Source of the DNA: an uncultured Acidobacteriota bacterium
GTDB taxonomy: Bacteria > Acidobacteriota > Thermoanaerobaculia > Gp7-AA8
Assembly (NCBI GenBank): GCA_963822445.1
Contig: CAWGHO010000001.1
Span: 1,120,001 to 1,184,000, forward strand
Length of the DNA stretch: 64,000 nt
Direction of reading: 5' to 3'
The position numbers and the translations under genes were made by a program. Below, piece by piece: positions 1 through 64,000 of the stretch; positions within the stretch are counted from its first letter, which is position 1; each line of letters opens with the position of its first letter. A model generated the notes under the pieces. That model was given only the letters and a program-made list of their open reading frames with translations, did no database searches and was not told the origin of the DNA.

Positions 1-504
1 CTTCTCGAGGATGTGCGCCGACTCGTCGAGGCGGCGGATGCCTTCCATGATCACGCTGGAGGTGTTGATCTGGAGGACGATCCTCTCCTGGGCCAGCTCC
101 TCGTTCGAGTTGTAGAACGCGAACTCGCCGGCCTTCCAGCCGAAGAGCGAGTAGATGATCTCCAGGACCTGGTTCTTGACGCCCCACCAGAGGTCTTTCG
201 GGGAGATGGCGCCCATCTGCACGAGCAGCTTGCCGTGGCGGACCTGCGGGGTGACGCGGCGCTTCGACTCCTCGTACTGCTCGCGCGTGATCTTGCCGTT
301 GCGCAGCAGGAACTGGCCGAGGGAGTGCTCGGGGGAGTTCGAGCTGGCGAAGACGATCTCCCCTTCCTTCCAGTGGATCGTCCGCTCGAGCTCCCCGTTC
401 TGCAGCTGGAGCTTGCCCGTCTCACGGATCATGGCCATGAAACTCAAGACGTCGGGCAACTGAATCTTCTTCAGATCCCCCTGAAGGATGGCTTTATCAG
501 GCAT
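1..504 (-). CDS. DUF4388 (PatA-N-like) domain protein, 3' end outside window
   Basis: Manual translation from ATG at 504: MPDKAILQGDLKKIQLPDVLSFMAMIRETGKLQL...IHWKEGEIVFASSN...LGQFLLRNGKIT...IYSLFGWKAGEFAF...VIMEGIRRLDE. Open to position 1 and not in the ORF track. Confidence 0.8.
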   Translation of the reverse strand, partial: MPDKAILQGDLKKIQLPDVLSFMAMIRETGKLQLQNGELERTIHWKEGEIVFASSNSPEHSLGQFLLRNGKITREQYEESKRRVTPQVRHGKLLVQMGAISPKDLWWGVKNQVLEIIYSLFGWKAGEFAFYNSNEELAQERIVLQINTSSVIMEGIRRLDESAHILEK

Positions 505-565
505 TTCGGACCAGTCGGTCACAACAATGCCATCGGAACCGGGTCGGGGCAAGAAGGATTTCTTG

Positions 566-603
566 GGGGTTACGGGGTTGCGGGGTTACGAGGTTGCGGG
601 GTT
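566..603. repeat. Octamer tandem repeat (GGGGTTRC) x~4.7, overlapping the cysteine desulfurase stop codon
   Basis: ggggttac ggggttgc ggggttac gaggttgc ggggtt; same unit as at 25301-25388. Confidence 0.85.
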
Positions 604-1710
604 CATTCGGCAGCGCGGCACCACTTCCGCCAGCAGTTCGAGCGCTCGACCGATCTCCGCTTCCGTCGTCATTCGCGAGAGTGAGAATCGGACGGTCGCG
701 CGGGCTTCGTCCGGGGTCAGGCCCATGGCGATGAGCACCGGACTGGGTTCGACGCGCCCTGACGAACACGCCGAGCCGGTCGAGACGGCGACGCCGGCGA
801 GGTCGAGGCCGATGACGATGCCTTCACCGTCGGCATCGGGGAAAGTCACGTTGCTCGTGTTCGGGACGCGGCGGGCGTCGCGGCCGTTGATCGTGCCCGG
901 CACCTGCGACTCGAACCGGTCGCGCAAAGCGGCAACCCGCGAACGCGGCTCGGGATCGGCGGCCAGCGTCGCGGCGACTCCGAATGCTGCCGCGAGGGGC
1001 ACGTTCTCCGTGCCCGCGCGGCGCCGGCGCTCCTGCGCACCGCCCAGCAGATGCGACGACAGCGGGAGGCCTTTGCGGACGTACAACGCCCCGATGCCTT
1101 TCGGCGCATGCATCTTGTGCGCTGAAAGCGACAACGTGTCACAGTGGATCGACGCGACATCGACGTCGATCTTCCCCGCAGCCTGTACGGCATCGACATG
1201 AAAGTGAATGCCACGGCTGCGACAGGCGGCGCCGATCTCCTGGACCGGCTGCACGACGCCGGTCTCGTTGTTGGCCATCATCACCGCGACCAGCGCCGTG
1301 TTCTCGCGCAACGCCGCGATGACGTCCGACGCCGCGACGTCGCCGCGCCGTGAAGGCAGGATGCGCGTGACCTCGCAGCCTCGCTTCTCCAGCTCGCGAA
1401 CAGGCTCAGCAACAGAGGGATGCTCGATGGCCGTTGTCACGATGTGGAAACCATGACCCGCGGTGGACGCTCCAAAAATGGATGCGTTGTTAGACTCGGT
1501 TCCGCCGCTTGTGAACACGATCTCCCGTGCGGTCGCGCCGATCAGACGCGCGACCGCCTCGCGAGCGTCTTCAATGAGGCGGCGGGCAGTCTGGCCTTCT
1601 TTATGAATCGAGGACGCATTCCCAAAGACGTCGCGCAGAGACTCTTCCAGAACGAGGAGAACCTCCGGGTGGATCGGCGTCGTGGCGTTGTTGTCGAGAT
1701 AAATCCGCAT
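586..1710 (-). CDS. Cysteine desulfurase (IscS/NifS family, class V aminotransferase)
   Basis: IYLDNNATT, FTSGGTESNN, HVDAVQ, SAHK (PLP lysine) and STGSACSS (catalytic Cys) motifs. Confidence 0.95.
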   Translation of the reverse strand: MRIYLDNNATTPIHPEVLLVLEESLRDVFGNASSIHKEGQTARRLIEDAREAVARLIGATAREIVFTSGGTESNNASIFGASTAGHGFHIVTTAIEHPSVAEPVRELEKRGCEVTRILPSRRGDVAASDVIAALRENTALVAVMMANNETGVVQPVQEIGAACRSRGIHFHVDAVQAAGKIDVDVASIHCDTLSLSAHKMHAPKGIGALYVRKGLPLSSHLLGGAQERRRRAGTENVPLAAAFGVAATLAADPEPRSRVAALRDRFESQVPGTINGRDARRVPNTSNVTFPDADGEGIVIGLDLAGVAVSTGSACSSGRVEPSPVLIAMGLTPDEARATVRFSLSRMTTEAEIGRALELLAEVVPRCRMNPATS

Positions 1711-1724
1711 CGGTCAGGACACTC

Positions 1725-4352
1725 ATGAAGCGCATCGCGTTGGCTGTCGCAATGACGCTCGCGTACGCGGCGACCATTCTCGGTCAGAACCCGCCCGCCG
1801 CGCGCGATCCGAAACAGGACGAGGCAAAGAGCGAGACGCTGCGCAAGCTTTCCCGCCGCGAGCGCAAGGCCCGCATCAGCAAACTGGAGATCCGCTTCCA
1901 GGACTTTCTCACCGACGTCGAGCCGATCGCCCCTTCGTCGGAGATCGACGCTTTCCTGGCGCTGGAGAGCGACGCCCAGCGCGACTCGTTCGTCGACGAC
2001 TTCTGGCGCCGCCGCGAAGCATTGCAGGGCGTCCCGAACCAGTCGTTCCGCGACGTGTACTACCAGCGGCTCGACATCGCCAAGGAGCAGTTCAAGCGGA
2101 TCAATACCGACCGGGCGAAGATGTTTCTCATTCACGGCCCGCCGGCGAACGTCCTCAGGACCGACTGCCAGCGCCTCCTCCAGCCCTCGGAGATCTGGAC
2201 GTATCCGGAGATCAAGGGCCTGGGCACGAGCGTGAAGCTGCTCTTCTACAAGCCTCGCAATGAAGCGGAGTACAAGCTCTGGAATCCGCTCGGCGGATCG
2301 ATGGCCCTCAACGATCTGGTCACCCAGGAAGTGGCCGGGATGGGCGGCGCGGGCGATGCCGCATCGCGACGCACTTCGATTGGCTCGGGCAGTCCGTACA
2401 ACTACGTCAGCCGCATCCAGCTCGAATGCATCGCCGGCGCCGAGATTTTGAAGGCCCTCACCCAGATGGTGCAGGGGCGCGTCGATCTCCTGAAGGTGTT
2501 CGAGCCAACGCGCGGCGAAACCACTGACACCGCGCGCCTGCTGCGGTCCGCGGTCATCACCAATCCCGACGCGCCGAAGCTCACCGCCGACTTCAGCGTC
2601 CGCTTTCCCGCCAAGGACGGCAGCCGGACCGACGTGCAGATGATGCTGCTCGTGCCGCGCTCCGAGCTCTCGCCGGCCGAAGTGAACGGCACGGAGATCT
2701 ACACGATCGACGTCGCCGGCGAGGTGTTGAAGGAAGGGAAGCTCTGGGAGAAGTACCGCTACCGCTTCGACTTCCCCACGGACATGAAAGGCGATCATCT
2801 CCCGATCGTGATCGACCGCCTGCTGCGGCCGAACAGCTACACCTCGCGCATCAAGGTCGTCGACGCGAACGGCGGCGCGGAAGTCATCGTCGAGCGCGAG
2901 CTGGAAGTGCCGGAGATCTTCGTTCCGGAGTCCGCGGAAGCAATCGCGGAGACGAAAGCCACGGAGGCCAAACCCGTTGAGCCGGTGGCTCAACCGATCG
3001 AAGTACCGGTTCGATCCGCGAGCTTGCGCCTCATTCCGCCGCCGGAAGGCATCGTCAGCGGGATCAAGGCCTTCGAGACGCTCATCGAAGGCGACGAGAT
3101 CAAAGGCGTGGAGTTCTGGCTCGACGGCCGGAAGATCGCCGTCCGCCGCTCCGCCCCTTTCGCCGTCGACCTCGACCTCGGCGAAGTCCCGCAGATGCGC
3201 CGCATCCGCGCGGTCGGCATCGACGCGGCCGGTAAGGCCATCGCCGGCGACGACATCCGCGTCAACACCGGCACGGAGCCGTTTCGCGTACGCATCACTT
3301 CCCCTCGCATCGCGCCGCATGTCGTCGGACCGACGCGCGTGGAAATGGATGTGAGCGTTCCGGACAGCGAGGAGCTGGCGTCGCTCGAGCTGTACTGGAA
3401 CGAGCGACGGGTCGCCACGATGTACGACGCGCCGTTCGTGCAGACCATCGACATTCCTTCGACCGACGGCGTCGGCTATCTGCGGGCCGTGGCCACGCTC
3501 AAAGGCGACACGCTGCCGCCGATCGAAGACGTGGTCATGATCAACACGCCCGCGTACATGGAGGAGCTCGACGTCCATCTCATCGAGCTCCCGACCACGG
3601 TCCTCGTCGGCGGCAAGCCCACCAGCCATCTCACCGAAAAGGACTTCAAGGTCCTCGAGGACGGCAAGCCGGTGACGATCGCGAAGTTCGAGTACGTGAA
3701 GAACCTTCCCCTGTCGATCGGCATGGCCGTGGACACGTCGGGCTCGATGCAGTTCCGGATGGAAGAAGCGCAGAAAGCCGGCGCGACGTTCTTCCAGAAG
3801 GTGCTGAAGAAAGGCGACAAGGCCTTCCTCCTCGCGTTCGACGAAAAGCCGGAGATGGTGCAGCGCTGGTCGAGCAAGCTCGCCGACATGCACGCCGGCC
3901 TGGCGAAGCTGCGCTCGCAGGAAACCACCGCGCTGTACGACGCGATCGTGGAGTCGCTCTACAACTTCCAGAGCGTGCGCGGGCAGAAGGCGCTGGTCCT
4001 GATCTCGGACGGCAAGGACACCGCGTCGAAGTACACCTTCGATCAGGCCCTCGAATACGCGCGCCGGGCCGCGGTGCCGATTTACGCGATCGGCGTCGCC
4101 ATCCGCAGCAACGACCTCGATGTGCGGCAGAAGCTGTCGAAGCTGTGCTCCGAAACGGGCGGAACGGTCTACCACATCGAGCGCGCCGCGGATCTCGATC
4201 GGATCTACGACGACATCCAGACCGAGCTCCGCTCCCAATACATCCTCGGCTTCTATCCAACCATCGACGAGAAGAGCAGGAACAAGTGGCGCGAGGTGGA
4301 CGTGAAGGTGTCGGAAGGCAAGGCCAGGACGCTCAGGGGTTACTACCCATGA
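1725..4352 (+). CDS. Secreted GWxTD-like / Ig-like / VWA domain protein (paralog 1)
   Basis: Signal peptide; FVDDFWRRR...TDRAKMFLIHGPP (GWxTD-like); VEFWLDG...APF Ig-like repeats; DTSGSM MIDAS motif, TALYDAI, LISDG, ELRSQYILGF (acidobacterial VWA). Confidence 0.85.
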   Translation: MKRIALAVAMTLAYAATILGQNPPAARDPKQDEAKSETLRKLSRRERKARISKLEIRFQDFLTDVEPIAPSSEIDAFLALESDAQRDSFVDDFWRRREALQGVPNQSFRDVYYQRLDIAKEQFKRINTDRAKMFLIHGPPANVLRTDCQRLLQPSEIWTYPEIKGLGTSVKLLFYKPRNEAEYKLWNPLGGSMALNDLVTQEVAGMGGAGDAASRRTSIGSGSPYNYVSRIQLECIAGAEILKALTQMVQGRVDLLKVFEPTRGETTDTARLLRSAVITNPDAPKLTADFSVRFPAKDGSRTDVQMMLLVPRSELSPAEVNGTEIYTIDVAGEVLKEGKLWEKYRYRFDFPTDMKGDHLPIVIDRLLRPNSYTSRIKVVDANGGAEVIVERELEVPEIFVPESAEAIAETKATEAKPVEPVAQPIEVPVRSASLRLIPPPEGIVSGIKAFETLIEGDEIKGVEFWLDGRKIAVRRSAPFAVDLDLGEVPQMRRIRAVGIDAAGKAIAGDDIRVNTGTEPFRVRITSPRIAPHVVGPTRVEMDVSVPDSEELASLELYWNERRVATMYDAPFVQTIDIPSTDGVGYLRAVATLKGDTLPPIEDVVMINTPAYMEELDVHLIELPTTVLVGGKPTSHLTEKDFKVLEDGKPVTIAKFEYVKNLPLSIGMAVDTSGSMQFRMEEAQKAGATFFQKVLKKGDKAFLLAFDEKPEMVQRWSSKLADMHAGLAKLRSQETTALYDAIVESLYNFQSVRGQKALVLISDGKDTASKYTFDQALEYARRAAVPIYAIGVAIRSNDLDVRQKLSKLCSETGGTVYHIERAADLDRIYDDIQTELRSQYILGFYPTIDEKSRNKWREVDVKVSEGKARTLRGYYP

Positions 4353-6853
4353 AACGCGCGCTTCTTTTCGCACTCGCGCTTCTCACCGCCGCCCCCCTCC
4401 TCGCCGACGAGCCGAAGCCGCTCTCGCGCCGCGAGCGGAAAGACAAGGTCGCCGAGCTCAAGGACGCGTATCGCCAGTTCCTGATCGAGGTCGAGCCGAT
4501 CATCACCACCGCCGAGCGCGATACCTTCCTCCGCCTCGACACCGACCCCCAGCGCGAGACGTTCATCTCCGATTTCTGGCGCCGCCGCGACATCGCCGCC
4601 GGCACGACCAACGATTCCTACCGCAAGGAGTACTACGTCCGCCTCGAGGTCGTGAAAAACGACTTCGGCCAGATCTCGTCGGACCGCGGGAAGATGTATC
4701 TCGTCCACGGCGAGCCGGCGCAGATCGTCACCGTCACCAATTGCACGAACGTTCTCCAACCCGTTCAGGTCTGGGGATATCCCTATCTGCAGGGCTTCGG
4801 CCGCGACGTGCTGATCCTCTTCTACATCCCGCGGAATCAGCGCGATTACAAGTTGTGGCGGCCGATCCACGGCACCGGCATCGACGAGCTTCGTTCCGGC
4901 GATCTGATGCGCCGGAGTGCCGACGGTGATGGGGTGTCGTCGCAGGCGATTCTGCGGGACTGCCGCGACGGCGAGTTCATCCTCGCCGCGTTGAACCAGA
5001 TGAGTCAGAACGAGAGCAAGATTCTGCGGATCTTCGAGCCGCCGCCGATGAACGAGGAGGACGTCGATCGCATCCTCCGCTCGGTCGTGCTGACCGATCC
5101 GAAAGCGCCGAAGCTCACCGCGCAGGCAACGGTGGTGTATCCCTCCGGCGACGGAACCAAAACGGATGCGCAGATCCAGATCATCGTTCCCCGCGCACAA
5201 CTGAAGACGACCACCGCCGGCACCTCCTCGGTCTACACGATCGACGTCGTCGGCGAAGTGCTCCGCGACGAGAAGATGTGGGAGCGCTATCGCTATCGCT
5301 TCGATTTCCCCGGCGATATTCAGGACGAGAACCTGCCCATCGTCATCGATCGCATGCTCCGCCCGGCGACGTACAAGTCGCGGGTGAAGCTCACCGATCC
5401 GGTGACCGGCGCGCAGATCGTCCTGGAGAACGATCTCGTCGTTCCGGAAGTGGCGAAGGCCCAGACCGCCGAAGGCACGACGCTGAAGACCATCGCCGAG
5501 GATCTGCAGTCGACGCGGGCCACGCTGAAGATCATGCCCATCAACGAGGGGGTCGTCAGCGGCCTGCAGACCATCAACACGATGATCAGCGGCAGCGGCA
5601 TCAAGGCCGTCGAGTTCTGGCTCGATGGAAAGAAAGTCGCCACACGACGCGCGCCGCCGTACACGCTCGATCTCGACTTCGGCACAGTTCCGAGAGCACG
5701 CCGCATCCGCGTCGTCGCGCTCGACGCGCATGATCAGCTCATCACCGGCGACGAAGTCGTGGTCAACACCGGGAACGATCCGTTCCGCGTCCGCATCGTC
5801 TCGCCGCGTGTTGCGCCGAAACTCAGCGGACCGACCCGCGTCGAGGTGGAAGTCCGCGTTCCGGACGGCAAGCAGCTCGGAGCGGTCGAGCTGTACTGGA
5901 ACGAGCAGCGCGTGGCCACGATGTACGACCCGCCATTCGTGCAGACCGTGCACATTCCGTCGAAGGATGGCGTCGGCTACCTCCGCGCCGTGGCGATGCT
6001 GAAGGAAGAAGGCGTCGATCCGAGCGAGGACGTGGTCCTGGTCAATGCGCCCGACTACATGGAGACAGTGAACGTCCATCTGGTCGAGCTGCCGACGACG
6101 GTGCTGCGCGACGGCAAGCCGGTGCAGGGTCTGACCGAAACGGCCTTCAAGGTGCTCGACGAAGGGCAGCCGGTGAAGATCTCGAAGTTCGAGCATGTGA
6201 AAGACCTTTCGCTCTCCATCGGCATGGCCGTCGACACCTCGGGCTCGATGGAAGACAAGATGGCCGAAGCCCGGAACGCCGGCGCGGCGTTCTTCCAGAA
6301 TGTGTTGCGGAAGACGGACAAGGCGTTCGTGGTCGCGTTCGATTCACAGCCGCACCTGGTGCAGAAGTGGTCGAACGACATGTCGCAGATCCACTCCGGT
6401 CTGGCCAAGCTTCGCCCCGAGCAATCGACGGCTCTGTTCGACGCGATCGTCTACTCGCTCTACAACTTCCAGGGCGTGAAGGGGCAGAAAGCGCTGGTGC
6501 TTCTGACGGACGGCCGCGACACCGCCTCGAAATTCACCTTCCAGCAGGCCCTCGAGTACGCGCAGCGCGCCGCGGTGCCGATTTACGCGATCGCTCTCGG
6601 CATCCGCACGGCGGATCTCGATGCGCGCTCGAAGCTCAACAAGATCACCGCGGAGACCGGCGGCTCGGTGTACTACATCGAGACCGCCGACCAGTTGCAG
6701 AAGATCTACGACGACATCCAGAACGAGCTCCGCTCGCAGTACGTGCTGGGTTTCTACCCCGCGCCGGAAGTGAAAGCGGGCAGCAACTGGCGGCAGGTGA
6801 CGGTGCAGGTGGCCGAGGGGAAGGCGAAGACGATTCGGGGGTACTTCCCCTAA
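4349..6853 (+). CDS. Secreted GWxTD-like / Ig-like / VWA domain protein (paralog 2)
   Basis: ATG at 4349 overlaps the upstream TGA (ATGA); MKRALLFALALL signal peptide; SDRGKMYLVHGEP, DTSGSM, LLTDG; collinear with paralog 1. Confidence 0.85.
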   Translation: MKRALLFALALLTAAPLLADEPKPLSRRERKDKVAELKDAYRQFLIEVEPIITTAERDTFLRLDTDPQRETFISDFWRRRDIAAGTTNDSYRKEYYVRLEVVKNDFGQISSDRGKMYLVHGEPAQIVTVTNCTNVLQPVQVWGYPYLQGFGRDVLILFYIPRNQRDYKLWRPIHGTGIDELRSGDLMRRSADGDGVSSQAILRDCRDGEFILAALNQMSQNESKILRIFEPPPMNEEDVDRILRSVVLTDPKAPKLTAQATVVYPSGDGTKTDAQIQIIVPRAQLKTTTAGTSSVYTIDVVGEVLRDEKMWERYRYRFDFPGDIQDENLPIVIDRMLRPATYKSRVKLTDPVTGAQIVLENDLVVPEVAKAQTAEGTTLKTIAEDLQSTRATLKIMPINEGVVSGLQTINTMISGSGIKAVEFWLDGKKVATRRAPPYTLDLDFGTVPRARRIRVVALDAHDQLITGDEVVVNTGNDPFRVRIVSPRVAPKLSGPTRVEVEVRVPDGKQLGAVELYWNEQRVATMYDPPFVQTVHIPSKDGVGYLRAVAMLKEEGVDPSEDVVLVNAPDYMETVNVHLVELPTTVLRDGKPVQGLTETAFKVLDEGQPVKISKFEHVKDLSLSIGMAVDTSGSMEDKMAEARNAGAAFFQNVLRKTDKAFVVAFDSQPHLVQKWSNDMSQIHSGLAKLRPEQSTALFDAIVYSLYNFQGVKGQKALVLLTDGRDTASKFTFQQALEYAQRAAVPIYAIALGIRTADLDARSKLNKITAETGGSVYYIETADQLQKIYDDIQNELRSQYVLGFYPAPEVKAGSNWRQVTVQVAEGKAKTIRGYFP

Positions 6854-7788
6854 CTCGCACCTGCTTTTCGTTCCTGAGCCGCTTTTTCCCGTTCCGCGGC
6901 CCGCTCCTCGCGACGCCGGTTCGCATCTTCCTTCAGACGCAGAGCAATGGCACGGCCGGTATCGGTCGTGGCCAATCCGCCTTCCGCCGTCTCGCGCAGG
7001 CCGCGCGGCAGTGATCGTCCGATGCGCACCATCGCTTCGACGATTTCGTCCATCGGAATGACTGACTCCACGCCCGCCAGCGCGAGCTGAGCGGCGGTAA
7101 GTCCGTGCACGGCGAACAGCGCATTGCGTTTGACGCACGGCACTTCGACGAGGCCGCCGACCGGGTCGCAGACCAGGCCGAGGGTGTTCTTGAGGGCCAT
7201 GGCCGCGGCGTGGATCGCTTGTTTCGTGTTGCCGCCCATCATGTAGGCGACGCCTGCGGCGCCCATCGCCGAGGCGACGCCGACTTCGTTCTGGCAGCCG
7301 CCCGCGGCGCCGGAGATGTTCGCGGAGAGGGCAATGATCGATCCGACTCCACCGGCGACGACGAGTGCGCGAACGGTCTTTTCCGGATCGACGTGGCGCT
7401 CTTCCTCGAGCGCGAGCAGCATCCCGGGAACGACTCCGCCCGCCCCCGCCGTCGGCGCGGCTACGATGACGCCCATGCGGGAGTTCTCTCCCATCACCGC
7501 CAGCGCGTAAATCTCGGCTTTCACGGTGAGCGGATCGAGAAAAACCCGCCCTTCGACCAGAGCCTGATGCAGGAGCCGCGCTTCATTGCCGACCAGCCGC
7601 CCCATCGACTCGCCGCCGCTCTGCGTTCCGCGCTCCACACAGTCGCGCATGACCGCCCGGCGTTTGCGGAGCGCCTCCACGATCTGCTCGCCAGGAATCG
7701 CATGCTCCTGCTCGTCGGCCTCGAGGAAGACGTCGGCGAGGTCACGGTCAGCGGCGAGTTGTTCGAGTTGTTTGAAGGATTCGATCAT
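6850..7788 (-). CDS. sdaAA: L-serine dehydratase, iron-sulfur-dependent, alpha subunit
   Basis: IVAAPTAGAGG, GGCQNEVG and LGLVCDPVGGLVEVPCVKRN motifs. Confidence 0.95.
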   Translation of the reverse strand: MIESFKQLEQLAADRDLADVFLEADEQEHAIPGEQIVEALRKRRAVMRDCVERGTQSGGESMGRLVGNEARLLHQALVEGRVFLDPLTVKAEIYALAVMGENSRMGVIVAAPTAGAGGVVPGMLLALEEERHVDPEKTVRALVVAGGVGSIIALSANISGAAGGCQNEVGVASAMGAAGVAYMMGGNTKQAIHAAAMALKNTLGLVCDPVGGLVEVPCVKRNALFAVHGLTAAQLALAGVESVIPMDEIVEAMVRIGRSLPRGLRETAEGGLATTDTGRAIALRLKEDANRRREERAAEREKAAQERKAGAS

Positions 7789-7798
7789 CGGTTTCTCA

Positions 7799-7911
7799 AG
7801 TTTATCCCGCGCGAAGACGCGGGATCTCTACGTGCACGAACGAGCGCCGTGCAACAGGCTATTTCGTCGCGGTATGACCGGGAGATCCCGCGTCTGCGCG
7901 CGGGATAAACT
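7799..7911. repeat. REPIN/MITE-like element with 30-bp inverted arms (copy 1)
   Basis: AGTTTATCCCGCGCGAAGACGCGGGATCTC at 7799-7828 and its reverse complement (1 mismatch) at 7882-7911; second copy at 61707-61813. Confidence 0.9.
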
Positions 7912-7919
7912 GGAGAACC

Positions 7920-8603
7920 TCACGGAATCCGATCCAGATACCGCGCGTCCGCCACATCCTCCATCGAGCAGACCCGCTTCAGCGCGGCGTCGGAGATCGG
8001 GGAGTCGACGTCGATCTGCATGAAGGCGTCCTTGCCCCGCTGTTTGCGCGAGCAGTAAAGCGAGGCGATGTTGATGCCTTCCTCGGCGATGATCTTCGTG
8101 ACCTCGGAGATCATCCCCGGGCGGTCGCGGTAGAACAGCAGCAGCGTCGGCGAATCGCCTTTGAAACGGGTCTGGAAGCCGTTGATCTTGAAGACCTCGA
8201 TCACTCCGCCGCCGATCGACGAGCCCATGATCTCCGCCTCGCGGTTCGGGCCTTTGATCTCGATGCGCACCGTGTTCGGGTGCACTTCGCCGAGGTCCTC
8301 GTCGGAAAAGGTGATGTTGACGTCCATCTGCTCGGCGATGCGGATCGCCTCGGGGATCCGGGGGTCGTCGACATTCAGGCCGATCGAGCCGCCGACCAGG
8401 GCGAAGTCCGATCCATGGCCGCGATAGGTCGCGGCGAGCGGCGGATGGAGGAAAAAGTGAACGTCCACCGGGTCTTCGTTGAGGATCTCCCGGGCCACCC
8501 GGCCCAGGCGCGCGGTCCCCGCGGTATGGGAGCTCGACGGTCCCACCATCACCGGTCCCATGACGTCCAGAATGCTCACTTTTCGATCGTGTCGAACGGC
8601 CAT
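7920..8603 (-). CDS. sdaAB: L-serine dehydratase beta subunit with ACT domain
   Basis: GPVMVGPSSSHTAG, TYRGHGSD, HPNT, SIGGG; C-terminal DRPGMI ACT domain. Confidence 0.95.
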   Translation of the reverse strand: MAVRHDRKVSILDVMGPVMVGPSSSHTAGTARLGRVAREILNEDPVDVHFFLHPPLAATYRGHGSDFALVGGSIGLNVDDPRIPEAIRIAEQMDVNITFSDEDLGEVHPNTVRIEIKGPNREAEIMGSSIGGGVIEVFKINGFQTRFKGDSPTLLLFYRDRPGMISEVTKIIAEEGINIASLYCSRKQRGKDAFMQIDVDSPISDAALKRVCSMEDVADARYLDRIP

Positions 8604-8668
8604 TTGCGCAGTCTAATCCCCGTCCCTTTACACGTACTGCAACAAGCTTCTACACTCCCAGCCCGTCC

Positions 8669-9040
8669 ATGTCCCCACGGCCGCTCATCCTCGTCGTCGA
8701 TGACGATGTTCCGATTCTGGTGCTCATGCGCAATCTTTTGCGCGAGTTCGGATTCGACGCGCTGACCGCCGGCAGCGGTCCGGAGGCCATCGAGCAGGCC
8801 CGTGCGCACAATCCGAGCCTGATCCTGCTCGACCGCAACATGCCCGGCATGAGCGGCGACGAAGTCCTCAAGGAACTGCGCTCGGATGGCGGGTCGGGCG
8901 TGCCCGTGCTCATCCTCAGCGGCGAGCCGATCGAGCCGGATGAGGTCAAGCGCATCGGCGCGACCGCGGCGGTGCTCAAGCCCTTCGACGTGCCCGCCCT
9001 CGTGCAGACGATCCGCTCGTACACCGCACCGTCGTCCTGA
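8669..9040 (+). CDS. Single-domain response regulator (CheY-like)
   Basis: ILVVDDD, LLDRNMPGMSG, ILSG and KPF motifs; TTTACA...TACACT promoter-like sequence upstream. Confidence 0.9.
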   Translation: MSPRPLILVVDDDVPILVLMRNLLREFGFDALTAGSGPEAIEQARAHNPSLILLDRNMPGMSGDEVLKELRSDGGSGVPVLILSGEPIEPDEVKRIGATAAVLKPFDVPALVQTIRSYTAPSS

Positions 9041-9069
9041 CACCAGTTTTGCTACAGTCCCGCCTCGCC

Positions 9070-10434
9070 ATGATTCACACCGACGCGCGCTCTCTCTCCG
9101 ACGCCTCCATCGACGATCTCGCCTACACGGCGGTCTTCAGCAGCAACGCCGAAGCGAAGGCCGAGGCTCGAAAGCAGATCCATCTTCGGGCGCGGCAGGC
9201 CGGCGCCGTCTCTTCCTCGATCTACCCGCTCTACCAGGCCCTCGGCCGCAACGAGATCGCCCAGAAATTCACGGTTCCCGCGTTCAACATCCGCGCGCTG
9301 ACTTACGACGTCGCCCGCGCCCTCTTCCGCGCGGCCATGCGCCACAAAGTCGGGCCGTTCATCTTCGAGATCGCCCGTTCCGAGATCGGCTACACCGAGC
9401 AGCGCCCCGGCGAGTACGCGGCGTGCGTTCTCGCGGCCGCGCTGGCCGAGGGATACAAAGGACCGGTCTTCATCCAGGGAGATCACTTCCAGGCCAGCGC
9501 GAAGAAGTGGGCCACCGAAGATGGGAAAAAGTCGGAGGTCAAGGCCCTCGAGTCGCTGATCGACGAGGCCATCGCCGCGGAGTTCTACAACATCGACATC
9601 GACACCTCGACGCTGGTCGATCTCGACTTCCCCACGCGCGACGAACAGCAGCGCGAGAACTACACCTACACCGCGCACTTCACGAAGTACATCCGCGAAC
9701 GGCAGCCGAAAGGCATCCACATTTCCATCGGCGGCGAGATCGGCGAAGTCGGCAAGTACAACACCCAGCCGGACGAGGTCCGCGCGTACATCGACGGCGT
9801 GAAGCGCGCCCTCGGCGGCGACCCGGGCATGGCCAAGATCTCCGTGCAGACCGGGACGTCGCACGGCGGCGTTCCGATGGCCGATGGCTCGATTGCCGAG
9901 GCAAAGATCGATTTCGCGGTGCTGCGCGAGACCACGAGAATCTGCCGCACCGAGTACGCCATCGCCGGCTCAGTGCAGCATGGCGCGTCGACCTTGCCCG
10001 AGGAAGTGTTCAACCGCTTCCCGGAGAACGACGCGGTGGAGATCCATCTCGCGACCGGGTTCCAGAACATGATCCTCGACGCGGAGACGCTCCCCGCGGA
10101 GATGAAGCAGGAGATCCGCGAGTTCTGCTTCGCCAACTGCGCCGACGAGCGCAAAGAGGGTGAGACCGACGAGCAGTTCGTCTACAAGACCCGCAAAAAG
10201 GCGATCGGCCCGTTCAAACAGCGGATGTGGGAACTGCCCGATTCAGCGAAGCAGCCGATCATCGACGCCATCGAGAAGAAGTTCGAGTTCCTGATGGACA
10301 AGCTCGGCGTCTACGACACGCGGAACCTGATCACGAAGTACGTGCCGGTCACGAGCACTGAGCTTCCCGAGTACGCGGCCGCGTCTGCAGAGCTGACGGC
10401 GGCTGCGCTCGTCGATCCGAATGAAGGGGAGTAG
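9070..10434 (+). CDS. Class II fructose/tagatose-bisphosphate aldolase family protein
   Basis: VPAFN, QGDHF, GGEIGEVG, GTSHGG and VQHGAS metal-binding motifs. Confidence 0.85.
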   Translation: MIHTDARSLSDASIDDLAYTAVFSSNAEAKAEARKQIHLRARQAGAVSSSIYPLYQALGRNEIAQKFTVPAFNIRALTYDVARALFRAAMRHKVGPFIFEIARSEIGYTEQRPGEYAACVLAAALAEGYKGPVFIQGDHFQASAKKWATEDGKKSEVKALESLIDEAIAAEFYNIDIDTSTLVDLDFPTRDEQQRENYTYTAHFTKYIRERQPKGIHISIGGEIGEVGKYNTQPDEVRAYIDGVKRALGGDPGMAKISVQTGTSHGGVPMADGSIAEAKIDFAVLRETTRICRTEYAIAGSVQHGASTLPEEVFNRFPENDAVEIHLATGFQNMILDAETLPAEMKQEIREFCFANCADERKEGETDEQFVYKTRKKAIGPFKQRMWELPDSAKQPIIDAIEKKFEFLMDKLGVYDTRNLITKYVPVTSTELPEYAAASAELTAAALVDPNEGE

Positions 10435-11329
10435 CGGCCACGGTATTGCGGCGGCGCTCGATCTCCACCCGATTCCGTCCGTTCGCTTTGGCGCGGTAGA
10501 GAGCCTGATCGGCGGCGCGGTACAGATCGTCCGCGTTCCCGACGTTGAAGTGCGGAACGCTGGCGAGGCCGATGCTGACCGTGACCTGGTGCTCCTGCGC
10601 GCCCATCGGAATCAGCGCGGTCGCGATCGTGGCGCGCAGCTTCTCGGCGAACTGCAACCCTTCGAATAAGGCCGTCTCCGGGAGCAGCACGGCGAACTCC
10701 TCGCCGCCGACGCGCGCGGCGTAATCAGTCTGGCGCGAGTGGGCAGCGATGAGCTCCGCGACGCCGCGCAGGATGGCGTCGCCGGCGTCGTGGCCGAAGT
10801 TGTCGTTCACGGCCTTGAAGTGATCGACGTCGATGACCGCCAGCGAAAGCGGCCGGTCGTAGCGGCGGGCATGGGCGAGCGCGGCCGGAAGATGCTCGTC
10901 GAAGGCGCGCCGGTTCCGGAGCGAAGTCAGCGCGTCGGTCATCGACAGCTCCTGAAGCTGCTTCTGCAAGGCCACGATGCGAGCGCCGGCGCGGATCCGC
11001 GCTTCGAGCTCGTCGAGCTTGAAGGGCTTGGTCACGTAGTCATCGGCTCCGCGCGCGAATCCGTCGAGCTTCGATTCATCGCGGTCGTCGCCGGTGAGAA
11101 CGATCAGGTACGAGTGCGGTTTGGCGGACCGGAGCTCGGCGCAGAGGTCGAGGCCGTCGCCGTCCGGAAGATGGCGATCGAGCAGCGCAATGTCCCAGTC
11201 TTCGATTTCGCGCGCGGCGGCCAGCGTCGTGGCCGGCCGCACGAGGTAGCCGGACCGCTCGAGACGACGGGAGAGCATGAGGACGACCGTGCGGTCATCC
11301 TCGACGAGGAGGATCTTTGTTGGGCTCAA
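10349..11329 (-). CDS. Response-regulator diguanylate cyclase (REC-GGDEF)
   Basis: REC domain (LLVEDD, LLDRHLPDGDG, KPF); TDALTSLRNRR, DVDHFKAVND, RQTD I-site, GGEEF. Confidence 0.93.
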   Translation of the reverse strand: MSPTKILLVEDDRTVVLMLSRRLERSGYLVRPATTLAAAREIEDWDIALLDRHLPDGDGLDLCAELRSAKPHSYLIVLTGDDRDESKLDGFARGADDYVTKPFKLDELEARIRAGARIVALQKQLQELSMTDALTSLRNRRAFDEHLPAALAHARRYDRPLSLAVIDVDHFKAVNDNFGHDAGDAILRGVAELIAAHSRQTDYAARVGGEEFAVLLPETALFEGLQFAEKLRATIATALIPMGAQEHQVTVSIGLASVPHFNVGNADDLYRAADQALYRAKANGRNRVEIERRRNTVAATPLHSDRRAQPPSALQTRPRTREAQCS

Positions 11330-11508
11330 GTGCTACAAATAACAATGCTTACCGTCCTGAATTCCGGATGTTCTGTCGGCGAAGGAGGGCAGAATCGGCG
11401 GCGAAAACGAGCCCAGCCGCAGACGTTTGAATTTGCTAGGTAGGCATCCGCCTCTCTGCGATAATCGCCGCTCCCAAAACCGCCCCTTCCCACGCCAGGA
11501 GATTCCTA

Positions 11509-14500
11509 ATGCACCGTTCCGCGTCGATTTTGCGCACGCTTGCGCTGTTTGCCGTTCTCGCCGTTGCCTCCGTCGCACAGGCGGTCTCGACCACCATGGT
11601 GATCAGTCAGTTTCAGGTCGCGGGAGGTACGGCCGCGGACGAGTTCGTCGAGCTGCACAACGTCAGCGGCAGCCCGATCGATCTGAACGGCTACCGGGTC
11701 GTCTACCGCTCGGCGGCCGGCGTCAGCGATGTCGCGGTGATCAACTGGACGACGACCACAACCGTCCCCGCCGGTGGCTACTACCTGATCGTGCACGCCA
11801 CCGGGTACGACAACGGCGTGACGGTTCCGGGCGACATCACGTTCCCCGGCGGCGGTACGGGCACGTTTGCGGCGGCCGGAGGCGGCTTTGCCTTGCGGCA
11901 GGGAGCTGCCAACACCGGCACCATCATCGATTCGGTCGGGTACGGCACGGCCACCAACGCGTTCGTGGAGTCGACCGTTGAGCCGGCGCCGGCGGCGAAC
12001 CAGAGCGCCGCGCGGCTGAATAGCGGCTGCACGGATACCGACAACAATGCGAATGATTTCGCGGTCCTCAATCCGGCCGTGCCGCGCAACTCCGGCACGA
12101 CGGCGTTCCTCTGCGCGCCGCCGCTTCCCAGCCTGACGATCGACAACGTCGGCGTCACAGAAGGGAACGCCGGCACGGTCGCGGCGATATTCACCGTGCA
12201 ACTGAGCGCGCCGGCCGGTCCCGGCGGTGTGACGTTCGACATCGCCACCGCGGACGGCACGGCCACCATCGCTGACAACGACTACGTCACCAAGTCGCTG
12301 ACTGGAGAGACGATCGCCGCTGGCAACAACAGCTACTCATTCACGGTCGACGTGAACGGCGACGTCGCCATCGAGAACACCGAGACCTTCTTCGTGAACG
12401 TCACCAACGTCGTCGGCGCGACCGTCGGCGACGGCCAGGGCCAGGGCACGATCACCAACGACGACTCGCCCACCCTCTCCATCGACGACGTCTCCCTGAA
12501 CGAGACCGATGCCGGCACGACCACCTTCACCTTCACGGTCTCGCTCTCGCAGGCGGCCGGCGCGGGCGGGGTCACGTTCGACGTCGCCACCGCGGACGGC
12601 ACGGCCACGGCCGGCACCGACTACGTCGAGATCACCACCACTCCGATGACCATCACCGTGGGCAACACGTCCGCGGTCGTCAACGTCACGGTCAACGGCG
12701 ACACGACCTTCGAGCCGGGCGAGACGTTCCTGGTCAACATCACCAACGTCACCGGCGCGACGGTCAACGACGGCCAGGGCCAGGGAACGATCGTCAACGA
12801 CGACATCAGCGTTTCCATCAACAGCGTTTCGAAAGCCGAAGGAAACGCCGGTACGACGATCTACAACTTCGTCGTCACCTTCAGCGAAGCACCTGGAGCC
12901 CGGACCGTCACCTTCGACATCGCCACCGCCGACGTGACCGCCACCGCGGGCACAGACTATGTCGCCAACGCCGCGACCGGAGTCAGCCTCACCGGCGCCA
13001 CCACCACCTACGCCTTCGACGTCACTGCCAACGGCGACGGCACATTCGAGCCGACGGAGACGTTCGCCGTAAACGTCACCAACATCACCGGCGGCAGCGC
13101 CCCTGACGGCACCACCAGCACCAGCGGCACCGGCACGATCACCAACGACGACGCCGCGCCCACCTTCGCCATCGACGACGTGAAGGTCATCGAGGGCAAC
13201 GCCGGCACGAGCCTGATGACCTTCACGGTCACGCTCGCCAGCGCATCGACCAACCCCTCGTCGGTCGACTACCTCACCTCCGACATCAGCGCGACCGTGG
13301 CCGACAGCGACTACGTCACCGCGAGCGGCACGCTCAACTTCGCCGCGGGAGACGTCTCCGAAACGTTCACCGTCACGATCAACGGCGACACCAACATCGA
13401 GGGCGACGAGGACTTCCTGGTCACGCTCTCGAACCCGGTCGGCGCCACGATCGCGGACAGCACGGGCCTCGGCGTGATCGGCATCGACGACGCGTTCAGC
13501 ATCGCTGCCGTCAATACGCCTTTCACCCAGAACTTCGATGTCCTCTCGGCCGATGACACGGCCGGCGTCCGCGCCGCCACCACGCCCGCCGCCTGGACGT
13601 TCGACGAGAACGGCACCGGCGTGAACGTGACCTACCGCCCGAGCGACGGCTCTTCCAACACCGGCAATGCCGGCGACACCTACAGCCTCGGCAGCACCGG
13701 CTCGTCCGACCGCGCATTCGGCGCGCTCGCCAGCAACGCCGTGCAGGCCACCCTCGGCGGCTACTTCCGCAACGACACCGGCGAAACCATCACCACCCTC
13801 TCCATCGCCTACACCGGCGAGCAGTGGCGTCTCGGCACCGCCGACGCGATCGCCGACCGCCTCGACTTCGCGTACAGCACCGACGCAACGACGCTCGACA
13901 GCGGGACGTGGACCGAGGTCAATTCGCTCGACTTCACCAGCCCCACCGCGACGCCCGCGGGTCCGCTCGATGGCAACGCCGTCGCCAATCGCACCCCCGT
14001 CGGTTACACGATCGCCGGCCTGTCGCTCGCCCCGGGCGCGACGATCTGGCTGCGCTGGGTCGATCCGAACATCAGCGGCAACGACGACTCCCTCGGCATC
14101 GACGACTTCTCGATCATCGCCAACATCGCCGGCGGCGTGCTGACCATCGACGACGTCACCCTCGTCGAAGGCGACGGCGTGGGCACCGTCAACTTCGTCT
14201 TCACGGTCTCCCTCACCCAGCCCGCGGGTCCCGGCGGCGTCAGCTTCGACATCACCACCGCCGACAACACCGCCACGGCGGGATCGGATTACGTCACCAA
14301 CACCCTGACCGGCCAGGTCATCCCCGAGGGACAGAGCACCTACCAGTTCACGGTCGTGGTGAACAGCGATGACACGGAGGAGCCCAGCGAGACCTTCTTC
14401 GTCAACGTCACCAACGTCGGAGGGGCGACGCTCAGCGACGGCCAGGGCATCGGCACGATCGCCAGCGACGACTTCACCTTCACCCGCATTCACACGATCC

Positions 14501-17500
14501 AGGGCAGCGGCCTGCAGTCGCCGCTCAACGGCTCCACCGTCACCGTCGAAGGCATCGTCACCGGCATCAAGTCCGGCGGCAGCGGCGGCTTCTTCGTGCA
14601 GGAACAGGTCGCCGACTACGACGTCGACCCGCTCACTTCCGAAGGCATCTTCGTCTTCACCGGCGGCTCGAATCCGCCGTCCGTCGTGATCGGCAACCTC
14701 GTCGCCGTCACCGGCACGGTCAGCGAGTTCCCCTCCTCGGCGAACCCGCACACGGTCACCGAGCTCGCGGGCACGGTCTCCGTCGACCTGCTTTCCGGCG
14801 TGCAGCAACCGCTTCCCGCCGCGGTCGTGCTCACGACTGCCGACGGCGCGCCGAGCAGCAATCTTTCGCAGTACGAGGCCTACGAAGGCATGCGCGTCTC
14901 CGCGACACTCACCGTCGTCGCGCCGACCGACGGCTCCATCGACGAGAACGACGCCACCTCGAGCAGCAACGGCGTCTTCTACGGCGTGATCGCCGGCAAC
15001 CCGCGGCCGTTCCGCGAGCCGGGCATCGAGCAGACCTACACCATTCCGCCGGAGGCCGCCTGCGCGGCCTGCATCGACCGCTTCGACGAGAACCCGGAGA
15101 AGATCCGCGTCGACAGCGACAACCAGCCCGGCGCCACGCAGCTCAACGTCGTCGCCGGCCAGACCGTCTCGAACCTGGTCGGACCGCTGGACTACGGGTT
15201 CTTCGAATACACGCTGCTGCCCGAGGCCGAGACGGTGCCGATCGTCTCCGGCGACAGCACCGCCGACCCGGTTCCGACGCCGCTCCTGACCGAGCTGACG
15301 GTTGCCGGCTTCAACCTGTTCCACTTCTTCGACAACGCCGATGATCCGGACGTCAGCGACGTCGTCCTGACCGTGACCGCGTACAACAACCGGTTGAACA
15401 AGGCCTCGCTGGCCATCCGCAACATCCTTCAGACGCCGGACGTGATCGGCGTGATCGAAGTCGACAACGTCAACACGCTGCAGGCACTGGCCACCAAGAT
15501 CAACACCGACACTGCCGGCGTCACGAACTACTTCGCCTACCTCGAGGAAGGAAACGACGTCGGCGGCATCGATGTCGGCTTCCTCGTCGATCTGAACCGC
15601 GTGACCGTGCAGGCTGTCACCCAGATCGGCAAGGACACGACCTGGATCAATCCGCACACCGGCCTGCAGGATTCGTCGGAGCTGAACGACCGGCCGTCGC
15701 TGGTCCTGGAAGCTTCCATCGTCCGCCCCGACCTCACGCAGTACGAGTTCGTGGTCATCGTGAACCACCTCCGCTCGCTCATCGGCATCGAAGAGGACAG
15801 TTCCGGCGGCCGCCGCGTCCGCGCGAAACGCGCCGCGCAGGCCGAGTTCCTGGCCAGCTACGTTCAGGGCCGTCAGGTCGCCGATCCGACCGAGCGGATC
15901 ATCCTCGTCGGCGACTTCAACGCCTTCGAAGTGAACGACGGCTTCGTCGACGTCATGGGCACGATCAAGGGATCGCCCGCTCCCGCGACCGAGGTCGTCG
16001 AGCCGACCGACGATCTGGTGAACCCCAATCTGACCAACCTCATCGAGACGTTGCCTGCCGATCAGCGCTACACCTACGTTTTCGACGGCAACGCTCAGGC
16101 AATCGATCACGCGCTCGTGAACGCGGCCATGCTGCCTTCGGTCTCGCAGTTCGTCGTCGCGCACCTCGACGCCGACTTCCCGGTCATCTTCTACGGCGAT
16201 TCCGCCCGTCCGGAGCGGCTCGCCGATCACGACGCGACGGTTTCGTACTTCGACCTCACCCCGCTGCCGCAGATCTCCATCGGCGATACCTCGGTGACGG
16301 AAGGCCAGTCGGGCACGACCGTGATGACTTTCACCGTCACGCTCAGCGACCCGGCGGCCACGACGGTGACCGTCGACTACACCACCGCGAACGGTACGGC
16401 CACGGCCGGCTCCGATTACACCGCGGAGAGCGGCACGGTGACGTTCGTGCCCGGCGACCAGTCCGAGACCATCACCATCGACGTGAGCGGCGACCTGCTG
16501 CTCGAGACCGACGAGACTCTCACCGTCACGCTGAGCAACGCATCCGTCACGGCGATGATCAACGACGGCACGGCCACGGGCACGATCCTCAACGATGACG
16601 TCCCGTCGGGCATCTCCATCGCGGACAACTCCGTCGCTGAAGGCAACTCCGGCACGACCCCGTTGACGTTCACCGTCACGCTGGCCAACCCGGTTCCGCA
16701 GACGGTGACGGTCGACTACACGACGTCGAACGGCACGGCCACGGCCGGCTCGGATTACGTCGCCGAGAGCGGCACGATCACCTTCCTGGCGAACGATCAG
16801 TCCGAGACCATCACCATCGACGTGAACGGCGACCTGCTCCTCGAGAGCGACGAGACGTTCACCATCACGTTGAGCAACCCCTCCCCCACGGCCACGCTCA
16901 CCGACGGATCGGCCACCGGAACCATCACCAATGACGACGTGGCCTCGGGCATCGTCATCGGCGACGTCTCCCAGGCCGAAGGCAATGCCGGCACGACCGC
17001 GATGACGTTCACCGTCACCCTGGCCAACCCGGTTCCGGAGCCGGTGGTCCTCAACTACACGACCTCCAACGGAACGGCCATCGCCGGAACGGACTACGTT
17101 GCGGAAAGCGGCACCATCACCTTCGTCGCGAACGACCAGTCCGAGACGATCACTATCGACATCAACGGCGACACCGATTTCGAAGCCGATGAGACCTTCA
17201 CGGTGACGCTGAGCAATGCGCCGCCGACCACGGTCATCAACGACGGCACGGCCACCGGCACGATCCTCAACGATGACGTGCCCTCGGGCATGTTCATCAG
17301 CGACTCCTCGGCCACGGAGACCAATGCCGGAACGACGACGATGACCTTCACCGTTTCGCTGGCAAACCCGGTCGGCTCGACGGTGACCGTGGACTACACG
17401 ACGTCGGACGGAACGGCCACCGCCGGTTCGGATTACGTCGCCCAGAGCGGCACGCTGACGTTCGTGGCCGGCGACCAGTCGGAGCAGATCGTGATCACCG

Positions 17501-18081
17501 TCAACGGCGACGTGATGTTCGAGGCCGACGAGACGTTCACCGTCACGCTCTCCAACGCCACGGCGACGACCACGATCAGCGACGCGACCGCAACCGGCAC
17601 GATCATCAACGACGACGGAGCCGTTGCCGATCTCACGCTGACCATGTCCAGCTCTCCGGCCAATCCCGCACCAGGCACCAACGTGACCTACACGCTGGTG
17701 GTGACGAACAACGGCCCGCAGCCGGCGACGGGCGTGGTCGTGACGGACGACCTGCCGGACGGCATGGCCTTCGTCTCCGCCAACACCACCCAGGGCACGT
17801 GCACGGGCACGGATCCCGTGCAGTGCAACGTCGGAATCCTCGGCGTCGGCCAGTCAGCGACGATCACGATCGTGGCGCAGCTCCCCTCCAACCCGGGCGG
17901 CGCTTACGTCAACACAGCCACCGCGGACGCCAACGAGAACGACACCACCGCGGCCGCCGCGACCGTAACGATCACCTTCCCCTCACACGGCGAGGCGCAC
18001 ATCCCGACGCTGTCGGAGTGGATGCTGATCATGCTGGCGCTGATGCTCGCCGCGCTGGCAGCCGCGAAGTTGAAGATGTAG
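11509..18081 (+). CDS. Large surface protein: lamin-tail domain, 9 Calx-beta repeats, OB-fold + ExeM/NucH-like EEP nuclease, DUF11, IPTL-CTERM
   Basis: Signal peptide; VISQF...DEFVELHN (LTD); repeated SI.D.SV.EGN...TATAGSDY...TGTI.NDD units; IHTIQGSG.QSP, SEGIFVF, NHLRS, GDFNA, IDHAL, ADHD (nuclease); C-terminal IPTLSEWMLIMLALML. Confidence 0.9.
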   Translation: MHRSASILRTLALFAVLAVASVAQAVSTTMVISQFQVAGGTAADEFVELHNVSGSPIDLNGYRVVYRSAAGVSDVAVINWTTTTTVPAGGYYLIVHATGYDNGVTVPGDITFPGGGTGTFAAAGGGFALRQGAANTGTIIDSVGYGTATNAFVESTVEPAPAANQSAARLNSGCTDTDNNANDFAVLNPAVPRNSGTTAFLCAPPLPSLTIDNVGVTEGNAGTVAAIFTVQLSAPAGPGGVTFDIATADGTATIADNDYVTKSLTGETIAAGNNSYSFTVDVNGDVAIENTETFFVNVTNVVGATVGDGQGQGTITNDDSPTLSIDDVSLNETDAGTTTFTFTVSLSQAAGAGGVTFDVATADGTATAGTDYVEITTTPMTITVGNTSAVVNVTVNGDTTFEPGETFLVNITNVTGATVNDGQGQGTIVNDDISVSINSVSKAEGNAGTTIYNFVVTFSEAPGARTVTFDIATADVTATAGTDYVANAATGVSLTGATTTYAFDVTANGDGTFEPTETFAVNVTNITGGSAPDGTTSTSGTGTITNDDAAPTFAIDDVKVIEGNAGTSLMTFTVTLASASTNPSSVDYLTSDISATVADSDYVTASGTLNFAAGDVSETFTVTINGDTNIEGDEDFLVTLSNPVGATIADSTGLGVIGIDDAFSIAAVNTPFTQNFDVLSADDTAGVRAATTPAAWTFDENGTGVNVTYRPSDGSSNTGNAGDTYSLGSTGSSDRAFGALASNAVQATLGGYFRNDTGETITTLSIAYTGEQWRLGTADAIADRLDFAYSTDATTLDSGTWTEVNSLDFTSPTATPAGPLDGNAVANRTPVGYTIAGLSLAPGATIWLRWVDPNISGNDDSLGIDDFSIIANIAGGVLTIDDVTLVEGDGVGTVNFVFTVSLTQPAGPGGVSFDITTADNTATAGSDYVTNTLTGQVIPEGQSTYQFTVVVNSDDTEEPSETFFVNVTNVGGATLSDGQGIGTIASDDFTFTRIHTIQGSGLQSPLNGSTVTVEGIVTGIKSGGSGGFFVQEQVADYDVDPLTSEGIFVFTGGSNPPSVVIGNLVAVTGTVSEFPSSANPHTVTELAGTVSVDLLSGVQQPLPAAVVLTTADGAPSSNLSQYEAYEGMRVSATLTVVAPTDGSIDENDATSSSNGVFYGVIAGNPRPFREPGIEQTYTIPPEAACAACIDRFDENPEKIRVDSDNQPGATQLNVVAGQTVSNLVGPLDYGFFEYTLLPEAETVPIVSGDSTADPVPTPLLTELTVAGFNLFHFFDNADDPDVSDVVLTVTAYNNRLNKASLAIRNILQTPDVIGVIEVDNVNTLQALATKINTDTAGVTNYFAYLEEGNDVGGIDVGFLVDLNRVTVQAVTQIGKDTTWINPHTGLQDSSELNDRPSLVLEASIVRPDLTQYEFVVIVNHLRSLIGIEEDSSGGRRVRAKRAAQAEFLASYVQGRQVADPTERIILVGDFNAFEVNDGFVDVMGTIKGSPAPATEVVEPTDDLVNPNLTNLIETLPADQRYTYVFDGNAQAIDHALVNAAMLPSVSQFVVAHLDADFPVIFYGDSARPERLADHDATVSYFDLTPLPQISIGDTSVTEGQSGTTVMTFTVTLSDPAATTVTVDYTTANGTATAGSDYTAESGTVTFVPGDQSETITIDVSGDLLLETDETLTVTLSNASVTAMINDGTATGTILNDDVPSGISIADNSVAEGNSGTTPLTFTVTLANPVPQTVTVDYTTSNGTATAGSDYVAESGTITFLANDQSETITIDVNGDLLLESDETFTITLSNPSPTATLTDGSATGTITNDDVASGIVIGDVSQAEGNAGTTAMTFTVTLANPVPEPVVLNYTTSNGTAIAGTDYVAESGTITFVANDQSETITIDINGDTDFEADETFTVTLSNAPPTTVINDGTATGTILNDDVPSGMFISDSSATETNAGTTTMTFTVSLANPVGSTVTVDYTTSDGTATAGSDYVAQSGTLTFVAGDQSEQIVITVNGDVMFEADETFTVTLSNATATTTISDATATGTIINDDGAVADLTLTMSSSPANPAPGTNVTYTLVVTNNGPQPATGVVVTDDLPDGMAFVSANTTQGTCTGTDPVQCNVGILGVGQSATITIVAQLPSNPGGAYVNTATADANENDTTAAAATVTITFPSHGEAHIPTLSEWMLIMLALMLAALAAAKLKM

Positions 18082-18085
18082 AACT

Positions 18086-18161
18086 GGTTGTCGGGTTGTC
18101 AGGTAGTCGGGTTGTCGGGTTTTCACCTGACAACCTGACAACCCTGACAACCCGGCAACCC
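18086..18161. repeat. Inverted octamer tandem-repeat element (GGTTGTCR)n / (YGACAACC)n between convergent genes; possible terminator
   Basis: ggttgtcg ggttgtca ggtagtcg ggttgtcg ggtt ... cctgacaa cctgacaa ccctgacaa cccggcaa ccc. Confidence 0.85.
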
Positions 18162-19526
18162 CTACTCCGGCCGCACGATCCCCAGCGCGGTCATCTTCTC
18201 GTGCAGGTAGGTCCGCTGGATGTCCAGCAGTTGCGCGGCCTTGCTCACGTTCCAGTTCGTGCGGCGCAGCACGGCCTCGATGTACTCCTTCTCGCACTGC
18301 GCCTTGAAATCGCGCAGGGCCATCACCGAGGCGGTGTCCGAGACGCGGACGATGCCGTGCTCGGCGAGTCCCTGGCCGGTGATGATGGCCGTCGGAAGCT
18401 GCTCGACGGTCAGCGGATCGATCCCGAATACCGATAACCGTTCGGCCAGATTGCGCAGCTCGCGCACGTTGCCCGGCCATTCGTACGCGCTCAGCGCGTC
18501 GTAAACCTCGCGCTCGACCGACAGCGGCACGCGCTGGTTCTTCGCGCAGAACTGCTGCAGGAACGTGGTGAAGAGCAGCGGTACATCCTCGCGGCGCTCG
18601 CGCAGCGGCGGAACGTCGATCGGTACCGGGGACAGACGGAAGAAGAGGTCGTCGCGAAACTTCCCTTCCTTCGCGAGCGATTGGAGATCGCGATGCGTCG
18701 CCGCAATCACGCGCACGTTGACCGCGCGATCCTGCGTCTCGCCGATCCGCCGCGACCGCCCATCCTCGAGCACGCGCAGCAATCGCGATTGAAGAGCCGG
18801 TTCCATGTCGCCGATCTCGTCGAGAAACAGCGTCCCGCCGTCGGCCTCCTCGAACAAGCCGCGCTTGGCCGTTTTCGCATCGGTGAACGCGCCGCGGGCA
18901 TGGCCGAACAGCTCATCCTCGATCAGATGCGAGGGAATGGCCGCGCAATTGAGCTTGATGAACGGCTTCGACGATCGCCGCGACAATCGATGCAGCGCGT
19001 TGGCGACGAGCTCTTTCCCCGTCCCGCTCTCCCCCCGAATCAGCACGCGCGCCTCGGTCGGCGCGACTTTCTCGATCGCCGCGCGCAAGGCCTGCATCGA
19101 CTCGGCATTGCCAACCAGCTGCTGATCGCGCGACCGCAGCTCGCCCACCTGCCGCCGCAGTGCCGAAGCTTCGAGGCAGTTGCGAACGGACTTCATCAGC
19201 CTCTCGCGGCTGAAGGGCTTGTCGATGAAGTCGTGGACGCCGAGGCGGATCGCTTCGACGGTCTCGGCCATCGAGGCCTCGCCGGAGATCACGATCGCCG
19301 GCGGCATGGCGTCGCCCATCACCCGCACCAGGTCGATGCCGCTCATGCCCGGCAACCGGACGTCGACCATGGCCATGTCCGGCTGCACCTGCCGCGCGTC
19401 GCGCAGATACGCGAGCGCATCCTCGGCCGCACGAAATCCGACGACGCCGTAGCCTTCCTCGCGGAGGCGGAGCGTCGTGTTCGCGGCGATCTTTTCGTCG
19501 TCTTCGACCAGGAGGATCAGCTGCAC
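18162..19526 (-). CDS. Sigma54-dependent response regulator (NtrC/NtrX-like)
   Basis: REC domain; GESGTGKE, GAFTDA (GAFTGA variant), LFLDEIG, WPGNVREL; Fis-type HTH. GTG start at 19526 preceded by GGAG. Confidence 0.93.
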   Translation of the reverse strand: MQLILLVEDDEKIAANTTLRLREEGYGVVGFRAAEDALAYLRDARQVQPDMAMVDVRLPGMSGIDLVRVMGDAMPPAIVISGEASMAETVEAIRLGVHDFIDKPFSRERLMKSVRNCLEASALRRQVGELRSRDQQLVGNAESMQALRAAIEKVAPTEARVLIRGESGTGKELVANALHRLSRRSSKPFIKLNCAAIPSHLIEDELFGHARGAFTDAKTAKRGLFEEADGGTLFLDEIGDMEPALQSRLLRVLEDGRSRRIGETQDRAVNVRVIAATHRDLQSLAKEGKFRDDLFFRLSPVPIDVPPLRERREDVPLLFTTFLQQFCAKNQRVPLSVEREVYDALSAYEWPGNVRELRNLAERLSVFGIDPLTVEQLPTAIITGQGLAEHGIVRVSDTASVMALRDFKAQCEKEYIEAVLRRTNWNVSKAAQLLDIQRTYLHEKMTALGIVRPE

Positions 19527-19539
19527 GGCGTATCTCCGA

Positions 19540-19645
19540 AGGCCGGCGGGGACGCCGGCGCAACAGCCGGCGGGACGCCGGCGCTCCGAAAGGCGCTGGA
19601 GCGCCGGCGTCCTCGCCGGCTGGTCCGCCGGCGTCCCGCCGGCCT
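19540..19645. repeat. REP cluster (GCCGGCGGGACGCCGGCG units in inverted doublets)
   Basis: Two forward and two reverse-complement copies of GCCGGCGGGACGCCGGCG(CTCC) between the kinase and regulator genes. Confidence 0.85.
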
Positions 19646-20688
19646 CAGCATGCGCTGTCTCCAAACACCAGCCGGAACGCCGTCCCGTTTTCCGTGCTCT
19701 CGACGAGCACCAGATCGCCGCCGTGATCGAGCATCACTTTGCGGGAGATCGACAATCCAAGTCCCATTCCCTCTCCGATCTTGCGCGTGGTCACGTACGG
19801 ATCGAACACGCGGCCGCGCAGCGATCGCGGAATGCCGCCGCCGTCATCGAGCACTTCCAGCGTGACCCGCGCGCCGCGCACGATCGCGAATGCGACGCGA
19901 CGCGCACCGGCCTTCGCGCTGTTCGTGCAGAGATTCACCAGCACCTGGCGAATCATGTCCCGATCGGCGCAGACGACGCCGTCGCTTCCGCCGTCGTAAA
20001 GCTCGACACCGGGCCACGCGCCGGCGAACGTCGCGCAGAACTCCTCGACCAGCTGGCCGAGGGACTCGCGGCGCAGAACCGGTTTCGCGAGACCGGCAAA
20101 CGACGAGAACTCCCGCGTGAACCGCGCCAGCCGCTCCAACTCCTCGGACACACTCTCCTGCGCGTGCATCAACTCCTCACCGCCGACGCCGCTACGGGCG
20201 AGATCGGCGAAGCGATCGAGCTCGAGGCGCGCCGCGGTCAGCGGCCCCTTGATCTCGTGCGCGTGTCGCCGCGCGCTTTCCTGCAGTGCGCTCACGCGAT
20301 CGAGATACTCGCGGCGCGCGCGTTCCTGCGAGCGGCGATAACGGACCCAGACGATCGCGCCGGCCAGCACCCCGGTCACCGCGAAGACGGCGATCAGCGC
20401 GAGCTCGAAGCGCTGCAGCATGGCCTCACGATTCATCCGGATCACTTCGATGCGATGGAGCAGGGTCTGCGTCGATTCGAAACGGCGGCGATACTCGTCG
20501 GCGCGCTCCGGATCGAGACGGCGAAGCTTCTTCTGATCCTCCATTGACTGCGTCAGCGCGTCGCGCACTTCCGGGCGCAGGGCCACGTCGAGCCAGACGC
20601 TGGAGATCTGATGCAGCACCAGCCAGAACATCGCCGTCATCGCGGCGATCGTCACCAGGAGAAGCAGCGCCGAACGGCCGCGTGTCAC
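19645..20688 (-). CDS. Sensor histidine kinase (2 TM segments)
   Basis: AHEIKGPLT H-box, VLVNLCTNS, DDGGGIP, FDPYVTT, GMGLGLSI; GTGA overlap with the upstream stop. Confidence 0.9.
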   Translation of the reverse strand: MTRGRSALLLLVTIAAMTAMFWLVLHQISSVWLDVALRPEVRDALTQSMEDQKKLRRLDPERADEYRRRFESTQTLLHRIEVIRMNREAMLQRFELALIAVFAVTGVLAGAIVWVRYRRSQERARREYLDRVSALQESARRHAHEIKGPLTAARLELDRFADLARSGVGGEELMHAQESVSEELERLARFTREFSSFAGLAKPVLRRESLGQLVEEFCATFAGAWPGVELYDGGSDGVVCADRDMIRQVLVNLCTNSAKAGARRVAFAIVRGARVTLEVLDDGGGIPRSLRGRVFDPYVTTRKIGEGMGLGLSISRKVMLDHGGDLVLVESTENGTAFRLVFGDSAC

Positions 20689-21257
20689 CTGGCTTCCACC
20701 CTCACGTCCCAGCGCCAGCGGATGATCGGCTTCGCGCTGAGCGTCGTCCCGATCAACACGTCGACCAGCCCCTCTCCGGACGGCCGCGCCGCGCCGCCGC
20801 CCTTGGCAATCCATTGCCGAGCATCCTCCTCCTCGGACGCCGAGAACGGCAGGACGCTGAGATCGACCTGCAGCGGCATGGTTGCCGCGGCATTGGCGAA
20901 GATGCGCACCGGCACACGCCACCATTTCTCCAGCGCGTCGATCGACGTCAGCTTCTGGCGATCCTCGCGGCGGTCGAACTCGACCTTCCGCACGTGCCAG
21001 ACCTCGTCCCAGAGGTCATAGCGGATCTCGATGCGCGCGCCGGTGATGCGCTCGCGCTGCCGCGCGGCGACGACGAAGGTCGTGGTGAGCCCGGTGGCGA
21101 GCTGCTTTCTGACGGTCGGTGACTTCAAGACAGACACGGGCAGTGTCGCGGCCACAACGCCGCCAGCCTGCACGGAAAACGAGGGCGGTTGCTGGGCGCG
21201 CACGGCAAGCACCGCCAGAAAGAGAAACGAGGCGACGAGGACGCCCCGGCTCACCAT
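20685..21257 (-). CDS. Exported hypothetical protein (DUF4390-like)
   Basis: Signal peptide MVSRGVLVASFLFLAVLAVRA; IRYDLWDEVW segment; sits upstream of an NtrY/NtrX-like pair. Confidence 0.6.
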   Translation of the reverse strand: MVSRGVLVASFLFLAVLAVRAQQPPSFSVQAGGVVAATLPVSVLKSPTVRKQLATGLTTTFVVAARQRERITGARIEIRYDLWDEVWHVRKVEFDRREDRQKLTSIDALEKWWRVPVRIFANAAATMPLQVDLSVLPFSASEEEDARQWIAKGGGAARPSGEGLVDVLIGTTLSAKPIIRWRWDVRVEAR

Positions 21258-22528
21258 GCGTAACCCACTCCGAGGCGGACGTTCCCCCAGGAGCTCTGCC
21301 GCAGCCAGCTGATCGACGTCCGCAAGGACTGATCGCTCTCGCTGAGGATCTGGTAATCCTCCCGATACTCCTGGCGGCCGCGCACGCGCAGCTCCAGCTC
21401 GATGCGCGAGTCCCCTCCCTGCGCGCGCCGCTCCGGAGTCCACAGGCTCCGCGAAATGGTCGCCTGTCCGCCGGCGAACGCCGCGCTGCGCGTTTCATCG
21501 AGGAGGAAATCGTCCTTCGTACGCTGGTCGAATTGCGCGACGCCGACTTCCAGCCCTCCCGATACCGAGGTGCGGTCGGAGAGCTCGAAATACTGGACGG
21601 CCGTGGCCTGAATGCCGAAGGTCGTCCTGTGAATCGGGTTGACGTCGACCGCCACTCCGCCTGCGCCGTCCGCCCTGAGCACCACCGAGATGTCGTCGCG
21701 CCAGGAGACCACCGGCGCGATCGACAGCAGCGTCCCGTTCGTCGGGAAAAAGGGATGGTTGGTCGTGTTGTACGACCAGGTTGCGCGCGCCATGCGCTGC
21801 GTCCGGTTCTCATCCACCCGCCTGCCCGAGAAGGTGTAGTCGTACTCGGTCACGTTTTCGTCGTACTCGGCGGTGACGGTCTGATTGAGGGACAAGGGCA
21901 TGCCCACGACGACCTGCGGGCTGATGCTGTCGCCGTTCGCGTTGTGTTTGATGTTCACCGTCGCGAAGCCGCGCGTTCCGAAGAGGTCGTACTGCGTGTA
22001 CCCGACAGCGAACGCCGAGTAGCCGGACGTGAACTCGGTGGACTCGCGACCGATGAGCGCGACATGCAGCGCGCCGCGGCGGCCGACGAACCAGCGGTAA
22101 CCGAGGGCCACGGCGGTGTCGTCGGAGCCGAGCTGGGTGGAGGTCGTGTAGACGCGGACGTGGTCCTCGCCGCTGTAGATCGGGACGAATTCCAGCCGGA
22201 AGAAGAACGACCGCGTCTCGATGATGTTGATGATCAGCAGATAGCGGCCGCGCTCACTCCCCCGCTCCAGGGCAAAGTCTGCGGCCAGGAGGAACGGCAG
22301 CCGGGCGAGGCGGGTCGAGGCGTCGCGCAGGTCCGACTCCGAATACTCGCCCCCTTCGCGCAACCGCGATTCCGCGATCACGACTTCCGGCGAGACCCGC
22401 TTGTGATTGCGTACTTCGATGCGCTCGATGAAGAAACGCGGCGAACCGGTGGTGTCCTGGGCGAGGCTTCCCGGCGCGGCGATGACCGCCGCGGCGAGGA
22501 CGATGCTGGTGAGAAGAGCTCGGATCAA
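21251..22528 (-). CDS. POTRA-domain outer membrane beta-barrel protein (Omp85-like)
   Basis: Signal peptide; IERIEVRNHKRVSPEVVIAESRLREGGEYS..L....RL POTRA pattern; alternating beta-strands; C-terminal VRLGVGYAW beta-signal. Confidence 0.7.
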   Translation of the reverse strand: MIRALLTSIVLAAAVIAAPGSLAQDTTGSPRFFIERIEVRNHKRVSPEVVIAESRLREGGEYSESDLRDASTRLARLPFLLAADFALERGSERGRYLLIINIIETRSFFFRLEFVPIYSGEDHVRVYTTSTQLGSDDTAVALGYRWFVGRRGALHVALIGRESTEFTSGYSAFAVGYTQYDLFGTRGFATVNIKHNANGDSISPQVVVGMPLSLNQTVTAEYDENVTEYDYTFSGRRVDENRTQRMARATWSYNTTNHPFFPTNGTLLSIAPVVSWRDDISVVLRADGAGGVAVDVNPIHRTTFGIQATAVQYFELSDRTSVSGGLEVGVAQFDQRTKDDFLLDETRSAAFAGGQATISRSLWTPERRAQGGDSRIELELRVRGRQEYREDYQILSESDQSLRTSISWLRQSSWGNVRLGVGYAW

Positions 22529-22545
22529 TGTGGGGCCCCCTTGTT

Positions 22546-22622
22546 GGTAGGCGGTACGCGGCAGGCGGTAGGCGGGAAATCCTCGTTCCCCCGCCTACCG
22601 CCCACTGCCTACCGCCTACTGC
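22546..22622. repeat. Inverted heptamer tandem-repeat element (GGTAGGC)n / (GCCTACC)n
   Basis: ggtaggc ggtacgc ggcaggc ggtaggc ggg ... cccgcctacc gcccact gcctacc gcctact gc. Confidence 0.85.
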
Positions 22623-22628
22623 TCCAAG

Positions 22629-22644
22629 GGCGAGGTCAATGCCA
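22629..22644 (-). promoter_or_regulatory. Putative sigma54 (-24/-12) promoter for the POTRA-HK-RR operon
   Basis: Minus strand TGGCATTGACCTCGCC gives GG-N10-GC about 100 bp upstream of the operon start. Confidence 0.55.
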
Positions 22645-22785
22645 CGAATTCAAGCCGGCCGCCGGCCCGCGGTTTCGATGCAACCGGTTCCAACTACGGG
22701 ACTTGGGACGCGCGGCCGCAACCCGCGCGTTTCGGGGAGTGTATGGGAAACCTGACGTGAGTGTAGGGAGAAGCAGTCGTTCGTC

Positions 22786-22804
22786 GTTAGTGGTTAGTCG
22801 CTAG
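22786..22804. repeat. Left heptamer arm (TTAGTGG-type) flanking the hydrolase gene
   Basis: gttagtggttagtcgctag; reverse complement (1 mismatch) at 23835-23853. Confidence 0.75.
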
Positions 22805-22830
22805 CCAGGGTGTCAACGACCGTGTGATCG

Positions 22831-23838
22831 GTGGCGATATCATCATCGATCGTGCGGACGGCACGGATCAGAGTGCTCATCTTTGTCGCAAGCCTTGCAG
22901 CTGCGCCGCAGTTGGTGGCGTACCAGGCAGGTGTGACACTTTTCGAGGTCAAGGATCCGGTCTCCGACCGACTGGCTCCTGCTCTCGCTGTTTACCCGAC
23001 CAGCGACGAAGCTGCCGAGACTGCGTTCGGTGAGTATCGAGTCGCTGCGCGCCTGCAAGCCGCGGCCGTGACAGGCAAGTTCCCTCTGATCGTTCTCTCG
23101 CACGGCCATGGAGGCTCTCGATTTGCGCACCATGCACTTGCCGTGGCTCTGGCGCGTGCCGGCTTTATCGTCGCCGCCGGTGACCACTTGGGCGACAACG
23201 TGCACGAAGCAGCCGAGCAACTGAGTGCATCCGTACTGATCAGCCGGCCCCGGCAGATATCGGCGTTGATCGATGCTGTATTGAGTCACCGCATTCTGGC
23301 ATCGCGCGTCGATCAGTCGCGGATTGGCGTGATCGGGTTTTCTGCTGGCGGGTTCACCGCCCTCGCACTGGTCGGTGCTGTTCCGAAACTTGGTCTCTGG
23401 AAGGAGTACTGCCGGGAGCCGAAACACGGCGCTGCCCTTTGCCCGCCTCCGGGGGACATCGACCACGTTGACGCGGGAACGTCGCTTCAGGACAAGAGGG
23501 TTCGTGCGGCATATCTTCTGGCGCCGTTCGCGATTGTTTTCGATCGTGATGGACTGAAGGCTGTGACCGCGCCGGTCCGAATCGTCGCCGGTGCGCGAGA
23601 TCCGCTACTGACGGCTGCAGACAATGCTTGGCTGTTGCACAAGCACCTGCCGCGAAGGTCGAGACCGTGGATCGTCGATCAGGCCGCGCACTTCACATTC
23701 CTTTCGCCGTGCAGTGCGTCCCTGAGAGCGATCGTGCCGAATATCTGTGAGGACGCTGCTGGCGTCGATCGGGAAGCCATCCACAAGCGCATCCATTCTG
23801 ATGCTGTGCAGTTCTTTCGGCGACACGTACGTCACTAA
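22831..23838 (+). CDS. Alpha/beta hydrolase (PAF-AH/dienelactone-hydrolase-like), atypical codon usage
   Basis: PLIVLSHGHGG, GFSAGG nucleophile elbow, HFTFLSPC; many A/T-ending codons. Start position uncertain. Confidence 0.85.
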   Translation: MAISSSIVRTARIRVLIFVASLAAAPQLVAYQAGVTLFEVKDPVSDRLAPALAVYPTSDEAAETAFGEYRVAARLQAAAVTGKFPLIVLSHGHGGSRFAHHALAVALARAGFIVAAGDHLGDNVHEAAEQLSASVLISRPRQISALIDAVLSHRILASRVDQSRIGVIGFSAGGFTALALVGAVPKLGLWKEYCREPKHGAALCPPPGDIDHVDAGTSLQDKRVRAAYLLAPFAIVFDRDGLKAVTAPVRIVAGARDPLLTAADNAWLLHKHLPRRSRPWIVDQAAHFTFLSPCSASLRAIVPNICEDAAGVDREAIHKRIHSDAVQFFRRHVRH

Positions 23839-23857
23839 CGACTAACCACTAACCACT
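23835..23857. repeat. Right heptamer arm (CTAACCA-type) flanking the hydrolase gene
   Basis: ctaacgactaaccactaaccact; contains the stop codons of both convergent genes. Confidence 0.75.
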
Positions 23858-24203
23858 GGTCATCAAAGACGAGCGCGAAGTTCTTCACCACCCCGCGCGA
23901 CGGGATGCGAACGGTGACGAACGCCTCCTCGTCATCGCGGCTCACCGTCTCGGCTTCGACGTTCTCACCCTCACCGAGCTCCTGCTGCATGGCCTCCAGC
24001 TCTGCGTCGGAAAGCGACTCCGGGTTCTCGAGGTACTCCCGCGCCGGCTCCCACCGTTTGGCCATGACCGCGCGGGTGAATTGCTCGGCTACGGCATCGG
24101 GCGGGGAGACGAGGGTCTCGCGGTCGTCGAGCTTTTCCACGGCCACGAACGACACGCCGGCGAGAAGCGCGAACATCACCAGACCGCTCAGCAGCTCTCT
24201 CAC
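23835..24203 (-). CDS. Hypothetical protein with N-terminal membrane anchor
   Basis: GTG start overlapping the upstream TGA; hydrophobic N-terminus; SPPDAVAEQF...W pattern. Confidence 0.65.
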   Translation of the reverse strand: MRELLSGLVMFALLAGVSFVAVEKLDDRETLVSPPDAVAEQFTRAVMAKRWEPAREYLENPESLSDAELEAMQQELGEGENVEAETVSRDDEEAFVTVRIPSRGVVKNFALVFDDQWLVVSR

Positions 24204-24709
24204 GTCTTCATCAGCTCCATGGCCCGCACGGCATCCTGTTTCGTCGCCGGCTCGGCGCCGGGCGTGAGGATGAGCGAGGTCTCGTGATCGCGCTCGAGCA
24301 CGGCCATGCGCGCGTCCTTCCATTTGTCGCGATCGAGACCGTCGAGGCGCAGGAGATGCTCGAGATCGAGCTCGTTGAGTTGTTCCTTGCGCAGCTCGTT
24401 CCTGTCTTCGACGCCTTCGCGGAGGACTACGCGCGGTCGGCCGTTCACGACGTGCAGGAATCGCGGCGAGTGGAACGACAGCAGCTTGACCACCGCATCG
24501 CAGAAGAAAATCGAAGACGCCGCCGCCCCGAACTTCGCCACCGAAACCTCGGCCCAGATGCAGTCGTCGATCAGATCGCCGACGATCAGCGAGACCACAA
24601 AGTCGAACGGCGTGGCCTGGCTGATCACGCGCTTGCCGCTGGCGCGCGTCGTCACGGCCAGGTAGATGTAGGCGGCCAGCGCCCGGACAGCAATGCGCCA
24701 GAGATCCAT
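24200..24709 (-). CDS. DUF421 (YetF-like) membrane protein
   Basis: GKRVISQATPFDFVVSLIVGD, GRPRVVLREG, LRLDG and AVLE motifs. Confidence 0.88.
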   Translation of the reverse strand: MDLWRIAVRALAAYIYLAVTTRASGKRVISQATPFDFVVSLIVGDLIDDCIWAEVSVAKFGAAASSIFFCDAVVKLLSFHSPRFLHVVNGRPRVVLREGVEDRNELRKEQLNELDLEHLLRLDGLDRDKWKDARMAVLERDHETSLILTPGAEPATKQDAVRAMELMKT

Positions 24710-25269
24710 CAGGTCGCGTGCCCCAGCGCCTGCGGCGTGTCGGTTCGCTTCTCTTCCGGTGAGATCTTCGAGGCTTCGTCGCCGTGCAGATCGCGCTTCT
24801 GCAGCGGCTCGGCCCAGTCCTGCCTGATCACGCTGACGATGCCGTCGACTTCCATCACCGCCCGCCTGACCTCGCGCATGTCCGAGATGCCCTGGAGGCG
24901 GAGGGAGGCCATTACTTCCTCTTCGTTCATCAGCTCTTTGCGCATCCCGTCGCGCACGAATTCACCGTCGCGCACGACCTCGCTGGGCGTTCCTTCGAAG
25001 AGCTTGTTCAGGCCGTGATTGAGATAGGAGAGCCAGGCGGTGACGTACTTCGCGGCCGCGACGACGACGATGGCGACGAAGCCCTGCGCGAGCGTGACGT
25101 CGCCGTAAATGATCTCGTCGACGACCTCACCGAGCATCAACGCCACGAGCAGGTCGAAGGCTGTGAAATTGCCAACGGTCCGCTTGCCGAGGATGCGGAT
25201 GATGACCAGCATCGCGACATACACCAGCAGACCGCGGGCGGCGGTCATCCCCAGTTCTTGCCAGTCCAT
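24709..25269 (-). CDS. DUF421 (YetF-like) membrane protein
   Basis: LGKRTVGNFTAFDLLVALMLGE, EGTPSEVVRDG, LRLQGI, AVMEVDGIVSVI. Confidence 0.9.
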   Translation of the reverse strand: MDWQELGMTAARGLLVYVAMLVIIRILGKRTVGNFTAFDLLVALMLGEVVDEIIYGDVTLAQGFVAIVVVAAAKYVTAWLSYLNHGLNKLFEGTPSEVVRDGEFVRDGMRKELMNEEEVMASLRLQGISDMREVRRAVMEVDGIVSVIRQDWAEPLQKRDLHGDEASKISPEEKRTDTPQALGHAT

Positions 25270-25300
25270 GGGAGGGCGGTGGAGCAAGCGGCGGTCCACC

Positions 25301-25388
25301 GTTACGGGGTTGCGGCGTTACGGGGTTACGAGGGGGAACCGGCAGCATTTAATACCCCCGAAACCTCGTAACCCCGCAACCCCGAAAC
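25301..25388. repeat. Inverted octamer tandem-repeat element (GGGGTTRC)n / (GYAACCCC)n
   Basis: gttac ggggttgc ggcgttac ggggttac gagg ... cccc gaaacctc gtaacccc gcaacccc gaaac. Confidence 0.85.
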
Positions 25389-25393
25389 TTCCA

Positions 25394-25409
25394 CGGCACG
25401 CCCCCTGCA
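25394..25409 (+). promoter_or_regulatory. Putative sigma54 promoter
   Basis: CGGCACGCCCCCTGCA matches the GGCACG-N4-YTGC -24/-12 consensus and ends 13 bp before the ATG at 25423. Confidence 0.65.
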
Positions 25410-25422
25410 CAGTCCGCCAGTC

Positions 25423-25578
25423 ATGGGCAATTTACTTTGGATCATCATCATCATCCTCATCATCCTGTGGCTCGGTGGCGTGTCGATGTCGGTCGGCGGA
25501 AATCTCATCCACATCCTGATTGTGGTTGCGTTGATCCTGCTGATCTACCGGTTGGCGACGGGCCGCAAAGTTCTCTGA
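25423..25578 (+). CDS. Small membrane protein, lmo0937/DUF5670 family (51 aa)
   Basis: Manual translation MGNLLWIIIIILIILWLGGVSMSVGGNLIHILIVVALILLIYRLATGRKVL; missed by the ORF track. Confidence 0.85.
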   Translation: MGNLLWIIIIILIILWLGGVSMSVGGNLIHILIVVALILLIYRLATGRKVL

Positions 25579-25584
25579 CGCGCG

Positions 25585-27528
25585 TCAGCGCGACCAGACG
25601 AACCAGCGCTGCGGCAGCCGGATGGTCTCTCCCCCCGCGTCGGTGATCTCCACCTCGACGTCGGTAGCCCCTTCCCGATCGCGGGGGATGTCCACCGTGA
25701 ACCCGGCACGGGTCGAGTCATGCCACGGATAGAGCGCGCCGACGTCGGGGCGTGAGAAGAGCTGCGCCTCGTAGCTCCGCGCGCGATTGTTGACGAACAC
25801 GCGCACCCGCCTGATGCCCATCGGCGAGACCGCCCATCCCTTCACCCGCACCGATCCCCGCACTTCCGAGTCCGCTTGCGGTTCATCGAGCCATCCGATC
25901 GGGCGCGACGCGGGCTGCGGACCGAACGACGGCTTCTCCGCGTCACTGCCTAAAACGAAAACGAAATCGCCTTCGATGCCGCGATCGAAACGCGCCACGA
26001 AGCGGAGCTTGCCCGCCTCCATCGAACGATTCAGAAAGTGGCGGATGGCCGCCGTCTCTTCGCCGAGCGTGTCGCCATGCACGACGAGCGTCGTCACGCC
26101 GATCTTCGCCAGTTGATCGAGGATCGCCAGATCCACCGGCCGCTGCTCGAACGCGCGCACCAGGTCGCCGTGCATCCCCACGTCGGAGACGCCATTGGTC
26201 ATGCGCCGGTGGTGAATCGTCGCGCGCAGGTAGTACTCGTACTCGCTGCCGCTATGCCGGATGGGCAGCTCGAGAATCGCGCCCTTGTCCTTCGACTGCG
26301 CGAGCCAGCGGTACACGGGCGGCTCGTCGTCATCGGCGAGGTGAAACTGCAACGGCGCGGAACGCAACTCCAGAAGCAGCAACGCGGTCAGGATCGCGCC
26401 GGCCACGTGGCGATGACGGACGATCTTCATCGCCCCGATTCCCGCCAGGAGGGCGATGCCGACGTAGGCGATCATCGCCCACCGCGCCGGCGCGCGAATG
26501 CCGCTGAACAGCGGCACGTGATCGAAGAGCAGCCGGTGAAAGAGGCCGTTGAGGCCGAGGGATCCGAAGTATCCGAGGAGGATCCAACTCGCTGCCGCGA
26601 TGAGGACCAGCCGGCGGATGGCCTTGTCCGCGCCGACCGGCCCGATCAGGCCGACCAGCGCGAGCAGCACACCGCCGACACCCGGAAACAGCCATCGCTC
26701 GCGGTCGGTCATCCCTCCGTTCAAGACCTTCGACGTGACCCAGTCCTTCGCCACGGCTGAATGGCGCTTCGCCTCGTCGAAGTCCCCCCTGAACCCGTAG
26801 CGCTCACGCACTTCGCGATACGGCAGGAGAAACGGAATCAGAAGCAGCGTGGCGATGACCGTCGAGGCGGCGAGGAGCAGCAACGCGCGCGGACGGCGGA
26901 TGAGGAAGATCAGCGCCGCAACAGCGATCGCCAGCGACCCGAACGCCATCCAGTGCAGGTTCGTAATCCCGTTCATGAAAAACGCGATACCGAACAGCGC
27001 CGCGCGTTGCCAGGTCGGCGTCCGCGCGAAGGCGATCAATGCGGCGATCATCAGCGGCAGCCAGCCCGCCCATGAATGCTGCGTCTGCATCAGATGCGTG
27101 AAGCGCCACGGCACGAACGCCAGAAAAACACCGCTCGCGATTCCAGCCCACCAGGAGCCGGTCACCACGCGTGTGAGAACGAACGCGCCGTAACCGGTGA
27201 ATGCGAATCCGAGGAGGAGAAGGATGTTGTGCATGAGCAGAGGGCTCGCGCCGGCCAGGCGAAAGGGAAAGCCGAACAGGGCGATACCGTACTGGTGCTC
27301 GGTGAACGCGAGCGAAGGTCCGTCGGGATGGAGCGCGTTCGCGCGGAAAAGGCTCGCGCCGCGATGGGTCGTCGCGTGCCACGCCCAGTCGTACACCCAC
27401 GTGTTCACGTAGGGCTCGCTGGGATGGGCGATGGCGCGCGTGATGAGCCGGGGCAGCGGCCAGAGCATCACCGCCGACAGAGCGACGAACAGCGCCGCGG
27501 CGGCCAGGTGAGGGCCGGATTTTTTCAC
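25585..27528 (-). CDS. Polytopic membrane protein, probable GT-C-fold glycosyltransferase with C-terminal Ig-like domain
   Basis: Many TM helices; N..HP....LAFTE, LFPG, IRAPARW, ILELP and NGVS motifs; C-terminal GWLDEP...VKGWA...RPDV domain. Confidence 0.6.
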   Translation of the reverse strand: MKKSGPHLAAAALFVALSAVMLWPLPRLITRAIAHPSEPYVNTWVYDWAWHATTHRGASLFRANALHPDGPSLAFTEHQYGIALFGFPFRLAGASPLLMHNILLLLGFAFTGYGAFVLTRVVTGSWWAGIASGVFLAFVPWRFTHLMQTQHSWAGWLPLMIAALIAFARTPTWQRAALFGIAFFMNGITNLHWMAFGSLAIAVAALIFLIRRPRALLLLAASTVIATLLLIPFLLPYREVRERYGFRGDFDEAKRHSAVAKDWVTSKVLNGGMTDRERWLFPGVGGVLLALVGLIGPVGADKAIRRLVLIAAASWILLGYFGSLGLNGLFHRLLFDHVPLFSGIRAPARWAMIAYVGIALLAGIGAMKIVRHRHVAGAILTALLLLELRSAPLQFHLADDDEPPVYRWLAQSKDKGAILELPIRHSGSEYEYYLRATIHHRRMTNGVSDVGMHGDLVRAFEQRPVDLAILDQLAKIGVTTLVVHGDTLGEETAAIRHFLNRSMEAGKLRFVARFDRGIEGDFVFVLGSDAEKPSFGPQPASRPIGWLDEPQADSEVRGSVRVKGWAVSPMGIRRVRVFVNNRARSYEAQLFSRPDVGALYPWHDSTRAGFTVDIPRDREGATDVEVEITDAGGETIRLPQRWFVWSR

Positions 27529-28313
27529 GGCTTCCTGAATGCGCGCACGATCGCGCCGAACCGTGCGGCGTCTACCGGCGCGTCGACGTTTCCATCGCGC
27601 TTGGCGGCCGTTCCGACGATCGCCGCGTCGGCCGCGCCGAACTGCGAGGCGTTGTCCGCATCGACCCCGCTGCCGGCGATGAGCGGCGTGTCGTCGAGCA
27701 GCTCGCGCAACATCGTCAGACGCGACGGATCGGCAGCGCTGCCCGTGGCCGCGCCGGTCACGATGAGCGCATCGGCCAGCCCGCGCAGGCGGAGATCTTT
27801 CGGCGAAACCTCCCCCATCGGCGTGGCGTGCTTGACGAGGTAGTCGGCGAAGATGAACACGTCCGGCGCGATGGCGGCGCGCTTCCGCAAAGTGCCGTAC
27901 GCGTCCCCTTCGATGATGCCCTGATCGGTGACGGCCGCACCGGTGTGGACGTTGACCCGGATGAACGCCGCCCCCGTGGCCGCGGCGATGGCGAGCGCCG
28001 ACAGCGCGTCGTTGCGAAGGACATTCACCCCGATCGCCAGCTTCGTCTCCCGCACAACCTCGGCGATCACCCGCGCCATCGCCGCCACGGTTTCCGCTTC
28101 GACCCGGCCCTTCGTGAAGGGCTTGTCCCCGAAATTCTCGAGAACGATCCCGCTGGCGTTCCCTGCGCTGAGCGCCCGCGCGTCGTCGAGGGCCGCGTCG
28201 ATGACGTCATTCATCGACACGAACCCGGGGCTGCCCGGGAGGGGGCGGAGGTGGACCATGCCGAAGACCGCGCGGTGGCCGAAGCGGTCTGCGAACAACG
28301 CACGAGTGAGCAT
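27525..28313 (-). CDS. BtpA/SgcQ family TIM-barrel protein
   Basis: GMVHLRPLPGSP, ENFGDKPF, GVNVLRND, VKHA, ADALIVTGAATG. Confidence 0.92.
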   Translation of the reverse strand: MLTRALFADRFGHRAVFGMVHLRPLPGSPGFVSMNDVIDAALDDARALSAGNASGIVLENFGDKPFTKGRVEAETVAAMARVIAEVVRETKLAIGVNVLRNDALSALAIAAATGAAFIRVNVHTGAAVTDQGIIEGDAYGTLRKRAAIAPDVFIFADYLVKHATPMGEVSPKDLRLRGLADALIVTGAATGSAADPSRLTMLRELLDDTPLIAGSGVDADNASQFGAADAAIVGTAAKRDGNVDAPVDAARFGAIVRAFRKP

Positions 28314-28342
28314 CAATGCCCAAAGTTATACTCCACGCCGCC

Positions 28343-29752
28343 ATGTCCGACCTCCGCCTCTTCAACACCCTGTCGCGCGAGAAGGAGACCTTCATTCCCC
28401 TCCGCCCCGGCGAGGTGCGGATGTATTCGTGCGGTCCGACGGTCTACAACGACCCTCACATCGGCAATCTGCGCACGTTCCTCTGGAGCGATCTGCTGCG
28501 CCGCTACCTCGAGTATCGCGGGCTGAAGGTCACCCACGTCATGAACATCACCGACGTCGAGGACAAGATCATCCGCAACGCCAACGCGGCGGGCACGGAC
28601 ATCCGCACCTACGTCGCGCCGTACATCGACTCCTTCCACGCCTCGCTGAAGAAGCTGCGCGTCCGGCCGGCCCACAGCTACCCGCACGCGACGGAATACA
28701 TCCCGCAGATGGTCGAACTGGTGAAAACGCTCACCGCCCGCGGCCATACCTATGTGGCCGAGGGGTCGACGTACTTCAAAGTTTCCACGCTGCCGGGATA
28801 CGGAAAGCTGGCCCGCATCGAGATCGACACGACCAGCGAGTACAGCCGCATCGAGTCAGACGAATACGAGAAAGAATCCGCGCGCGACTTCGTGCTCTGG
28901 AAGTCGAAGAAGGACAACGAGCCGGGCTGGCCGACGGAGATCGGCGATGGCCGCCCGGGATGGCACCTCGAGTGCTCGGCCATGTCCATGGACCTCCTCG
29001 GCGAAACATTCGACATCCACACCGGCGCGGTCGACCTGATCTTCCCGCACCACGAGAACGAGATCGCCCAGAGCGAAGGCGCGACCGGCAAACCGTTCGT
29101 CAAGTTCTGGGTGCACGGCGAGCACCTCAACATCGACGCGCAGAAGATGTCGAAGTCCCTGGGCAACATCTACACGATCCGCGAGATCGAGGAGATGGGC
29201 TACGACCCGCTGGCGCTGCGTTACGCGCTGATGTCCGTGCCGTATCGCACGAAGCTGAACTTCACGAATCAGTCCCTCGACGACGCGAAAAACGCCGTCG
29301 CGCGCATCGAGTCCTTCCTCCTCCGCCTCGGCGACGTCGCGCACTCCGGTCCGAAAGACGCCGCGCACGCGAACGAGGAAGGCGACGCGCTGATCGGCAG
29401 ATTCCTCGGCGAGTTTCAGGAAGCCATGGACGACGATCTGAACACCGCCGGCGCCCTCGGCGCGCTCTTTACCTTGATCCGCGACGTGAACACCGCCATC
29501 GACGCGGGACGGCTGACGTCCGGCGACGCCGAAGGCATCCGCTCGGCGCTGATGAAGGTCGATCCGGTCCTGGACATTTTCCCGAGCATGGAACAGAGCA
29601 TCGACGCCGACATCGAGCGATTGATCGATGCCCGCAACGCCGCGCGGAAATCGCGCAACTTCGCGGAATCCGATCGCCTTCGCGACGAGCTGATCGCAAA
29701 GGGCATCCTGCTCGAGGACACGCCGTCCGGCACGCGGTGGCGCCGCGCATGA
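28343..29752 (+). CDS. cysS: Cysteine--tRNA ligase
   Basis: YSCGPTVY, HIGN, NITDVEDKII, GRPGWHLECS, DLIFPHHENE, KMSKS. Confidence 0.98.
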   Translation: MSDLRLFNTLSREKETFIPLRPGEVRMYSCGPTVYNDPHIGNLRTFLWSDLLRRYLEYRGLKVTHVMNITDVEDKIIRNANAAGTDIRTYVAPYIDSFHASLKKLRVRPAHSYPHATEYIPQMVELVKTLTARGHTYVAEGSTYFKVSTLPGYGKLARIEIDTTSEYSRIESDEYEKESARDFVLWKSKKDNEPGWPTEIGDGRPGWHLECSAMSMDLLGETFDIHTGAVDLIFPHHENEIAQSEGATGKPFVKFWVHGEHLNIDAQKMSKSLGNIYTIREIEEMGYDPLALRYALMSVPYRTKLNFTNQSLDDAKNAVARIESFLLRLGDVAHSGPKDAAHANEEGDALIGRFLGEFQEAMDDDLNTAGALGALFTLIRDVNTAIDAGRLTSGDAEGIRSALMKVDPVLDIFPSMEQSIDADIERLIDARNAARKSRNFAESDRLRDELIAKGILLEDTPSGTRWRRA

Positions 29753-30336
29753 TCGGCTACCTCTCCGGCCAGATCCGCCAGCTCGACGCCACGCGCGCGC
29801 TCGTCGTCGCGGCCGGCGTCGGCTACGAAGTGCACATCTCCCTGCAGACCTACTACCGCCTCGAAGGAAAGCGCGATGCGGAGCTGGACATCTACACGCA
29901 CGTCCGCGAAGACACGCTCTCGCTCTACGGCTTCGCATCGACGGATGAAAAGTACGCGTTCGAAAAGCTGATCTCCATCTCCGGCATTGGGCCGACGCTC
30001 GCGCAGAAAATCCTGTCGGGCATCGACGCCGCGGATCTCGCCGATGCCGTTGCCCGCGCGGACGCTCGTAAGCTGTCGTCGATCCCCGGCGTCGGCAAGA
30101 AGACCGCCGAGCGCATCTGCCTCGAGTTGCGCGACAAGCTCACCGCGCCGGTGACGGCAACACCGGCCGCGCCGACGCGTCTCTCCGTCGACGACGACGT
30201 GCAGTCCGCCTTGGTCAACCTCGGCTACCGGCCGAAGGACGCGGAAATCGCGCTGGAGAAAGCGCGGCAGGAACTGGGTGGTGAGGCGGAATTCTCGGCC
30301 CTACTGAAACGGGCGCTTCGGCATCTAACGAAGTAG
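29749..30336 (+). CDS. ruvA: Holliday junction branch migration protein RuvA
   Basis: MIGYLSG, GVGYEV, VREDTLSLYGF, ISGIGP, IPGVGKKTAERICLELRDK, ALVNLGY. Confidence 0.97.
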   Translation: MIGYLSGQIRQLDATRALVVAAGVGYEVHISLQTYYRLEGKRDAELDIYTHVREDTLSLYGFASTDEKYAFEKLISISGIGPTLAQKILSGIDAADLADAVARADARKLSSIPGVGKKTAERICLELRDKLTAPVTATPAAPTRLSVDDDVQSALVNLGYRPKDAEIALEKARQELGGEAEFSALLKRALRHLTK

Positions 30337-30777
30337 CTACTCGCCGATATCTTCATTCCAGAGCTGCGGATGCTCGCGGATGAACGTGGTCATCAACTCC
30401 ACGCACTCGGCGTTGTCGACGACTTCCACGCTCACGCCGCGCGATCGCAACAATTCCTCTTCCCCCATGAACGTGCGGTTCTCGCCGACGATCACCCGCG
30501 GGATCCCGTAAAGCAGAATCGCGCCGCTGCACATCGAGCATGGAGAGAGCGTCGTGTAGATCACGCTCTCGCGATACACCTTCGCAGGATGGCGCCCGGC
30601 ATTTTCCAGCGCGTCCATCTCGCCGTGCAGCGTGGCGCTTCCTTTCTGCACGCGGCGGTTGTGGCCGCGGCCGATGATCTTTCCGTCATGGACGATCACC
30701 GACCCGATGGGAATCCCTCCCTCATCGCGGCCACGGCGCGCCTCTTCGATAGCGGCTTGCAGAAAAGGATCGGCCAT
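30337..30777 (-). CDS. Cytosine/nucleoside deaminase (Fcy1-like CDA fold)
   Basis: EGGIPIGSV, HGE, PCSMC, WNEDIGE. Confidence 0.92.
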   Translation of the reverse strand: MADPFLQAAIEEARRGRDEGGIPIGSVIVHDGKIIGRGHNRRVQKGSATLHGEMDALENAGRHPAKVYRESVIYTTLSPCSMCSGAILLYGIPRVIVGENRTFMGEEELLRSRGVSVEVVDNAECVELMTTFIREHPQLWNEDIGE

Positions 30778-30782
30778 CCTCG

Positions 30783-31178
30783 TCAGCGCTTCTTCCGCAG
30801 CGCGTCCACGCTCCAGATCCCTGGTCCCACCGCGGCGATGTACAGGAAGAGGAAGCAGTACAGGACTGCCGTCTCGCCCTCGTTCACGGTCGGCCAGAAG
30901 TCTCTCGGCGCGTGCGCTTTGAAGTAGGCGACGGCCATCTGGCCGCTGGCGATGAAGGCCGCGAGACTTCCGAAGAGGCCGATGGCGATCAGGATGCCGG
31001 CCACGATCTCGATCCATCCCGCGGCCACCATCAGCGGCGGAAGTCCGCCGCCGCCACCACCGCCCTTCCCCGGCCAGCCGAAGATTTTCTGCGTTCCGTG
31101 CAGGGCCCACATCAAGCCGGAGACGATGCGAAGGATGGCGAAGATCTGCGAGGAGAAGCGTCCCAGAAAGCGTTCCAT
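30783..31178 (-). CDS. DoxX family membrane protein
   Basis: LRIVSG..HGTQKIFGWP, ASGQMAVAYF, NEGETAVLYCF, GPGIWSVD. Confidence 0.92.
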   Translation of the reverse strand: MERFLGRFSSQIFAILRIVSGLMWALHGTQKIFGWPGKGGGGGGGLPPLMVAAGWIEIVAGILIAIGLFGSLAAFIASGQMAVAYFKAHAPRDFWPTVNEGETAVLYCFLFLYIAAVGPGIWSVDALRKKR

Positions 31179-31249
31179 GGCTGACCTCGCATACAAGTTC
31201 CGGTCCCGGCTGAAAGATGGTGCAGGGATTGAAATGCCGAATAACAAAG

Positions 31250-32173
31250 ATGCGCTCCGCTCGACTCATTCTTGTCTTCGCGCTCCTGGCGACGGTCACC
31301 ACGGCCCAGGCCGCGGACCGCACGACCACGTCTTTGCTGGCGAAGACCTGGCCCGCCGCCCCGTTCGCCGACCTGGCTGAGCTCGGCGCGGGTCTGGGCA
31401 TCGTCTTCTCCCCCGACCTCAGCGTCCCCAACAACTGCCGCTTCTACGAGACCCTCGGCTTTGCCTGTTTCGACAGCGCCGACTGGCTCGACGTCCTCAG
31501 CCGCATCCACGAGCACAACACCACCAACCCCGGCCGCCGCATCCGCACGCTCGTCCTCGAGACCCACGGCACCAACGGCCATGGGCTGAAACTGCAGAAA
31601 GGCAAGGACCCGAAAGACGATCGCTCGTACATCTCCGTCGGCGCGCTCCAGGAGATGCTCGAGCCGGTCGGCGTGCGCTACATCGTCATCAGCGCGTGCA
31701 ACTCAGGACGGCTGCTGCGTCCCGAGATCTATCGCCGCCTCAATCGCGATCCCGGCGACAAGCTGTTCCTCCCGGCCACACGGGGCATCATCGACGCGAC
31801 GGAAGACTTCAACCCCAAGCGCACGCACGTGCAGATCATTACGCCCCAGACCAGCCACATCGAGACGACGCTGGTCGGTGCGCTTCGCGAGCTCGCTCCG
31901 GCGACGCGCGACATGCTCACCGACGCTGCAAAGACGCGCGATCTGACCCTGCCGAAACAGTTCGCGATCTCGGAGATGCTCATCCAGATGCTGCTCCGCG
32001 ATCCCGAGCTTCGCCTGCGTGTGGGCGAGGCGCACGTCGAAGAACTGTCGAAAGAACAGACCAGCGTGGAAGCCAGCGAAAAGCTGTTCGATGCCTTCCT
32101 GGCCCGCTTGAACTTCATCGCCGCGCGGGGCGTCAAGACACCGGCCGCCGCGACCGCCGCCGCTTCCCGTTAG
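31250..32173 (+). CDS. Secreted hypothetical protein with a caspase/CHAT-like His-Cys dyad
   Basis: Signal peptide MRSARLILVFALLATVTTAQA; LVLETHG and YIVISACNSG motifs. Confidence 0.6.
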   Translation: MRSARLILVFALLATVTTAQAADRTTTSLLAKTWPAAPFADLAELGAGLGIVFSPDLSVPNNCRFYETLGFACFDSADWLDVLSRIHEHNTTNPGRRIRTLVLETHGTNGHGLKLQKGKDPKDDRSYISVGALQEMLEPVGVRYIVISACNSGRLLRPEIYRRLNRDPGDKLFLPATRGIIDATEDFNPKRTHVQIITPQTSHIETTLVGALRELAPATRDMLTDAAKTRDLTLPKQFAISEMLIQMLLRDPELRLRVGEAHVEELSKEQTSVEASEKLFDAFLARLNFIAARGVKTPAAATAAASR

Positions 32174-32184
32174 GACGTCACCCC

Positions 32185-32213
32185 TTGACGGACATGCTGT
32201 AACAGCATAACTT
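32185..32213 (+). promoter_or_regulatory. Sigma70-type promoter with palindromic operator ATGCTG-TAA-CAGCAT (copy 1)
   Basis: TTGACG-N17-TAACTT; operator at 32194-32208; ATG 7 nt after the -10 box. Confidence 0.75.
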
Positions 32214-32220
32214 ACCGTTC

Positions 32221-33615
32221 ATGCAGAACGGAACGGCGCGAGTTGCATGCCTTTACGGCATATTGATTCTCTTCGCCCTCGAGTCCCACGCGGCCGGCCC
32301 TTTCCGCATCGGCGGCCCGGCCACCATCGATAACGACGCCAGCTGCGACATCTCCCTCCTTCCCGCTGCCACGCTGCTCCTCCCCTACTTCGAGGTCGAC
32401 ATCAACTCCTGGGCCGGAACCGGCGAGAACACCATCTTCACGATCACCAACACCGGCCAGCTCCCGCAGGTCGCGCGCGTCACGCTCTGGACCGATCTCT
32501 CCTATCCGGTCATCTCCTTCAACATCTACCTGACCGGATACGACGTACAGAGCATCAACCTCTACGACGTCATCGCTCGCGGTGAGATCGCTCCCGACGA
32601 CGGCACCGGCGCTGATGTGTCGCCGGTCGGCGAGCTGTCCGGCACCAGTGCCACAAAGGAATTCAACAATCCGCTCGTCGATGAGCTGACCTGCACCGAT
32701 TTGGTGGTGCAGATGGCCCCGCCGTACGTCACGCGCATGAAAAGCGCCTTCACCACCGGCAAGGTGCTGACCGCCGGCGAGCTCGGGGCCTGCGCTCAAG
32801 GCGGTTCGGCCCATTCGAACGCGGTCGGATACGCAACCGTCGACGTCGTCGGCCGGTGCGGCATCACGATGCCGAACGATCCCGTGTACTTCGCGAACGA
32901 CATCCGTTTCGACAACGTGCTCATGGGCGACTTCCACCAGATCAACGGCAACGAAGACTTCGCCCAGGGCGGGACGATGGTGCACATCCGAGCCATCCCC
33001 GAGGGGGGGACGCCGCAGACGCGGGATGACGATCGAGACTTCGAAGTGCACGTCCCCCGGACGTTCTACAGCGCCTATCAGGATCCCGCCCGGCCCACGC
33101 TCGATGCGCGACAACCCCTGCCGTCGCTGTTCGCGGCCCGGTGGATCAGCGGCGGTCCGAGCGGTTTCGAGACCGATTACAAGATCTGGCGCGAGGTCGG
33201 CCGCGAGCCCGACTCCTGCCGCGCGCATGCGTCCAACACCCAGGAGTTCCGGGAAATCGTCCGCTTCGATGAAGAGGAGAATGCCGAGGTCTTTCGATAC
33301 GAGTGCGTCGTGACGTGTCCGGCGTACGTGAGCAGCCTTCCGGCGACGTCGCGGGTCAGTGTCGCGCATGACTCCGACCTGCCCCAGAGCTCCCAGGGCG
33401 TCGTCAGCGGCTGGATGTACCTGAACCTCGACGATCGCGTGCGCGACGACATCGCCAGACAGGCCTGGGTGGTCGTCTCCATGCGCGCCGATGACCGCTT
33501 CTCCACCGACTTCGACGCCCTGGCCCTCGGCAACGGCTGCACGGCCCCTCTCGGGACGAGCGAAGCGAATCACGGCGACTTTCACATCGGTCCGGCGCGC
33601 AACAAGAGGAACTGA
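32221..33615 (+). CDS. Secreted array protein P1 (unknown 'PAATLLLPYFEVD' family)
   Basis: Signal peptide; family motifs SCDI.LLPAATLLLPYFEVD, RVTLWTD, GYATVDVV, HIRAIPEGG, FDEEEN, GWMYLNL, LGNGC. Confidence 0.9.
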   Translation: MQNGTARVACLYGILILFALESHAAGPFRIGGPATIDNDASCDISLLPAATLLLPYFEVDINSWAGTGENTIFTITNTGQLPQVARVTLWTDLSYPVISFNIYLTGYDVQSINLYDVIARGEIAPDDGTGADVSPVGELSGTSATKEFNNPLVDELTCTDLVVQMAPPYVTRMKSAFTTGKVLTAGELGACAQGGSAHSNAVGYATVDVVGRCGITMPNDPVYFANDIRFDNVLMGDFHQINGNEDFAQGGTMVHIRAIPEGGTPQTRDDDRDFEVHVPRTFYSAYQDPARPTLDARQPLPSLFAARWISGGPSGFETDYKIWREVGREPDSCRAHASNTQEFREIVRFDEEENAEVFRYECVVTCPAYVSSLPATSRVSVAHDSDLPQSSQGVVSGWMYLNLDDRVRDDIARQAWVVVSMRADDRFSTDFDALALGNGCTAPLGTSEANHGDFHIGPARNKRN

Positions 33616-34967
33616 TGCGCCGCGCGCTGGCAGCGATCGTCCTCTTCACCTCGATCGGTGCCGCGGCATCGACGATCGACAACGACGACAGTTGCGACAT
33701 CTCCCTGCTTCCCGCGGCGACGCTCCTTCTCCCCTATTTCGAGGTGGACATCGAGCCTGCCTACGGCACTACAGACACCACCATCTTCACGGTCACCAAC
33801 GTCAGCCAGTTTCCGCAGATCGCGCGGGTGACGCTCTGGACCGATCTCGCTTATCCCGTCTTCACGTTCAACCTTTATCTGACGGGTTACGACGTGCAGA
33901 GCATCAACCTCTTCGACGTCATCGCCCACGGCAAGGTCGCGCCCGACGACGGCACCGGCGTTGATGTCTCGCCGATCGGCCGGCTCTCCCGCGCAAACGC
34001 GAACCATCCCGCCTACGACAATCCGATCATCGACGAGCAATCGTGTGCCGGCCTGCCCGTCGAGTTGAACGCGGCCATGGTCGCGCGGATGCGGAGCGCG
34101 TTCACGACCGGCAGGGCCTCGGGCGCGAACGCGATGGCCGCGTGCAACACCGCGGGTGAAGTCCACATCAACGCCGCCGGCTACGTGACCATCGACGTGG
34201 TCGGACGCTGCGGCAGCACGATGCCCAACGACCCGGCCTACTACGCCGGCGACATCCGCTTCGACAACGTGTTGATCGGCGATTACCACCAGATCAGGAG
34301 TAGAGAGGATTTCGCCCAGGGCGGGACGATGGTGCACATCCGGGCCATCCCGGAGGGGGGAACGCCTGAGACGCGGGCCGGCGATTCGGACTATCGGGTG
34401 AATCTGCCGCGGACCTTCTACAGCGCGTACCAGGATCCGGCGCGGCCGCTCTTCGACGCTCGCCAGCCGCTTCCCTCGCTTTTCGCTGCGCGCTGGATTG
34501 AAGGGTTCGTCGGCGGTTTCGAGACTTTCTACAAGGTCTGGCGTGAGTCGCGGAACCCGGCCGCATGCCGCGATTACAACATCAACCGCCAGGAGGTGCG
34601 AGACCCGGTCCGCTTCGACGAGGAAGAAAACCCGGAGGCCTACGAGCACTTCTGCTTAGTCCCATGTTTACCGCCCATCTCGCGGATGTCCTCGAGCTCG
34701 CTCATCGGAACTGACCGCGACGACCATCTGCCGGCCAACGCGCAGGGCGCCGTCGCCGGCTGGATGTACCTGAACCTCGACGATCGTCAGAACGACGACG
34801 TCGCCAGGCAGGCCTGGGTGGTCGTCTCCATGCGCGCCGAGGATCGCTTTTCCACCGATTTCGATGCGCTCGCTCTCGGCAACGGCTGCTCTGCCCCGGT
34901 AGGAAGGAGCGAAGCGAATCCCTACGGCACCGTTTCCATCGGCCCCGCGCCGAACAAGAGGAAGTGA
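33615..34967 (+). CDS. Secreted array protein P2
   Basis: TGATG overlap; same motifs as P1. Confidence 0.9.
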   Translation: MRRALAAIVLFTSIGAAASTIDNDDSCDISLLPAATLLLPYFEVDIEPAYGTTDTTIFTVTNVSQFPQIARVTLWTDLAYPVFTFNLYLTGYDVQSINLFDVIAHGKVAPDDGTGVDVSPIGRLSRANANHPAYDNPIIDEQSCAGLPVELNAAMVARMRSAFTTGRASGANAMAACNTAGEVHINAAGYVTIDVVGRCGSTMPNDPAYYAGDIRFDNVLIGDYHQIRSREDFAQGGTMVHIRAIPEGGTPETRAGDSDYRVNLPRTFYSAYQDPARPLFDARQPLPSLFAARWIEGFVGGFETFYKVWRESRNPAACRDYNINRQEVRDPVRFDEEENPEAYEHFCLVPCLPPISRMSSSSLIGTDRDDHLPANAQGAVAGWMYLNLDDRQNDDVARQAWVVVSMRAEDRFSTDFDALALGNGCSAPVGRSEANPYGTVSIGPAPNKRK

Positions 34968-36346
34968 TGCACCACAAATCGACGATCGTCGCCCTGCTCC
35001 TGTTCGCGTTCGCGCGCATCGCCTTCGCCGACGGTCCGTTCCGCGTCGGTGGTCCGGCCACCATCGACAACGACGCCAGCTGCGACATCTCCCTGCTCCC
35101 GGCGGCCACACTGCTCCTGCCGTATTTCGAAGTCGACCTCAACTCGCGTGCCGAGAGAGCTGAGACCACGATCTTCACCATCACCAATACCAGCCAGGTC
35201 CCGCAGATCGCGCGGGTCACGCTGTGGACGGATCTCGCCTATCCCGTCATCACCTTCAACATCTATCTGACCGGCTATGACGTGCAGAGCATCAATCTCT
35301 ACGACGTCATCCGCCGTGGCGAAGTCGCGCCGGATGACGGCACGGGTTTCGACCGCTCGCCGGTGGGAGAGTTGTCAGGAACGACTCCGACCACTGACTT
35401 TGACAACCCGCTCATCGACGAGCAAACCTGTGTGAATCTGCCGGTCAAGCTGCCGGCCGCTCTCACGACGCGGATGCAGAGCGCCTTCACTACCGGCCGG
35501 GTGACCGGCGCCGACGGTTTGTCCGCGTGCGCGACCGCCGGCGGAACGCATCCGACCGCCGTCGGCTACGCGACGATCGACGTCGTCGGCCGGTGCGACA
35601 GCACCATGCCCAGCAGTCTCGCCTACTTCGCCAGCGACATCCGCTACGAAAACGTGCTGATGGGCGATTACCACCAGATCAACGGCGACGAGGACTTCGC
35701 CCAGGGCGGCACGATGGTCCACATCCGGGCGATTCCGGAGGGCGGCACGCCGCAGACGCGCGACGAGGCACCCGAGTTTCGAGTGAACCTGCCGCGTACG
35801 TTCTACGGCCGGTATCAGCATCCCGACCGGCCCAAACTCGACGCGCGACAGCCGCTGCCGTCGCTCTTCGCGGCACGGTGGATCGAAGGCGGCGCGGGTG
35901 GCTTCGAGACCTTCTACAAGGTCTGGCGGGAGTCGCGGAACCCGGCCGCATGCGGCAACTACAAAGCAAACGACCAGGTCGTGCGGGATGGCGTCCGCTT
36001 CGACGAGGAAGAAAACCCAATGACTTATGACCGCTATTGCTACATCACGTGTCCTTGGTGGGTCCCGCGGATGCCATCCGCGTCGCTGGTCGACGTATCC
36101 CGGGACGACGATCTGCCTACGAACACACAGGGCGCCGTCGCCGGCTGGATGTACCTCAACCTCGATGGTGAGGACGACGAGATCGCCGGACAGGCCTGGG
36201 TGGTCGTCTCCATGCGCTCCGAGGATCGCTTCTCCACGGACTTCGATGCGCTCGCTCTCGGGAACGGTTGCTCCGCGCCGGCGGGCCTGAGCGAAGCGGA
36301 CTACGGCGACTTTCCCATCGGCCCGGCGCCGAACAGGAGGAAGTGA
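34967..36346 (+). CDS. Secreted array protein P3
   Basis: TGATG overlap; same motifs; N-terminal two-thirds nearly identical to P4. Confidence 0.9.
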   Translation: MHHKSTIVALLLFAFARIAFADGPFRVGGPATIDNDASCDISLLPAATLLLPYFEVDLNSRAERAETTIFTITNTSQVPQIARVTLWTDLAYPVITFNIYLTGYDVQSINLYDVIRRGEVAPDDGTGFDRSPVGELSGTTPTTDFDNPLIDEQTCVNLPVKLPAALTTRMQSAFTTGRVTGADGLSACATAGGTHPTAVGYATIDVVGRCDSTMPSSLAYFASDIRYENVLMGDYHQINGDEDFAQGGTMVHIRAIPEGGTPQTRDEAPEFRVNLPRTFYGRYQHPDRPKLDARQPLPSLFAARWIEGGAGGFETFYKVWRESRNPAACGNYKANDQVVRDGVRFDEEENPMTYDRYCYITCPWWVPRMPSASLVDVSRDDDLPTNTQGAVAGWMYLNLDGEDDEIAGQAWVVVSMRSEDRFSTDFDALALGNGCSAPAGLSEADYGDFPIGPAPNRRK

Positions 36347-37731
36347 TGCACCACAAATCGACGATCGTCGCCCTGCTCCTGTTCGCGTTCGCGCGCATCG
36401 CCTTCGCGGACGGTCCGTTCCGCGTTGGCGGTCCGGCCACCATCGATAACGACGCCAGCTGCGACATCTCCCTCCTGCCTGCGGCCACGCTCCTGCTGCC
36501 GTACTTCGAAGTCGACATCACCTCTGCCGCCGGCACGGGCGAGACCACGATCTTCACGATCACCAATGTCAGCCAGGTCCCCCAGATCGCGCGGGTCACG
36601 CTGTGGACCGATCTCGCCTATCCGGTCTTCACCTTCAACATCTACCTGACCGGCTATGACGTGCAGAGCATCAATCTCTACGACGTCATCCGCCGTGGCG
36701 AAGTCGCGCCGGATGACGGCACCGGTTTCGACCGCTCGCCGGTGGGAGAGTTGTCCGGAACGACAGCGACCACGGACTTCGACAACCCGCTCATCGACGA
36801 GGGAACCTGTGTGAATCTGCCGGTCAAACTGCCGGCCGCTCTCACAACCCGGATGCAGAGCGCCTTCACCACCGGCCGCGTGACGGGCGTCGACGGTTTG
36901 TCCGCGTGCTCGACCGCCGGCGGAACGCATCACAACGCCGTTGGTTACGCGACGATCGACGTCGTCGGCCGGTGCGACAGCACCATGCCCAGCAGCCTCG
37001 CCTACTTCGCCAGCGACATCCGCTACGAGAACGTGCTCATGGGCGATTACCACCAGATCAACGGCGACGAGGACTTCGCCCAGGGCGGCACGATGGTCCA
37101 CATCCGCGCCATTCCGGAGGGGGGCACGCCGCAGACACGCGATGACGAACCGGCGTACCGGGTCAACCTGCCGCGCACGTTTTACGGGGCGTATCAGCAT
37201 CCCGACCGCCCCACGCTCGACGCGCGTCAGCCGCTGCCGTCTCTTTTCGCAGCCCGCTGGGTCAGCGGCGGCGCCTCGGGATTCGAGACCTACTTCAAGA
37301 TCTGGCGCGAGGGACGCGGCAGACTCGAGTCCTGTGCGGCTTACAAGACGAACGCGTTCGCCGCCCAGGATTCAGTGCGGTTTGACGAGGAGGAGAATCC
37401 AGAGGCGTCGAATAACTACTGCTTTCCGCCGTACTACTGCTTTGTCCCGCTATTCAATCCGACTTCGCTCATCGATAGCGAGAGCGACGACTTCCCGCCG
37501 AATACCCAGGGCGCCATCGGCGGCTGGATGTATCTGAACCTCGACGATCATCAAGTCGACGGCGACGCCCGCCAGGCCTGGGTGGTCATCTCCATGCGCG
37601 CCGAGGATCGCTTCTCCACCGACTTCGATGCTCTTGCTCTCGGGAACGGCTGCTCAGCGCCGGTGGGCATCAGCGAAGCGAAAGGCGGCGACCTTCCCAT
37701 CGGCCCGGCGCCGAACAAGAGGCAGCCATGA
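36346..37731 (+). CDS. Secreted array protein P4
   Basis: TGATG overlap; signal peptide identical to P3. Confidence 0.9.
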   Translation: MHHKSTIVALLLFAFARIAFADGPFRVGGPATIDNDASCDISLLPAATLLLPYFEVDITSAAGTGETTIFTITNVSQVPQIARVTLWTDLAYPVFTFNIYLTGYDVQSINLYDVIRRGEVAPDDGTGFDRSPVGELSGTTATTDFDNPLIDEGTCVNLPVKLPAALTTRMQSAFTTGRVTGVDGLSACSTAGGTHHNAVGYATIDVVGRCDSTMPSSLAYFASDIRYENVLMGDYHQINGDEDFAQGGTMVHIRAIPEGGTPQTRDDEPAYRVNLPRTFYGAYQHPDRPTLDARQPLPSLFAARWVSGGASGFETYFKIWREGRGRLESCAAYKTNAFAAQDSVRFDEEENPEASNNYCFPPYYCFVPLFNPTSLIDSESDDFPPNTQGAIGGWMYLNLDDHQVDGDARQAWVVISMRAEDRFSTDFDALALGNGCSAPVGISEAKGGDLPIGPAPNKRQP

Positions 37732-38954
37732 GAATGGCGCTCGCTGCCATGTTCCTGCTCGCGATCGGAGCCACCGCGCAGCCGGTGACGAACAACGACG
37801 CCAGTTGCGACATCTCCGTCGCCCCGGCGGCCACGTTGCTGCTGCTCCTCTTCGAGGTGAATCTCACCGCTCCCGCGGGGACCGGCGAGACGACGATCTT
37901 CACGGTCACGAACACAGGGAAATCGCCGCAGATCGCGCGGGTCACGTTGTGGACTGACCTCGCCTACCCGGTCTTCACCTTCAACATCCCGCTCGCCGGT
38001 TACGAGGCGCAGAGCATCAACCTCTTCGACGTCCTCGGTCGTGGCGAGATTCGCGGCCGCGCAGGTTCCTGCGCGAATTTCACCCCGCGGCTGGATCCAC
38101 CGGTTCGCACCCGGATGCAGCGGGCGTTCACCAGGGGCACAGTCAACGGCCTTCCGCCTTTGCCCGACTGCCCCGCCGTTGGCGCGCGGCACGCCAATGC
38201 CATCGGGTACGCGACGATCGACGTCGTCGGTGATTGCGACTCGTCGATGCCCACCGATCGTGAGTACTTCTCCAACGACATCCGCTTCGACAACGTTCTC
38301 CTCGGCGACTACCAGCAGATCAACGGCGACGAGGATTTCGCGCAGGGAACACCGATGGTGCACATCCGGGCCATTCCGGAAGTGATGGCGCCGCGCACGT
38401 TTTACGGGCTGTATCAGCACCCCGCCCGTCCGTCGTTCGACGCGCGGCAGCCACTGCCCTCTTTGTTCGCGGCGAGGTGGATCGACGGGCCGGGCGTGGA
38501 GACGCACTACAAGATCTGGCGCGAGTCTCTCGACGACTTCCTCGCATGTGCCGGCTATGCGCAAAACTTCCGGCCGGTCAGGGAAGTGGTTCGCTTCGAT
38601 GAAGACGAGAACGTCGAGACCACCGCATCGGACTATCTTTTCCTCGGCCCCTCCACCGATGTCTCCCTCCGGGCGACGTCCGTGGTCGACGCCGCGGCCC
38701 ATCACAACTTCCCCGATAACAGCGACGGAGCCGTCGGAGGGTGGATGTACTTCAACCTCGACGGCCTCAATCGGGTTACGCCCCATCCTTCCCAGGGCTG
38801 GGTGACGATCTCCATGCGCGCGCAAAACCGGTTCTCCATCGACTTTGACGCGGCGTATCTCGGCAACGGATGCAGCGCGCCGGTGGACATCAGCGAGGCC
38901 ACCGCCTGGGGAGGGCCTCCCATCGGCCCGGCGCCGAACAAGAGGCAGCATTGA
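37728..38954 (+). CDS. Secreted array protein P5
   Basis: ATGA overlap; same motifs with two internal loop deletions; close to P6. Confidence 0.9.
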   Translation: MRMALAAMFLLAIGATAQPVTNNDASCDISVAPAATLLLLLFEVNLTAPAGTGETTIFTVTNTGKSPQIARVTLWTDLAYPVFTFNIPLAGYEAQSINLFDVLGRGEIRGRAGSCANFTPRLDPPVRTRMQRAFTRGTVNGLPPLPDCPAVGARHANAIGYATIDVVGDCDSSMPTDREYFSNDIRFDNVLLGDYQQINGDEDFAQGTPMVHIRAIPEVMAPRTFYGLYQHPARPSFDARQPLPSLFAARWIDGPGVETHYKIWRESLDDFLACAGYAQNFRPVREVVRFDEDENVETTASDYLFLGPSTDVSLRATSVVDAAAHHNFPDNSDGAVGGWMYFNLDGLNRVTPHPSQGWVTISMRAQNRFSIDFDAAYLGNGCSAPVDISEATAWGGPPIGPAPNKRQH

Positions 38955-40216
38955 AGCCGGCGCTCGCCGCCGTGATGCTGCTTGCCTTCGCGGCCACCGC
39001 CCAACCCGTGACGAACAACGACGCCAGTTGCGACATCTCCGTCGCCCCGGCGGCCACGTTGCTGCTGCCCTTTTTCGAAGTAAATCTCACCGTTCCCGCC
39101 GGGACCGGCGAGACGACGATCTTCACCGTCACGAACACAGGGAAATCGCCGCAGATCGCGCGGGTAACGCTATGGACCGACCTGGCCTACCCGGTCTTTA
39201 CCTTCAACATTCCTCTCGCCGGTTACGAGGCGCAGAGCATCAACCTCTTCGATGTCCTCGGTCGTGGCGCGATTCGCGGCGGCTCGGAATCATGCGGAGG
39301 TTCCCTGCGACGGTTGGATCCACCGGTCCTCGCCCGGATGCAGCGGGCGTTCACCACGGGCAAAGTCAACGGCCTTCCGTCTTTACCCGACTGTCCCTTC
39401 GTCGGTATGCGGCACGCAAATGCCATCGGGTACGCGACCATCGACGTCGTCGGTGATTGCGACTCGTCGTTGCCCACCGACGGCGACTACTTCTCGAACG
39501 ACATCCGCTTCGACAACGTGCTCCTCGGCGACTACCAGCAGGTCAAGGGCGACGAAGATTTCGCGCAGGGCGGAACGATGGTGCATATCCGCGCGATCCC
39601 CGAGGGAGGTACCGTGCAAAGCCGCGCCGGCGATCCCAGATTCGCGGTGAATGCACCGCGCACCTTTTACAACGTCTACCAGCATCCCGCCCGTCCGCGG
39701 TTCGACGCCCGTCAAGCCTTGCCCTCGCTGTTCGCGGCGAGGTGGATCGAAGGAGACCGGAGCGGTTTCGAAACGCACTACAAGATCTGGCGCGAGTCTC
39801 GTGACAACCACATCTCCTGCGTGGCTTATGCGCGGAACTACAGGCCGGTCCTGGAAACGGTGCGCTTCGATGAAGAGGAAAACTTCGAAACGATGGCACC
39901 TGAGATCCTCGTCCCCGGCGCCCCCTATGAGCTCTACCTTCCCGCGGCGTCCATCACGGACATCGCGGCGAACAAAGACTTCCCACTCAACACCATGGGG
40001 GCGATCGCCGGGTGGATGTATCTCAACCTCGACGACCTGGATCGCGACAGCCATGCCTCCCAGGGCTGGGTTTCCGTCTCCATGCGCGCGGAGGATCGAT
40101 ACTCCACGGACATGGACGCGGCGTATCTCGGCAATGGCTGCAGCGCACCGGTGGATACCAGCGAGGCGACTCTCTGGGGGCCAGCCATCGGGCCGGCGCC
40201 GAACACCCGTAAGTAA
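38951..40216 (+). CDS. Secreted array protein P6
   Basis: TTG start overlapping TGA; signal peptide (M)KPALAAVMLLAFAATA; same motifs. Confidence 0.88.
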   Translation: MKPALAAVMLLAFAATAQPVTNNDASCDISVAPAATLLLPFFEVNLTVPAGTGETTIFTVTNTGKSPQIARVTLWTDLAYPVFTFNIPLAGYEAQSINLFDVLGRGAIRGGSESCGGSLRRLDPPVLARMQRAFTTGKVNGLPSLPDCPFVGMRHANAIGYATIDVVGDCDSSLPTDGDYFSNDIRFDNVLLGDYQQVKGDEDFAQGGTMVHIRAIPEGGTVQSRAGDPRFAVNAPRTFYNVYQHPARPRFDARQALPSLFAARWIEGDRSGFETHYKIWRESRDNHISCVAYARNYRPVLETVRFDEEENFETMAPEILVPGAPYELYLPAASITDIAANKDFPLNTMGAIAGWMYLNLDDLDRDSHASQGWVSVSMRAEDRYSTDMDAAYLGNGCSAPVDTSEATLWGPAIGPAPNTRK

Positions 40217-40235
40217 CAATTTCGAAAAACCGCCC

Positions 40236-40265
40236 TTGACTGTGATGCTGTAGCAGCATTAAGTT
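40236..40265 (+). promoter_or_regulatory. Promoter with palindromic operator ATGCTG-TAG-CAGCAT (copy 2)
   Basis: TTGACT-gtg-ATGCTGTAGCAGCAT-TAAGTT; same spacing as copy 1. Confidence 0.75.
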
Positions 40266-40369
40266 ATTGCCGACATGGGCTTCCTCGGCGTACCGACCAG
40301 CCTCAACCATCTCTCAGCGCCTTCCATCAGCACGCGTAAATCCTTCAAAAGGAATGGGATCACAGCATA

Positions 40370-41701
40370 ATGCGAATACGCTCCCTGCTTCTTTCCATCA
40401 CGCTGTTGCTTCTCGCCATCTCCGTTCACGCCGCCACCTTTCCAGCCGGTGCGCCCAGCACCACCAGCAACGACGACAGTTGCGACATCGGCGTCTTTCC
40501 CGCGGCCACGTTGCTCCTGCCCTACTTCGAGGTGGACCTCGGGTCAGCGGCCGGACAATCGACCACCGTCTTCAGCATCACCAACACGGGCAGGCTTCCC
40601 CAGGCCGTACGGGTCACGCTCTGGACCGACTACGGCTATCCGGCCTTCACCTTCCCGGTCTATCTCACCGGTTACGACCAGCAGGTGATCAATCTCTTCG
40701 ATGTCATCGCCCGAGGGGCGATCGCGCCCGAAGACGGAACGGGGTCGGATGTTTCCCCCCTCGGCGAGCTTTCGCGAAACGCGGAAGGAGAGGTGCTGGA
40801 CAACCCCGGCCTGAACGAAGCCAGTTGCCGCAGTCTCGCCGTCAACCTGCCGTCGATCTTCGTCCAGCGGATTCGCCAGGCTTTCACCCTCGGCCGCATC
40901 CCTTCGACAGTCATCGACGGGGGCTGCGAAAACATCGGCGGCGCGCACGCGAAAGCAGTGGGCTACGCGACGATCGACGTCGTCGGTTCATGCGACTTCA
41001 CCCTGCCGACGCAACCCTCGTATTTCACGAGCCACATCCGCTACGACAACGTCCTGACCGGCGATTACCAGCAGATCGACGGCGCCAACGATTTCGCGCA
41101 GGGCGGCCCGCTCGTGCACATCCGGGCGATCAGCGGCGGCTCCAGCAGCCGTCCGCAAGCGCCTCCGTTTCCGCGCACGTTCTACGGCCACCTCCAGCCC
41201 GCTGCGAGCCGCACCGCCGATCGGCGGCAGCCGCTTCCCTCGAGGTTCGCGGCTCGCTGGATCGAAGGCAGCGGCGCGTCCTTCGAGACCTTCTACAAGA
41301 TCTGGCGCGGAGTCGACACCGCCGCGACCGCGACCTGTGCGCAGTACGCCGCCAACGGGCAGATGCCGGTGATGGACATCATTCGATTCGACGAGGAAGA
41401 GAATCTGGAGACGCTGGAAGATCCCCCACTCAGCAATCCACCAAGCCAGAAGGATCCCCGTTTTCCGGCGACGTCACTGCTCAACGTCCGGCAGAGTGAG
41501 TCGCTGCCGGACAACACACAGGGCGCGGTCGGCGGATGGATGTACTTCAATCTCCACAATCGGGGCGAGGGACCAGCCGCTCAGGCCTGGGTGACCGCCT
41601 CGATGCGATCGGAAGGACGCTTCTCGGTGGACACCGACGCCATCAGCCTCGGCAACGGCTGTACGCCCGCGAACACGCAGACGACAGGAGGCCGGCCGTG
41701 A
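40370..41701 (+). CDS. Secreted array protein P7
   Basis: Signal peptide; same family motifs. Confidence 0.9.
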   Translation: MRIRSLLLSITLLLLAISVHAATFPAGAPSTTSNDDSCDIGVFPAATLLLPYFEVDLGSAAGQSTTVFSITNTGRLPQAVRVTLWTDYGYPAFTFPVYLTGYDQQVINLFDVIARGAIAPEDGTGSDVSPLGELSRNAEGEVLDNPGLNEASCRSLAVNLPSIFVQRIRQAFTLGRIPSTVIDGGCENIGGAHAKAVGYATIDVVGSCDFTLPTQPSYFTSHIRYDNVLTGDYQQIDGANDFAQGGPLVHIRAISGGSSSRPQAPPFPRTFYGHLQPAASRTADRRQPLPSRFAARWIEGSGASFETFYKIWRGVDTAATATCAQYAANGQMPVMDIIRFDEEENLETLEDPPLSNPPSQKDPRFPATSLLNVRQSESLPDNTQGAVGGWMYFNLHNRGEGPAAQAWVTASMRSEGRFSVDTDAISLGNGCTPANTQTTGGRP

Positions 41702-42978
41702 AACGCATCGCTCTGATTCTGCTGCTCCTCGCCACTCCTCTCTTCGCCGCAACGTCGCGCAACGACGACTCCTGCGACATCGGACTCTTCCCCGCGGCGA
41801 CGCTCCTGCTCCCCTATTTCGAAGTCGACATCGCCTCGCCTGAAGGCAGCGGCGAGACCACGATCTTCACGGTCACGAACACGAGCCCACTGCCGCAGGC
41901 GGCGCGGGTCACGCTCTGGACCGACTTTGCCTACCCGGTGACCTCCTTCAACATCTTTCTCACCGGCTACGACGTCCAGAGCGTCAACCTGTACAACGTC
42001 ATCGTGAAGGGATTGATCGAAGAAACCGGCAGTGACGTATCGCCGCGCGGGCCCACTTCCTCGGCCGATAACAACAGGTTGAACGAGGCCAGCTGCACGG
42101 ACATCCCCGCGCAACTGCCGGCCGCGTTCCGCGAACGGATGAAGAGCGCCCTCACCCTGGGCAAGGCACCCGCCATCGGCGAAGGGGAGGCGTGCAACAC
42201 GGCCGGTGGCGTGCACACGAACGCGATCGGGTACGCGACCATCGATGTCGTCGGCGTCTGCTCGGCCACGCGGCCGATCGACGCGGTCTACTTCACGCAC
42301 GAGATCCGATTCGACAACGTGCTCATGGGCGACTACATCCAGGTCAACGGCGCGGAAGATTTCGCCCAGGCCAATCCCATGGTGCACATCCGGGCCATTC
42401 CCGAGGGCGGTGAGGTTTCCACGCGCCGCAAGACGAACATGCCCCGCACGTTCTACAGCCGCCTGCAGAGCGGCGGGACCCTCGGCGCCGACGGACGGCA
42501 GCCGCTCCCGGCGAAGTTCGGCGCGCGCTGGATCTCAGGGGGCGCGAATGGCTTCGACACGTTCTACAAAATCTGGCGCGAGTCGAAGGCTACGTCGCAG
42601 GCGGTCTGTTCGGCGTATCCAGCGGGGACCCATCAGTCTTTCGCGCCCGTCCGCTTCGACGAAGAGGAGAATCCCGAGACGATATCTCCACACACCGGCA
42701 CTCCCCCCGGTGACGTGACCCCGAGAACGCTTGCGACGAGCCTTTCCCGCGTGGACGACGAGAGCCGTTTCCCGCCGAACACACACGAAGCCGTCGGCGG
42801 CTGGATGTACCTCAATCTCGACGACGGACGCGACGACACGATCGCCAGCCAGAACTGGGTCGTGGCGTCGATGCGTGTGGAAGACCGGTTCTCCGTCGAT
42901 ATTGAGGCTACGCAACTTGGCAACGGCTGCACGCCGGCCGAGACTGGTATCGAGGAACTGGCCGCCCGCGGGAACTGA
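41698..42978 (+). CDS. Secreted array protein P8
   Basis: GTGA overlap; (M)KRIALILLLLATPLFA signal; same motifs. Confidence 0.9.
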   Translation: MKRIALILLLLATPLFAATSRNDDSCDIGLFPAATLLLPYFEVDIASPEGSGETTIFTVTNTSPLPQAARVTLWTDFAYPVTSFNIFLTGYDVQSVNLYNVIVKGLIEETGSDVSPRGPTSSADNNRLNEASCTDIPAQLPAAFRERMKSALTLGKAPAIGEGEACNTAGGVHTNAIGYATIDVVGVCSATRPIDAVYFTHEIRFDNVLMGDYIQVNGAEDFAQANPMVHIRAIPEGGEVSTRRKTNMPRTFYSRLQSGGTLGADGRQPLPAKFGARWISGGANGFDTFYKIWRESKATSQAVCSAYPAGTHQSFAPVRFDEEENPETISPHTGTPPGDVTPRTLATSLSRVDDESRFPPNTHEAVGGWMYLNLDDGRDDTIASQNWVVASMRVEDRFSVDIEATQLGNGCTPAETGIEELAARGN

Positions 42979-43009
42979 TTTCTTGACATTCCTGCGCTCG
43001 GGGCGGACC

Positions 43010-43027
43010 ATGTTAAAAATTTGACAT
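43010..43027. promoter_or_regulatory. Candidate BlaI-family operator ATGTTAAA-AA-TTTGACAT
   Basis: Near-perfect AT-rich palindrome overlapping the repressor start codon; TTGACA -35 box at 42983-42988. Confidence 0.55.
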
Positions 43028-43415
43028 GAGCCCGACCGAACCCAAAGGCCTCAGCCGCCGCGAGCGCCAGATCCTCGACGTCATCTACCACCTCGGACGC
43101 GCCAGCGCGTCCGAGGTGCTCGAGCGGATGGCCGATGCTCCGACGTACACGACCGTGCGCGGTCTGCTGCGCGTGCTCGAGTCCAAAGGCCACGTCCGGC
43201 ACGAAGAGGAAGAGGGCCGCTACGTTTACTTCCCGACCATGACCAAGCAGCGCGCTGCGAAGAGCGCACTCACGCATGTGGTCAGCACGTTCTTCGATGG
43301 CTCGCCGTCGCAGGCCATGGCGGCGCTCCTCGGCAGCGAACGCCGTTTGAGCGAAGACGAGATCGAGCGGCTGGCTGAATTGATCGAGCGCGCTCGCGAG
43401 AAGGAGAAGTCGTGA
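43026..43415 (+). CDS. BlaI/MecI/CopY family transcriptional repressor
   Basis: LSRRERQILDVIY, YTTVRGLLRVLESKGHV, GRYVY, FFDGS. Confidence 0.93.
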   Translation: MSPTEPKGLSRRERQILDVIYHLGRASASEVLERMADAPTYTTVRGLLRVLESKGHVRHEEEEGRYVYFPTMTKQRAAKSALTHVVSTFFDGSPSQAMAALLGSERRLSEDEIERLAELIERAREKEKS

Positions 43416-44835
43416 TTCTGAAGATCACGCTGGTCCTGCTCGCGGCGCTCGTTGCGTCCGCGTTGTTGCGCCGCGCCGCGGCGGCGACGCGTCACGCGGT
43501 GCTGGCGGCGGGGCAAATCGCGGCGCTTTGCTTGCCGCTGCTCACCTTCATCGTTCCGCCGGTTACGGTTTCTGCCCCCGGTGTAGTGTGGGCCTCCGGC
43601 CTACCTCTCGTTCCCCCGCCCCAGGGTAGGCCGGAGGCCCACACTACACGCGCGATCCGGGTGACAGACCTTTGGGGCTCCTCGGCATCCTCGCCATCGC
43701 GCTGCTTCGCATCACGAGCTACCTGCGCGCGGCGGCCGTCGTTCGCCGCGCCGAATCGTTCGGCAACGTGTTGCTCAGCGATGAAGTCGATCAGCCGATG
43801 ACCTTCTTCACGCGCATCATCCTTCCGCGCAGCGCGAGCTCCTGGACGGACGAGCGGCTCCGCGCCGTGCTCCTTCACGAAGGCGCGCACGTTGCGCGGC
43901 ATGACACGTTCTTCGGCATGGTCAGCGATGCGCTCTGCGCGATTTACTGGTTCCATCCGCTGGCCTGGCTGACCGCGCGGCGCGCGCGGCTCGAGCGCGA
44001 GCGCGCTTGCGATGACGTCGTGCTCTCGCAGGGCGTGGGGCGCTTCGATTACGCCGCGGCACTGCTCGATGTCGCGCGGACCGTTCGACGCCGTCACGCC
44101 ACCGCGGCCATCGCCATGGCTGAGCGTCCGCATCTCGAACAGCGCGTGCGGGCGATCCTCGACTCGGCGACGAATCGCCGCGCGACCCGCGCCGCGCGCA
44201 CCGCCGTCTTCGTCACCGTTTTCGCGACCGCGCCGTTGCTCGCCGCGCTGACCACGATCTCCATTCCGCTTCCGCGCTCCGGCGAGCCCGATCTGCTCAA
44301 CGATGCCGTCACCTCTCCGTTCAGCGAGCGCATCGGCGCGCCGTTGGTGAGTGTGTCCGCGAGCGGGCCCGATGCGGCGTTCATCGAGACGATGCAGAAG
44401 GTGGCGACCATCGCGCCGCGGACCTCGATCGACTTCGTCGCCGATCGCGCGCGATGGGCGCTGGCGCAGGTGAATGACGGTGAGCTCGTGACGCCGCTGA
44501 TCGACGCGCTCGACCACAGCGACTGGCGCGTCCGCGCCTACGCCTCCTGGTGCCTCGGCCTCAGCGCGGACCGCCGGGCCACGGACCCGCTGGTGGCGAT
44601 GCTCGAGGATCCCGTCTGGCGCGTGCGCGCATCGGCCGCGGACGGTCTTGCCCGCCTCGCCGATCCCGCAGCCTCCGCCGCCATGCGCCGCGCGCTCAGC
44701 GACGATGCCTGGCAGGTGCGCATGCCGGCGGTGCAGTACTTCGCCGCCATCGGTGGCAGCCGTGAATTGTTCGAGACCATGCGGCGCGACCGGCACATCG
44801 CCGTGTGCATGACCGCCGAGGAGGCTTTGCGATGA
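43412..44835 (+). pseudogene. BlaR1-type M56 metallopeptidase with HEAT repeats; frameshift near 43671-43677 (real or sequencing error)
   Basis: N-terminal part (LLRRAAAATRH) in ORF 43412-43801. HEGAH, YWFHPLAW, ERACDD and the HEAT repeats lie in ORF 43672-44835. One extra base at tttgggg would join them. Confidence 0.75.
43581..43649. repeat. GTAG-type REP doublet (perfect 25-bp inverted repeat) inside the M56 gene
   Basis: gtgtagtgtgggcctccggcctacc ... ggtaggccggaggcccacactacac; 69 bp, in frame. Confidence 0.88.
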
Positions 44836-46334
44836 AACGGCGTTCCCTTTTTTTGGCTCTGCATGTCACTTTTTTGACATCAACCCTTTCCGCGCAACTC
44901 CCCGAGCTCGACACGTACATCGAGAACGCCCGCAAGCAGTGGGAGTGTCCCGGCATCGCCGTGGCCGTGGTCAGGGACGGCAAGGTTCTGATGACGAAAG
45001 GCTACGGCGTCCGCACGCTCGGCAGGCCGGAGCTCGTCGACGAGAACACGATGTTCGACACGGCGTCGCTGTCGAAGTCCTTCACCGCTGCCGCGATCGC
45101 CACGCTCGTCGACCAGGGAAAAATGCGCTGGGACGATCCCGTGCGAAAGCATCTGCCCACGCTCGAGTTTCCCGATGCCTATCGCAGCGCGAACGTCACC
45201 GTCCGCGACCTCCTCGCCCATCGCATCGGTCTCGAGCCGGCGAATTTCATGATGCGCATGACGAACTATCCGACCGAGGAGGTGCTGCGGCGGGTGCGGT
45301 TCCTCGAGGAGCGCGATCCGTTCCGCAGCACGTTCACCTACTTCAACATCGGTTACGCGATCGCCGGTGAAGCCGCCGCAGCGGCCGCAAAGATGTCCTT
45401 CGCGGATCTGGTCCGCACGAGTCTCGTCGAGCCGCTGGGCATGCGCGACACGACCGTCGCCGTCGATCACGCGCGCGCGTCGAATCACGCTTCATCGCAT
45501 GCGCGGATCGACGGAGTGCATCAGCCCATTCGCACGCGCAAGCGGATGAACATTCAGGGCGCGAACGCAGTGAACTCCACGGCCAAAGACATGGCCAGAT
45601 GGCTGCTCTTCAACCTCGGCGACGGGACGTGGGAAGGAAAAAAGATCCTGACGCCGGAGGCGCTCGCCGAGATGCATTCGCCGCACTCGATCATCCCCAC
45701 CACCCCGGCCATGCGCGCCGCGCGCGGCGTTCACTTTTTCGGCGGGTACGGTCTGGGATGGCAAGTCATGGACTATCGCGGCCACAAGATGCTCTGGCAC
45801 AGCGGCAACGCCGACTGCATGCCCGTGTACATGGCCATCCTGCCGAACGAGAAGATCGGCGTGCTGGTGATGACGAACAGCTGGGAAGCGGGAACGCTGC
45901 ACGGCATGATCGCCGGCCGCATCCTCGACACGCTCCTCGGCGACGTGCCGCTGAAGGATTCTGCGGCCGAAGGCCTGGAGGGATTCCGCAACGCGGCGAA
46001 GCGGGCTGTCGAGGAACGCGAGGCAGTCGAGAAAGCGCGCATCACCGGCACGAAACCCTCGCGGCCGCTCGATGCCTACGCCGGGACTTACGTCGACACC
46101 ATGCATGGCGACATGGTCGTCAAGCATGAAAACGGACGGCTGACGCTGACGTTCGGCGGCGGCGAGCAGGCCGATCTCGAGCACTGGCACCACGACGTCT
46201 TCAGCGTCCGCTGGCACGACCGCGCCTACGAGTGGGCGGACACGTTCATCGCCTTCGCACTGGACGCGTCAGGGACGCCGAAGAGGTTCGAGATGAAGTT
46301 GTATCGGGACCTGATCGAGGCGGTACGGCGTTGA
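44832..46334 (+). CDS. Serine hydrolase (beta-lactamase class C-like) with C-terminal DUF3471-like domain
   Basis: PGIAVAVV, SLSK (SxxK), LLAHRIG, YFN, YGLGW, HSG; YAGTY...HG C-terminal domain. Confidence 0.9.
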   Translation: MKRRSLFLALHVTFLTSTLSAQLPELDTYIENARKQWECPGIAVAVVRDGKVLMTKGYGVRTLGRPELVDENTMFDTASLSKSFTAAAIATLVDQGKMRWDDPVRKHLPTLEFPDAYRSANVTVRDLLAHRIGLEPANFMMRMTNYPTEEVLRRVRFLEERDPFRSTFTYFNIGYAIAGEAAAAAAKMSFADLVRTSLVEPLGMRDTTVAVDHARASNHASSHARIDGVHQPIRTRKRMNIQGANAVNSTAKDMARWLLFNLGDGTWEGKKILTPEALAEMHSPHSIIPTTPAMRAARGVHFFGGYGLGWQVMDYRGHKMLWHSGNADCMPVYMAILPNEKIGVLVMTNSWEAGTLHGMIAGRILDTLLGDVPLKDSAAEGLEGFRNAAKRAVEEREAVEKARITGTKPSRPLDAYAGTYVDTMHGDMVVKHENGRLTLTFGGGEQADLEHWHHDVFSVRWHDRAYEWADTFIAFALDASGTPKRFEMKLYRDLIEAVRR

Positions 46335-46359
46335 CAAAAATGCTGATACGGCATAGTTT
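46331..46359 (+). promoter_or_regulatory. Promoter with operator ATGCTG-ATA-CGGCAT (copy 3)
   Basis: TTGACA-N17-TAGTTT; operator at 46340-46354 in the same register as copies 1 and 2. Confidence 0.72.
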
Positions 46360-46370
46360 AAGGCCTCGAT

Positions 46371-47744
46371 ATGCCCATAAAGCATCGCGGGACTGTCCTC
46401 CTCCTCCTTTGTCTCGCTGCCCCGATGGTCTCCGGCGCCACGCCGACGATCGATAACGACTCCGGCTGCGACATCGCCCTCCTTCCCGCGGCCACGCTGC
46501 TGCTGCCCTATTTCGAAGTGGACATCCACGCGGAGGCGGGCAAAGGCGAGACGACGATCTTCACCATCACCAACGTCACGAACCTTCCCCAGATCGCGCA
46601 TGTCACGTTGTGGACGGACCTCGGCTATCCGGTGATCGACTTCAACCTCTATCTGACCGGCTACGACGTGCAGAGCATCAATCTGTACGACGTGATCGGC
46701 TGGGGCCAGATCGCGCCCGACGACGGCACGGGCATGGATGTATCACCGGTCGGGGATTTGTCGGGGCCTACGCCGACGCTCGACAACGACAATCCGCTCG
46801 CGATCGAGGCGAGCTGTGTCGATCTGCCGGTCGAGCTTCCTCGCCGCTACGCCACCCTCATGCAGCAGGCCTTCACGACGGGGAAAACGACACCCCTGAC
46901 TCTCGGCCAGCCGGTCTGCGAGCGGATCGGAAACGTGCACCTGAATGCGGTCGGCTACGCCACGATCGACGTGGTCAGCAATTGCACAACCGCGCTGCCG
47001 ACGCAGAGCCGATACTTCGAGAACGAGATCCTGTTCGACAACACCCTGGTCGGCGACTACCTGCAGTTCAACGGAACGGACGGCGCGGCCCAGGGCGGAC
47101 CGATGGTTCACATCCGCGCCATTCCGGAAGGTGGAACACCGCGGACGCGAGCGGACAACCCGGCGTATCAGGTCAACTTCCCGCGCACGTTCTACAGCCG
47201 CTATCAACTTCCGTCGAAGCCGCGGTTCGATGCGCGGCAGCCGCTGCCCGCGCTTTTTTCGGCGCGGTTCATCTCCGGTGATTACGGCGAGCGAACCCTT
47301 CTGAAGGTCTGGCGCGAAGGACGCGAGAGCGGCACGGCGTGCGGCGCTTACAAGGTCAACCTGATGAACATGAGCGATGTGGTTGTCTTCGACGAAGAAG
47401 AGAACCCAGCCACCATCGTTCCCGGCCCGTACTTGCCCGGGCCGTCCACGGATCCCCTCCTGCCCGCGACCTCGACGGTCGACGTGGAAGGGCCGGTTCT
47501 CATTTTCTCCTCGCCCGCGTTCCAGAACGACAGCGGCTGGCTTTACCTGAACCTCGACTACGACAGATACGACGCCTTCGCAAGCCAGAACTGGGTCATC
47601 TCATCGATGCGCGCAGGTTCCACCTACACCGTGGACATCCCCGCATCCGCCCTCGGCAACGGATGCTCCGCGCCGATCAGTTACAGCCAAGCCTCCAGCC
47701 GCGACGGCACCGTGATCGGCCCGCCACCGAACACGAGGCCATGA
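46371..47744 (+). CDS. Secreted array protein P9
   Basis: Signal peptide; same family motifs. Confidence 0.9.
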   Translation: MPIKHRGTVLLLLCLAAPMVSGATPTIDNDSGCDIALLPAATLLLPYFEVDIHAEAGKGETTIFTITNVTNLPQIAHVTLWTDLGYPVIDFNLYLTGYDVQSINLYDVIGWGQIAPDDGTGMDVSPVGDLSGPTPTLDNDNPLAIEASCVDLPVELPRRYATLMQQAFTTGKTTPLTLGQPVCERIGNVHLNAVGYATIDVVSNCTTALPTQSRYFENEILFDNTLVGDYLQFNGTDGAAQGGPMVHIRAIPEGGTPRTRADNPAYQVNFPRTFYSRYQLPSKPRFDARQPLPALFSARFISGDYGERTLLKVWREGRESGTACGAYKVNLMNMSDVVVFDEEENPATIVPGPYLPGPSTDPLLPATSTVDVEGPVLIFSSPAFQNDSGWLYLNLDYDRYDAFASQNWVISSMRAGSTYTVDIPASALGNGCSAPISYSQASSRDGTVIGPPPNTRP

Positions 47745-49102
47745 CCATGCGCGCGGCGATCCTCACAATCCTCATCGCCGTTGGCCTTTCCGCCGGCGCC
47801 GCCGATGCCACGATCGACAACGATGCCGGTTGCGACCTCTCGCTCCTTCCCGCAGCGACGCTCCTTCTCCCGTATTTCGAGGTCGATCTCGCCTCCGGGC
47901 CGGGGCTGGGCGAGACCACGATCTTCACCATCACCAACGTCGCGAACATCCCCCAGGCCGCGCGCGTGACCCTGTGGACCGATCTGGGTTACCCCGTCAT
48001 CACCTTCAACATCTATCTCACCGGCTACGACGTGCAGAGCATCAATCTTTACGACTTTTTCGCGCGAGGCCGGATCGCGCCGAACGACGGGACCGGTTCC
48101 GATGTCTCTCCGGTCGGCAAGCTATCCGGCACGTCGCCAACCCGCGACTTCGACAACCCGCTGCTCGCCGAATCCACTTGCGTCGACTTCCCGGTGCAGC
48201 TGCCCCCGAATTACATCTCCCCCATCCAGCGGACATTCACCACAGGCGATGTCGACCCTCTGCCGCATGACCGGACACGGCCGGCATGCCAGAAGATCGG
48301 AGAGCCGCATGTGAACGCGATCGGTTACGCGACCATCGACGTCGTTGGCACGTGCACGTACACGTTGCCTAACGAGCCCCGCTATTTCTCCGACGAGATC
48401 CTGTTCGACAACGTCCTGACCGGCGATTACGTGCAGCTCCGGGGCAAGGACCACGTCGTCCAGGCCGGTCCGCTCGTGCACATCCGGGCCATTCCCGAGG
48501 GGGGCTCGGCGCGGTCGCGGGTGGGCGACGCCAGGTATCTCAGCCGGTTTCCGCGGACGTTCTACAGCCGTTATCAGCATCCCGAGCGCCCGCGCAGCGA
48601 TGCGCGTCAGCCGCTTCCGAGCGTCTTCGTCGCCCGTTTCCTCGGCGGCCGCCGCTCCGAACCTCAGTCCTTCCTGAAAATCTGGCGCGAAGGCCGCGAA
48701 TTCGGCACGGCTTGCAACGTCTACTCCTTGCGAAACCGGACGGCACTCACCGAGGTGATCCGCTTCGACGAGGAAGAGAATCCGTCCACCCACGCACCGT
48801 CGAACAGCCCTTATGACCAGCCCCCCAACGTCCCGTTGGCCTTCATGACCGATGTCAATCGCGGCGGCATCGTCCCGTCGTACTCGGACGAACCCAACGG
48901 CTGGATCTACGTGAACCTCGACGGTTACTACGACAACGACAACATCCCCACGCAGGGCTGGGTCATCTCGTCGATGCACTCGGGCGGATATTCGGTCGAC
49001 CTGCCCGCCACTGCCCTGGGAAATGGATGTTCAGCGCTGGTCGCACCCACCGACCACGACGGCACACCACCCATCGGACCGGCGCCGAACGTGAGGCGCT
49101 GA
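47741..49102 (+). CDS. Secreted array protein P10
   Basis: ATGA overlap; signal peptide; same family motifs. Confidence 0.9.
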   Translation: MTMRAAILTILIAVGLSAGAADATIDNDAGCDLSLLPAATLLLPYFEVDLASGPGLGETTIFTITNVANIPQAARVTLWTDLGYPVITFNIYLTGYDVQSINLYDFFARGRIAPNDGTGSDVSPVGKLSGTSPTRDFDNPLLAESTCVDFPVQLPPNYISPIQRTFTTGDVDPLPHDRTRPACQKIGEPHVNAIGYATIDVVGTCTYTLPNEPRYFSDEILFDNVLTGDYVQLRGKDHVVQAGPLVHIRAIPEGGSARSRVGDARYLSRFPRTFYSRYQHPERPRSDARQPLPSVFVARFLGGRRSEPQSFLKIWREGREFGTACNVYSLRNRTALTEVIRFDEEENPSTHAPSNSPYDQPPNVPLAFMTDVNRGGIVPSYSDEPNGWIYVNLDGYYDNDNIPTQGWVISSMHSGGYSVDLPATALGNGCSALVAPTDHDGTPPIGPAPNVRR

Positions 49103-49105
49103 GGC

Positions 49106-50446
49106 ATGCGTATCTTTGTTCTTCTTCTGCTGACCGCCGTCACGTTGTCCGCAGGTGCATCGAAGGTCAACAACGACGCCACCTGCGACATCGCCCAACT
49201 CCCTGCCGCAACGCTGTTGCTGCCGTACTTCGAAGTCGACCTCAGCTCGGGGCCGGGAGCCGGCGAGACGACGATCTTCACCATCACCAACGTCACGAAC
49301 CTCCCGCAGATCGCCCATGTCACGTTGTGGACGGATCTCGGGTATCCAGTGATCGACGTCAACATCTACCTGACCGGTTACGACGTGCAGAGCATCAATC
49401 TCTACGACCTGTTGAAGTTCGGCTGGGTCGCGGCGCCGGACGGAACGGGTTCGGACGTGTCGCCGGTTGGGAGATTGTCGGGAATCCCGGACAGGAGCGA
49501 CTTCGATAACCTGAACGCCGATGAGTCGACGTGCATCGACCTGCCCGTGCAACTGCCTCGCGTCTATGTCGACCGGATGCAGCAGGCCTTTACCACCGGC
49601 AACGCCGGTCCGGCGGGCAAGTTCCGCTCCTGCCAGAAAATCGGCAAGCCCCATCGCAACGCGGTCGGATATGTGACGATCGACGTCGTCAGCATCTGCA
49701 GCACCACGATGCCGATCGACCAGCCCTACTTCACCAGGGAGATCCTGTTCGACAACGTGCTCACCGGCGATTACGTGCAGTTCAACGGCACGACAAAGAC
49801 CGCGCAGGGCGGGCCACTCGTTCACATCCGGGCGATTCCCGAGGGAGGAACGCCTGGCTCGCGGCGCGTGCCGGAATACAAGGTCCATCTGCCCCGGACG
49901 TTCTACAGCCGCTACCAGCCTGCGTCGCAGCCCCGTTTCGACGCGCGTCAGCCTCTCCCCTCCGTGTTTGCAGCGCGATACATCTCCGATGCCGGTCAAC
50001 GGACGTTCCTGAAGATGTGGCGGGAAGGGAGCGAGGTCGGTACCGCATGCGAGGCTTACTCGCGGAACGAGCGGTACGTCGCCGATGTGGTGCGCTTCGA
50101 TGAAGAGGAAAACGCGGAAGGCGTGTTCGTCTTCATCAACGCCCAACCACATGTCGCGCTCTTTCCGTTTCTTCCGCTGACCTCGATTCACGACATCGAT
50201 GATGGCGGCGTGTTCCCCGACAGTCCCGGCGGGGACGGCGGCTGGCTCTACCTGAACATGGACTACGACAACCGCGACGACTTCGCCGGCCAGGCCTGGG
50301 TGATCTCCTCGATGCGCGCCGGCAATGGCTTCTCCGTGGACATGCCCGCAACACCTCTCGGCAACGGCTGCTCGGCGCCGGTCGACCTCTCCGAAGGCTC
50401 ATCGGGCCTCGCGACGATCGGCCCCGCGCCGAACATCCAGCCCTGA
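49106..50446 (+). CDS. Secreted array protein P11
   Basis: Signal peptide; same family motifs. Confidence 0.9.
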   Translation: MRIFVLLLLTAVTLSAGASKVNNDATCDIAQLPAATLLLPYFEVDLSSGPGAGETTIFTITNVTNLPQIAHVTLWTDLGYPVIDVNIYLTGYDVQSINLYDLLKFGWVAAPDGTGSDVSPVGRLSGIPDRSDFDNLNADESTCIDLPVQLPRVYVDRMQQAFTTGNAGPAGKFRSCQKIGKPHRNAVGYVTIDVVSICSTTMPIDQPYFTREILFDNVLTGDYVQFNGTTKTAQGGPLVHIRAIPEGGTPGSRRVPEYKVHLPRTFYSRYQPASQPRFDARQPLPSVFAARYISDAGQRTFLKMWREGSEVGTACEAYSRNERYVADVVRFDEEENAEGVFVFINAQPHVALFPFLPLTSIHDIDDGGVFPDSPGGDGGWLYLNMDYDNRDDFAGQAWVISSMRAGNGFSVDMPATPLGNGCSAPVDLSEGSSGLATIGPAPNIQP

Positions 50447-50462
50447 GAGTACGATTCGGACC

Positions 50463-50984
50463 ATGCAGTCCGACATCGAGCGTCAGGTCTTCGCCATCAC
50501 CCGTCCGGCCCCGGCGCTGATGAAGTACTACGTCATCGCCTCGCTGCTCTTCGGGCCGATGATGCCGTTCGGCCTCCTCTACTACTACTTCCGCTACCAC
50601 ACCATGCACTTCCAATTCGACGAGGAAGGCATTTCCATGCGCTGGGGGATCCTCTTCCGCCGCGAGATCAGCCTCACCTACGCGCGTATTCAGGACATTC
50701 ACCTGACCAGCAATCTCGTCGAGCGCTGGCTGCGTCTGGCGAAGATCCAGATTCAAACCGCCAGCGCCAGCGCGGCCGCGGAGATGACGCTGGAAGGGCT
50801 GCACGAGTTCGAGCTCGTCCGCGATTTTCTCTACTCGAAGATGCGCGGCGTGCGCGGCGCCGTGACCGCGCAGCCGGAAACGCAAGCGGCACAAGGATCG
50901 GATCTCGCCGCGGCCCTCCGCGAAGTGGCCAGCGAGCTTCGCGCAGTCCGCGAAGCACTTGCAGAAAAGACGGACAAGCGATGA
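50463..50984 (+). CDS. Bacterial PH domain (bPH_2/YdbS-like) membrane protein
   Basis: TM segment, then GILFRREISLTYARIQDI...ERWLRLAKIQIQTAS. Confidence 0.85.
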   Translation: MQSDIERQVFAITRPAPALMKYYVIASLLFGPMMPFGLLYYYFRYHTMHFQFDEEGISMRWGILFRREISLTYARIQDIHLTSNLVERWLRLAKIQIQTASASAAAEMTLEGLHEFELVRDFLYSKMRGVRGAVTAQPETQAAQGSDLAAALREVASELRAVREALAEKTDKR

Positions 50985-51697
50985 GCTGGCGCGATCGGCT
51001 GCTCCGCTTCATGCGCGTGCCGCACTCCCCCACACCGCCACCCGGCTCTCCGCCGCGAGTCTTTCGCGCCGCGCCGAACTATTTCAAGCTGCGCATGCTC
51101 CGCTGGGCCGGCACGCAGTTCGTCGCGATCCTCGGCCTCGTCGCGGCGATCTACTTCTTCCGCGCCCAGGTCTCGCCCCGCGTGCCGAGGTACATCGCCT
51201 GGGGCATGACCATCGGCGAGATCTTCGGCGCCGCCGTGATCCTCTTCGAGGCCACGCTGGGATGGCTGATCGTCCGCCTCGACTTCGACCTCCGCTGGTA
51301 CATGGTCTCCGACCGCGCCATCCGCATCCGTGAAGGGATCACCACCGTTCGCGAGAAAACCGTGGTCCTCGCGAACATCCAGAACATCGCCGTCCGCCAG
51401 GGCCCCCTCCAGCGCTTCCTCGGCATCGCCGACGTGGTGGTCAACACCGCTGGCGGCGGTAGCAAAGGCGGGAACGACATGGAGACGAAGAAGGGCGCCT
51501 CGGAGCCGATGCACGTTGCCTACTTCCGCGGCGTCGACAATGCCGAGGAGATTCGTGACCTGCTCCGCGAAGGGGTCCGCCGCCAACGCGACGCCGGCCT
51601 CGGCGATCCCGACGAAGTCGCCGATCGCGACTCCGATGTCGAGTCCGCCGTCGCCGACCTGCTGCGCGAGGCGCGCGCGCTGCGCTCCGTGGTGTAA
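50981..51697 (+). CDS. Bacterial PH domain (bPH_2) membrane protein
   Basis: Two TM segments; IRIREGI...ANIQNIAVRQGPLQRFLGIADVVVNTAG. Confidence 0.85.
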   Translation: MSWRDRLLRFMRVPHSPTPPPGSPPRVFRAAPNYFKLRMLRWAGTQFVAILGLVAAIYFFRAQVSPRVPRYIAWGMTIGEIFGAAVILFEATLGWLIVRLDFDLRWYMVSDRAIRIREGITTVREKTVVLANIQNIAVRQGPLQRFLGIADVVVNTAGGGSKGGNDMETKKGASEPMHVAYFRGVDNAEEIRDLLREGVRRQRDAGLGDPDEVADRDSDVESAVADLLREARALRSVV

Positions 51698-51740
51698 GAC
51701 CGACCGGGAGGCCTCCGGACATCTGAGCCTTCCTGTCAAG

Positions 51741-52985
51741 TCAGGGAGCAGCTGTGGCGAGGGTTGAGCCTCGCGTGGCTAGCTGCCGCAGATAGAGAGC
51801 TTCGTCGTAGACGGTGCGATTGTTCCAGCAGGCGTAAAGGACGCGGATCCAGCGGTAAGCGAGCGTGCGGATAGCCTCGTGGTGGCTGTGTCCGCGCAGG
51901 CGTTGCTGCTTGTAGAAGGCTCGAGCCCATACGGACTGACCGATCGACACGCGGGCGTACTCATGGAACGTCTGACGCAGGAACTTCGGACAGGCCCAGC
52001 GCATGTGCACGACCGCCGTTTTGCCGCTCCGGCGGAGAACCGGGGCGATGCCGCTTCGGGTGGCGACGTTGACGGCGCTGCCGAAGCGCTTGCGATCGGT
52101 CCCGAAGGCGGCGGCGAGCCGCGGCGCGAGCTGTTGGCCGGCGCCAGGGAAGCTCGCGAAGATCGACGCGTCCTGGTGGGCGGCGAACGCCGCGGAGATC
52201 TTCTGGTCGTACGTGGCGATGCTCGTGTTGAGGGCCCGGATCTGCGCAACCTCGCTTCCGATCAGTAGCACGGCAGCGTCAGTGGTGACCTGATCGTCGT
52301 GGAACGCGACCTCTGAACGGATCTCGGCGAGCTTCTGGTCGATCCACGCGGCCGCGTGATGATGACCCGCATAGAACCTCCGTATCGCGGACGGCCGAGC
52401 CCTTTGGATGGCCTCGAGCGTCGGCCAGCGTTCGAGGAAGTCACAGGCCTGCGCCGTAATCAACGCGCCGGCCCACCGGAGCGCCTGCGGGTAGTACGTC
52501 TTGAGCCGATCGGTCATGCGTTGGACGTGTTGCGTCCTCTGATCGACGAGCTCGCGCCGATCCTCGGTCAGAAGCCGCAGCAGACGCGTAGAAGCGTCGT
52601 CGGCGATGAACGGGCGCAGTTCGTTGCGGTGCTTACGAAGCAGGTCGAGCAAGGACGCCGCGTCGGTCGGATCGTCTTTCGATAGGCTCGGATGAAACGC
52701 CTCACGATACCGGGCTGCACTGCGTGGGTTGATCGGATACAACGTGACGAACGGATAGCCGCTGAGCGCGTCGAAGACCGCGCCGCGGGACTGCTCGATG
52801 GCCACGGCGATCGGTGCCCCGCCGAAGCGCGCCTGCAGCGCTTCGATCCATGCGCGCAGAGCCGCAGGCGTGTGCTCGATGCGCTCGTTCGTGCACGTCT
52901 GCTGCTGCTCGTCCCAAAGAGCCACCTCGTGCGATGTGTCACCCCAATCCAGCCCCACCAACGCCCCAAACTCGAACTCGCTCAT
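51741..52985 (-). CDS. IS110 family DEDD recombinase/transposase
   Basis: VGLDWG, AIEQS, KDDPTDA (DEDD); SFPGAG, SGIAPVLRRSGK (catalytic Ser domain); RBS GGAGGG before the ATG. Confidence 0.95.
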   Translation of the reverse strand: MSEFEFGALVGLDWGDTSHEVALWDEQQQTCTNERIEHTPAALRAWIEALQARFGGAPIAVAIEQSRGAVFDALSGYPFVTLYPINPRSAARYREAFHPSLSKDDPTDAASLLDLLRKHRNELRPFIADDASTRLLRLLTEDRRELVDQRTQHVQRMTDRLKTYYPQALRWAGALITAQACDFLERWPTLEAIQRARPSAIRRFYAGHHHAAAWIDQKLAEIRSEVAFHDDQVTTDAAVLLIGSEVAQIRALNTSIATYDQKISAAFAAHQDASIFASFPGAGQQLAPRLAAAFGTDRKRFGSAVNVATRSGIAPVLRRSGKTAVVHMRWACPKFLRQTFHEYARVSIGQSVWARAFYKQQRLRGHSHHEAIRTLAYRWIRVLYACWNNRTVYDEALYLRQLATRGSTLATAAP

Positions 52986-52989
52986 CACA

Positions 52990-53211
52990 CCCTCCCTTCG
53001 GTTGGCTTTGGCCGCGCGCAAGGCCTATAGTCGAGTCGTGCTCCGACAGCATCTGAGAATGCGTTTCGGGCCAAAGCACTTCGTCCCGCTCGAAAGTCCG
53101 GAGGGATTCGTCGATCCGAACACGGGCGGAATTCGTAGCGGGACGAACCCTTCTTCTCAGTATCGCGCCGCCTGAATCCGATTCTCCCGATTGCCACCCA
53201 ACGGGTACTTC
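52990..53211 (-). ncRNA. Candidate IS110 bridge RNA
   Basis: Non-coding left end upstream of the recombinase; contains CTCAGATG (core plus target flank) and CCTCCGGAC (matches target flank). Boundaries inferred. Confidence 0.55.
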
Positions 53212-53256
53212 TCTGAGGGCTGAGGGAGAAGCGGAGAGACGGCCGGACAAGCTATA

Positions 53257-53372
53257 GGCGGGCCGGCCACGGGCCGGCAGGCGCTGGTTGTGCCTTCTGC
53301 CGAGCTCGCGGTAGCTGGCGCGGATCGCGTTCACGCCAACATCAGCGCCTGCCGGCCCGTGGCCGGCCCGCC
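53257..53372. repeat. REPIN-like element with perfect 30-bp inverted arms
   Basis: ggcgggccggccacgggccggcaggcgctg (53257-53286) and its exact reverse complement (53343-53372). Confidence 0.85.
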
Positions 53373-53436
53373 GGAGGCCCCTCGTCGTTCCCTTTCCCCG
53401 GAACACGAACAGCCGCCCCCTTGTTGACCGCGCCGC

Positions 53437-55053
53437 ATGATCTCGTTCGCAAACGTCAGCAAGCAGTATGGCAAGCAGGTCCTCTTCGTCGAGGCCTCGT
53501 TCCAGCTCAACCCCGGAGAAAAAGCCGGGCTCGTCGGACCCAACGGCGCCGGCAAGTCCACCCTTTTCCGCATGATCGCCGGCGAAGAGCAGGCGGACGA
53601 CGGTCAGGTCAGCATCCCGAAGAAACTCGCCATCGGCTACTTCAAGCAGGAAGTCGACGAAATGAGCGGCCGGCCCGTCCTGGATGAGGCCATTGCCGGC
53701 AGCGGCCGGTTGGGCGATCTCCATCACGAACTGATCGAGCTCGAGCACGACATGGGCGATCCCTCGCGGCCCGATTACGACGACGTCCTCGAGCGCTTCG
53801 GCCACGTCCAGGAGGAGTACCAGCACAATGGCGGTTACGAGCTCGAAGCTCGCGCGCGCGAAGTCCTGCACGGACTCGGCTTCAGCGATGCCCAGATCGA
53901 CGGCGATGTCGGGGCGCTATCCGGCGGCTGGAAGATGCGCGTCTCCATGGCCAAGATCCTCCTCGGCAAGTTCGACGTCCTCCTCCTCGACGAGCCGACC
54001 AACCACCTCGACATCGAATCCATCGTCTGGCTGGAAGGCTTCCTCAAGTCCGTCCCCGCGACGATTCTCATGACCTCGCACGATCGCGACTTCATGAACC
54101 GCATCATCACCAAGATCATCGAGATCGACGACGGCGACATCCTCACCTACTCCGGCGACTACGACTTCTACGTCCGCGAGCGGGAGATCCGCGAGACCAA
54201 TCAGGAGGCCGCTTACTCCCGGCAGCAGGCCAAGCTCGCCAAAGAACAGCGGTTCATCGATCGCTTCAGCGCCCACGCCGCGAAAGCCGCGCAGGTGCAG
54301 AGCCGCGTGAAGATGCTCGAAAAGCAGGAACGGGTCGAGCCGCCGAAGAAGCGCAAGGTCATGAAGTTCGACTTCCGCTCGCCGCAGCGTTCCGGCGAGG
54401 ACGTGGTCACCATCAGCGGCGTGAAGAAGTCCTTCGGCCAGCGGGCGATTTACGACGGCTTCGACTTCCGCGTGCGCCGCGGCGAGCGCTGGTGCGTGAT
54501 GGGAAAGAACGGCGCCGGAAAATCGACGCTGCTGAAGATGATCTCCGGCGCGCTTCAGCCGGACGGCGGCGAAGTGAAGCTCGGGGCCAGCCTGAAGATG
54601 GGCTACTTCGCGCAGCAGTCGCTCGATCTGCTCGACGCCGAGCTCACGGTGTGGGAGCAGATGCAGAAAGATTTCCCCCTCGAATCCATCGCCGTCCTCC
54701 GCAGCCTCCTCGGCGCCTTCCAGTTCTCAGGCGACGACGTCGACAAGAAGATCCGCTCGCTGAGCGGCGGCGAGAAATCGCGCCTGGTCATGGCGCGCAT
54801 GCTCCTCGATCCGCCGAACTTCCTCGTGCTCGATGAGCCGACGAACCATCTCGATCTCGCAACGAAAGAAATGCTCGTCGAGGCGCTGAAGGAGTTCCAG
54901 GGCACGATGCTCTTCGTTTCGCACGACCGCACGTTCCTTCGCGGACTCGCGAACCGCGTGCTCGAAGTTGGAGAAACGCCGATGACTTACGGCGGGTCGT
55001 ACATCGAGTACGTCGAGAGCACCGGCCGCGAAGCGCCCGGCGTGCACGCTTGA
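53437..55053 (+). CDS. ABC-F family ATPase
   Basis: Two ABC cassettes (GPNGAGKST, LSGGW, LDEPTNHLD; GKNGAGKST, LSGGE) and no TM domain. Confidence 0.95.
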   Translation: MISFANVSKQYGKQVLFVEASFQLNPGEKAGLVGPNGAGKSTLFRMIAGEEQADDGQVSIPKKLAIGYFKQEVDEMSGRPVLDEAIAGSGRLGDLHHELIELEHDMGDPSRPDYDDVLERFGHVQEEYQHNGGYELEARAREVLHGLGFSDAQIDGDVGALSGGWKMRVSMAKILLGKFDVLLLDEPTNHLDIESIVWLEGFLKSVPATILMTSHDRDFMNRIITKIIEIDDGDILTYSGDYDFYVREREIRETNQEAAYSRQQAKLAKEQRFIDRFSAHAAKAAQVQSRVKMLEKQERVEPPKKRKVMKFDFRSPQRSGEDVVTISGVKKSFGQRAIYDGFDFRVRRGERWCVMGKNGAGKSTLLKMISGALQPDGGEVKLGASLKMGYFAQQSLDLLDAELTVWEQMQKDFPLESIAVLRSLLGAFQFSGDDVDKKIRSLSGGEKSRLVMARMLLDPPNFLVLDEPTNHLDLATKEMLVEALKEFQGTMLFVSHDRTFLRGLANRVLEVGETPMTYGGSYIEYVESTGREAPGVHA

Positions 55054-55448
55054 AATTCTCCAGCGCCGTCGGCTGCGTCGCCGGACCGGCGGTAGTCGGC
55101 GCGCTCGCCGGGTCGTTCATCGCCTGGTTCTTCGACGGCGGCCCGCCGATGGCCAAAGTCGCCGCGACGTTCGCCGCGGTCTACGGCAGCGCGGCCCTGT
55201 TTATCCTGCTCACGCTGCGCATCGAGGGGGAGCTCAGCCGCTCGTTCCTCCAGAGCGCAATCATCGGTTCCGCATTCGCGCCGAGCATTCTTGGCGGGCA
55301 CGGCTTCGCGGTGGCGCCCGCGTGGTACGTCCTGCTCCTGCCGCATCACGCCTCGTTCGCCCTCGGATGTATGGCCGTCACGTCGCTCTTCGCCTTCCCG
55401 CTCTGCTACTTCGCCGCGCGAGTGATGAACCCCACCAGCCGGCTCTGA
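55050..55448 (+). CDS. Hypothetical membrane protein
   Basis: Hydrophobic 132-aa ORF with TTGA overlap to the ABC-F gene. Confidence 0.55.
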   Translation: MKFSSAVGCVAGPAVVGALAGSFIAWFFDGGPPMAKVAATFAAVYGSAALFILLTLRIEGELSRSFLQSAIIGSAFAPSILGGHGFAVAPAWYVLLLPHHASFALGCMAVTSLFAFPLCYFAARVMNPTSRL

Positions 55449-55449
55449 T

Positions 55450-56502
55450 TTATCGCGCGAACATCGTCGCGAAAAACGGCAGGATGTGGCTGCGAAGGCG
55501 CTCCGGGATCCTCTCGCGGTGATCGCCGTCGTACACATCGAGTCGATGCGGGATGCGCAGGCGCGCCAGCTCGCGTGAGAACGCCGGCGTCGACGTGATG
55601 ATGTGGGCGAACTGGTCCGACGTACCGTAGTCGATCGCGATTCCGCGCAGGCGCAGCAGATTCGCGCGATGCGCGGCGACCTGCGCCATCGGCAGGCTCG
55701 CGCGCCACAGCTCATACGTCGCGTCATCGGGCAGCAGCTCGCCACGCACGAAACGAATGGGCAGGTCGACGAAGAACGGCGGCTTCCCGGGATTCGGGGA
55801 GATGGACGAGGCGAGGGCGTAAATCGCGACGGGATAGAAGTCGTACTCCTCGAGCGCTTTGACCAGGTCCGCTTCGGTCTTGAACTGAGTCGCTCTCTTC
55901 CAGGACGTGTTGCCGTGACCGATGTCGTCGGTCAGGTCCAGACAGCAGGGGCTCATCGCGTACACGGAGCCGAAGACGTCGGGATGGCGCATGGCCAGGC
56001 GAAGCGCGCCGAAGCCACCCATCGAATGACCGGCCACTCCTCGCGACGCCGGATTCGCGATCGTGCGGAAGTCGCGGTCGATCATCGGGACCAGCTCGCG
56101 CAGCAGATACGTCTCCCACTTTCCGCTCACCGGCGAATCGAGATAGAAGCCGCCGCCGAGGCGGTTCGAGCCGTTGGGCATGACCACGATGTATCGCGTC
56201 GCGCCGGCGCGGATCATCTCGTCCATCGCCGCTTTGATGTTCCAGTGCTTCGTCCAGTCGGTGAAGCCGCCGAAGATGCCGTGCAGGAGGTAGAGCACGG
56301 GATAGCGCGTCGTCGCCGCTTCGCTGTACCCCGGCGGCAGGTACACCGCCACTTCCTGCGCGCTCGGCTCTTTCAACAGATTGCCTTCCAGCGCGGCGGA
56401 GTTGATCTTCAGGTAACGGATCGTGCCTTCCGATTGCGCGGCGGCGGAAAGGCCGGCAAGACAGAGAACCAACGTCGCGACGAGCAGACGTAACCGTTGC
56501 AT
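55450..56502 (-). CDS. Secreted esterase (alpha/beta hydrolase, PF00756-like)
   Basis: VYLPPGY, YPVLYLLHG, GHSMGG, YDGDH; RBS AAGGAG; signal peptide. Confidence 0.9.
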   Translation of the reverse strand: MQRLRLLVATLVLCLAGLSAAAQSEGTIRYLKINSAALEGNLLKEPSAQEVAVYLPPGYSEAATTRYPVLYLLHGIFGGFTDWTKHWNIKAAMDEMIRAGATRYIVVMPNGSNRLGGGFYLDSPVSGKWETYLLRELVPMIDRDFRTIANPASRGVAGHSMGGFGALRLAMRHPDVFGSVYAMSPCCLDLTDDIGHGNTSWKRATQFKTEADLVKALEEYDFYPVAIYALASSISPNPGKPPFFVDLPIRFVRGELLPDDATYELWRASLPMAQVAAHRANLLRLRGIAIDYGTSDQFAHIITSTPAFSRELARLRIPHRLDVYDGDHRERIPERLRSHILPFFATMFAR

Positions 56503-56567
56503 GGAATCTCCTTTTGCAGGTTTGTACGTGCCCGACGCGTCGCGAGTTGCGGATAATCGCCCTTGCG

Positions 56568-57308
56568 ATGCACACCCGCCGCGAGATCCTCTGGTTGTTG
56601 CTCCTCGCACGCTGCGCGGCGCGGGAGCGCGTGGCGTTCGCGGAATCGGACGGACGCTTTTCGGCGCGACCAATTGCGCGAACATCAACCGGCGGCGCCA
56701 CTCCGCAACCGAAGCCGCTGAAACTGGGCGGCGAGCGCGACGGCGTTTTCTACGTTCCGGCGAAAGCCGTTTCTTCGCATCCGCTGCTCGTCTACCTGCA
56801 CGGCGCGGGCGGTTCGGGCAGCCGGGTCATTCAATACCTGACCGGTCACGCCGACGCTACCGGCACGATCGTGATCGCTCCTGACTCGCGCGAGCAGACC
56901 TGGGGCGCGCTGATCGGCGATGAATCCGCGGATGTCGCCTTCATCAACGCGGCGCTGAAGAGAGTGTTCGACCGCTATTCGATCGACGCCGCGCGCATCG
57001 GGATCGGCGGGTTCTCCGACGGCGCCACCGCGGCGTTGTCGTGGGGCCTGGTGAACGGCGACCTCTTCTCAGCGATCGTCGCCTTCTCCCCCGGAGGCCT
57101 CGGCGTCTCCTCCGATCCCGTCGGCAAGCCGCGCGTCTTCATCTCCCACGGCATCGACGACGAGATCCTTCCCATCGATCGCTGCAGCCGGCAGATCGTG
57201 CCCGAGTTGCGCGGCGCTGGATACACCGTCGACTATCGCGAATTCGACGGCGACCACGACGTGCCGGGGGACATCGGCGAAGCGGGCCTGGCCTTCCTGC
57301 TCAAATGA
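56568..57308 (+). CDS. Phospholipase/carboxylesterase family protein, possible Tat signal
   Basis: TRREIL N-terminus; LHGAGG, GFSDG, HGIDD, FDGDH. Confidence 0.85.
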   Translation: MHTRREILWLLLLARCAARERVAFAESDGRFSARPIARTSTGGATPQPKPLKLGGERDGVFYVPAKAVSSHPLLVYLHGAGGSGSRVIQYLTGHADATGTIVIAPDSREQTWGALIGDESADVAFINAALKRVFDRYSIDAARIGIGGFSDGATAALSWGLVNGDLFSAIVAFSPGGLGVSSDPVGKPRVFISHGIDDEILPIDRCSRQIVPELRGAGYTVDYREFDGDHDVPGDIGEAGLAFLLK

Positions 57309-59088
57309 GCTTCGCTTCGAGCTCCGCCCACCGCGCGTAGAGTCTTTCGACTTCGCGCTGCGCTTCTGCTAGGGCGTTGAAGCGCTCCTGCAGTGCCGCG
57401 GCATCGGAGGCGATCGCCGGATCATGGGCGCGCTCTTTTGCGAGAGCCAGCTTTTCCTCGGCGGCGAGCACGTTCGCTTCCATCGCGTCGAATTCGCGTT
57501 GCTCGAGGTAGCCGAGACGCTTCGCTTTAGTGGGCAGCGGGCGGTGGGCAGCAGGCAGAGGAGGCTGTGCGGGAGTTGGACGAGTGCGATTCGCTTCCCA
57601 TTGCGCGTAATCGGCAAAGTATTCGGCTCCGCCCTTTCCGTCGATGGCCAGGACCTGCGTGGACACGCGATCGAGCAGATAGCGATCGTGCGTCACGAGC
57701 ACGAGCGCCCCGGGAAACTCGAGCAGCGACTCTTCGAGGACGTCGAGCGTGGGGATGTCGAGGTCGTTCGTCGGCTCGTCCATCACCAAGAGGTCGGCCG
57801 GCTGCAGCATGAGCCGGGCGAGGACGATGCGCGCCTTCTCCCCGCCCGACAATCGCGACACCATCGTCTCGAGCTGCTCGGTCCGGAAGAGAAATCGTTT
57901 GGCCCAGCTGGCGACATGAATGGAACGGTCCTGATACACGACCGAATCGCCCTCCGGCGCGAGCGCGCGGGCCAGGGTCACGTTCGGATCGAGGCTCTGC
58001 CGGTTCTGTTCGAAGTACACGACGCGCAAGCCATCGGCCTTCTCGATCGTGCCCGCATCCGGCTCGAGCTCGCCGACGATGATCCGGAACAGCGTGGTCT
58101 TGCCCGATCCGTTCGGGCCGAGGATTCCCAGGCGGGTGCCGGGGGTGAGGAGAATGTCGAGGTTGCGGAAAAGCTCCCGCTTGGCGAGACCGCGCCCGGC
58201 CCACAAACGTTTGGTCTTGCGCTGCGAGGCGTTGAAGTCGATGTCCGCGCTCGAGGTTCGCGCGCGATCGCGCGAGTCATCCAGCTCGTCGATCAGGCGC
58301 TCCGCGTTCTGAATGCGCGCTTTCGATTTCGTCGTCCGCGCCTTCGGTCCGCGCCGCAGCCACTCCACCTCCCGCCGCACGAGATTGGCGAGCGTCTCCT
58401 GATACGCGGCCTCGTTGCGGAACACCTCGTCGCGCCGCACGAGGAGATCGCTGTACGTGCCGTTGACCTCGAGCAGGCCGCCGGAGTACGCGCGATTCAG
58501 CTCGAGCATGCGCCTGGTGATGTTCTCCAGGAAGTAGCGATCGTGGCTGACGACGATGAAGGCCTGCGGATCGCTCTTGAGCAACGCTTCGAGCCAGAGG
58601 ATGGCTTCGACGTCGAGATGATTCGTCGGCTCGTCGAGGAGGAGCACGTCCGGCTCGCGAGCCAGCTCGTGCGCGATGGCCAGCCGTTTCCGCCAGCCGC
58701 CGGACAGCGTGTCGGTGATCGCGTCGCGATCGGTGAAGCCTGCTTTGCCGAGGGTCAGCGAGACGCGGGCGAACTTCTCGTGCTCGTCGAGTGAGTGATC
58801 CTCGCGCAGCGATTCGAGCAGAACCTCTTCGACGGTCTTCCCCGGCGCGAACACCGGATCCTGCGGCACGTACCCCACGCGCACACCTTTGCGCAGCGCA
58901 CGACGCCCCGAGTCGGCGTCTTCGATTCCGGCCAGGATCTTCATCAATGTCGATTTGCCCGAACCGTTCGGACCGACCAGCCCGACGTGATCGCCGTCGA
59001 AGAGCGTGAAGGACAGGTCTTCGAACAACGGCCGCGAGCCGAAGGACTTGGAGACGGATTCGATGGAGAGGAGGACGGAGCGGCTCAT
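57301..59088 (-). CDS. ABC-F family ATPase (Uup-like)
   Basis: Two ABC cassettes, RREVEWLRRGPKARTTKSKARI linker and C-terminal coiled coil ending LYARWAELE. Confidence 0.93.
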   Translation of the reverse strand: MSRSVLLSIESVSKSFGSRPLFEDLSFTLFDGDHVGLVGPNGSGKSTLMKILAGIEDADSGRRALRKGVRVGYVPQDPVFAPGKTVEEVLLESLREDHSLDEHEKFARVSLTLGKAGFTDRDAITDTLSGGWRKRLAIAHELAREPDVLLLDEPTNHLDVEAILWLEALLKSDPQAFIVVSHDRYFLENITRRMLELNRAYSGGLLEVNGTYSDLLVRRDEVFRNEAAYQETLANLVRREVEWLRRGPKARTTKSKARIQNAERLIDELDDSRDRARTSSADIDFNASQRKTKRLWAGRGLAKRELFRNLDILLTPGTRLGILGPNGSGKTTLFRIIVGELEPDAGTIEKADGLRVVYFEQNRQSLDPNVTLARALAPEGDSVVYQDRSIHVASWAKRFLFRTEQLETMVSRLSGGEKARIVLARLMLQPADLLVMDEPTNDLDIPTLDVLEESLLEFPGALVLVTHDRYLLDRVSTQVLAIDGKGGAEYFADYAQWEANRTRPTPAQPPLPAAHRPLPTKAKRLGYLEQREFDAMEANVLAAEEKLALAKERAHDPAIASDAAALQERFNALAEAQREVERLYARWAELEAKLI

Positions 59089-59100
59089 TAGAATTGCGCG

Positions 59101-59688
59101 ATGGTGCCCATTTCTCCCACCACTCTCGCCATCGCCCTGATCGCGATCGCCGTGGTGTTCTTCCTGATCAACCGCGGAACGCGGCGCTGGGAAGCGGAGC
59201 GCGCGGAAGAGTACCGCAAGGCCGCGGCGCTGCGAGGGTGGCAACTCGAGCTCGATCACATCGAGTACCGCTACCGCGGCACGACCGAGGGCGTGCCCTG
59301 GACGATGCGCGTCGGGCATTACCGATCGCACAGCCGTCAACGGCGGCCGGCGCTCTGGCAGACGACGGCCGTGCGCCTGAACGAAGGGGTCCTCATCGTC
59401 TGGCCGGATTTCGGTCAGGGCATGGACGCGATCACGACGCCGGGCGTCCCCCAGTTCGTCCTCGACCTGGCCATGCGTCCGGTAGCCATGGCCCTCGGCG
59501 TCCCCTCGGATGACGGCTCACTGCTCGCCGAGGCTCGGGGCGTCGCGGAAGGACCGAAGGGCTTCCTCCTTCGCGGAACGGATCCGAACAAGCTTCAGCA
59601 GTGGCTCGACAATCCAACGATCTCGATCACTTCGCCCGCCTCGCGCGCCTCGGCGCGCGCCTGGCCAAAGCCTATGGAGGATGAATGA
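59101..59688 (+). CDS. Hypothetical membrane-anchored protein
   Basis: N-terminal TM helix; typical codon usage; ATGA overlap with the next gene. Confidence 0.6.
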   Translation: MVPISPTTLAIALIAIAVVFFLINRGTRRWEAERAEEYRKAAALRGWQLELDHIEYRYRGTTEGVPWTMRVGHYRSHSRQRRPALWQTTAVRLNEGVLIVWPDFGQGMDAITTPGVPQFVLDLAMRPVAMALGVPSDDGSLLAEARGVAEGPKGFLLRGTDPNKLQQWLDNPTISITSPASRASARAWPKPMEDE

Positions 59689-61700
59689 AAACCCGTTCCG
59701 CAGTCGCGCTCCTGTTGATGTTGATCGCCGTCCCGATCCTCGCCGCGCATCCCCTCGAGCCTCTGTCCGAGGACGAACATCGCGCCGCGTTCGACATCAC
59801 CCGGGCGCACTTTGAATCGGCGGGCAATCTTCCTGACGACGGTCTGCTTTTCCCGTTCATCGCTCTCCGCGAGCCGGCCAAGACCGTCGTGCGGAACTGG
59901 ACCGCGGGCGCCGATTTCCCGCGGCAGGCCACGCTGCACGTGCTTCATCCGCTGACCAATCGCCTCTGGATCGTCACCGTCGATCTTCGCGCCGGACGCG
60001 TCTCCGACATCGAACTCGCTCCGGCCGGGACGCAACCGGCCGTGACTGCCGAGGAGTATGTGATCGCCGATGAGATCGTGCGTGCGTACGGACCGTGGGC
60101 CGCGGCGATGCAGGCCCGCGGTGTCGATCCCGAGGACGTTTACATCGATGTCTGGGCGCCGGGCGATCTCGAGTTGCCGGGCTCCATCGTTGCGTCACTG
60201 CCTCACGGCTCGAACACACGGCTCCTTCGCGCCCTCTTCTTCTTCCGCGGCGCCTCGGTCGACGACTACGACTCCTCCAATCCGCAGAATCCGTACGTGC
60301 GTCCGATCGAGGGCGTCGTCGTCACGATCGACATGAACCAGCGACGCGTCGTGCATATGACCAACACCGCCGTCCGGCCGGTGTCGCGCGAGAGCGGCAA
60401 TGCTGCGGCGCGGCGCACCGGTCTCAAGCCGATGAAGATCACCCAACCGAACGGCGGCGGCTTTGAGGTCACCGGAAGGCTGGTGCAGTGGCAGAACTGG
60501 CAGTTCTACGTCGTGCTGCATCCGCGGGAAGGGCTCGTGCTCTACGACGTCCGCTACAACGACAACGGCCGCCTGCGGCCCATTGCCTATCGCCTGTCGC
60601 TCTCGGAGATTTACGTTCCGTACGGAGTCGCCGATGAGAACTGGTCATGGCGAACTGCCTTCGACGTCGGCGAATACAACCTCGGCATGTACGCGCAGAC
60701 GCTCGAGCCGGATCGCGACGTGCCCGAGCACGCGTACCTGTTCGACACGACCTTCGGGACCGACACCGGAGACACGTTCGAAGCGACGGACACGATCGGG
60801 ATGTACGAGCGGGACAACGGACTGCTCTGGACGCGCACCGATCCGTCGAATGCCGCGCGCGATACCCGCGCGCGCCGCGAGCTGGTTCTGACGTGGAACG
60901 CGTGGATCGGCAATTACATCTACGGCTTCGACTGGACGTTCGGCATGGACGGCAGCATCGACGTCAAGGTCGTGCTCACCGGCACACTGCTGAGCCGCGG
61001 TGCTCCGAACGAGGATGAACCGAGCGCGCCGGTGGTCGGCATCGACGAGAGCTTCGTTCGCGTCTCCGCACCGAATCATCAGCACTTCTTCAGCTTCCGT
61101 CTCGATCTCGACGTCGACGGACCGGAGAACGCGGTCGTCGAGTCGAACATGCGTCATGTCGCAACGCCCGGCTTCGCGAATGCGTTCGCAGCCGTGGAGA
61201 GGGTGCTTACCGCCGAGGGATCCCGCGACGCGGATCCGTTCCAGGCCCGTCATTGGGAGGTGAGCAGCGCGACGGCGATGAACGCGTTCCTGCGCCACAC
61301 CGCATACGCGATCGAGAGCAACGCCATCGCCGCGCCGCTCTCGTCGCCGCTTTACGAGCCACTCCGGCGCGCCGCGTTCGCGACGCATGCCTTCTGGGTG
61401 ACCCGCTTCCGCGACGACGAACGCTACGCCGCCGGCGACTTCCCGAACCAGGGCGCCGTCGGCCAGGGGCTGGAGGCGTTCGTCTCCCCGGCCGAGCAGC
61501 TCGATGAAGAGGATGGGACGGACGTCGTGGTCTGGCACACCATCGGGATGACCCACGTCCCCCGCCCCGAGGACTACCCGGTCATGCCGACGGAAACGAT
61601 CGGATTCAAGCTCGTGCCCCACGGGTTCTTCGACAGGAACCCCGCGCTGGACGCGCCGGATCTGCCGAAGCCGAGGATTCGACGGCGAACGGTGCGGTAG
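59685..61700 (+). CDS. Copper-containing amine oxidase (TynA-like), secreted
   Basis: HPLEPLS, REGLVL, SLSEIYVPYG, FDVGEY (catalytic Asp), GNYIY (TPQ site), HQH and THVPRPEDYPVMP (Cu ligands), GFFDRNP. Confidence 0.92.
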   Translation: MKTRSAVALLLMLIAVPILAAHPLEPLSEDEHRAAFDITRAHFESAGNLPDDGLLFPFIALREPAKTVVRNWTAGADFPRQATLHVLHPLTNRLWIVTVDLRAGRVSDIELAPAGTQPAVTAEEYVIADEIVRAYGPWAAAMQARGVDPEDVYIDVWAPGDLELPGSIVASLPHGSNTRLLRALFFFRGASVDDYDSSNPQNPYVRPIEGVVVTIDMNQRRVVHMTNTAVRPVSRESGNAAARRTGLKPMKITQPNGGGFEVTGRLVQWQNWQFYVVLHPREGLVLYDVRYNDNGRLRPIAYRLSLSEIYVPYGVADENWSWRTAFDVGEYNLGMYAQTLEPDRDVPEHAYLFDTTFGTDTGDTFEATDTIGMYERDNGLLWTRTDPSNAARDTRARRELVLTWNAWIGNYIYGFDWTFGMDGSIDVKVVLTGTLLSRGAPNEDEPSAPVVGIDESFVRVSAPNHQHFFSFRLDLDVDGPENAVVESNMRHVATPGFANAFAAVERVLTAEGSRDADPFQARHWEVSSATAMNAFLRHTAYAIESNAIAAPLSSPLYEPLRRAAFATHAFWVTRFRDDERYAAGDFPNQGAVGQGLEAFVSPAEQLDEEDGTDVVVWHTIGMTHVPRPEDYPVMPTETIGFKLVPHGFFDRNPALDAPDLPKPRIRRRTVR

Positions 61701-61706
61701 TCCAAG

Positions 61707-61813
61707 AGTTTATCCCGCGCGAAGACGCGGGATCTCCCGGTGCACCGACACCAATGGTGGCTCGTGCGCTGCCGGTGCACGGGGAGATCCCGCGTCTTCG
61801 CGCGGGATAAACT
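61707..61813. repeat. REPIN/MITE-like element with 30-bp inverted arms (copy 2)
   Basis: Same AGTTTATCCCGCGCGAAGACGCGGGATCTC arms as at 7799-7911; perfect inverted repeat. Confidence 0.9.
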
Positions 61814-61865
61814 GAAAAGCCGGGCAACCCCGAACGGAACCCCAACACCCCGTGTTTAACACCAT

Positions 61866-62489
61866 ATGAAGAACTCCTGGACCGGGAGCGAAGCCGTGAG
61901 CCTCGCTGGTGCGCCCCCCGCTGAGGAGAACCTGGCCGTGGCGGTTCATCGCTGCGAGCCGGGGGCGCTCGAGCGGCTCATCGACCGCTTCGAGCCGGCT
62001 CTCTACGGCTACGCCTTCGGCATCCTCCAGAACGCTTTCGACGCGCAGGAGGTCGTGCAGGACGCGATGCTGCGCGCACACCGCGCCCTGACGCGGCAAT
62101 ACGACGAGGCGCGTTGCGCCGCGCTCGCGCTGAGGCCGTGGCTCTTCAAGATGACCCGCAATCTCTGTCTCAACAAGCGACGATCGAAAACGCGCGCGCT
62201 CGAACAGCCGCTCGAGTCCTTCGACGACAACCGCATCGGGCCGTTCGTGCGCGAGCACGGCTCGGAGCTCGAGAAAAAGCAGGACGCCGAACTGCTCCGG
62301 CGGGCCATGACCGCGCTGCCGGTCGAGGCCCGCGAGCTGATCGTCCTCCGCTTCATGGAAGACATGTCATACGCCGACATCGCCAGAACCGTCGGATCGA
62401 CGGAGGCGTCATTGCGCGGCAAGGTGTTTCGCTCGCTGAAGCTGTTGCGAGACGCACTGGAGTCAAAAGGAGTTGCCCATGCGGTGTAG
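61866..62489 (+). CDS. ECF RNA polymerase sigma factor
   Basis: DAQEVVQDAMLRA, WLFKMTRNLCLN (region 2); LP..ARELIVLRF..MSYADIA (region 4). Confidence 0.93.
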   Translation: MKNSWTGSEAVSLAGAPPAEENLAVAVHRCEPGALERLIDRFEPALYGYAFGILQNAFDAQEVVQDAMLRAHRALTRQYDEARCAALALRPWLFKMTRNLCLNKRRSKTRALEQPLESFDDNRIGPFVREHGSELEKKQDAELLRRAMTALPVEARELIVLRFMEDMSYADIARTVGSTEASLRGKVFRSLKLLRDALESKGVAHAV

Positions 62490-63363
62490 ATCCGTTCTCA
62501 CCCGAATCGACGCGATGCGCACCGGCGAGCTTGCCGCCGATGAGCGTCACGAGCTGCACGATCATCTCGAGACCTGCCCGAGCTGCGACGAGTCGGTGGG
62601 CGACATGGAATCGCTGGCCTCGACGCTCAAGGCTCTCGTTCCCGCTCCGCCGCGCTCCTGCAAAGACACTCTGAAAGGCAAATGCGCGACGGCGTTCGAT
62701 GAAGTCGACGGCATCTGGGTCGCGTTCTCGAAAGAAGGCCTGCGCATGATTCATCGCGGCGGAACGGAGGAAGAGTTCCGCGCGAAGTTCGCCCGTCGCT
62801 ACAGCCGTCCGCTCGAGCGCGCGAGTCTCCCCGATCGTTTGCGCAAGCAGGTCACCGCCGCGCTGCGCGGTGAAGGATCGGCCGAGCCGCTCGTCGACTG
62901 GGGAGAGGAAGCGACGGAGCTCGCGCGCGAAGTACTGAACACGCTCTCGCGCATCCCGCGCGGCGAAGTGCGGACGTACGCCTGGGTTGCGCGGCAGGTC
63001 GGCCGTCCGAAAGCGGTCCGCGCCGTGGGCAACATCCTCGCGAACAACGTCGTCCCGATCGTCGTCCCCTGCCATCGCGTCGTTCCGACCGGCGGCGGCA
63101 TCGGCAACTACGCGTTCGGCAGCGCCGCGAAGCGCGAGTTGTTGCGTCGCGAAGGAGTCGACGTCGACGCGCTCGAAGCGCTGGAGCGCGAAGGCGTCCG
63201 CTACATCGGCTCGAAGACCTCGAAGATCGTCTGCTTTCCAACCTGCAAGGACGCGCGGAGGATCCGGGAAGAAAACCGGGTCCCTTTTCACAGCGAGTCC
63301 GAGGCGCTGAAGAAAGGATTCCGGCCATGTCGACGATGCCAGCCGTTCGCGAAAACGGCCTGA
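62479..63363 (+). CDS. Fusion of anti-sigma zinc finger (HxxxCxxC), O6-methylguanine-DNA methyltransferase and Ada Zn domain
   Basis: HLETCPSC; IPRGEVRTY..VA, RAVG, VPCHRVV; CFPTC...GFRPCRRC; RBS AAGGAG. Confidence 0.9.
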   Translation: MRCRSVLTRIDAMRTGELAADERHELHDHLETCPSCDESVGDMESLASTLKALVPAPPRSCKDTLKGKCATAFDEVDGIWVAFSKEGLRMIHRGGTEEEFRAKFARRYSRPLERASLPDRLRKQVTAALRGEGSAEPLVDWGEEATELAREVLNTLSRIPRGEVRTYAWVARQVGRPKAVRAVGNILANNVVPIVVPCHRVVPTGGGIGNYAFGSAAKRELLRREGVDVDALEALEREGVRYIGSKTSKIVCFPTCKDARRIREENRVPFHSESEALKKGFRPCRRCQPFAKTA

Positions 63364-63974
63364 TTCCCCACATCCACGCGGTCTCGCGTCCCGCGCGAAC
63401 TTTTACCGGCGACTTCTACTTCACTCATCGCCACGAGCAGCGCTCGTGGATCGTCGTGGGCGACGTGGCCGGCAAAGGATTGCCCGCCGCGATCGTGATG
63501 GCCATGATTCAGGAAGAGCTGGAGCACCGCATTGCGTCGTGCGCGTCCGCGGAATGCGATCCCGCGCGCACCGCCGCGCGGCTGCACGAGTTTCTCGCGC
63601 CGCTGCTGCCCCGCAATCGATTCGCGACCGCGGCCATCGGCTGGCTCGATGACGACGGCACGCTGACCATCGTCAACGCCGGCCATCCGCCGCCGATCAT
63701 CATCCGCCGCACCGGCGACATCGAGGAAATCGGCTCCACCGGCCCGGTCCTCGGCGTCCTCCCGAACCCGCAATGGCAATCGGTGCAGCACAAGCTCGAG
63801 GAAGGGGACGCGCTGGTGCTTTACAGCGATGGCGTGTCCGAGGCGGTGGTCGATGGGCAGGAGCTGGGGGTGTGCGGGTTGCGTCGACTGCTCGCGCAAT
63901 CGACGTCCCCGCAAGCGCTGCTCGCCGATCTGGAGACGGCGGATGATGTGACGATGGTGGTGTTGCGGCGCTAG
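63327..63974 (+). CDS. Stand-alone PP2C/SpoIIE (RsbU-like) phosphatase
   Basis: GDFY, GDVAGKG, NAGHP, LYSDG and DDVT motifs. Confidence 0.9.
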   Translation: MSTMPAVRENGLIPHIHAVSRPARTFTGDFYFTHRHEQRSWIVVGDVAGKGLPAAIVMAMIQEELEHRIASCASAECDPARTAARLHEFLAPLLPRNRFATAAIGWLDDDGTLTIVNAGHPPPIIIRRTGDIEEIGSTGPVLGVLPNPQWQSVQHKLEEGDALVLYSDGVSEAVVDGQELGVCGLRRLLAQSTSPQALLADLETADDVTMVVLRR

Positions 63975-64000
63975 TCGCGGACCTCGATCCTCACCTCATC

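Follow-up and report, generated by a model that had tools for sequence, protein, structure and literature searches.

A palindrome within sigma70-type promoters as a putative class-wide operator in Thermoanaerobaculia, with an XRE-family protein as candidate regulator

The three sub-clusters of a tandem array of secreted-protein genes in an uncultured soil acidobacterium of the class Thermoanaerobaculia are each preceded by a shared block of about 30 nt, in which the -35 and -10 elements of a sigma70-type promoter enclose a palindrome. Judged from sequence, this palindrome appears to be the operator of a class-wide regulon of Thermoanaerobaculia. The best overall explanation, which is considered reasonably probable, combines operators in promoter spacers, a class-wide regulon and an autoregulated repressor, the XRE-family helix-turn-helix (HTH) protein P0121. 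An overview of the features in the window, i.e. the whole analysed stretch of 64,000 nt, and of the candidate regulator gene is given in Table 1.

Table 1 Promoters, putative operators and P-family genes in the window, and the candidate regulator gene
Feature	Position	Strand	Description	Basis
Promoter 1	32185..32213	+	-35 TTGACG 32185-32190, spacer 17 nt, -10 TAACTT 32208-32213	sequence
Site 1 motif letters			TTGAC 32185-32189, ATGCTG 32194-32199, CAGCAT 32203-32208	
Putative operator 1	32193..32209	.	CATGCTG-TAA-CAGCATA, inside the spacer; 1 mismatch to TATGCTG-N3-CAGCATA	
Promoter 2	40236..40265	+	-35 TTGACT 40236-40241, spacer 18 nt, -10 TAAGTT 40260-40265	
Site 2 motif letters			TTGAC 40236-40240, ATGCTG 40245-40250, CAGCAT 40254-40259	
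Putative operator 2	40244..40260	.	GATGCTG-TAG-CAGCATT; 2 mismatches to the 17-bp consensus	
Promoter 3	46331..46359	+	-35 TTGACA 46331-46336, spacer 17 nt, -10 TAGTTT 46354-46359	
Site 3 motif letters			TTGAC 46331-46335, ATGCTG 46340-46345, CGGCAT 46349-46354	
Putative operator 3	46339..46355	.	AATGCTG-ATA-CGGCATA; 2 mismatches to the 17-bp consensus	
P1-P6	32221..40216	+	six tandem paralogs, ~400-465 aa each, tightly packed/overlapping	ORF map
P7-P8	40370..42978	+	two paralogs; P7 ATG 40370; leader ~100 nt	
P9-P11	46371..50446	+	three paralogs; P9 ATG 46371, 11 nt past the -10	
P0121	G000 C2:2382372-2382728		118 aa, XRE-family HTH, single-copy; on another contig than the window	

The three sites have the common form TTGAC-N4-ATGCTG-N3-CRGCAT and lie directly 5' of P1, P7 and P9. 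Their letters and positions had been described in a sequence-only reading of this DNA and match the sequence exactly; the ORF map likewise agrees with their placement at the starts of the sub-clusters, and the -10-like boxes reported at a spacing of 17-18 nt were measured at 17, 18 and 17 nt. The P1-P6 proteins have signal peptides and fall into no Pfam family, and the P family as a whole comprises more than 3,600 homologs, every one annotated as 'hypothetical'. Since the P1 start codon (ATG at 32221) is found only 7 nt past the -10 box, the P1 mRNA is predicted to be leaderless.

Within the window, ATGCTGNNNCRGCAT is found at three places (five strand matches), whereas shuffled sequences yield a mean of 0.02 and reach five matches in 0 of 100 shuffles. 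A window scan with the 24-mer at up to 3 mismatches returned these three sites only, against 0.20 expected. In a genome-wide scan, as had been proposed as a check, the exact 15-mer was found at five places in the 6.0-Mb genome, three of them within the window. When 1 mismatch is allowed, the 15-mer shows no enrichment (57 strand matches vs 105 for the reversed control), so that loose matches are mostly noise. The 17-mer at ≤2 mismatches occurs at 14 sites in this genome (G000), all of them intergenic, compared to 7 of 24 sites for four control palindromes of equal composition, which speaks for specificity. In a position weight matrix scan, seven hits scored ≥29 bits, four of which belonged to the training set; all seven are intergenic and correctly oriented, and the next best hit scored 20.9. 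Across 121 genomes of the class, 18 perfect palindromes were counted versus about 0.6 by a composition estimate, and 57 sites at ≤1 mismatch versus 27 for the control.

That the three sites are chance matches, or remnants of a duplication of paralogs together with their upstream regions, is scarcely credible, even though the downstream genes are indeed paralogs. The upstream regions cannot be aligned beyond the block of about 30 nt, so the sites do not stem from recent copying of an upstream segment, and the same block precedes non-homologous genes and a small RNA (sRNA). In the closest syntenic relative (L132), the operator is present only ahead of the first gene of the array. Shuffle expectation, non-homologous targets and unalignable flanks already contradict such an origin.

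The architecture of the promoter was derived from 21 aligned sequences, namely the three window sites and 18 sRNA promoters that were located via the sRNA core and not via the palindrome. TTGAC is conserved in 20-21 of the 21 promoters, and in the -10 element (TANNNT) the A is found in 20 and the final T in all 21, while the flanks are without conservation. The spacer measures 17 nt in all cases except window site 2 (18 nt). The transcription start predicted about 7 nt past the -10 falls at the base of the sRNA hairpin. From these sequence features, all three sites are classed as putative sigma70-type promoters with a -35 element TTGAC, a spacer of 17-18 nt and a -10 element TANNNT. The window promoters were not called by a generic sigma70 scan for TTGACA/TATAAT. 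Their -10 boxes agree with TATAAT at three of six positions (T1, A2 and T6), which explains why promoter 1 was missed.

The palindrome has a 7-3-7 layout, TATGCTG-N3-CAGCATA, with half-site centres 10 bp apart. Each position of the left half is conserved at 18-21 of the 21 sites; the right half, which overlaps the -10 element, is degenerate (C 17/21, G 16/21, CATA 20-21/21). An RNA hairpin in the transcripts with a 7-bp stem and a 3-nt loop, e.g. a 5' stabiliser or processing site, could give rise to the same symmetry, and in families f12 and f8, where the palindrome follows just past the -10, it would be transcribed. In the three window and 18 sRNA promoters, however, it precedes the predicted start. 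In addition, at each of two pairing positions of the right half, 5 of the 21 sites carry a C in place of the consensus, and a compensating change in the left half is never seen, which indicates that the sequence is conserved and not the pairing. The hairpin is thus regarded as extremely unlikely.

The position of the palindrome relative to the core promoter varies across the class. In this genus it lies within the spacer: 11 of 24 congeners yielded 15 hits in total, whereas the control yielded 3. It directly follows the -10 in families f12 and f8 and overlaps the -10 in family f15, and other promoters have it about 17-28 nt ahead of the -35. This recurrence at varied positions fits a protein operator and not a promoter element. 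In 55 independent P-family loci (585 kb), all seven sites with ≤2 mismatches, and 23 of 32 with ≤3 mismatches, fall between -60 and +300 nt upstream of a P-family start (control palindrome: 1 of 19). For HTH-linked P genes in 20 further genomes from seven families, an upstream site with ≤3 mismatches was found in 12 of 20 cases (control: 1 of 20). The motif recurs 5' of P-family genes across Thermoanaerobaculia. In families f8 and f10, where HTH and P family are both present, the palindrome was found at ≤1 mismatch in 0 of 14 and 0 of 12 genomes, respectively.

The half-sites TATGCT and AGCATA fit TANNNT, so that enrichment near promoters could in part reflect promoter function. Taken further, the block would be an intrinsic promoter feature that requires no separate protein: the polymerase or an alternative sigma factor would recognise an element in the spacer, or the block would contain two opposed -10-like hexamers, one TATGCT per strand. 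TATGCT and TAGCAT both match TANNNT, one half serves as the predicted -10 at C1:1383273 and at f15 and f12 loci, and the left half is better conserved than the right. Against this, the 7-3-7 symmetry remains constant while the distance to TTGAC varies, and there are only about 14 sites per 6-Mb genome. The left half in the window promoters lies 3 nt past the -35, where no sigma contact is known to read seven specific bases. An intrinsic feature is thus judged very unlikely, and the sequence data support a sequence-specific operator for a dimeric factor that would link the three sub-clusters. To this extent the earlier proposal of one dimeric regulator stands: the palindrome lies in a conserved -35/-10 spacer, behaves like an operator and connects all three sub-clusters.

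The putative regulon is both wider and more patchy than the whole P family, to which it had been assigned. The idea of a regulon holds, but the same promoter type also precedes an sRNA, an ABC-2 permease gene and genes of unrelated secreted proteins in this genome, and some family copies are without a site. For the copy at C1:214986, the ~300 nt ahead of the start contain no such site; a variant arrangement is seen at the copy at C2:2385612. Among the composite-motif hits in congeners, 10 of 15 are located ahead of the sRNA and only 1 of 15 ahead of a P-family gene. The conserved sRNA forms a hairpin of about 90 nt and is anti-Shine-Dalgarno-like. It had no match in Rfam 15 in nine loci at the gathering score, nor in three loci at E≤1. 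The true SRP RNA is located elsewhere. The permease gene belongs to a cassette that encodes an XRE-HTH protein, the ABC-2 permease, an FG-GAP protein, a P-family protein and a PKD giant protein, and is oriented divergently from the 118-aa HTH gene.

The earlier reading considered the regulator not identifiable. This is correct for the window, but a candidate can be proposed from another contig, namely the HTH protein of the cassette, P0121. It matches Pfam HTH_3 (PF01381) with 53.2 bits (cut-off 23) at residues 14-67, and no NCBIfam model above cut-off. Orthologs are single-copy in 55 of 61 relatives and were found in 95 of 121 class genomes, and the recognition helix QSDLSRME is invariant class-wide. 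A P-family gene is found at a distance of about 3 kb from the HTH gene in 18 of 55 loci; the same linkage is seen in at least 34 of 121 genomes (families f1, f3, f7, f8, f12, f13 and f15). HTH and P family are also jointly absent from genus g22 (16 of 18 genomes of family f14) and from G073, G035 and G091. In 9 of 16 distant lineages, the region upstream of the HTH gene contains a degenerate, palindrome-like site of a quality reached by ≤5% of shuffles. Taken together, P0121 is a likely autoregulated repressor acting at the palindrome, as predicted from sequence. Some sites are centred near -62 or -72, which suggests activation at some promoters, so that 'repressor' may be an incomplete label.

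Alternatively, the palindrome could be a genuine operator for another dimeric transcription factor, with the HTH gene as one more member of the regulon. Such an arrangement is possible, although rather unlikely. In this genus, the site of the HTH gene itself, TATGCTATTGAACAATA, is a poor match that deviates from the consensus at 4 of 14 positions. It is individually non-significant (shuffle fractions 0.045-0.135) and near-invariant across 28 loci, a constraint that may have a cause other than operator function. The phyletic fit is imperfect as well (G073, G081, G151, G028, G039, G083): G073 has a perfect palindrome, but neither HTH nor P family was detected there, the P family occurs without the HTH in five genomes, and the HTH without the P family in two. 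Moreover, binding of P0121 to the palindrome is a prediction. On the other hand, no other regulator gene recurs beside motif sites, the recognition helix is invariant wherever the motif is conserved, and operator-like sites are present in the HTH control regions of the distant lineages mentioned above.

Two known types of regulators were set aside. The BlaI gene in the window (43026-43415) had already been discounted on account of its different palindrome, and this assessment holds. Its 48-nt upstream region contains no copy of the palindrome (42979-43025), and BlaI adjoins the P family in only 1 of 55 loci, compared to 18 of 55 for the HTH gene; a BlaI/MecI (Penicillinase_R) regulon is therefore rejected. 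MerR-type activators also bind a palindrome between -35 and -10. MerR promoters have over-long spacers of 19-20 bp, whereas the spacers here are not over-long, and no MerR-family gene is linked to the sites.

In the preferred model with P0121, the 17-bp operator would fill the spacer of each sigma70-type promoter. A homodimeric HTH protein bound to it would cover about -28 to -12 and exclude RNA polymerase, and the sub-operons P1-P6, P7-P8 and P9-P11 would thus be switched together. The regulator would be the single-copy P0121, which would also repress its own gene.

The mechanism itself, a repressor operator within a promoter, is textbook, and comparable systems are known. SinR of Bacillus subtilis is an XRE-type master repressor of biofilm-matrix operons that represses several operons for secreted and surface proteins via promoter-overlapping 7-bp half-sites. 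P0121 is likewise small, its HTH_3 domain is N-terminal and is followed by a short helical C-terminal part that is conserved, and a PDB sequence search returned SinR chains at E values of 3e-4 to 8e-4 over the HTH. However, the similarity is limited to the generic HTH, the half-site sequence and the phylum differ, and no SinI-like antirepressor was identified for P0121, whose neighbours encode a TPR protein and a secreted protein of 337 aa. DdrO of Deinococcus is an XRE-family repressor with a 17-bp palindrome (RDRM) in the promoters of its regulon. It shares with P0121 a size of about 120-130 aa and a weak match in the PDB search (DdrOC, 6rnz, E 0.008). Its operator is similar in that a 17-bp palindrome TATG...CATA overlaps the promoters of a dispersed regulon including the regulator's own gene, but its conserved blocks are spaced differently. 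The putative regulon here is made up of secreted proteins and an sRNA instead of DNA-repair genes, and no metalloprotease partner is found among the genes neighbouring P0121. LexA boxes and the operators of phage 434 and lambda repressors and of the controller C proteins of restriction-modification systems resemble the proposed system in the dimeric HTH, in autoregulation, and in half-sites one helical turn apart that overlap the -35/-10 region; C.BclI was the second-best match in the PDB search (2b5a, E 5e-7). They differ in sequence and in their targets, which are secretome genes here, and P0121 is chromosomal, class-wide, single-copy and located outside mobile elements.

Thermoanaerobaculia are a widespread, mostly uncultured class of Acidobacteriota from soil and sediment. 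In the part of the literature consulted on transcription and promoters of Thermoanaerobaculia and on the half-sites as an operator, nothing on the transcriptional regulation of the class was found. The present analysis supplies for this class a promoter architecture, an operator consensus, a candidate regulator and a first putative regulon, which consists of a large uncharacterised family of secreted proteins and a new sRNA. All of these are testable with synthetic DNA and heterologous expression, although the organism is uncultured. Tentatively, P0121-type proteins may be the master switch for a programme of surface and secretome genes in this class, controlling through one 17-bp operator the expanding arrays of lectin-like secreted beta-sandwich proteins, the FG-GAP/PKD giants with their ABC-2 exporter, and a new anti-Shine-Dalgarno-type sRNA family. 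Repression would be exerted from inside core promoters, many of which would yield leaderless mRNAs, and activation would be possible from the sites centred near -62 and -72. If true, Thermoanaerobaculia, a class without a characterised regulator, would possess a lifestyle switch resembling SinR.

The three composite sites (TTGAC-N4-ATGCTG-N3-CRGCAT, a 24-mer) that the sequence-only reading had placed at 32185-32208, 40236-40259 and 46331-46354 are present there. As it had also described, they precede P1, P7 and P9 (start codons at 32221, 40370 and 46371), which head the runs of six, two and three paralogs of the secreted P family. A trio of BlaI, BlaR1-like and beta-lactamase-family genes lies between P8 and P9. 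The sequence ATGCTGNNNCRGCAT is found at three places in the 64-kb window (0.02 expected), and the 24-mer with up to three mismatches returns only the three sites (0.20 expected). Beyond a block of about 30 nt, the three upstream regions do not align.

The window corresponds to C1:1120001-1184000 of the genome under study (G000; 6.0 Mb, 64.5% G+C). In this genome, the exact 15-mer occurs at five places, three of them in the window. With one mismatch it is not enriched in G000 (57 strand matches vs 105 for the control); being mostly noise, these matches were left out of the regulon calls, as were those of the 17-mer TATGCTG-N3-CAGCATA with three mismatches (38 sites, 6 intergenic). Allowing up to two mismatches, all 14 sites of the 17-mer are intergenic, compared with 7 of 24 sites for four control palindromes of the same composition; crude gene calls put the coding share of this genome at about 89%.

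The composite 24-mer (one mismatch) gave 15 matches in 11 of 24 same-genus genomes (control 3) and none in 16 genomes of other genera. Ten of the 15 precede not P-family genes but a conserved non-coding hairpin between convergent genes, the sRNA. Of the other five, one stands before a P-family homolog, three before different genes whose starts resemble signal peptides, and one is unclear. The sRNA orthologs were gathered by a 13-nt RNA core, independently of the palindrome. Among 35 genus genomes, 21 contained this core, at 24 places in all; 20 of these places represent the sRNA locus and four are coding false positives. Eighteen sRNA promoters were usable (one had a 1-nt longer spacer, one was cut by a contig end) and were combined with the three window sites into an essentially unbiased logo (n=21).

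In the logo, TTGAC is conserved in 20-21 of the 21 sites and is followed by three unconserved positions. The left half TATGCTG (18-21 sites per position) is separated by an A/T-rich N3 from the right half, in which C (17 sites) and G (16 sites) flank an unconserved position and CATA is kept in 20-21 sites. N, A and N follow (A in 15 sites), and the final T of the -10 is invariant. The element can be read as a promoter with TTGAC at -35, TANNNT at -10 and 17 nt between them. This spacer is taken up by the 7-3-7 palindrome TATGCTG-N3-CAGCATA, whose final two bases start the -10. At none of the 21 sites is a change in the right half matched by a compensating one in the left half; the sequence is conserved and not the pairing. 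The window -10 boxes match TATAAT at three of six positions, and a generic sigma70 scan called none of the three window promoters. The case for a promoter is therefore built on conservation and on where transcription is predicted to start, at the foot of the sRNA hairpin.

At P1 (32208-32223) and at three motif-bearing congener genes (L022, L025 and L034), the ATG lies 6-7 nt past the -10; that of P9 lies 11 nt past it. With start codons this near, leaderless or almost leaderless mRNAs are predicted for several regulon members. Downstream of promoter 2 lies a leader of about 100 nt (40275-40370) containing a 31-codon ORF, whose ATG is 9 nt past the -10 and whose TAA overlaps the ATG of P7 (TAATG). 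This upstream ORF might be leaderless and coupled to P7. In L132, the closest syntenic relative, promoter 2 has no counterpart.

The sRNA of G000 lies outside the window. It is about 80-100 nt long and appears to be driven by the same type of promoter and operator as the window genes. In each of the 20 orthologs, a per-sequence stem search found an uninterrupted GC-rich helix of 8-17 bp. The loop inside it is conserved and C/U-rich (CCUCCUUGCGUGA ... CUUCUCCUG), shows complementarity to Shine-Dalgarno sequences and may mimic an anti-Shine-Dalgarno sequence. Between orthologs, the arms differ by paired changes (GGUGCCCCGG/CCGGGGCACC, GGUGCUCCGG/CCGGAGCACC, AUCGCCCCGG/CCGGGGCGAU and GGCGCCCCGG/CCGGGGCGCC). 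RNAalifold on a MAFFT alignment of the 20 orthologs gave a poor consensus (6 pairs) because the arms were misaligned; the structure was instead taken from single-sequence folds (z-scores -6.5, -2.4, -3.5, -1.3 and -5.4) and the stem search. An Rfam search returned no family match for the sRNA in nine loci at the gathering score or in three loci at E<=1; the only matches at E<=1 in the G000 locus (L059) were miRNA models on an unrelated hairpin (L059:2751-2831). SRP RNA on the opposite strand was considered and rejected, as the true SRP RNA is located at C2:1378580-1378678 (66 bits). The sRNA looks like a new family of this genus.

A PWM of the whole 30-nt element gave seven matches of at least 29 bits in G000, the next best scoring 20.9. 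All seven are intergenic and point at the start of a gene or RNA; four of them, the three window promoters and the sRNA promoter, were part of the training set. An overview of the features is given in the table.

Coordinates of the promoters, PWM matches, sRNA and regulator cassette in G000 (C1-C3, contigs)
Feature	Location	Strand	Remarks
Promoter 1	window 32185-32213		before P1; in training set
Promoter 2	window 40236-40265		before P7; in training set
Promoter 3	window 46331-46359		before P9; in training set
sRNA	C1 ~1504440-1504525	-	
sRNA hairpin with promoter/operator	C1:1504418-1504559 (L059:4418-4559)	-	orthologs in L023-L050
PWM match, sRNA promoter	C1:1504530	-	in training set
PWM match, new	C2:2382740	+	downstream gene: ABC-2 permease
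PWM match, new	C3:464945	-	downstream gene: 765-aa fn3 protein
PWM match, new	C1:1403050	+	downstream gene: 932-aa protein with signal peptide
P0121 gene	C2:2382372-2382728		XRE-family HTH protein
Cassette, one strand	C2:2380485-2392507 (L052)		XRE-HTH, TPR protein, secreted 337-aa protein
Cassette, divergent strand	C2:2380485-2392507		ABC-2 permease, FG-GAP protein, P-family protein, 1741-aa PKD protein

Other palindromes of G000, without the TTGAC register, precede genes for secreted proteins of 448, 691 and 751 aa and overlap the predicted -10 or start. Two P-family genes lie outside the window. At C2:2385612, a variant site is located 17 nt ahead of a TTGACT promoter; at C1:214986, the ~300 nt preceding the start contain no such site. 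A palindrome of 25 bp without mismatches (tcgaTATGCTG-aat-CAGCATAtcga) at C1:1383262-1383300 overlaps a predicted TTGACC-16-TATGCT promoter and precedes an operon for a secreted protein of 448 aa, two unknown proteins and a PLP-dependent decarboxylase. The same variant, TATGCTGAATCAGCATA, is also found in G023, G073 and G126 and, at one mismatch, in G019 (as a 15-mer), G094 and G125.

Across 121 genomes of the class, there are 18 perfect copies of the 17-bp palindrome, with ~0.6 expected from a composition-based estimate. At up to one mismatch there are 57 sites vs 27 for the control, spanning 34 of the 121 genomes and 23 of 60 genera. In a set of 55 independent P-family loci, which cover 585 kb and include 147 P-family starts, all seven sites with up to two mismatches lie just upstream of a P-family start. 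At up to three mismatches this holds for 23 of 32 sites, compared with 1 of 19 for the control palindrome.

The position of the palindrome differs between lineages. In this genus it occupies the spacer, in families f12 and f8 it directly follows the -10 (TTGACA-17-TAGGTT-a-TATGCTG...), and in f15 its left half forms the -10 (TATAGTC-N3-CAGCATA). Half-sites vary as well, one variant being TGACATA in f8. Before the HTH-linked P gene of f1/f3 and a secreted-protein gene of f6, it is found 17-28 nt upstream of the -35. A fixed palindrome in a movable position has the look of a protein operator and not of a polymerase-contact element. By their placement, the sites overlapping -35 to +10 argue for repression, and those with centres near -62 and -72 would allow for activation at some promoters. 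In one locus (L128, G063:C8, ~4001-4045), two operator-like palindromes, TATGCTGTAACAGCATA and then GGCTGTAACAACATA, stand in tandem 7 nt apart before a gene start, which suggests that binding may be cooperative at some promoters.

MerR-type activation through the spacer is excluded by the spacer lengths of 17-18 nt. The neighbouring BlaI, to which the sequence-only reading had ascribed a different palindrome, is likewise rejected as the regulator: the palindrome is absent upstream of its gene, and only 1 of the 55 P-family loci contains BlaI. The BlaR1-like gene after it (Peptidase_M56 with HEAT repeats, window 43412-44835) falls into two overlapping reading frames (43412-43801 and 43672-44835), with the Pfam match in the second piece only; the gene could be split or frameshifted, or the sequence could contain an error.

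The regulator had been held not to be identifiable from the window, and comparison now provides a candidate on C2. The PWM match before the ABC-2 gene lies in a 55-nt gap between this gene and the divergent gene of P0121, a 118-aa XRE-family protein (HTH_3 at 53 bits). Its ortholog is single-copy in 55 of 61 relatives and is found in 95 of the 121 class genomes. The surrounding region is the ancestral cassette of the system. The order HTH(-), ABC-2, FG-GAP, P-family and large protein is the same in family f12 (L119), where a perfect palindrome precedes the P gene; the cassette P gene of G000 shares 62% identity with P3. The TPR protein beside the HTH gene is not conserved in f12, and the 337-aa secreted protein after it is (25% identity, E 2e-12). 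HTH and P-family genes are 3-7 kb apart in 18 of the 55 P loci, and the linkage extends to at least 34 of the 121 genomes in seven families.

The recognition helix QSDLSRME is invariant class-wide, though overall identity drops to 42-58%. Thirty HTH loci were fetched, of which L070 has no upstream sequence and L088 is from another genus. The HTH intergenic region is near-invariant across the 28 readable loci of genus g1, reading TTGACTTTTATGCTATTGAACAATAAAGT, and is retained only in part in L089, a divergent g1 member. The HTH control region of 9 of 16 distant lineages carries a palindrome-like site (2-4 mismatches) matched by at most 5% of shuffles; in this genus, the HTH gene's own site has 4 mismatches and does not reach significance by itself. 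Genus g22 (16 genomes), G073, G035 and G091 lack both the HTH and the P family, and the presence of the two is discordant in at least seven genomes among those listed. A homodimer prediction for the HTH protein (alignment A3, two copies) scored 0.14 vs a mark of 0.42 and carries no weight either way. Copy number, cassette, linkage, helix, own site and phyletic pattern are standard comparative-genomic criteria, and on these the motif is assigned to P0121, which is probably the regulator of the palindrome.

Functionally, the system would be a classical repressor operator inside core promoters. Its closest analogues appear to be two systems with XRE-type repressors, SinR and DdrO/RDRM. SinR is the master repressor of genes for the secreted matrix; DdrO acts through the 17-bp RDRM palindrome on a dispersed regulon that includes its own gene. 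The sequence similarity of P0121 to SinR and DdrO is limited to the generic HTH.

The P family comprises more than 3,697 homologs, all unnamed, in records carrying the name Thermoanaerobaculia (phylum Acidobacteriota), and is found in 98 of the 121 class genomes. No family was returned by Pfam or NCBIfam, and a protein atlas holds only 'hypothetical protein' clusters. The P1 model (window 32221-33615) is of middling quality (pLDDT 68) and all-beta, with a predicted N-terminal beta-sandwich domain (residues ~34-258). Foldseek against the PDB found nothing at E<=1e-3. VIA-align showed resemblance in the N-terminal beta-sandwich only, to Thermotoga TM1070 (1nc7, Z 8.7), the Anabaena sensory-rhodopsin transducer (2ii7, Z 5.9) and galectins (Z <=4). 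A carbohydrate-binding role of these secreted proteins is a lead only.

Four unpublished genomes were included, and none of the conclusions depends on them: G002 (1 of 10 congener sRNA loci, 1 of 21 logo sites and 1 of 30 HTH loci), G041 (1 of 30 HTH loci), G030 (1 of 16 distant HTH regions and one row of alignment A3) and G136 (counted in the P-family and HTH presence tallies of the 121 class genomes).

The proposal of a co-regulated family regulon was right in kind, and its limitation to the P family too narrow, since the sRNA, the ABC-2 gene and other secreted-protein genes share the element. The window element would then be one node of a class-wide regulon with a candidate regulator.

Follow-up and report, generated by a model that had tools for sequence, protein, structure and literature searches.

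A variable loop beside an acidic motif in a tandem array of acidobacterial proteins appears to be a stable specificity element reshuffled by recombination

Introduction

Why do 11 tandem paralogs each carry an unrelated loop directly after the same acidic motif? The question is raised by an array (P1 to P11; positions 32221 to 50446, same strand, all genes intact and on the + strand) in a 64-kb stretch of DNA from an uncultured Acidobacteriota bacterium, here called the window. An earlier note on this DNA read the loop as a CDR-like hypervariable segment, an exposed specificity loop under diversifying selection. Our analysis points to a different history: the loop looks like a stable specificity element shuffled by recombination rather than a fast-mutating one.

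Results and Discussion

The array opens with P1 (32221 to 33615, 464 amino acids [aa]; motif at 33265 to 33282, loop at 33283 to 33342 with the Cys pair CVVTC) and continues with P2 (33615 to 34967, 450 aa; loop at 34632 to 34691, CLVPC), the start of which shares 1 nt with the P1 stop. P3 (34967 to 36346, 459 aa; loop at 36017 to 36076, CYITC) and P4 (36346 to 37731, 461 aa; loop at 37399 to 37458, CFPPYYC) follow. P5 (37728 to 38954, 408 aa; loop at 38613 to 38672) has two internal deletions relative to P1, and its stop is overlapped by the TTG start of P6 (38951 to 40216, 421 aa; loop at 39884 to 39943). P7 (40370 to 41701, 443 aa; loop at 41405 to 41467) and P8 (41698 to 42978, 426 aa; loop at 42673 to 42732), which begins with a GTG that overlaps the P7 stop, are both without the IGPAPN tail. 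The array ends with P9 (46371 to 47744, 457 aa; loop at 47406 to 47465), P10 (47741 to 49102, 453 aa; loop at 48782 to 48835), whose ATG overlaps the P9 stop, and P11 (49106 to 50446, 446 aa; loop at 50114 to 50176).

These proteins belong to a large, uncharacterised and unnamed family of soil Acidobacteriota, mainly Thermoanaerobaculia, with at least 1862 representative clusters. The family had no match in Pfam, NCBIfam, or PDB sequences, nor in PADLOC and PHROGs searches, and a fold search gave no match at E ≤0.001. TM1070 (1nc7; 116 residues, of unknown function) was the sole confident local fold match (probability 1.0, target TM-score 0.73); single-chain Fv entries appeared only at E 0.075 (probability 0.06 to 0.07), i.e., there was no immunoglobulin-fold match. 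The array proteins have a signal-peptide-like N terminus and six invariant Cys residues besides the loop Cys pair; they are beta-rich and, judged from sequence, probably secreted and disulfide bonded. Long relatives, in which the same domain is fused to PKD, BACON, and P_proprotein modules, indicate an extracellular context for the family. Each array protein consists of a strongly conserved scaffold and a variable cassette of ~80 codons, the latter comprising the patch after KIWRE, the Pro-rich ~20-residue loop that adjoins the motif on its C-terminal side, and the 15 residues beyond that loop. The AF2 model of P1 has a pLDDT of 86.5 and a pTM of 0.87.

The motif, [RV]FDE[ED]EN, is present in 11 of 11 paralogs on the + strand, with its F codon at 33265, 34614, 35999, 37381, 38595, and 39866 in P1 to P6 and at 41387, 42655, 47388, 48764, and 50096 in P7 to P11, and in each case an unrelated loop of ~20 residues follows. 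The form RFDEEEN previously given for it holds for most copies, but P5 reads FDEDEN and P9 reads VFDEEEN; the 11 loop strings quoted alongside it were all correct. Of 154 family units, 151 retain F, 153 retain D, 149 have [ED] at position 3, 144 have E at position 5, and 148 have N; the resulting, nearly invariant family-wide motif, F-D-[ED]-x-E-N, terminates a beta-strand. The loop directly abuts this motif, the most conserved of the protein.

In an alignment of the 11 paralogs (A1), the most variable 15-column interval of the mature protein was columns 367 to 381 (entropy 2.42 versus a mean of 1.10), a value that 0 of 5000 column-entropy shuffles reached. Smoothed entropy was ≥2.0 over one long stretch only, columns 367 to 382 (2.41 bits versus 1.11 overall), and otherwise over columns 391 to 393 alone. 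The second and third most variable intervals were columns 382 to 396 (2.03) and 341 to 355 (1.79), so that the top three are contiguous save for the invariant motif between them. The loop that had been described as unrelated in every paralog is thus the most variable stretch, beyond chance, and the second variable patch reported after KIWRE is the third of these intervals.

Relative to background, the 11 loops are enriched in Pro (18.6% versus 6.5%), Tyr (6.4% versus 3.8%), and Cys (3.6% versus 1.6%); Trp and Phe, which had also been named as abundant, showed no enrichment there. The loop is a discrete segment that tolerates indels, its length varying between 7 and 27 residues over the 154 family units. 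The extra Cys pair attributed to P1 to P4 is present in each of them and recurs in 45 of the 154 family loops (~30%), usually with a spacing of 3 to 4 residues. A short CxxxC-type disulfide probably closes the loop in these ~30% of family members. The duplication reported within the P4 loop was likewise found: TACTGCTTT occurs at 37417 and 37435 (18-nt spacing; 0.02 matches expected). In the AF2 model, strands 345 to 350 and 376 to 380 flank the loop, with only a two-residue bridge (372 to 373) between them, and loop pLDDT (74 and 64) is below that of the rest of the model. We infer that the loop is exposed at the surface.

P3 and P4 had been presented as a near-identical pair with entirely different loops. 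The loops do differ, but near-identity is limited to roughly the first 300 codons (DNA identity of 79 to 99% in columns 1 to 300, with most windows at ≥90%), and the whole proteins are 83% identical. Nor is the difference confined to the loop: DNA identity is 52 to 60% throughout a block of ~75 columns (316 to 390) and 79 to 87% after it. Outside this block dS is 0.31; inside it pS is 0.62 to 0.84, saturated even across the codons of the invariant motif, and divergence in the cassette is as high at synonymous as at nonsynonymous sites. The tree of the N-terminal part unites P3 with P4 (support 96), whereas in the cassette tree P4 joins P0042 (support 100) and P3 joins P2 and P0041 (support 87). 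P0041 and P0042 were the only two closely related proteins in the comparison with the window's array, and both were used as protein sequences. In AU tests, for which clades were named after the trees had been seen, P3 plus P4 was rejected on the cassette (P = 0.0013) and P4 plus P0042 on the N-terminal part (P = 0.02). The P4 cassette is 84% identical in P0042, a protein of another organism. Hence, the segment trees conflict, congruence is rejected, and the cassette has an ancestry of its own; the contrast between P3 and P4 stems from mosaic ancestry and not from fast change.

The nonsynonymous rate of the loop is about double that of the scaffold (pooled dN/dS of 0.67 to 0.70 versus 0.33 to 0.38), but dN/dS never exceeds 1 overall, and there is no net nonsynonymous excess. 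When loop sites are pooled, pN is lower than pS for within-genome and between-genome pairs alike (P ~0.01 to 0.02), and no paralog pair within the window had a loop dN/dS of >1, synonymous sites being saturated there. These results give no support to ongoing diversifying selection or CDR-like hypervariability. Among distant paralogs the loop aligns unreliably, which inflates both pS and pN. Loop pS was raised over scaffold pS in 17 within-genome sister pairs (0.51 versus 0.335; odds ratio 2.0, P = 1e-6), compared to 0.375 versus 0.33 (P = 0.16) in 16 between-genome sister pairs, which indicates that the mosaic signature seen in P3 and P4 recurs across the family. At 80 to 90% scaffold identity, 24 between-genome pairs had an average loop identity of 0.72 and 5 within-genome pairs one of 0.46; these pairs are not independent, and many come from one clade of seven orthologs. 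Conservation of the loop among orthologs, the finding that the earlier note had named as evidence against its reading, was therefore observed in part (P4/P0042 and the 72% average), and P11 provides a counterexample: it is 71.5% identical overall to its nearest relative, P0051, yet their loops are unrelated. Loop pN also exceeded pS in several sister pairs: L050_6123/L050_8726 (0.50 versus 0.29), L054/L038 (0.60 versus 0.37), and W_P7/L004_9974 (0.83 versus 0.37). Together with P11/P0051, these pairs suggest loop turnover, possibly adaptive, in some lineages.

Such turnover is what an arms race, also proposed in the earlier note, would produce, with the loop as an exposed epitope or receptor site that phages, predators, or competitors keep under continuing diversifying selection. 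The secreted appearance of the proteins, the faster nonsynonymous change of the loop, and the lability of the Cys pair (45 carriers, for which the tree requires no fewer than 26 changes) agree with this. We nonetheless consider it improbable, given the pooled pN and pS values, the retention of loops by single-copy orthologs across genomes and by P4/P0042, and the lack of PADLOC and PHROGs matches. Moreover, 11 intact, co-oriented, translationally coupled copies point to joint expression and not to antigenic switching of one gene at a time, and silent cassettes, invertible segments, and a reverse transcriptase were not found.

Alternatively, the loop could be a tolerant connector that drifts without a specific role, with the cassette pattern reflecting only the end points of gene-conversion tracts. 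The loop dN/dS of 0.67 to 0.70 is also compatible with simple relaxed constraint, and the wide length range and lowered model confidence are in keeping with it. However, of 15 between-genome pairs examined, 14 had a loop dN/dS of 0.08 to 0.62, and several ortholog pairs had scaffold-like values of 0.08 to 0.24. One loop type, ..[IV]xSPx..PETS, is common to 18 units from single-copy or small loci in many genomes; P0138, a twelfth family member elsewhere on the window's own contig, has this type as well. The conserved P4 cassette in P0042, the Pro and Cys enrichment, the recurrence of a closely spaced Cys pair, and the position beside the most conserved motif also speak against free drift, and we regard this explanation as unlikely.

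A diversity-generating retroelement, or cassette gene conversion from silent donors, could diversify the loop by targeted hypermutation or from a template, which would account for the localised variability and for that only. Within the window this reading is refuted: no reverse transcriptase was present among ~50 open reading frames outside the array scanned with Pfam, and neither a template nor a second copy of any of the 11 loops occurs in the 64 kb, where only chance matches of 11 to 19 nt were found. The cassette is also stable between organisms, and its synonymous divergence matches its nonsynonymous divergence. Hypermutation is not the origin of the pattern, and we assign this mechanism a negligible probability.

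We favor, as reasonably likely, the view that the loops are stable, paralog-specific recognition elements and that gene conversion has homogenised the scaffold which carries them. The discrete loop, its adjacency to the motif, the Cys pair, and the doubled nonsynonymous rate fit a specificity loop; that much of the earlier interpretation is upheld by anatomy and rate, while its diversifying selection is not. The acidic motif may be part of a conserved functional site (metal or ligand binding, or catalysis), and the adjoining loop would then decide which ligand or substrate each paralog recognizes, making the array a fixed, coexpressed repertoire of specificities. After duplication, loops diverge or are swapped as cassettes, and purifying selection keeps them within an orthologous lineage. 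Gene conversion most probably homogenises the scaffold of neighboring paralogs and either stops at the cassette or is selected against across it, which gives P3 and P4 their near-identical look and wholly different loops. A binding role is suggested by the anatomy of the loop.

Several known systems share parts of this arrangement. Antibody V genes, the analogy drawn in the earlier note, form a germline repertoire in which specificity is borne by CDR loops and tandem copies undergo gene conversion. The array resembles them in its constant beta-rich scaffold, few hypervariable and indel-tolerant loops, many tandem copies, and gene conversion, but differs in having no somatic diversification machinery, no immunoglobulin-fold match, and loops that are stable across species with a net dN/dS of <1. 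Diversity-generating retroelements act on secreted or surface proteins that vary in one short, ligand-binding stretch, and variation is confined to a short segment here too; however, the window has no reverse transcriptase or template repeat, and the divergence is old, not restricted to particular bases, and between paralogs rather than within one gene. Jelly-roll and beta-sandwich carbohydrate-binding and glycoside hydrolase families flank conserved acidic strand residues with specificity loops. Secretion, a beta-rich fold, an acidic strand motif with a variable loop, and multigene expansion are common to these and the array, as are the PKD and BACON fusions of its relatives, and we treat this likeness as a lead only; unlike them, the array has no Pfam, NCBIfam, or PDB sequence match and no fold match at E ≤0.001. 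As far as the cited accounts describe them, the tandem lipoprotein cluster of Staphylococcus aureus, with concerted mosaic evolution of its paralogs (PMC2568036), and strings of T7SS immunity genes, with recombination between tandem paralogues (bioRxiv 10.1101/2022.01.07.475358), likewise have same-strand copies with alternating conserved and variable segments, and recombination between neighbors gives segments of one gene different histories. Those proteins belong to an unrelated family, fold, and phylum, and the array differs in that its variable unit is an intragenic cassette of ~80 codons beside an invariant acidic motif; in S. aureus, the exchanged unit spans gene boundaries, as it may in the array, where P2 and P3 share 80 to 90% identity at their 3' ends and P3 and P4 share 95 to 99% at their 5' ends.

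Three similar promoter-like modules, all on the + strand, head P1, P7, and P9. The first (32185 to 32213) consists of TTGACG, the 15-bp palindrome ATGCTGTAACAGCAT (32194 to 32208), and TAACTT, and ends 8 nt before the P1 ATG; the second (40236 to 40264), in the P6-P7 gap, has TTGACT, ATGCTGTAGCAGCAT (40245 to 40259), and TTAAGT; and the third (46331 to 46359) has TTGACA, ATGCTGATACGGCAT (46340 to 46354), and TAGTTT and ends 12 nt before the P9 ATG. A search for the palindrome gave 7 matches (3 sites on both strands and one more) versus 0.41 expected. By their sequence the modules may act as promoters, and together with stop/start overlaps at seven gene junctions they suggest joint expression of the array genes.

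The neighboring genes are also on the + strand. Directly upstream lies up318 (31217 to 32173, 318 aa), which has a signal-peptide-like N terminus and no Pfam, NCBIfam, or fold match. By tblastn, it is 62 to 72% identical in 10 loci plus one partial match, and in five loci (L001, L003, L006, L012, and L031) it directly precedes the first gene of the array; its alignment (A4) has a mean column identity of 74%, and its AF2 model has a pLDDT of 65. The array is interrupted by a BlaI-type repressor gene (Penicillinase_R, PF03965, E 1.2e-26; 43026 to 43415), an 84% identical copy of which comes after the array in L001. Further genes encode a BlaR1-like M56 peptidase with HEAT repeats (PF05569, E 1.4e-22; 43672 to 44835, with a start perhaps further upstream) and a beta-lactamase-fold serine hydrolase with DUF3471 (PF00144, E 1.3e-67; 44805 to 46334). 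Downstream of the array are two bPH_2 (bacterial PH-domain) genes (PF03703, E 7e-15 and 6e-18; 50325, or a later start, to 50984 and 50981 to 51697), the second of which has 62 to 68% identical counterparts downstream of arrays in 9 loci.

Organization of the array

A six-frame motif search of the window for [RV]FDE[ED]EN returned 11 matches. All are on the + strand, and behind every one of them comes the loop string that the earlier note had given for it. The 11 motif-bearing open reading frames (ORFs) encode proteins of 408 to 464 aa that share 46 to 83% pairwise identity. With gene starts refined from upstream context, these tandem + strand paralogs are P1 (32221-33615), P2 (33615-34967), P3 (34967-36346), P4 (36346-37731), P5 (37728-38954), P6 (38951-40216; TTG start), P7 (40370-41701), P8 (41698-42978; GTG start), P9 (46371-47744), P10 (47741-49102), and P11 (49106-50446). 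Stop and start codons overlap (ATGA, GTGA, or TGATG) at seven array junctions, and the Shine-Dalgarno-like AAGAGG for the next gene comes from conserved tail codons (..AAC AAG AGG..). From the sequence of these junctions, we infer that the array genes are translationally coupled.

The tail itself, ..IGPAPN[KR]R[KQ], ends P1 to P6 and P9 to P11 (for example, at 33586-33612) and is lacking in P7 and P8; its codons thus also serve the following gene as a Shine-Dalgarno sequence. Throughout, "loop" refers to the ~20 variable residues directly after the acidic motif, "cassette" to the ~80 variable codons that comprise the patch after KIWRE, the loop, and the 15 residues behind it, and "scaffold" to the remainder. 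P5 and P6 lack a surface segment of 29 residues (columns 131-159 of the alignment), and P5 additionally lacks 14 residues (columns 268-281), so these scaffold loops are dispensable.

An unnamed family of predicted beta-rich proteins

To place the array proteins, we searched several databases. No family was matched in Pfam by the 5 of 11 array proteins submitted, or in NCBIfam, PHROGs, or PADLOC by the three submitted to each; a profile of all 11 matched no PDB sequence at E values up to 1. The ESM Atlas returned solely "hypothetical protein" clusters, all from Acidobacteriota, and text searches of the literature found nothing on the family, which is without a name or a fold relative. Among 8000 candidates scored, 3419 were family proteins at E ≤ 0.001, none of them with a Pfam domain. 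At the level of 50%-identity clusters, the family has at least 1862 representatives, with 711 at E ≤ 1e-30. The named matches are nearly all hypothetical proteins of Thermoanaerobaculia or Acidobacteriota, with one from a Vicinamibacterales metagenome-assembled genome (MAG). Forms of ~800 aa contain two domain copies, and in a few very long relatives the domain is accompanied by modules of the kind typical for extracellular proteins, namely, PKD, BACON, or P_proprotein.

Species-representative genomes yielded 61 related loci, all in Acidobacteriota MAGs; the best identity to P1 was 55%, so the genomes scanned contain nothing closely related to the array in the window. A hidden Markov model run over stop-to-stop ORFs of these loci and the window found 164 units, of which we kept the 154 with at least 75% model coverage. 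Some units stand alone and others form tandem runs; the 11 in the window are the highest count, although each locus spans at most ~21 kb. A twelfth copy, P0138, lies elsewhere on the window's contig.

An AlphaFold2 model of P1 built from 66 sequences was confident (pLDDT 86.5, pTM 0.87) and beta-rich. It places the loop between strands 345-350 and 376-380, with a 2-residue bridge (372-373) as its only regular structure, and pLDDT drops to 74 and 64 across it. Foldseek found nothing for this model in the PDB or BFVD at E ≤ 0.001, and the sole confident local fold match was TM1070, a 116-residue protein of unknown function. Capsid and jelly-roll matches were rejected (probability ≤ 0.16, TM-scores of ~0.1 to 0.15). 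Nor was an immunoglobulin V-type fold matched in the PDB, where single-chain Fv entries appear at E = 0.075 and a probability of 0.06 to 0.07.

The loop is a real, non-random feature

The earlier note had described unrelated loops following the acidic motif in every paralog, and per-column entropy agrees. In the 11-paralog alignment, columns 367-382 are the sole long run with smoothed entropy ≥ 2.0, the only others being columns 391-393. The highest 15-column window falls on the loop (2.42, compared to a mature-protein mean of 1.10), and 0 of 5000 shuffles reached this value. The stretch right behind it ranks second (2.03, again 15 columns), and the patch after KIWRE, also pointed out in the earlier note, ranks third (1.79). 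The loop feature is real and non-random. The aromatic and proline richness ascribed to it held for Pro and Tyr, and extends to Cys, but failed for Trp and Phe. The extra Cys pair in the loops of P1 to P4 is present, as is the duplication in the P4 loop, where the repeat TACTGCTTT at 37417 and 37435 coincides with the Cys pair. The same Cys spacing is found in P0042, a protein related to the window paralogs, indicating that the TACTGCTTT duplication predates the split of the two organisms.

Across the 154 family units, the motif F-D-[ED]-x-E-N is retained as a whole in 133, with F in 151, D in 153, E at position 5 in 144, and N in 148; the loop thus lies right beside one of the protein's most conserved motifs. 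The loop itself varies from 7 to 27 residues in length. This tolerance of insertions and deletions, together with its composition and the lower model confidence, suggests that it is exposed. A Cys pair occurs in 45 of the 154 loops, mostly 3 to 4 residues apart; on the tree, its distribution takes no fewer than 26 gains or losses, compared to a mean of 38.8 with shuffled labels.

In tree order, loops are kept between genomes in single-copy orthologs, as in three sets of loci from other Acidobacteriota (L007/8/9/11/14/35/53, L013/16/17, and L037/43/45), and differ among the members of any one array. One loop type, ..[IV]xSPx..PETS, is common to 18 units plus P0138. When scaffolds are 80 to 90% identical, loop identity is 0.72 between genomes (n = 24) and 0.46 within genomes (n = 5), the latter bin holding P3/P4 and P5/P6 at 0.28 each; at 70 to 80% scaffold identity, the corresponding values are 0.49 (n = 48) and 0.33 (n = 11). 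Pairs within these bins are not independent.

Lower constraint on the loop

The earlier note took the loop to be CDR-like, hypervariable, and under diversifying selection. For pairs in the window, loop dN/dS (Nei-Gojobori) was 0.42 to 0.81, or pS was saturated. Between genomes it was 0.08 to 0.62 in 14 of 15 pairs and 1.20 in the remaining one. Some recent within-genome pairs exceeded 1 (2.05, 2.19, and 1.51), each on 7 to 14 synonymous sites. For a pooled estimate, we took independent sister pairs whose scaffold pS was < 0.45 from a tree with 54 cherries, leaving out one same-gene duplicate pair, tiny-loop pairs, and over-diverged pairs. In 16 between-genome pairs, omega was 0.33 for the scaffold and 0.67 for the loop (loop pS 0.375, pN 0.279; scaffold pS 0.330), and in 17 within-genome pairs, it was 0.38 and 0.70 (loop pS 0.508, pN 0.408; scaffold pS 0.335). 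The pooled loop ratio therefore stays below 1, and loop pN is lower than pS both between (p = 0.010) and within (p = 0.017) genomes, so the pooled data do not support diversifying selection. Relative to synonymous differences, the loop nonetheless carries more non-synonymous ones than the scaffold does (p = 3e-4 between genomes, p = 6e-6 within genomes). Collectively, the pooled results show weaker constraint on the loop than on the scaffold, without a net non-synonymous excess.

Synonymous divergence was also informative. Loop pS exceeds scaffold pS in within-genome pairs only (odds ratio 2.0, p = 1e-6; between genomes, p = 0.16), indicating that the loops of neighboring paralogs are older than their scaffolds.

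Mosaic ancestry of cassette and scaffold

The pair P3/P4 illustrates this history. Their DNA identity is 79 to 99% over columns 1-300 (mostly ≥ 90%), 52 to 60% over columns 316-390, and 79 to 87% afterwards; outside the block, dS amounts to 0.31, whereas within the cassette it is saturated, invariant motif codons included. Alignment to the sole close relatives of the window paralogs, all three known as proteins, shows this mosaic too. P0042 is 80% identical to P4 and has a P1-like signal peptide and first ~90 residues, and its cassette (..NTHCFPPYYCRSPLF..) is nearly that of P4 (..NNYCFPPYYCFVPLF..), at 84% identity. P0041 is 79% identical to P3 and has a cassette like those of P3 and P2. P0051 and P11 are 71.5% identical, with unrelated loops.

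Segment trees of 29 sequences conflict accordingly. In the tree of the N-terminal part, P3 and P4 group together (support 96), joined by P0041 (96) and then P0042 (95). In the cassette tree (79 columns), P4 groups with P0042 (100), and P3 with P2 and P0041 (87). Approximately unbiased (AU) tests of clades chosen after the trees had been seen rejected P3+P4 for the cassette (p = 0.0013) and P4+P0042 for the N-terminal part (p = 0.02). Both signatures of mosaic recombination are thus present, namely, conflicting segment trees and segment-dependent synonymous divergence in one paralog pair. Together, the mosaic structure of the relatives and the segment trees indicate that the cassettes are older than the split of the organisms and that the scaffold has since been homogenized within the genome. 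Self-blastn of the array did not find conversion-tract boundaries, as the alignments merged into long low-identity matches.

A dedicated mutator could also generate loop variation. Target genes of diversity-generating retroelements are accompanied by a reverse transcriptase and a template repeat. Pfam scans of ~50 ORFs in the rest of the window showed no reverse transcriptase. No template repeat or second loop copy occurs in the window either; apart from chance matches of 11 to 19 nt, the 66-nt segment of each loop is matched there by itself alone. For the window, we therefore rejected an origin from a diversity-generating retroelement or from silent cassettes.

Functional reading of the array

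A better description of the pattern is a set of stable cassettes, specific to each paralog, borne by a scaffold in concerted evolution through gene conversion. A putative specificity loop, sometimes stapled by a disulfide, is still the best functional reading: of the earlier proposal, the loop feature stands, and CDR-like hypervariability under diversifying selection is not supported. If loops set ligand specificity, the arrays would encode how these bacteria distinguish extracellular substrates or partners, and the scaffold could act as a framework for loop display. Soils harbor Thermoanaerobaculia and their relatives in abundance, most of them uncultured. A bolder reading, which we consider rather unlikely, is that the family is a bacterial germline repertoire of recognition modules, comparable to antibody V genes and arisen independently in soil Acidobacteriota. 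Under such a scheme, gene conversion would keep the invariant scaffold and acidic site uniform, selection would keep the short cassette-borne loop, often disulfide closed, distinct in each tandem copy, and one operon set would display about a dozen specificities simultaneously. Aside from function, the locus is a clean natural case of scaffold homogenization by gene conversion with protected variable cassettes, a pattern easily misread as hypermutation.

Genes within and beside the array

A three-gene island (43026-46334) splits the array between P8 and P9. It encodes a BlaI-type repressor, an M56 BlaR1-like sensor that contains HEAT repeats, and a hydrolase of the beta-lactamase fold that carries DUF3471; the first two form a BlaI/BlaR1 pair, with Penicillinase_R (PF03965, E = 1.2e-26) beside M56 (PF05569, E = 1.4e-22). 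The related locus L001 has a matching gene order of array, repressor, and M56. Downstream of the array are two bPH_2 genes, the second of which is 62 to 68% identical in nine loci. Just past them, at the locus end, lies an IS110-family transposase gene on the - strand (51741-53021; DEDD_Tnp_IS110 and Transposase_20).

Upstream, the array is flanked by up318 (31217-32173), which encodes a 318-aa protein of no known family. Its relatives, 62 to 72% identical, occur beside or within arrays in 10 loci, plus one partial match. Two motifs are invariant, ETHGTNG and SACNSG, each after a predicted strand; by eye, they are reminiscent of the catalytic His/Cys dyad of caspase-like (clan CD) peptidases. 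Sequence searches of Pfam, NCBIfam, and the PDB had no match, and Foldseek found no caspase-like match from a poor model (pLDDT 65, and < 50 around both motifs). A caspase-like peptidase is accordingly no more than a lead, to which family and fold searches lend no support. Complex prediction for P1 (36-464) and up318 (36-306) scored 0.00 against a mark of 0.32; run with no controls, it is evidence neither way.

Promoter-like modules and a shared palindrome

Promoter-like modules lie upstream of P1, P7, and P9, each consisting of TTGACn, three bases, the palindrome ATGCTGnnnCAGCAT, and a TAnnTT-like hexamer. The 15-bp palindrome ATGCnGnnnCnGCAT thus sits between -35-like and -10-like hexamers at 32194-32208, 40245-40259, and 46340-46354, with a weaker site at 32247-32261. 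Allowing up to 3 mismatches, the pattern has 7 matches in the window (three sites read on both strands and one more) versus 0.41 expected. In 866 kb of related loci, the palindrome occurs seven times, with six of these 49 to 290 nt ahead of where a family unit starts; sites are at L001:7215, L012:8529, L023:9943, L026:1612, L043:9708, and L050:1403. The exact promoter-plus-palindrome pattern is absent from the 61 loci, and the looser search for the palindrome alone found these sites. A consensus promoter scan missed all three modules and returned one weak site, fewer than in shuffles. The palindrome is probably a conserved operator, and the BlaI-type repressor encoded within the array is one candidate to bind it.

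By eye, we also noted a 31-codon ORF (40275-40370) that starts ~10 nt past the second module and whose TAA overlaps the P7 start (TAATG). This ORF might encode a leader peptide, or it might be coincidental.

Other large ORFs in the window

Far upstream on the + strand, an ORF at 11509-18081 encodes 2190 aa with nine Calx-beta stretches, a lamin-tail domain, an endonuclease/exonuclease/phosphatase domain, DUF11, and an IPTL-CTERM sorting motif; the product is probably a giant nuclease or phosphatase anchored at the surface. Two adjacent large + strand ORFs (1725-4352 and 4145-6853) encode VWA and Big_7 domains, the first also with GWxTD.
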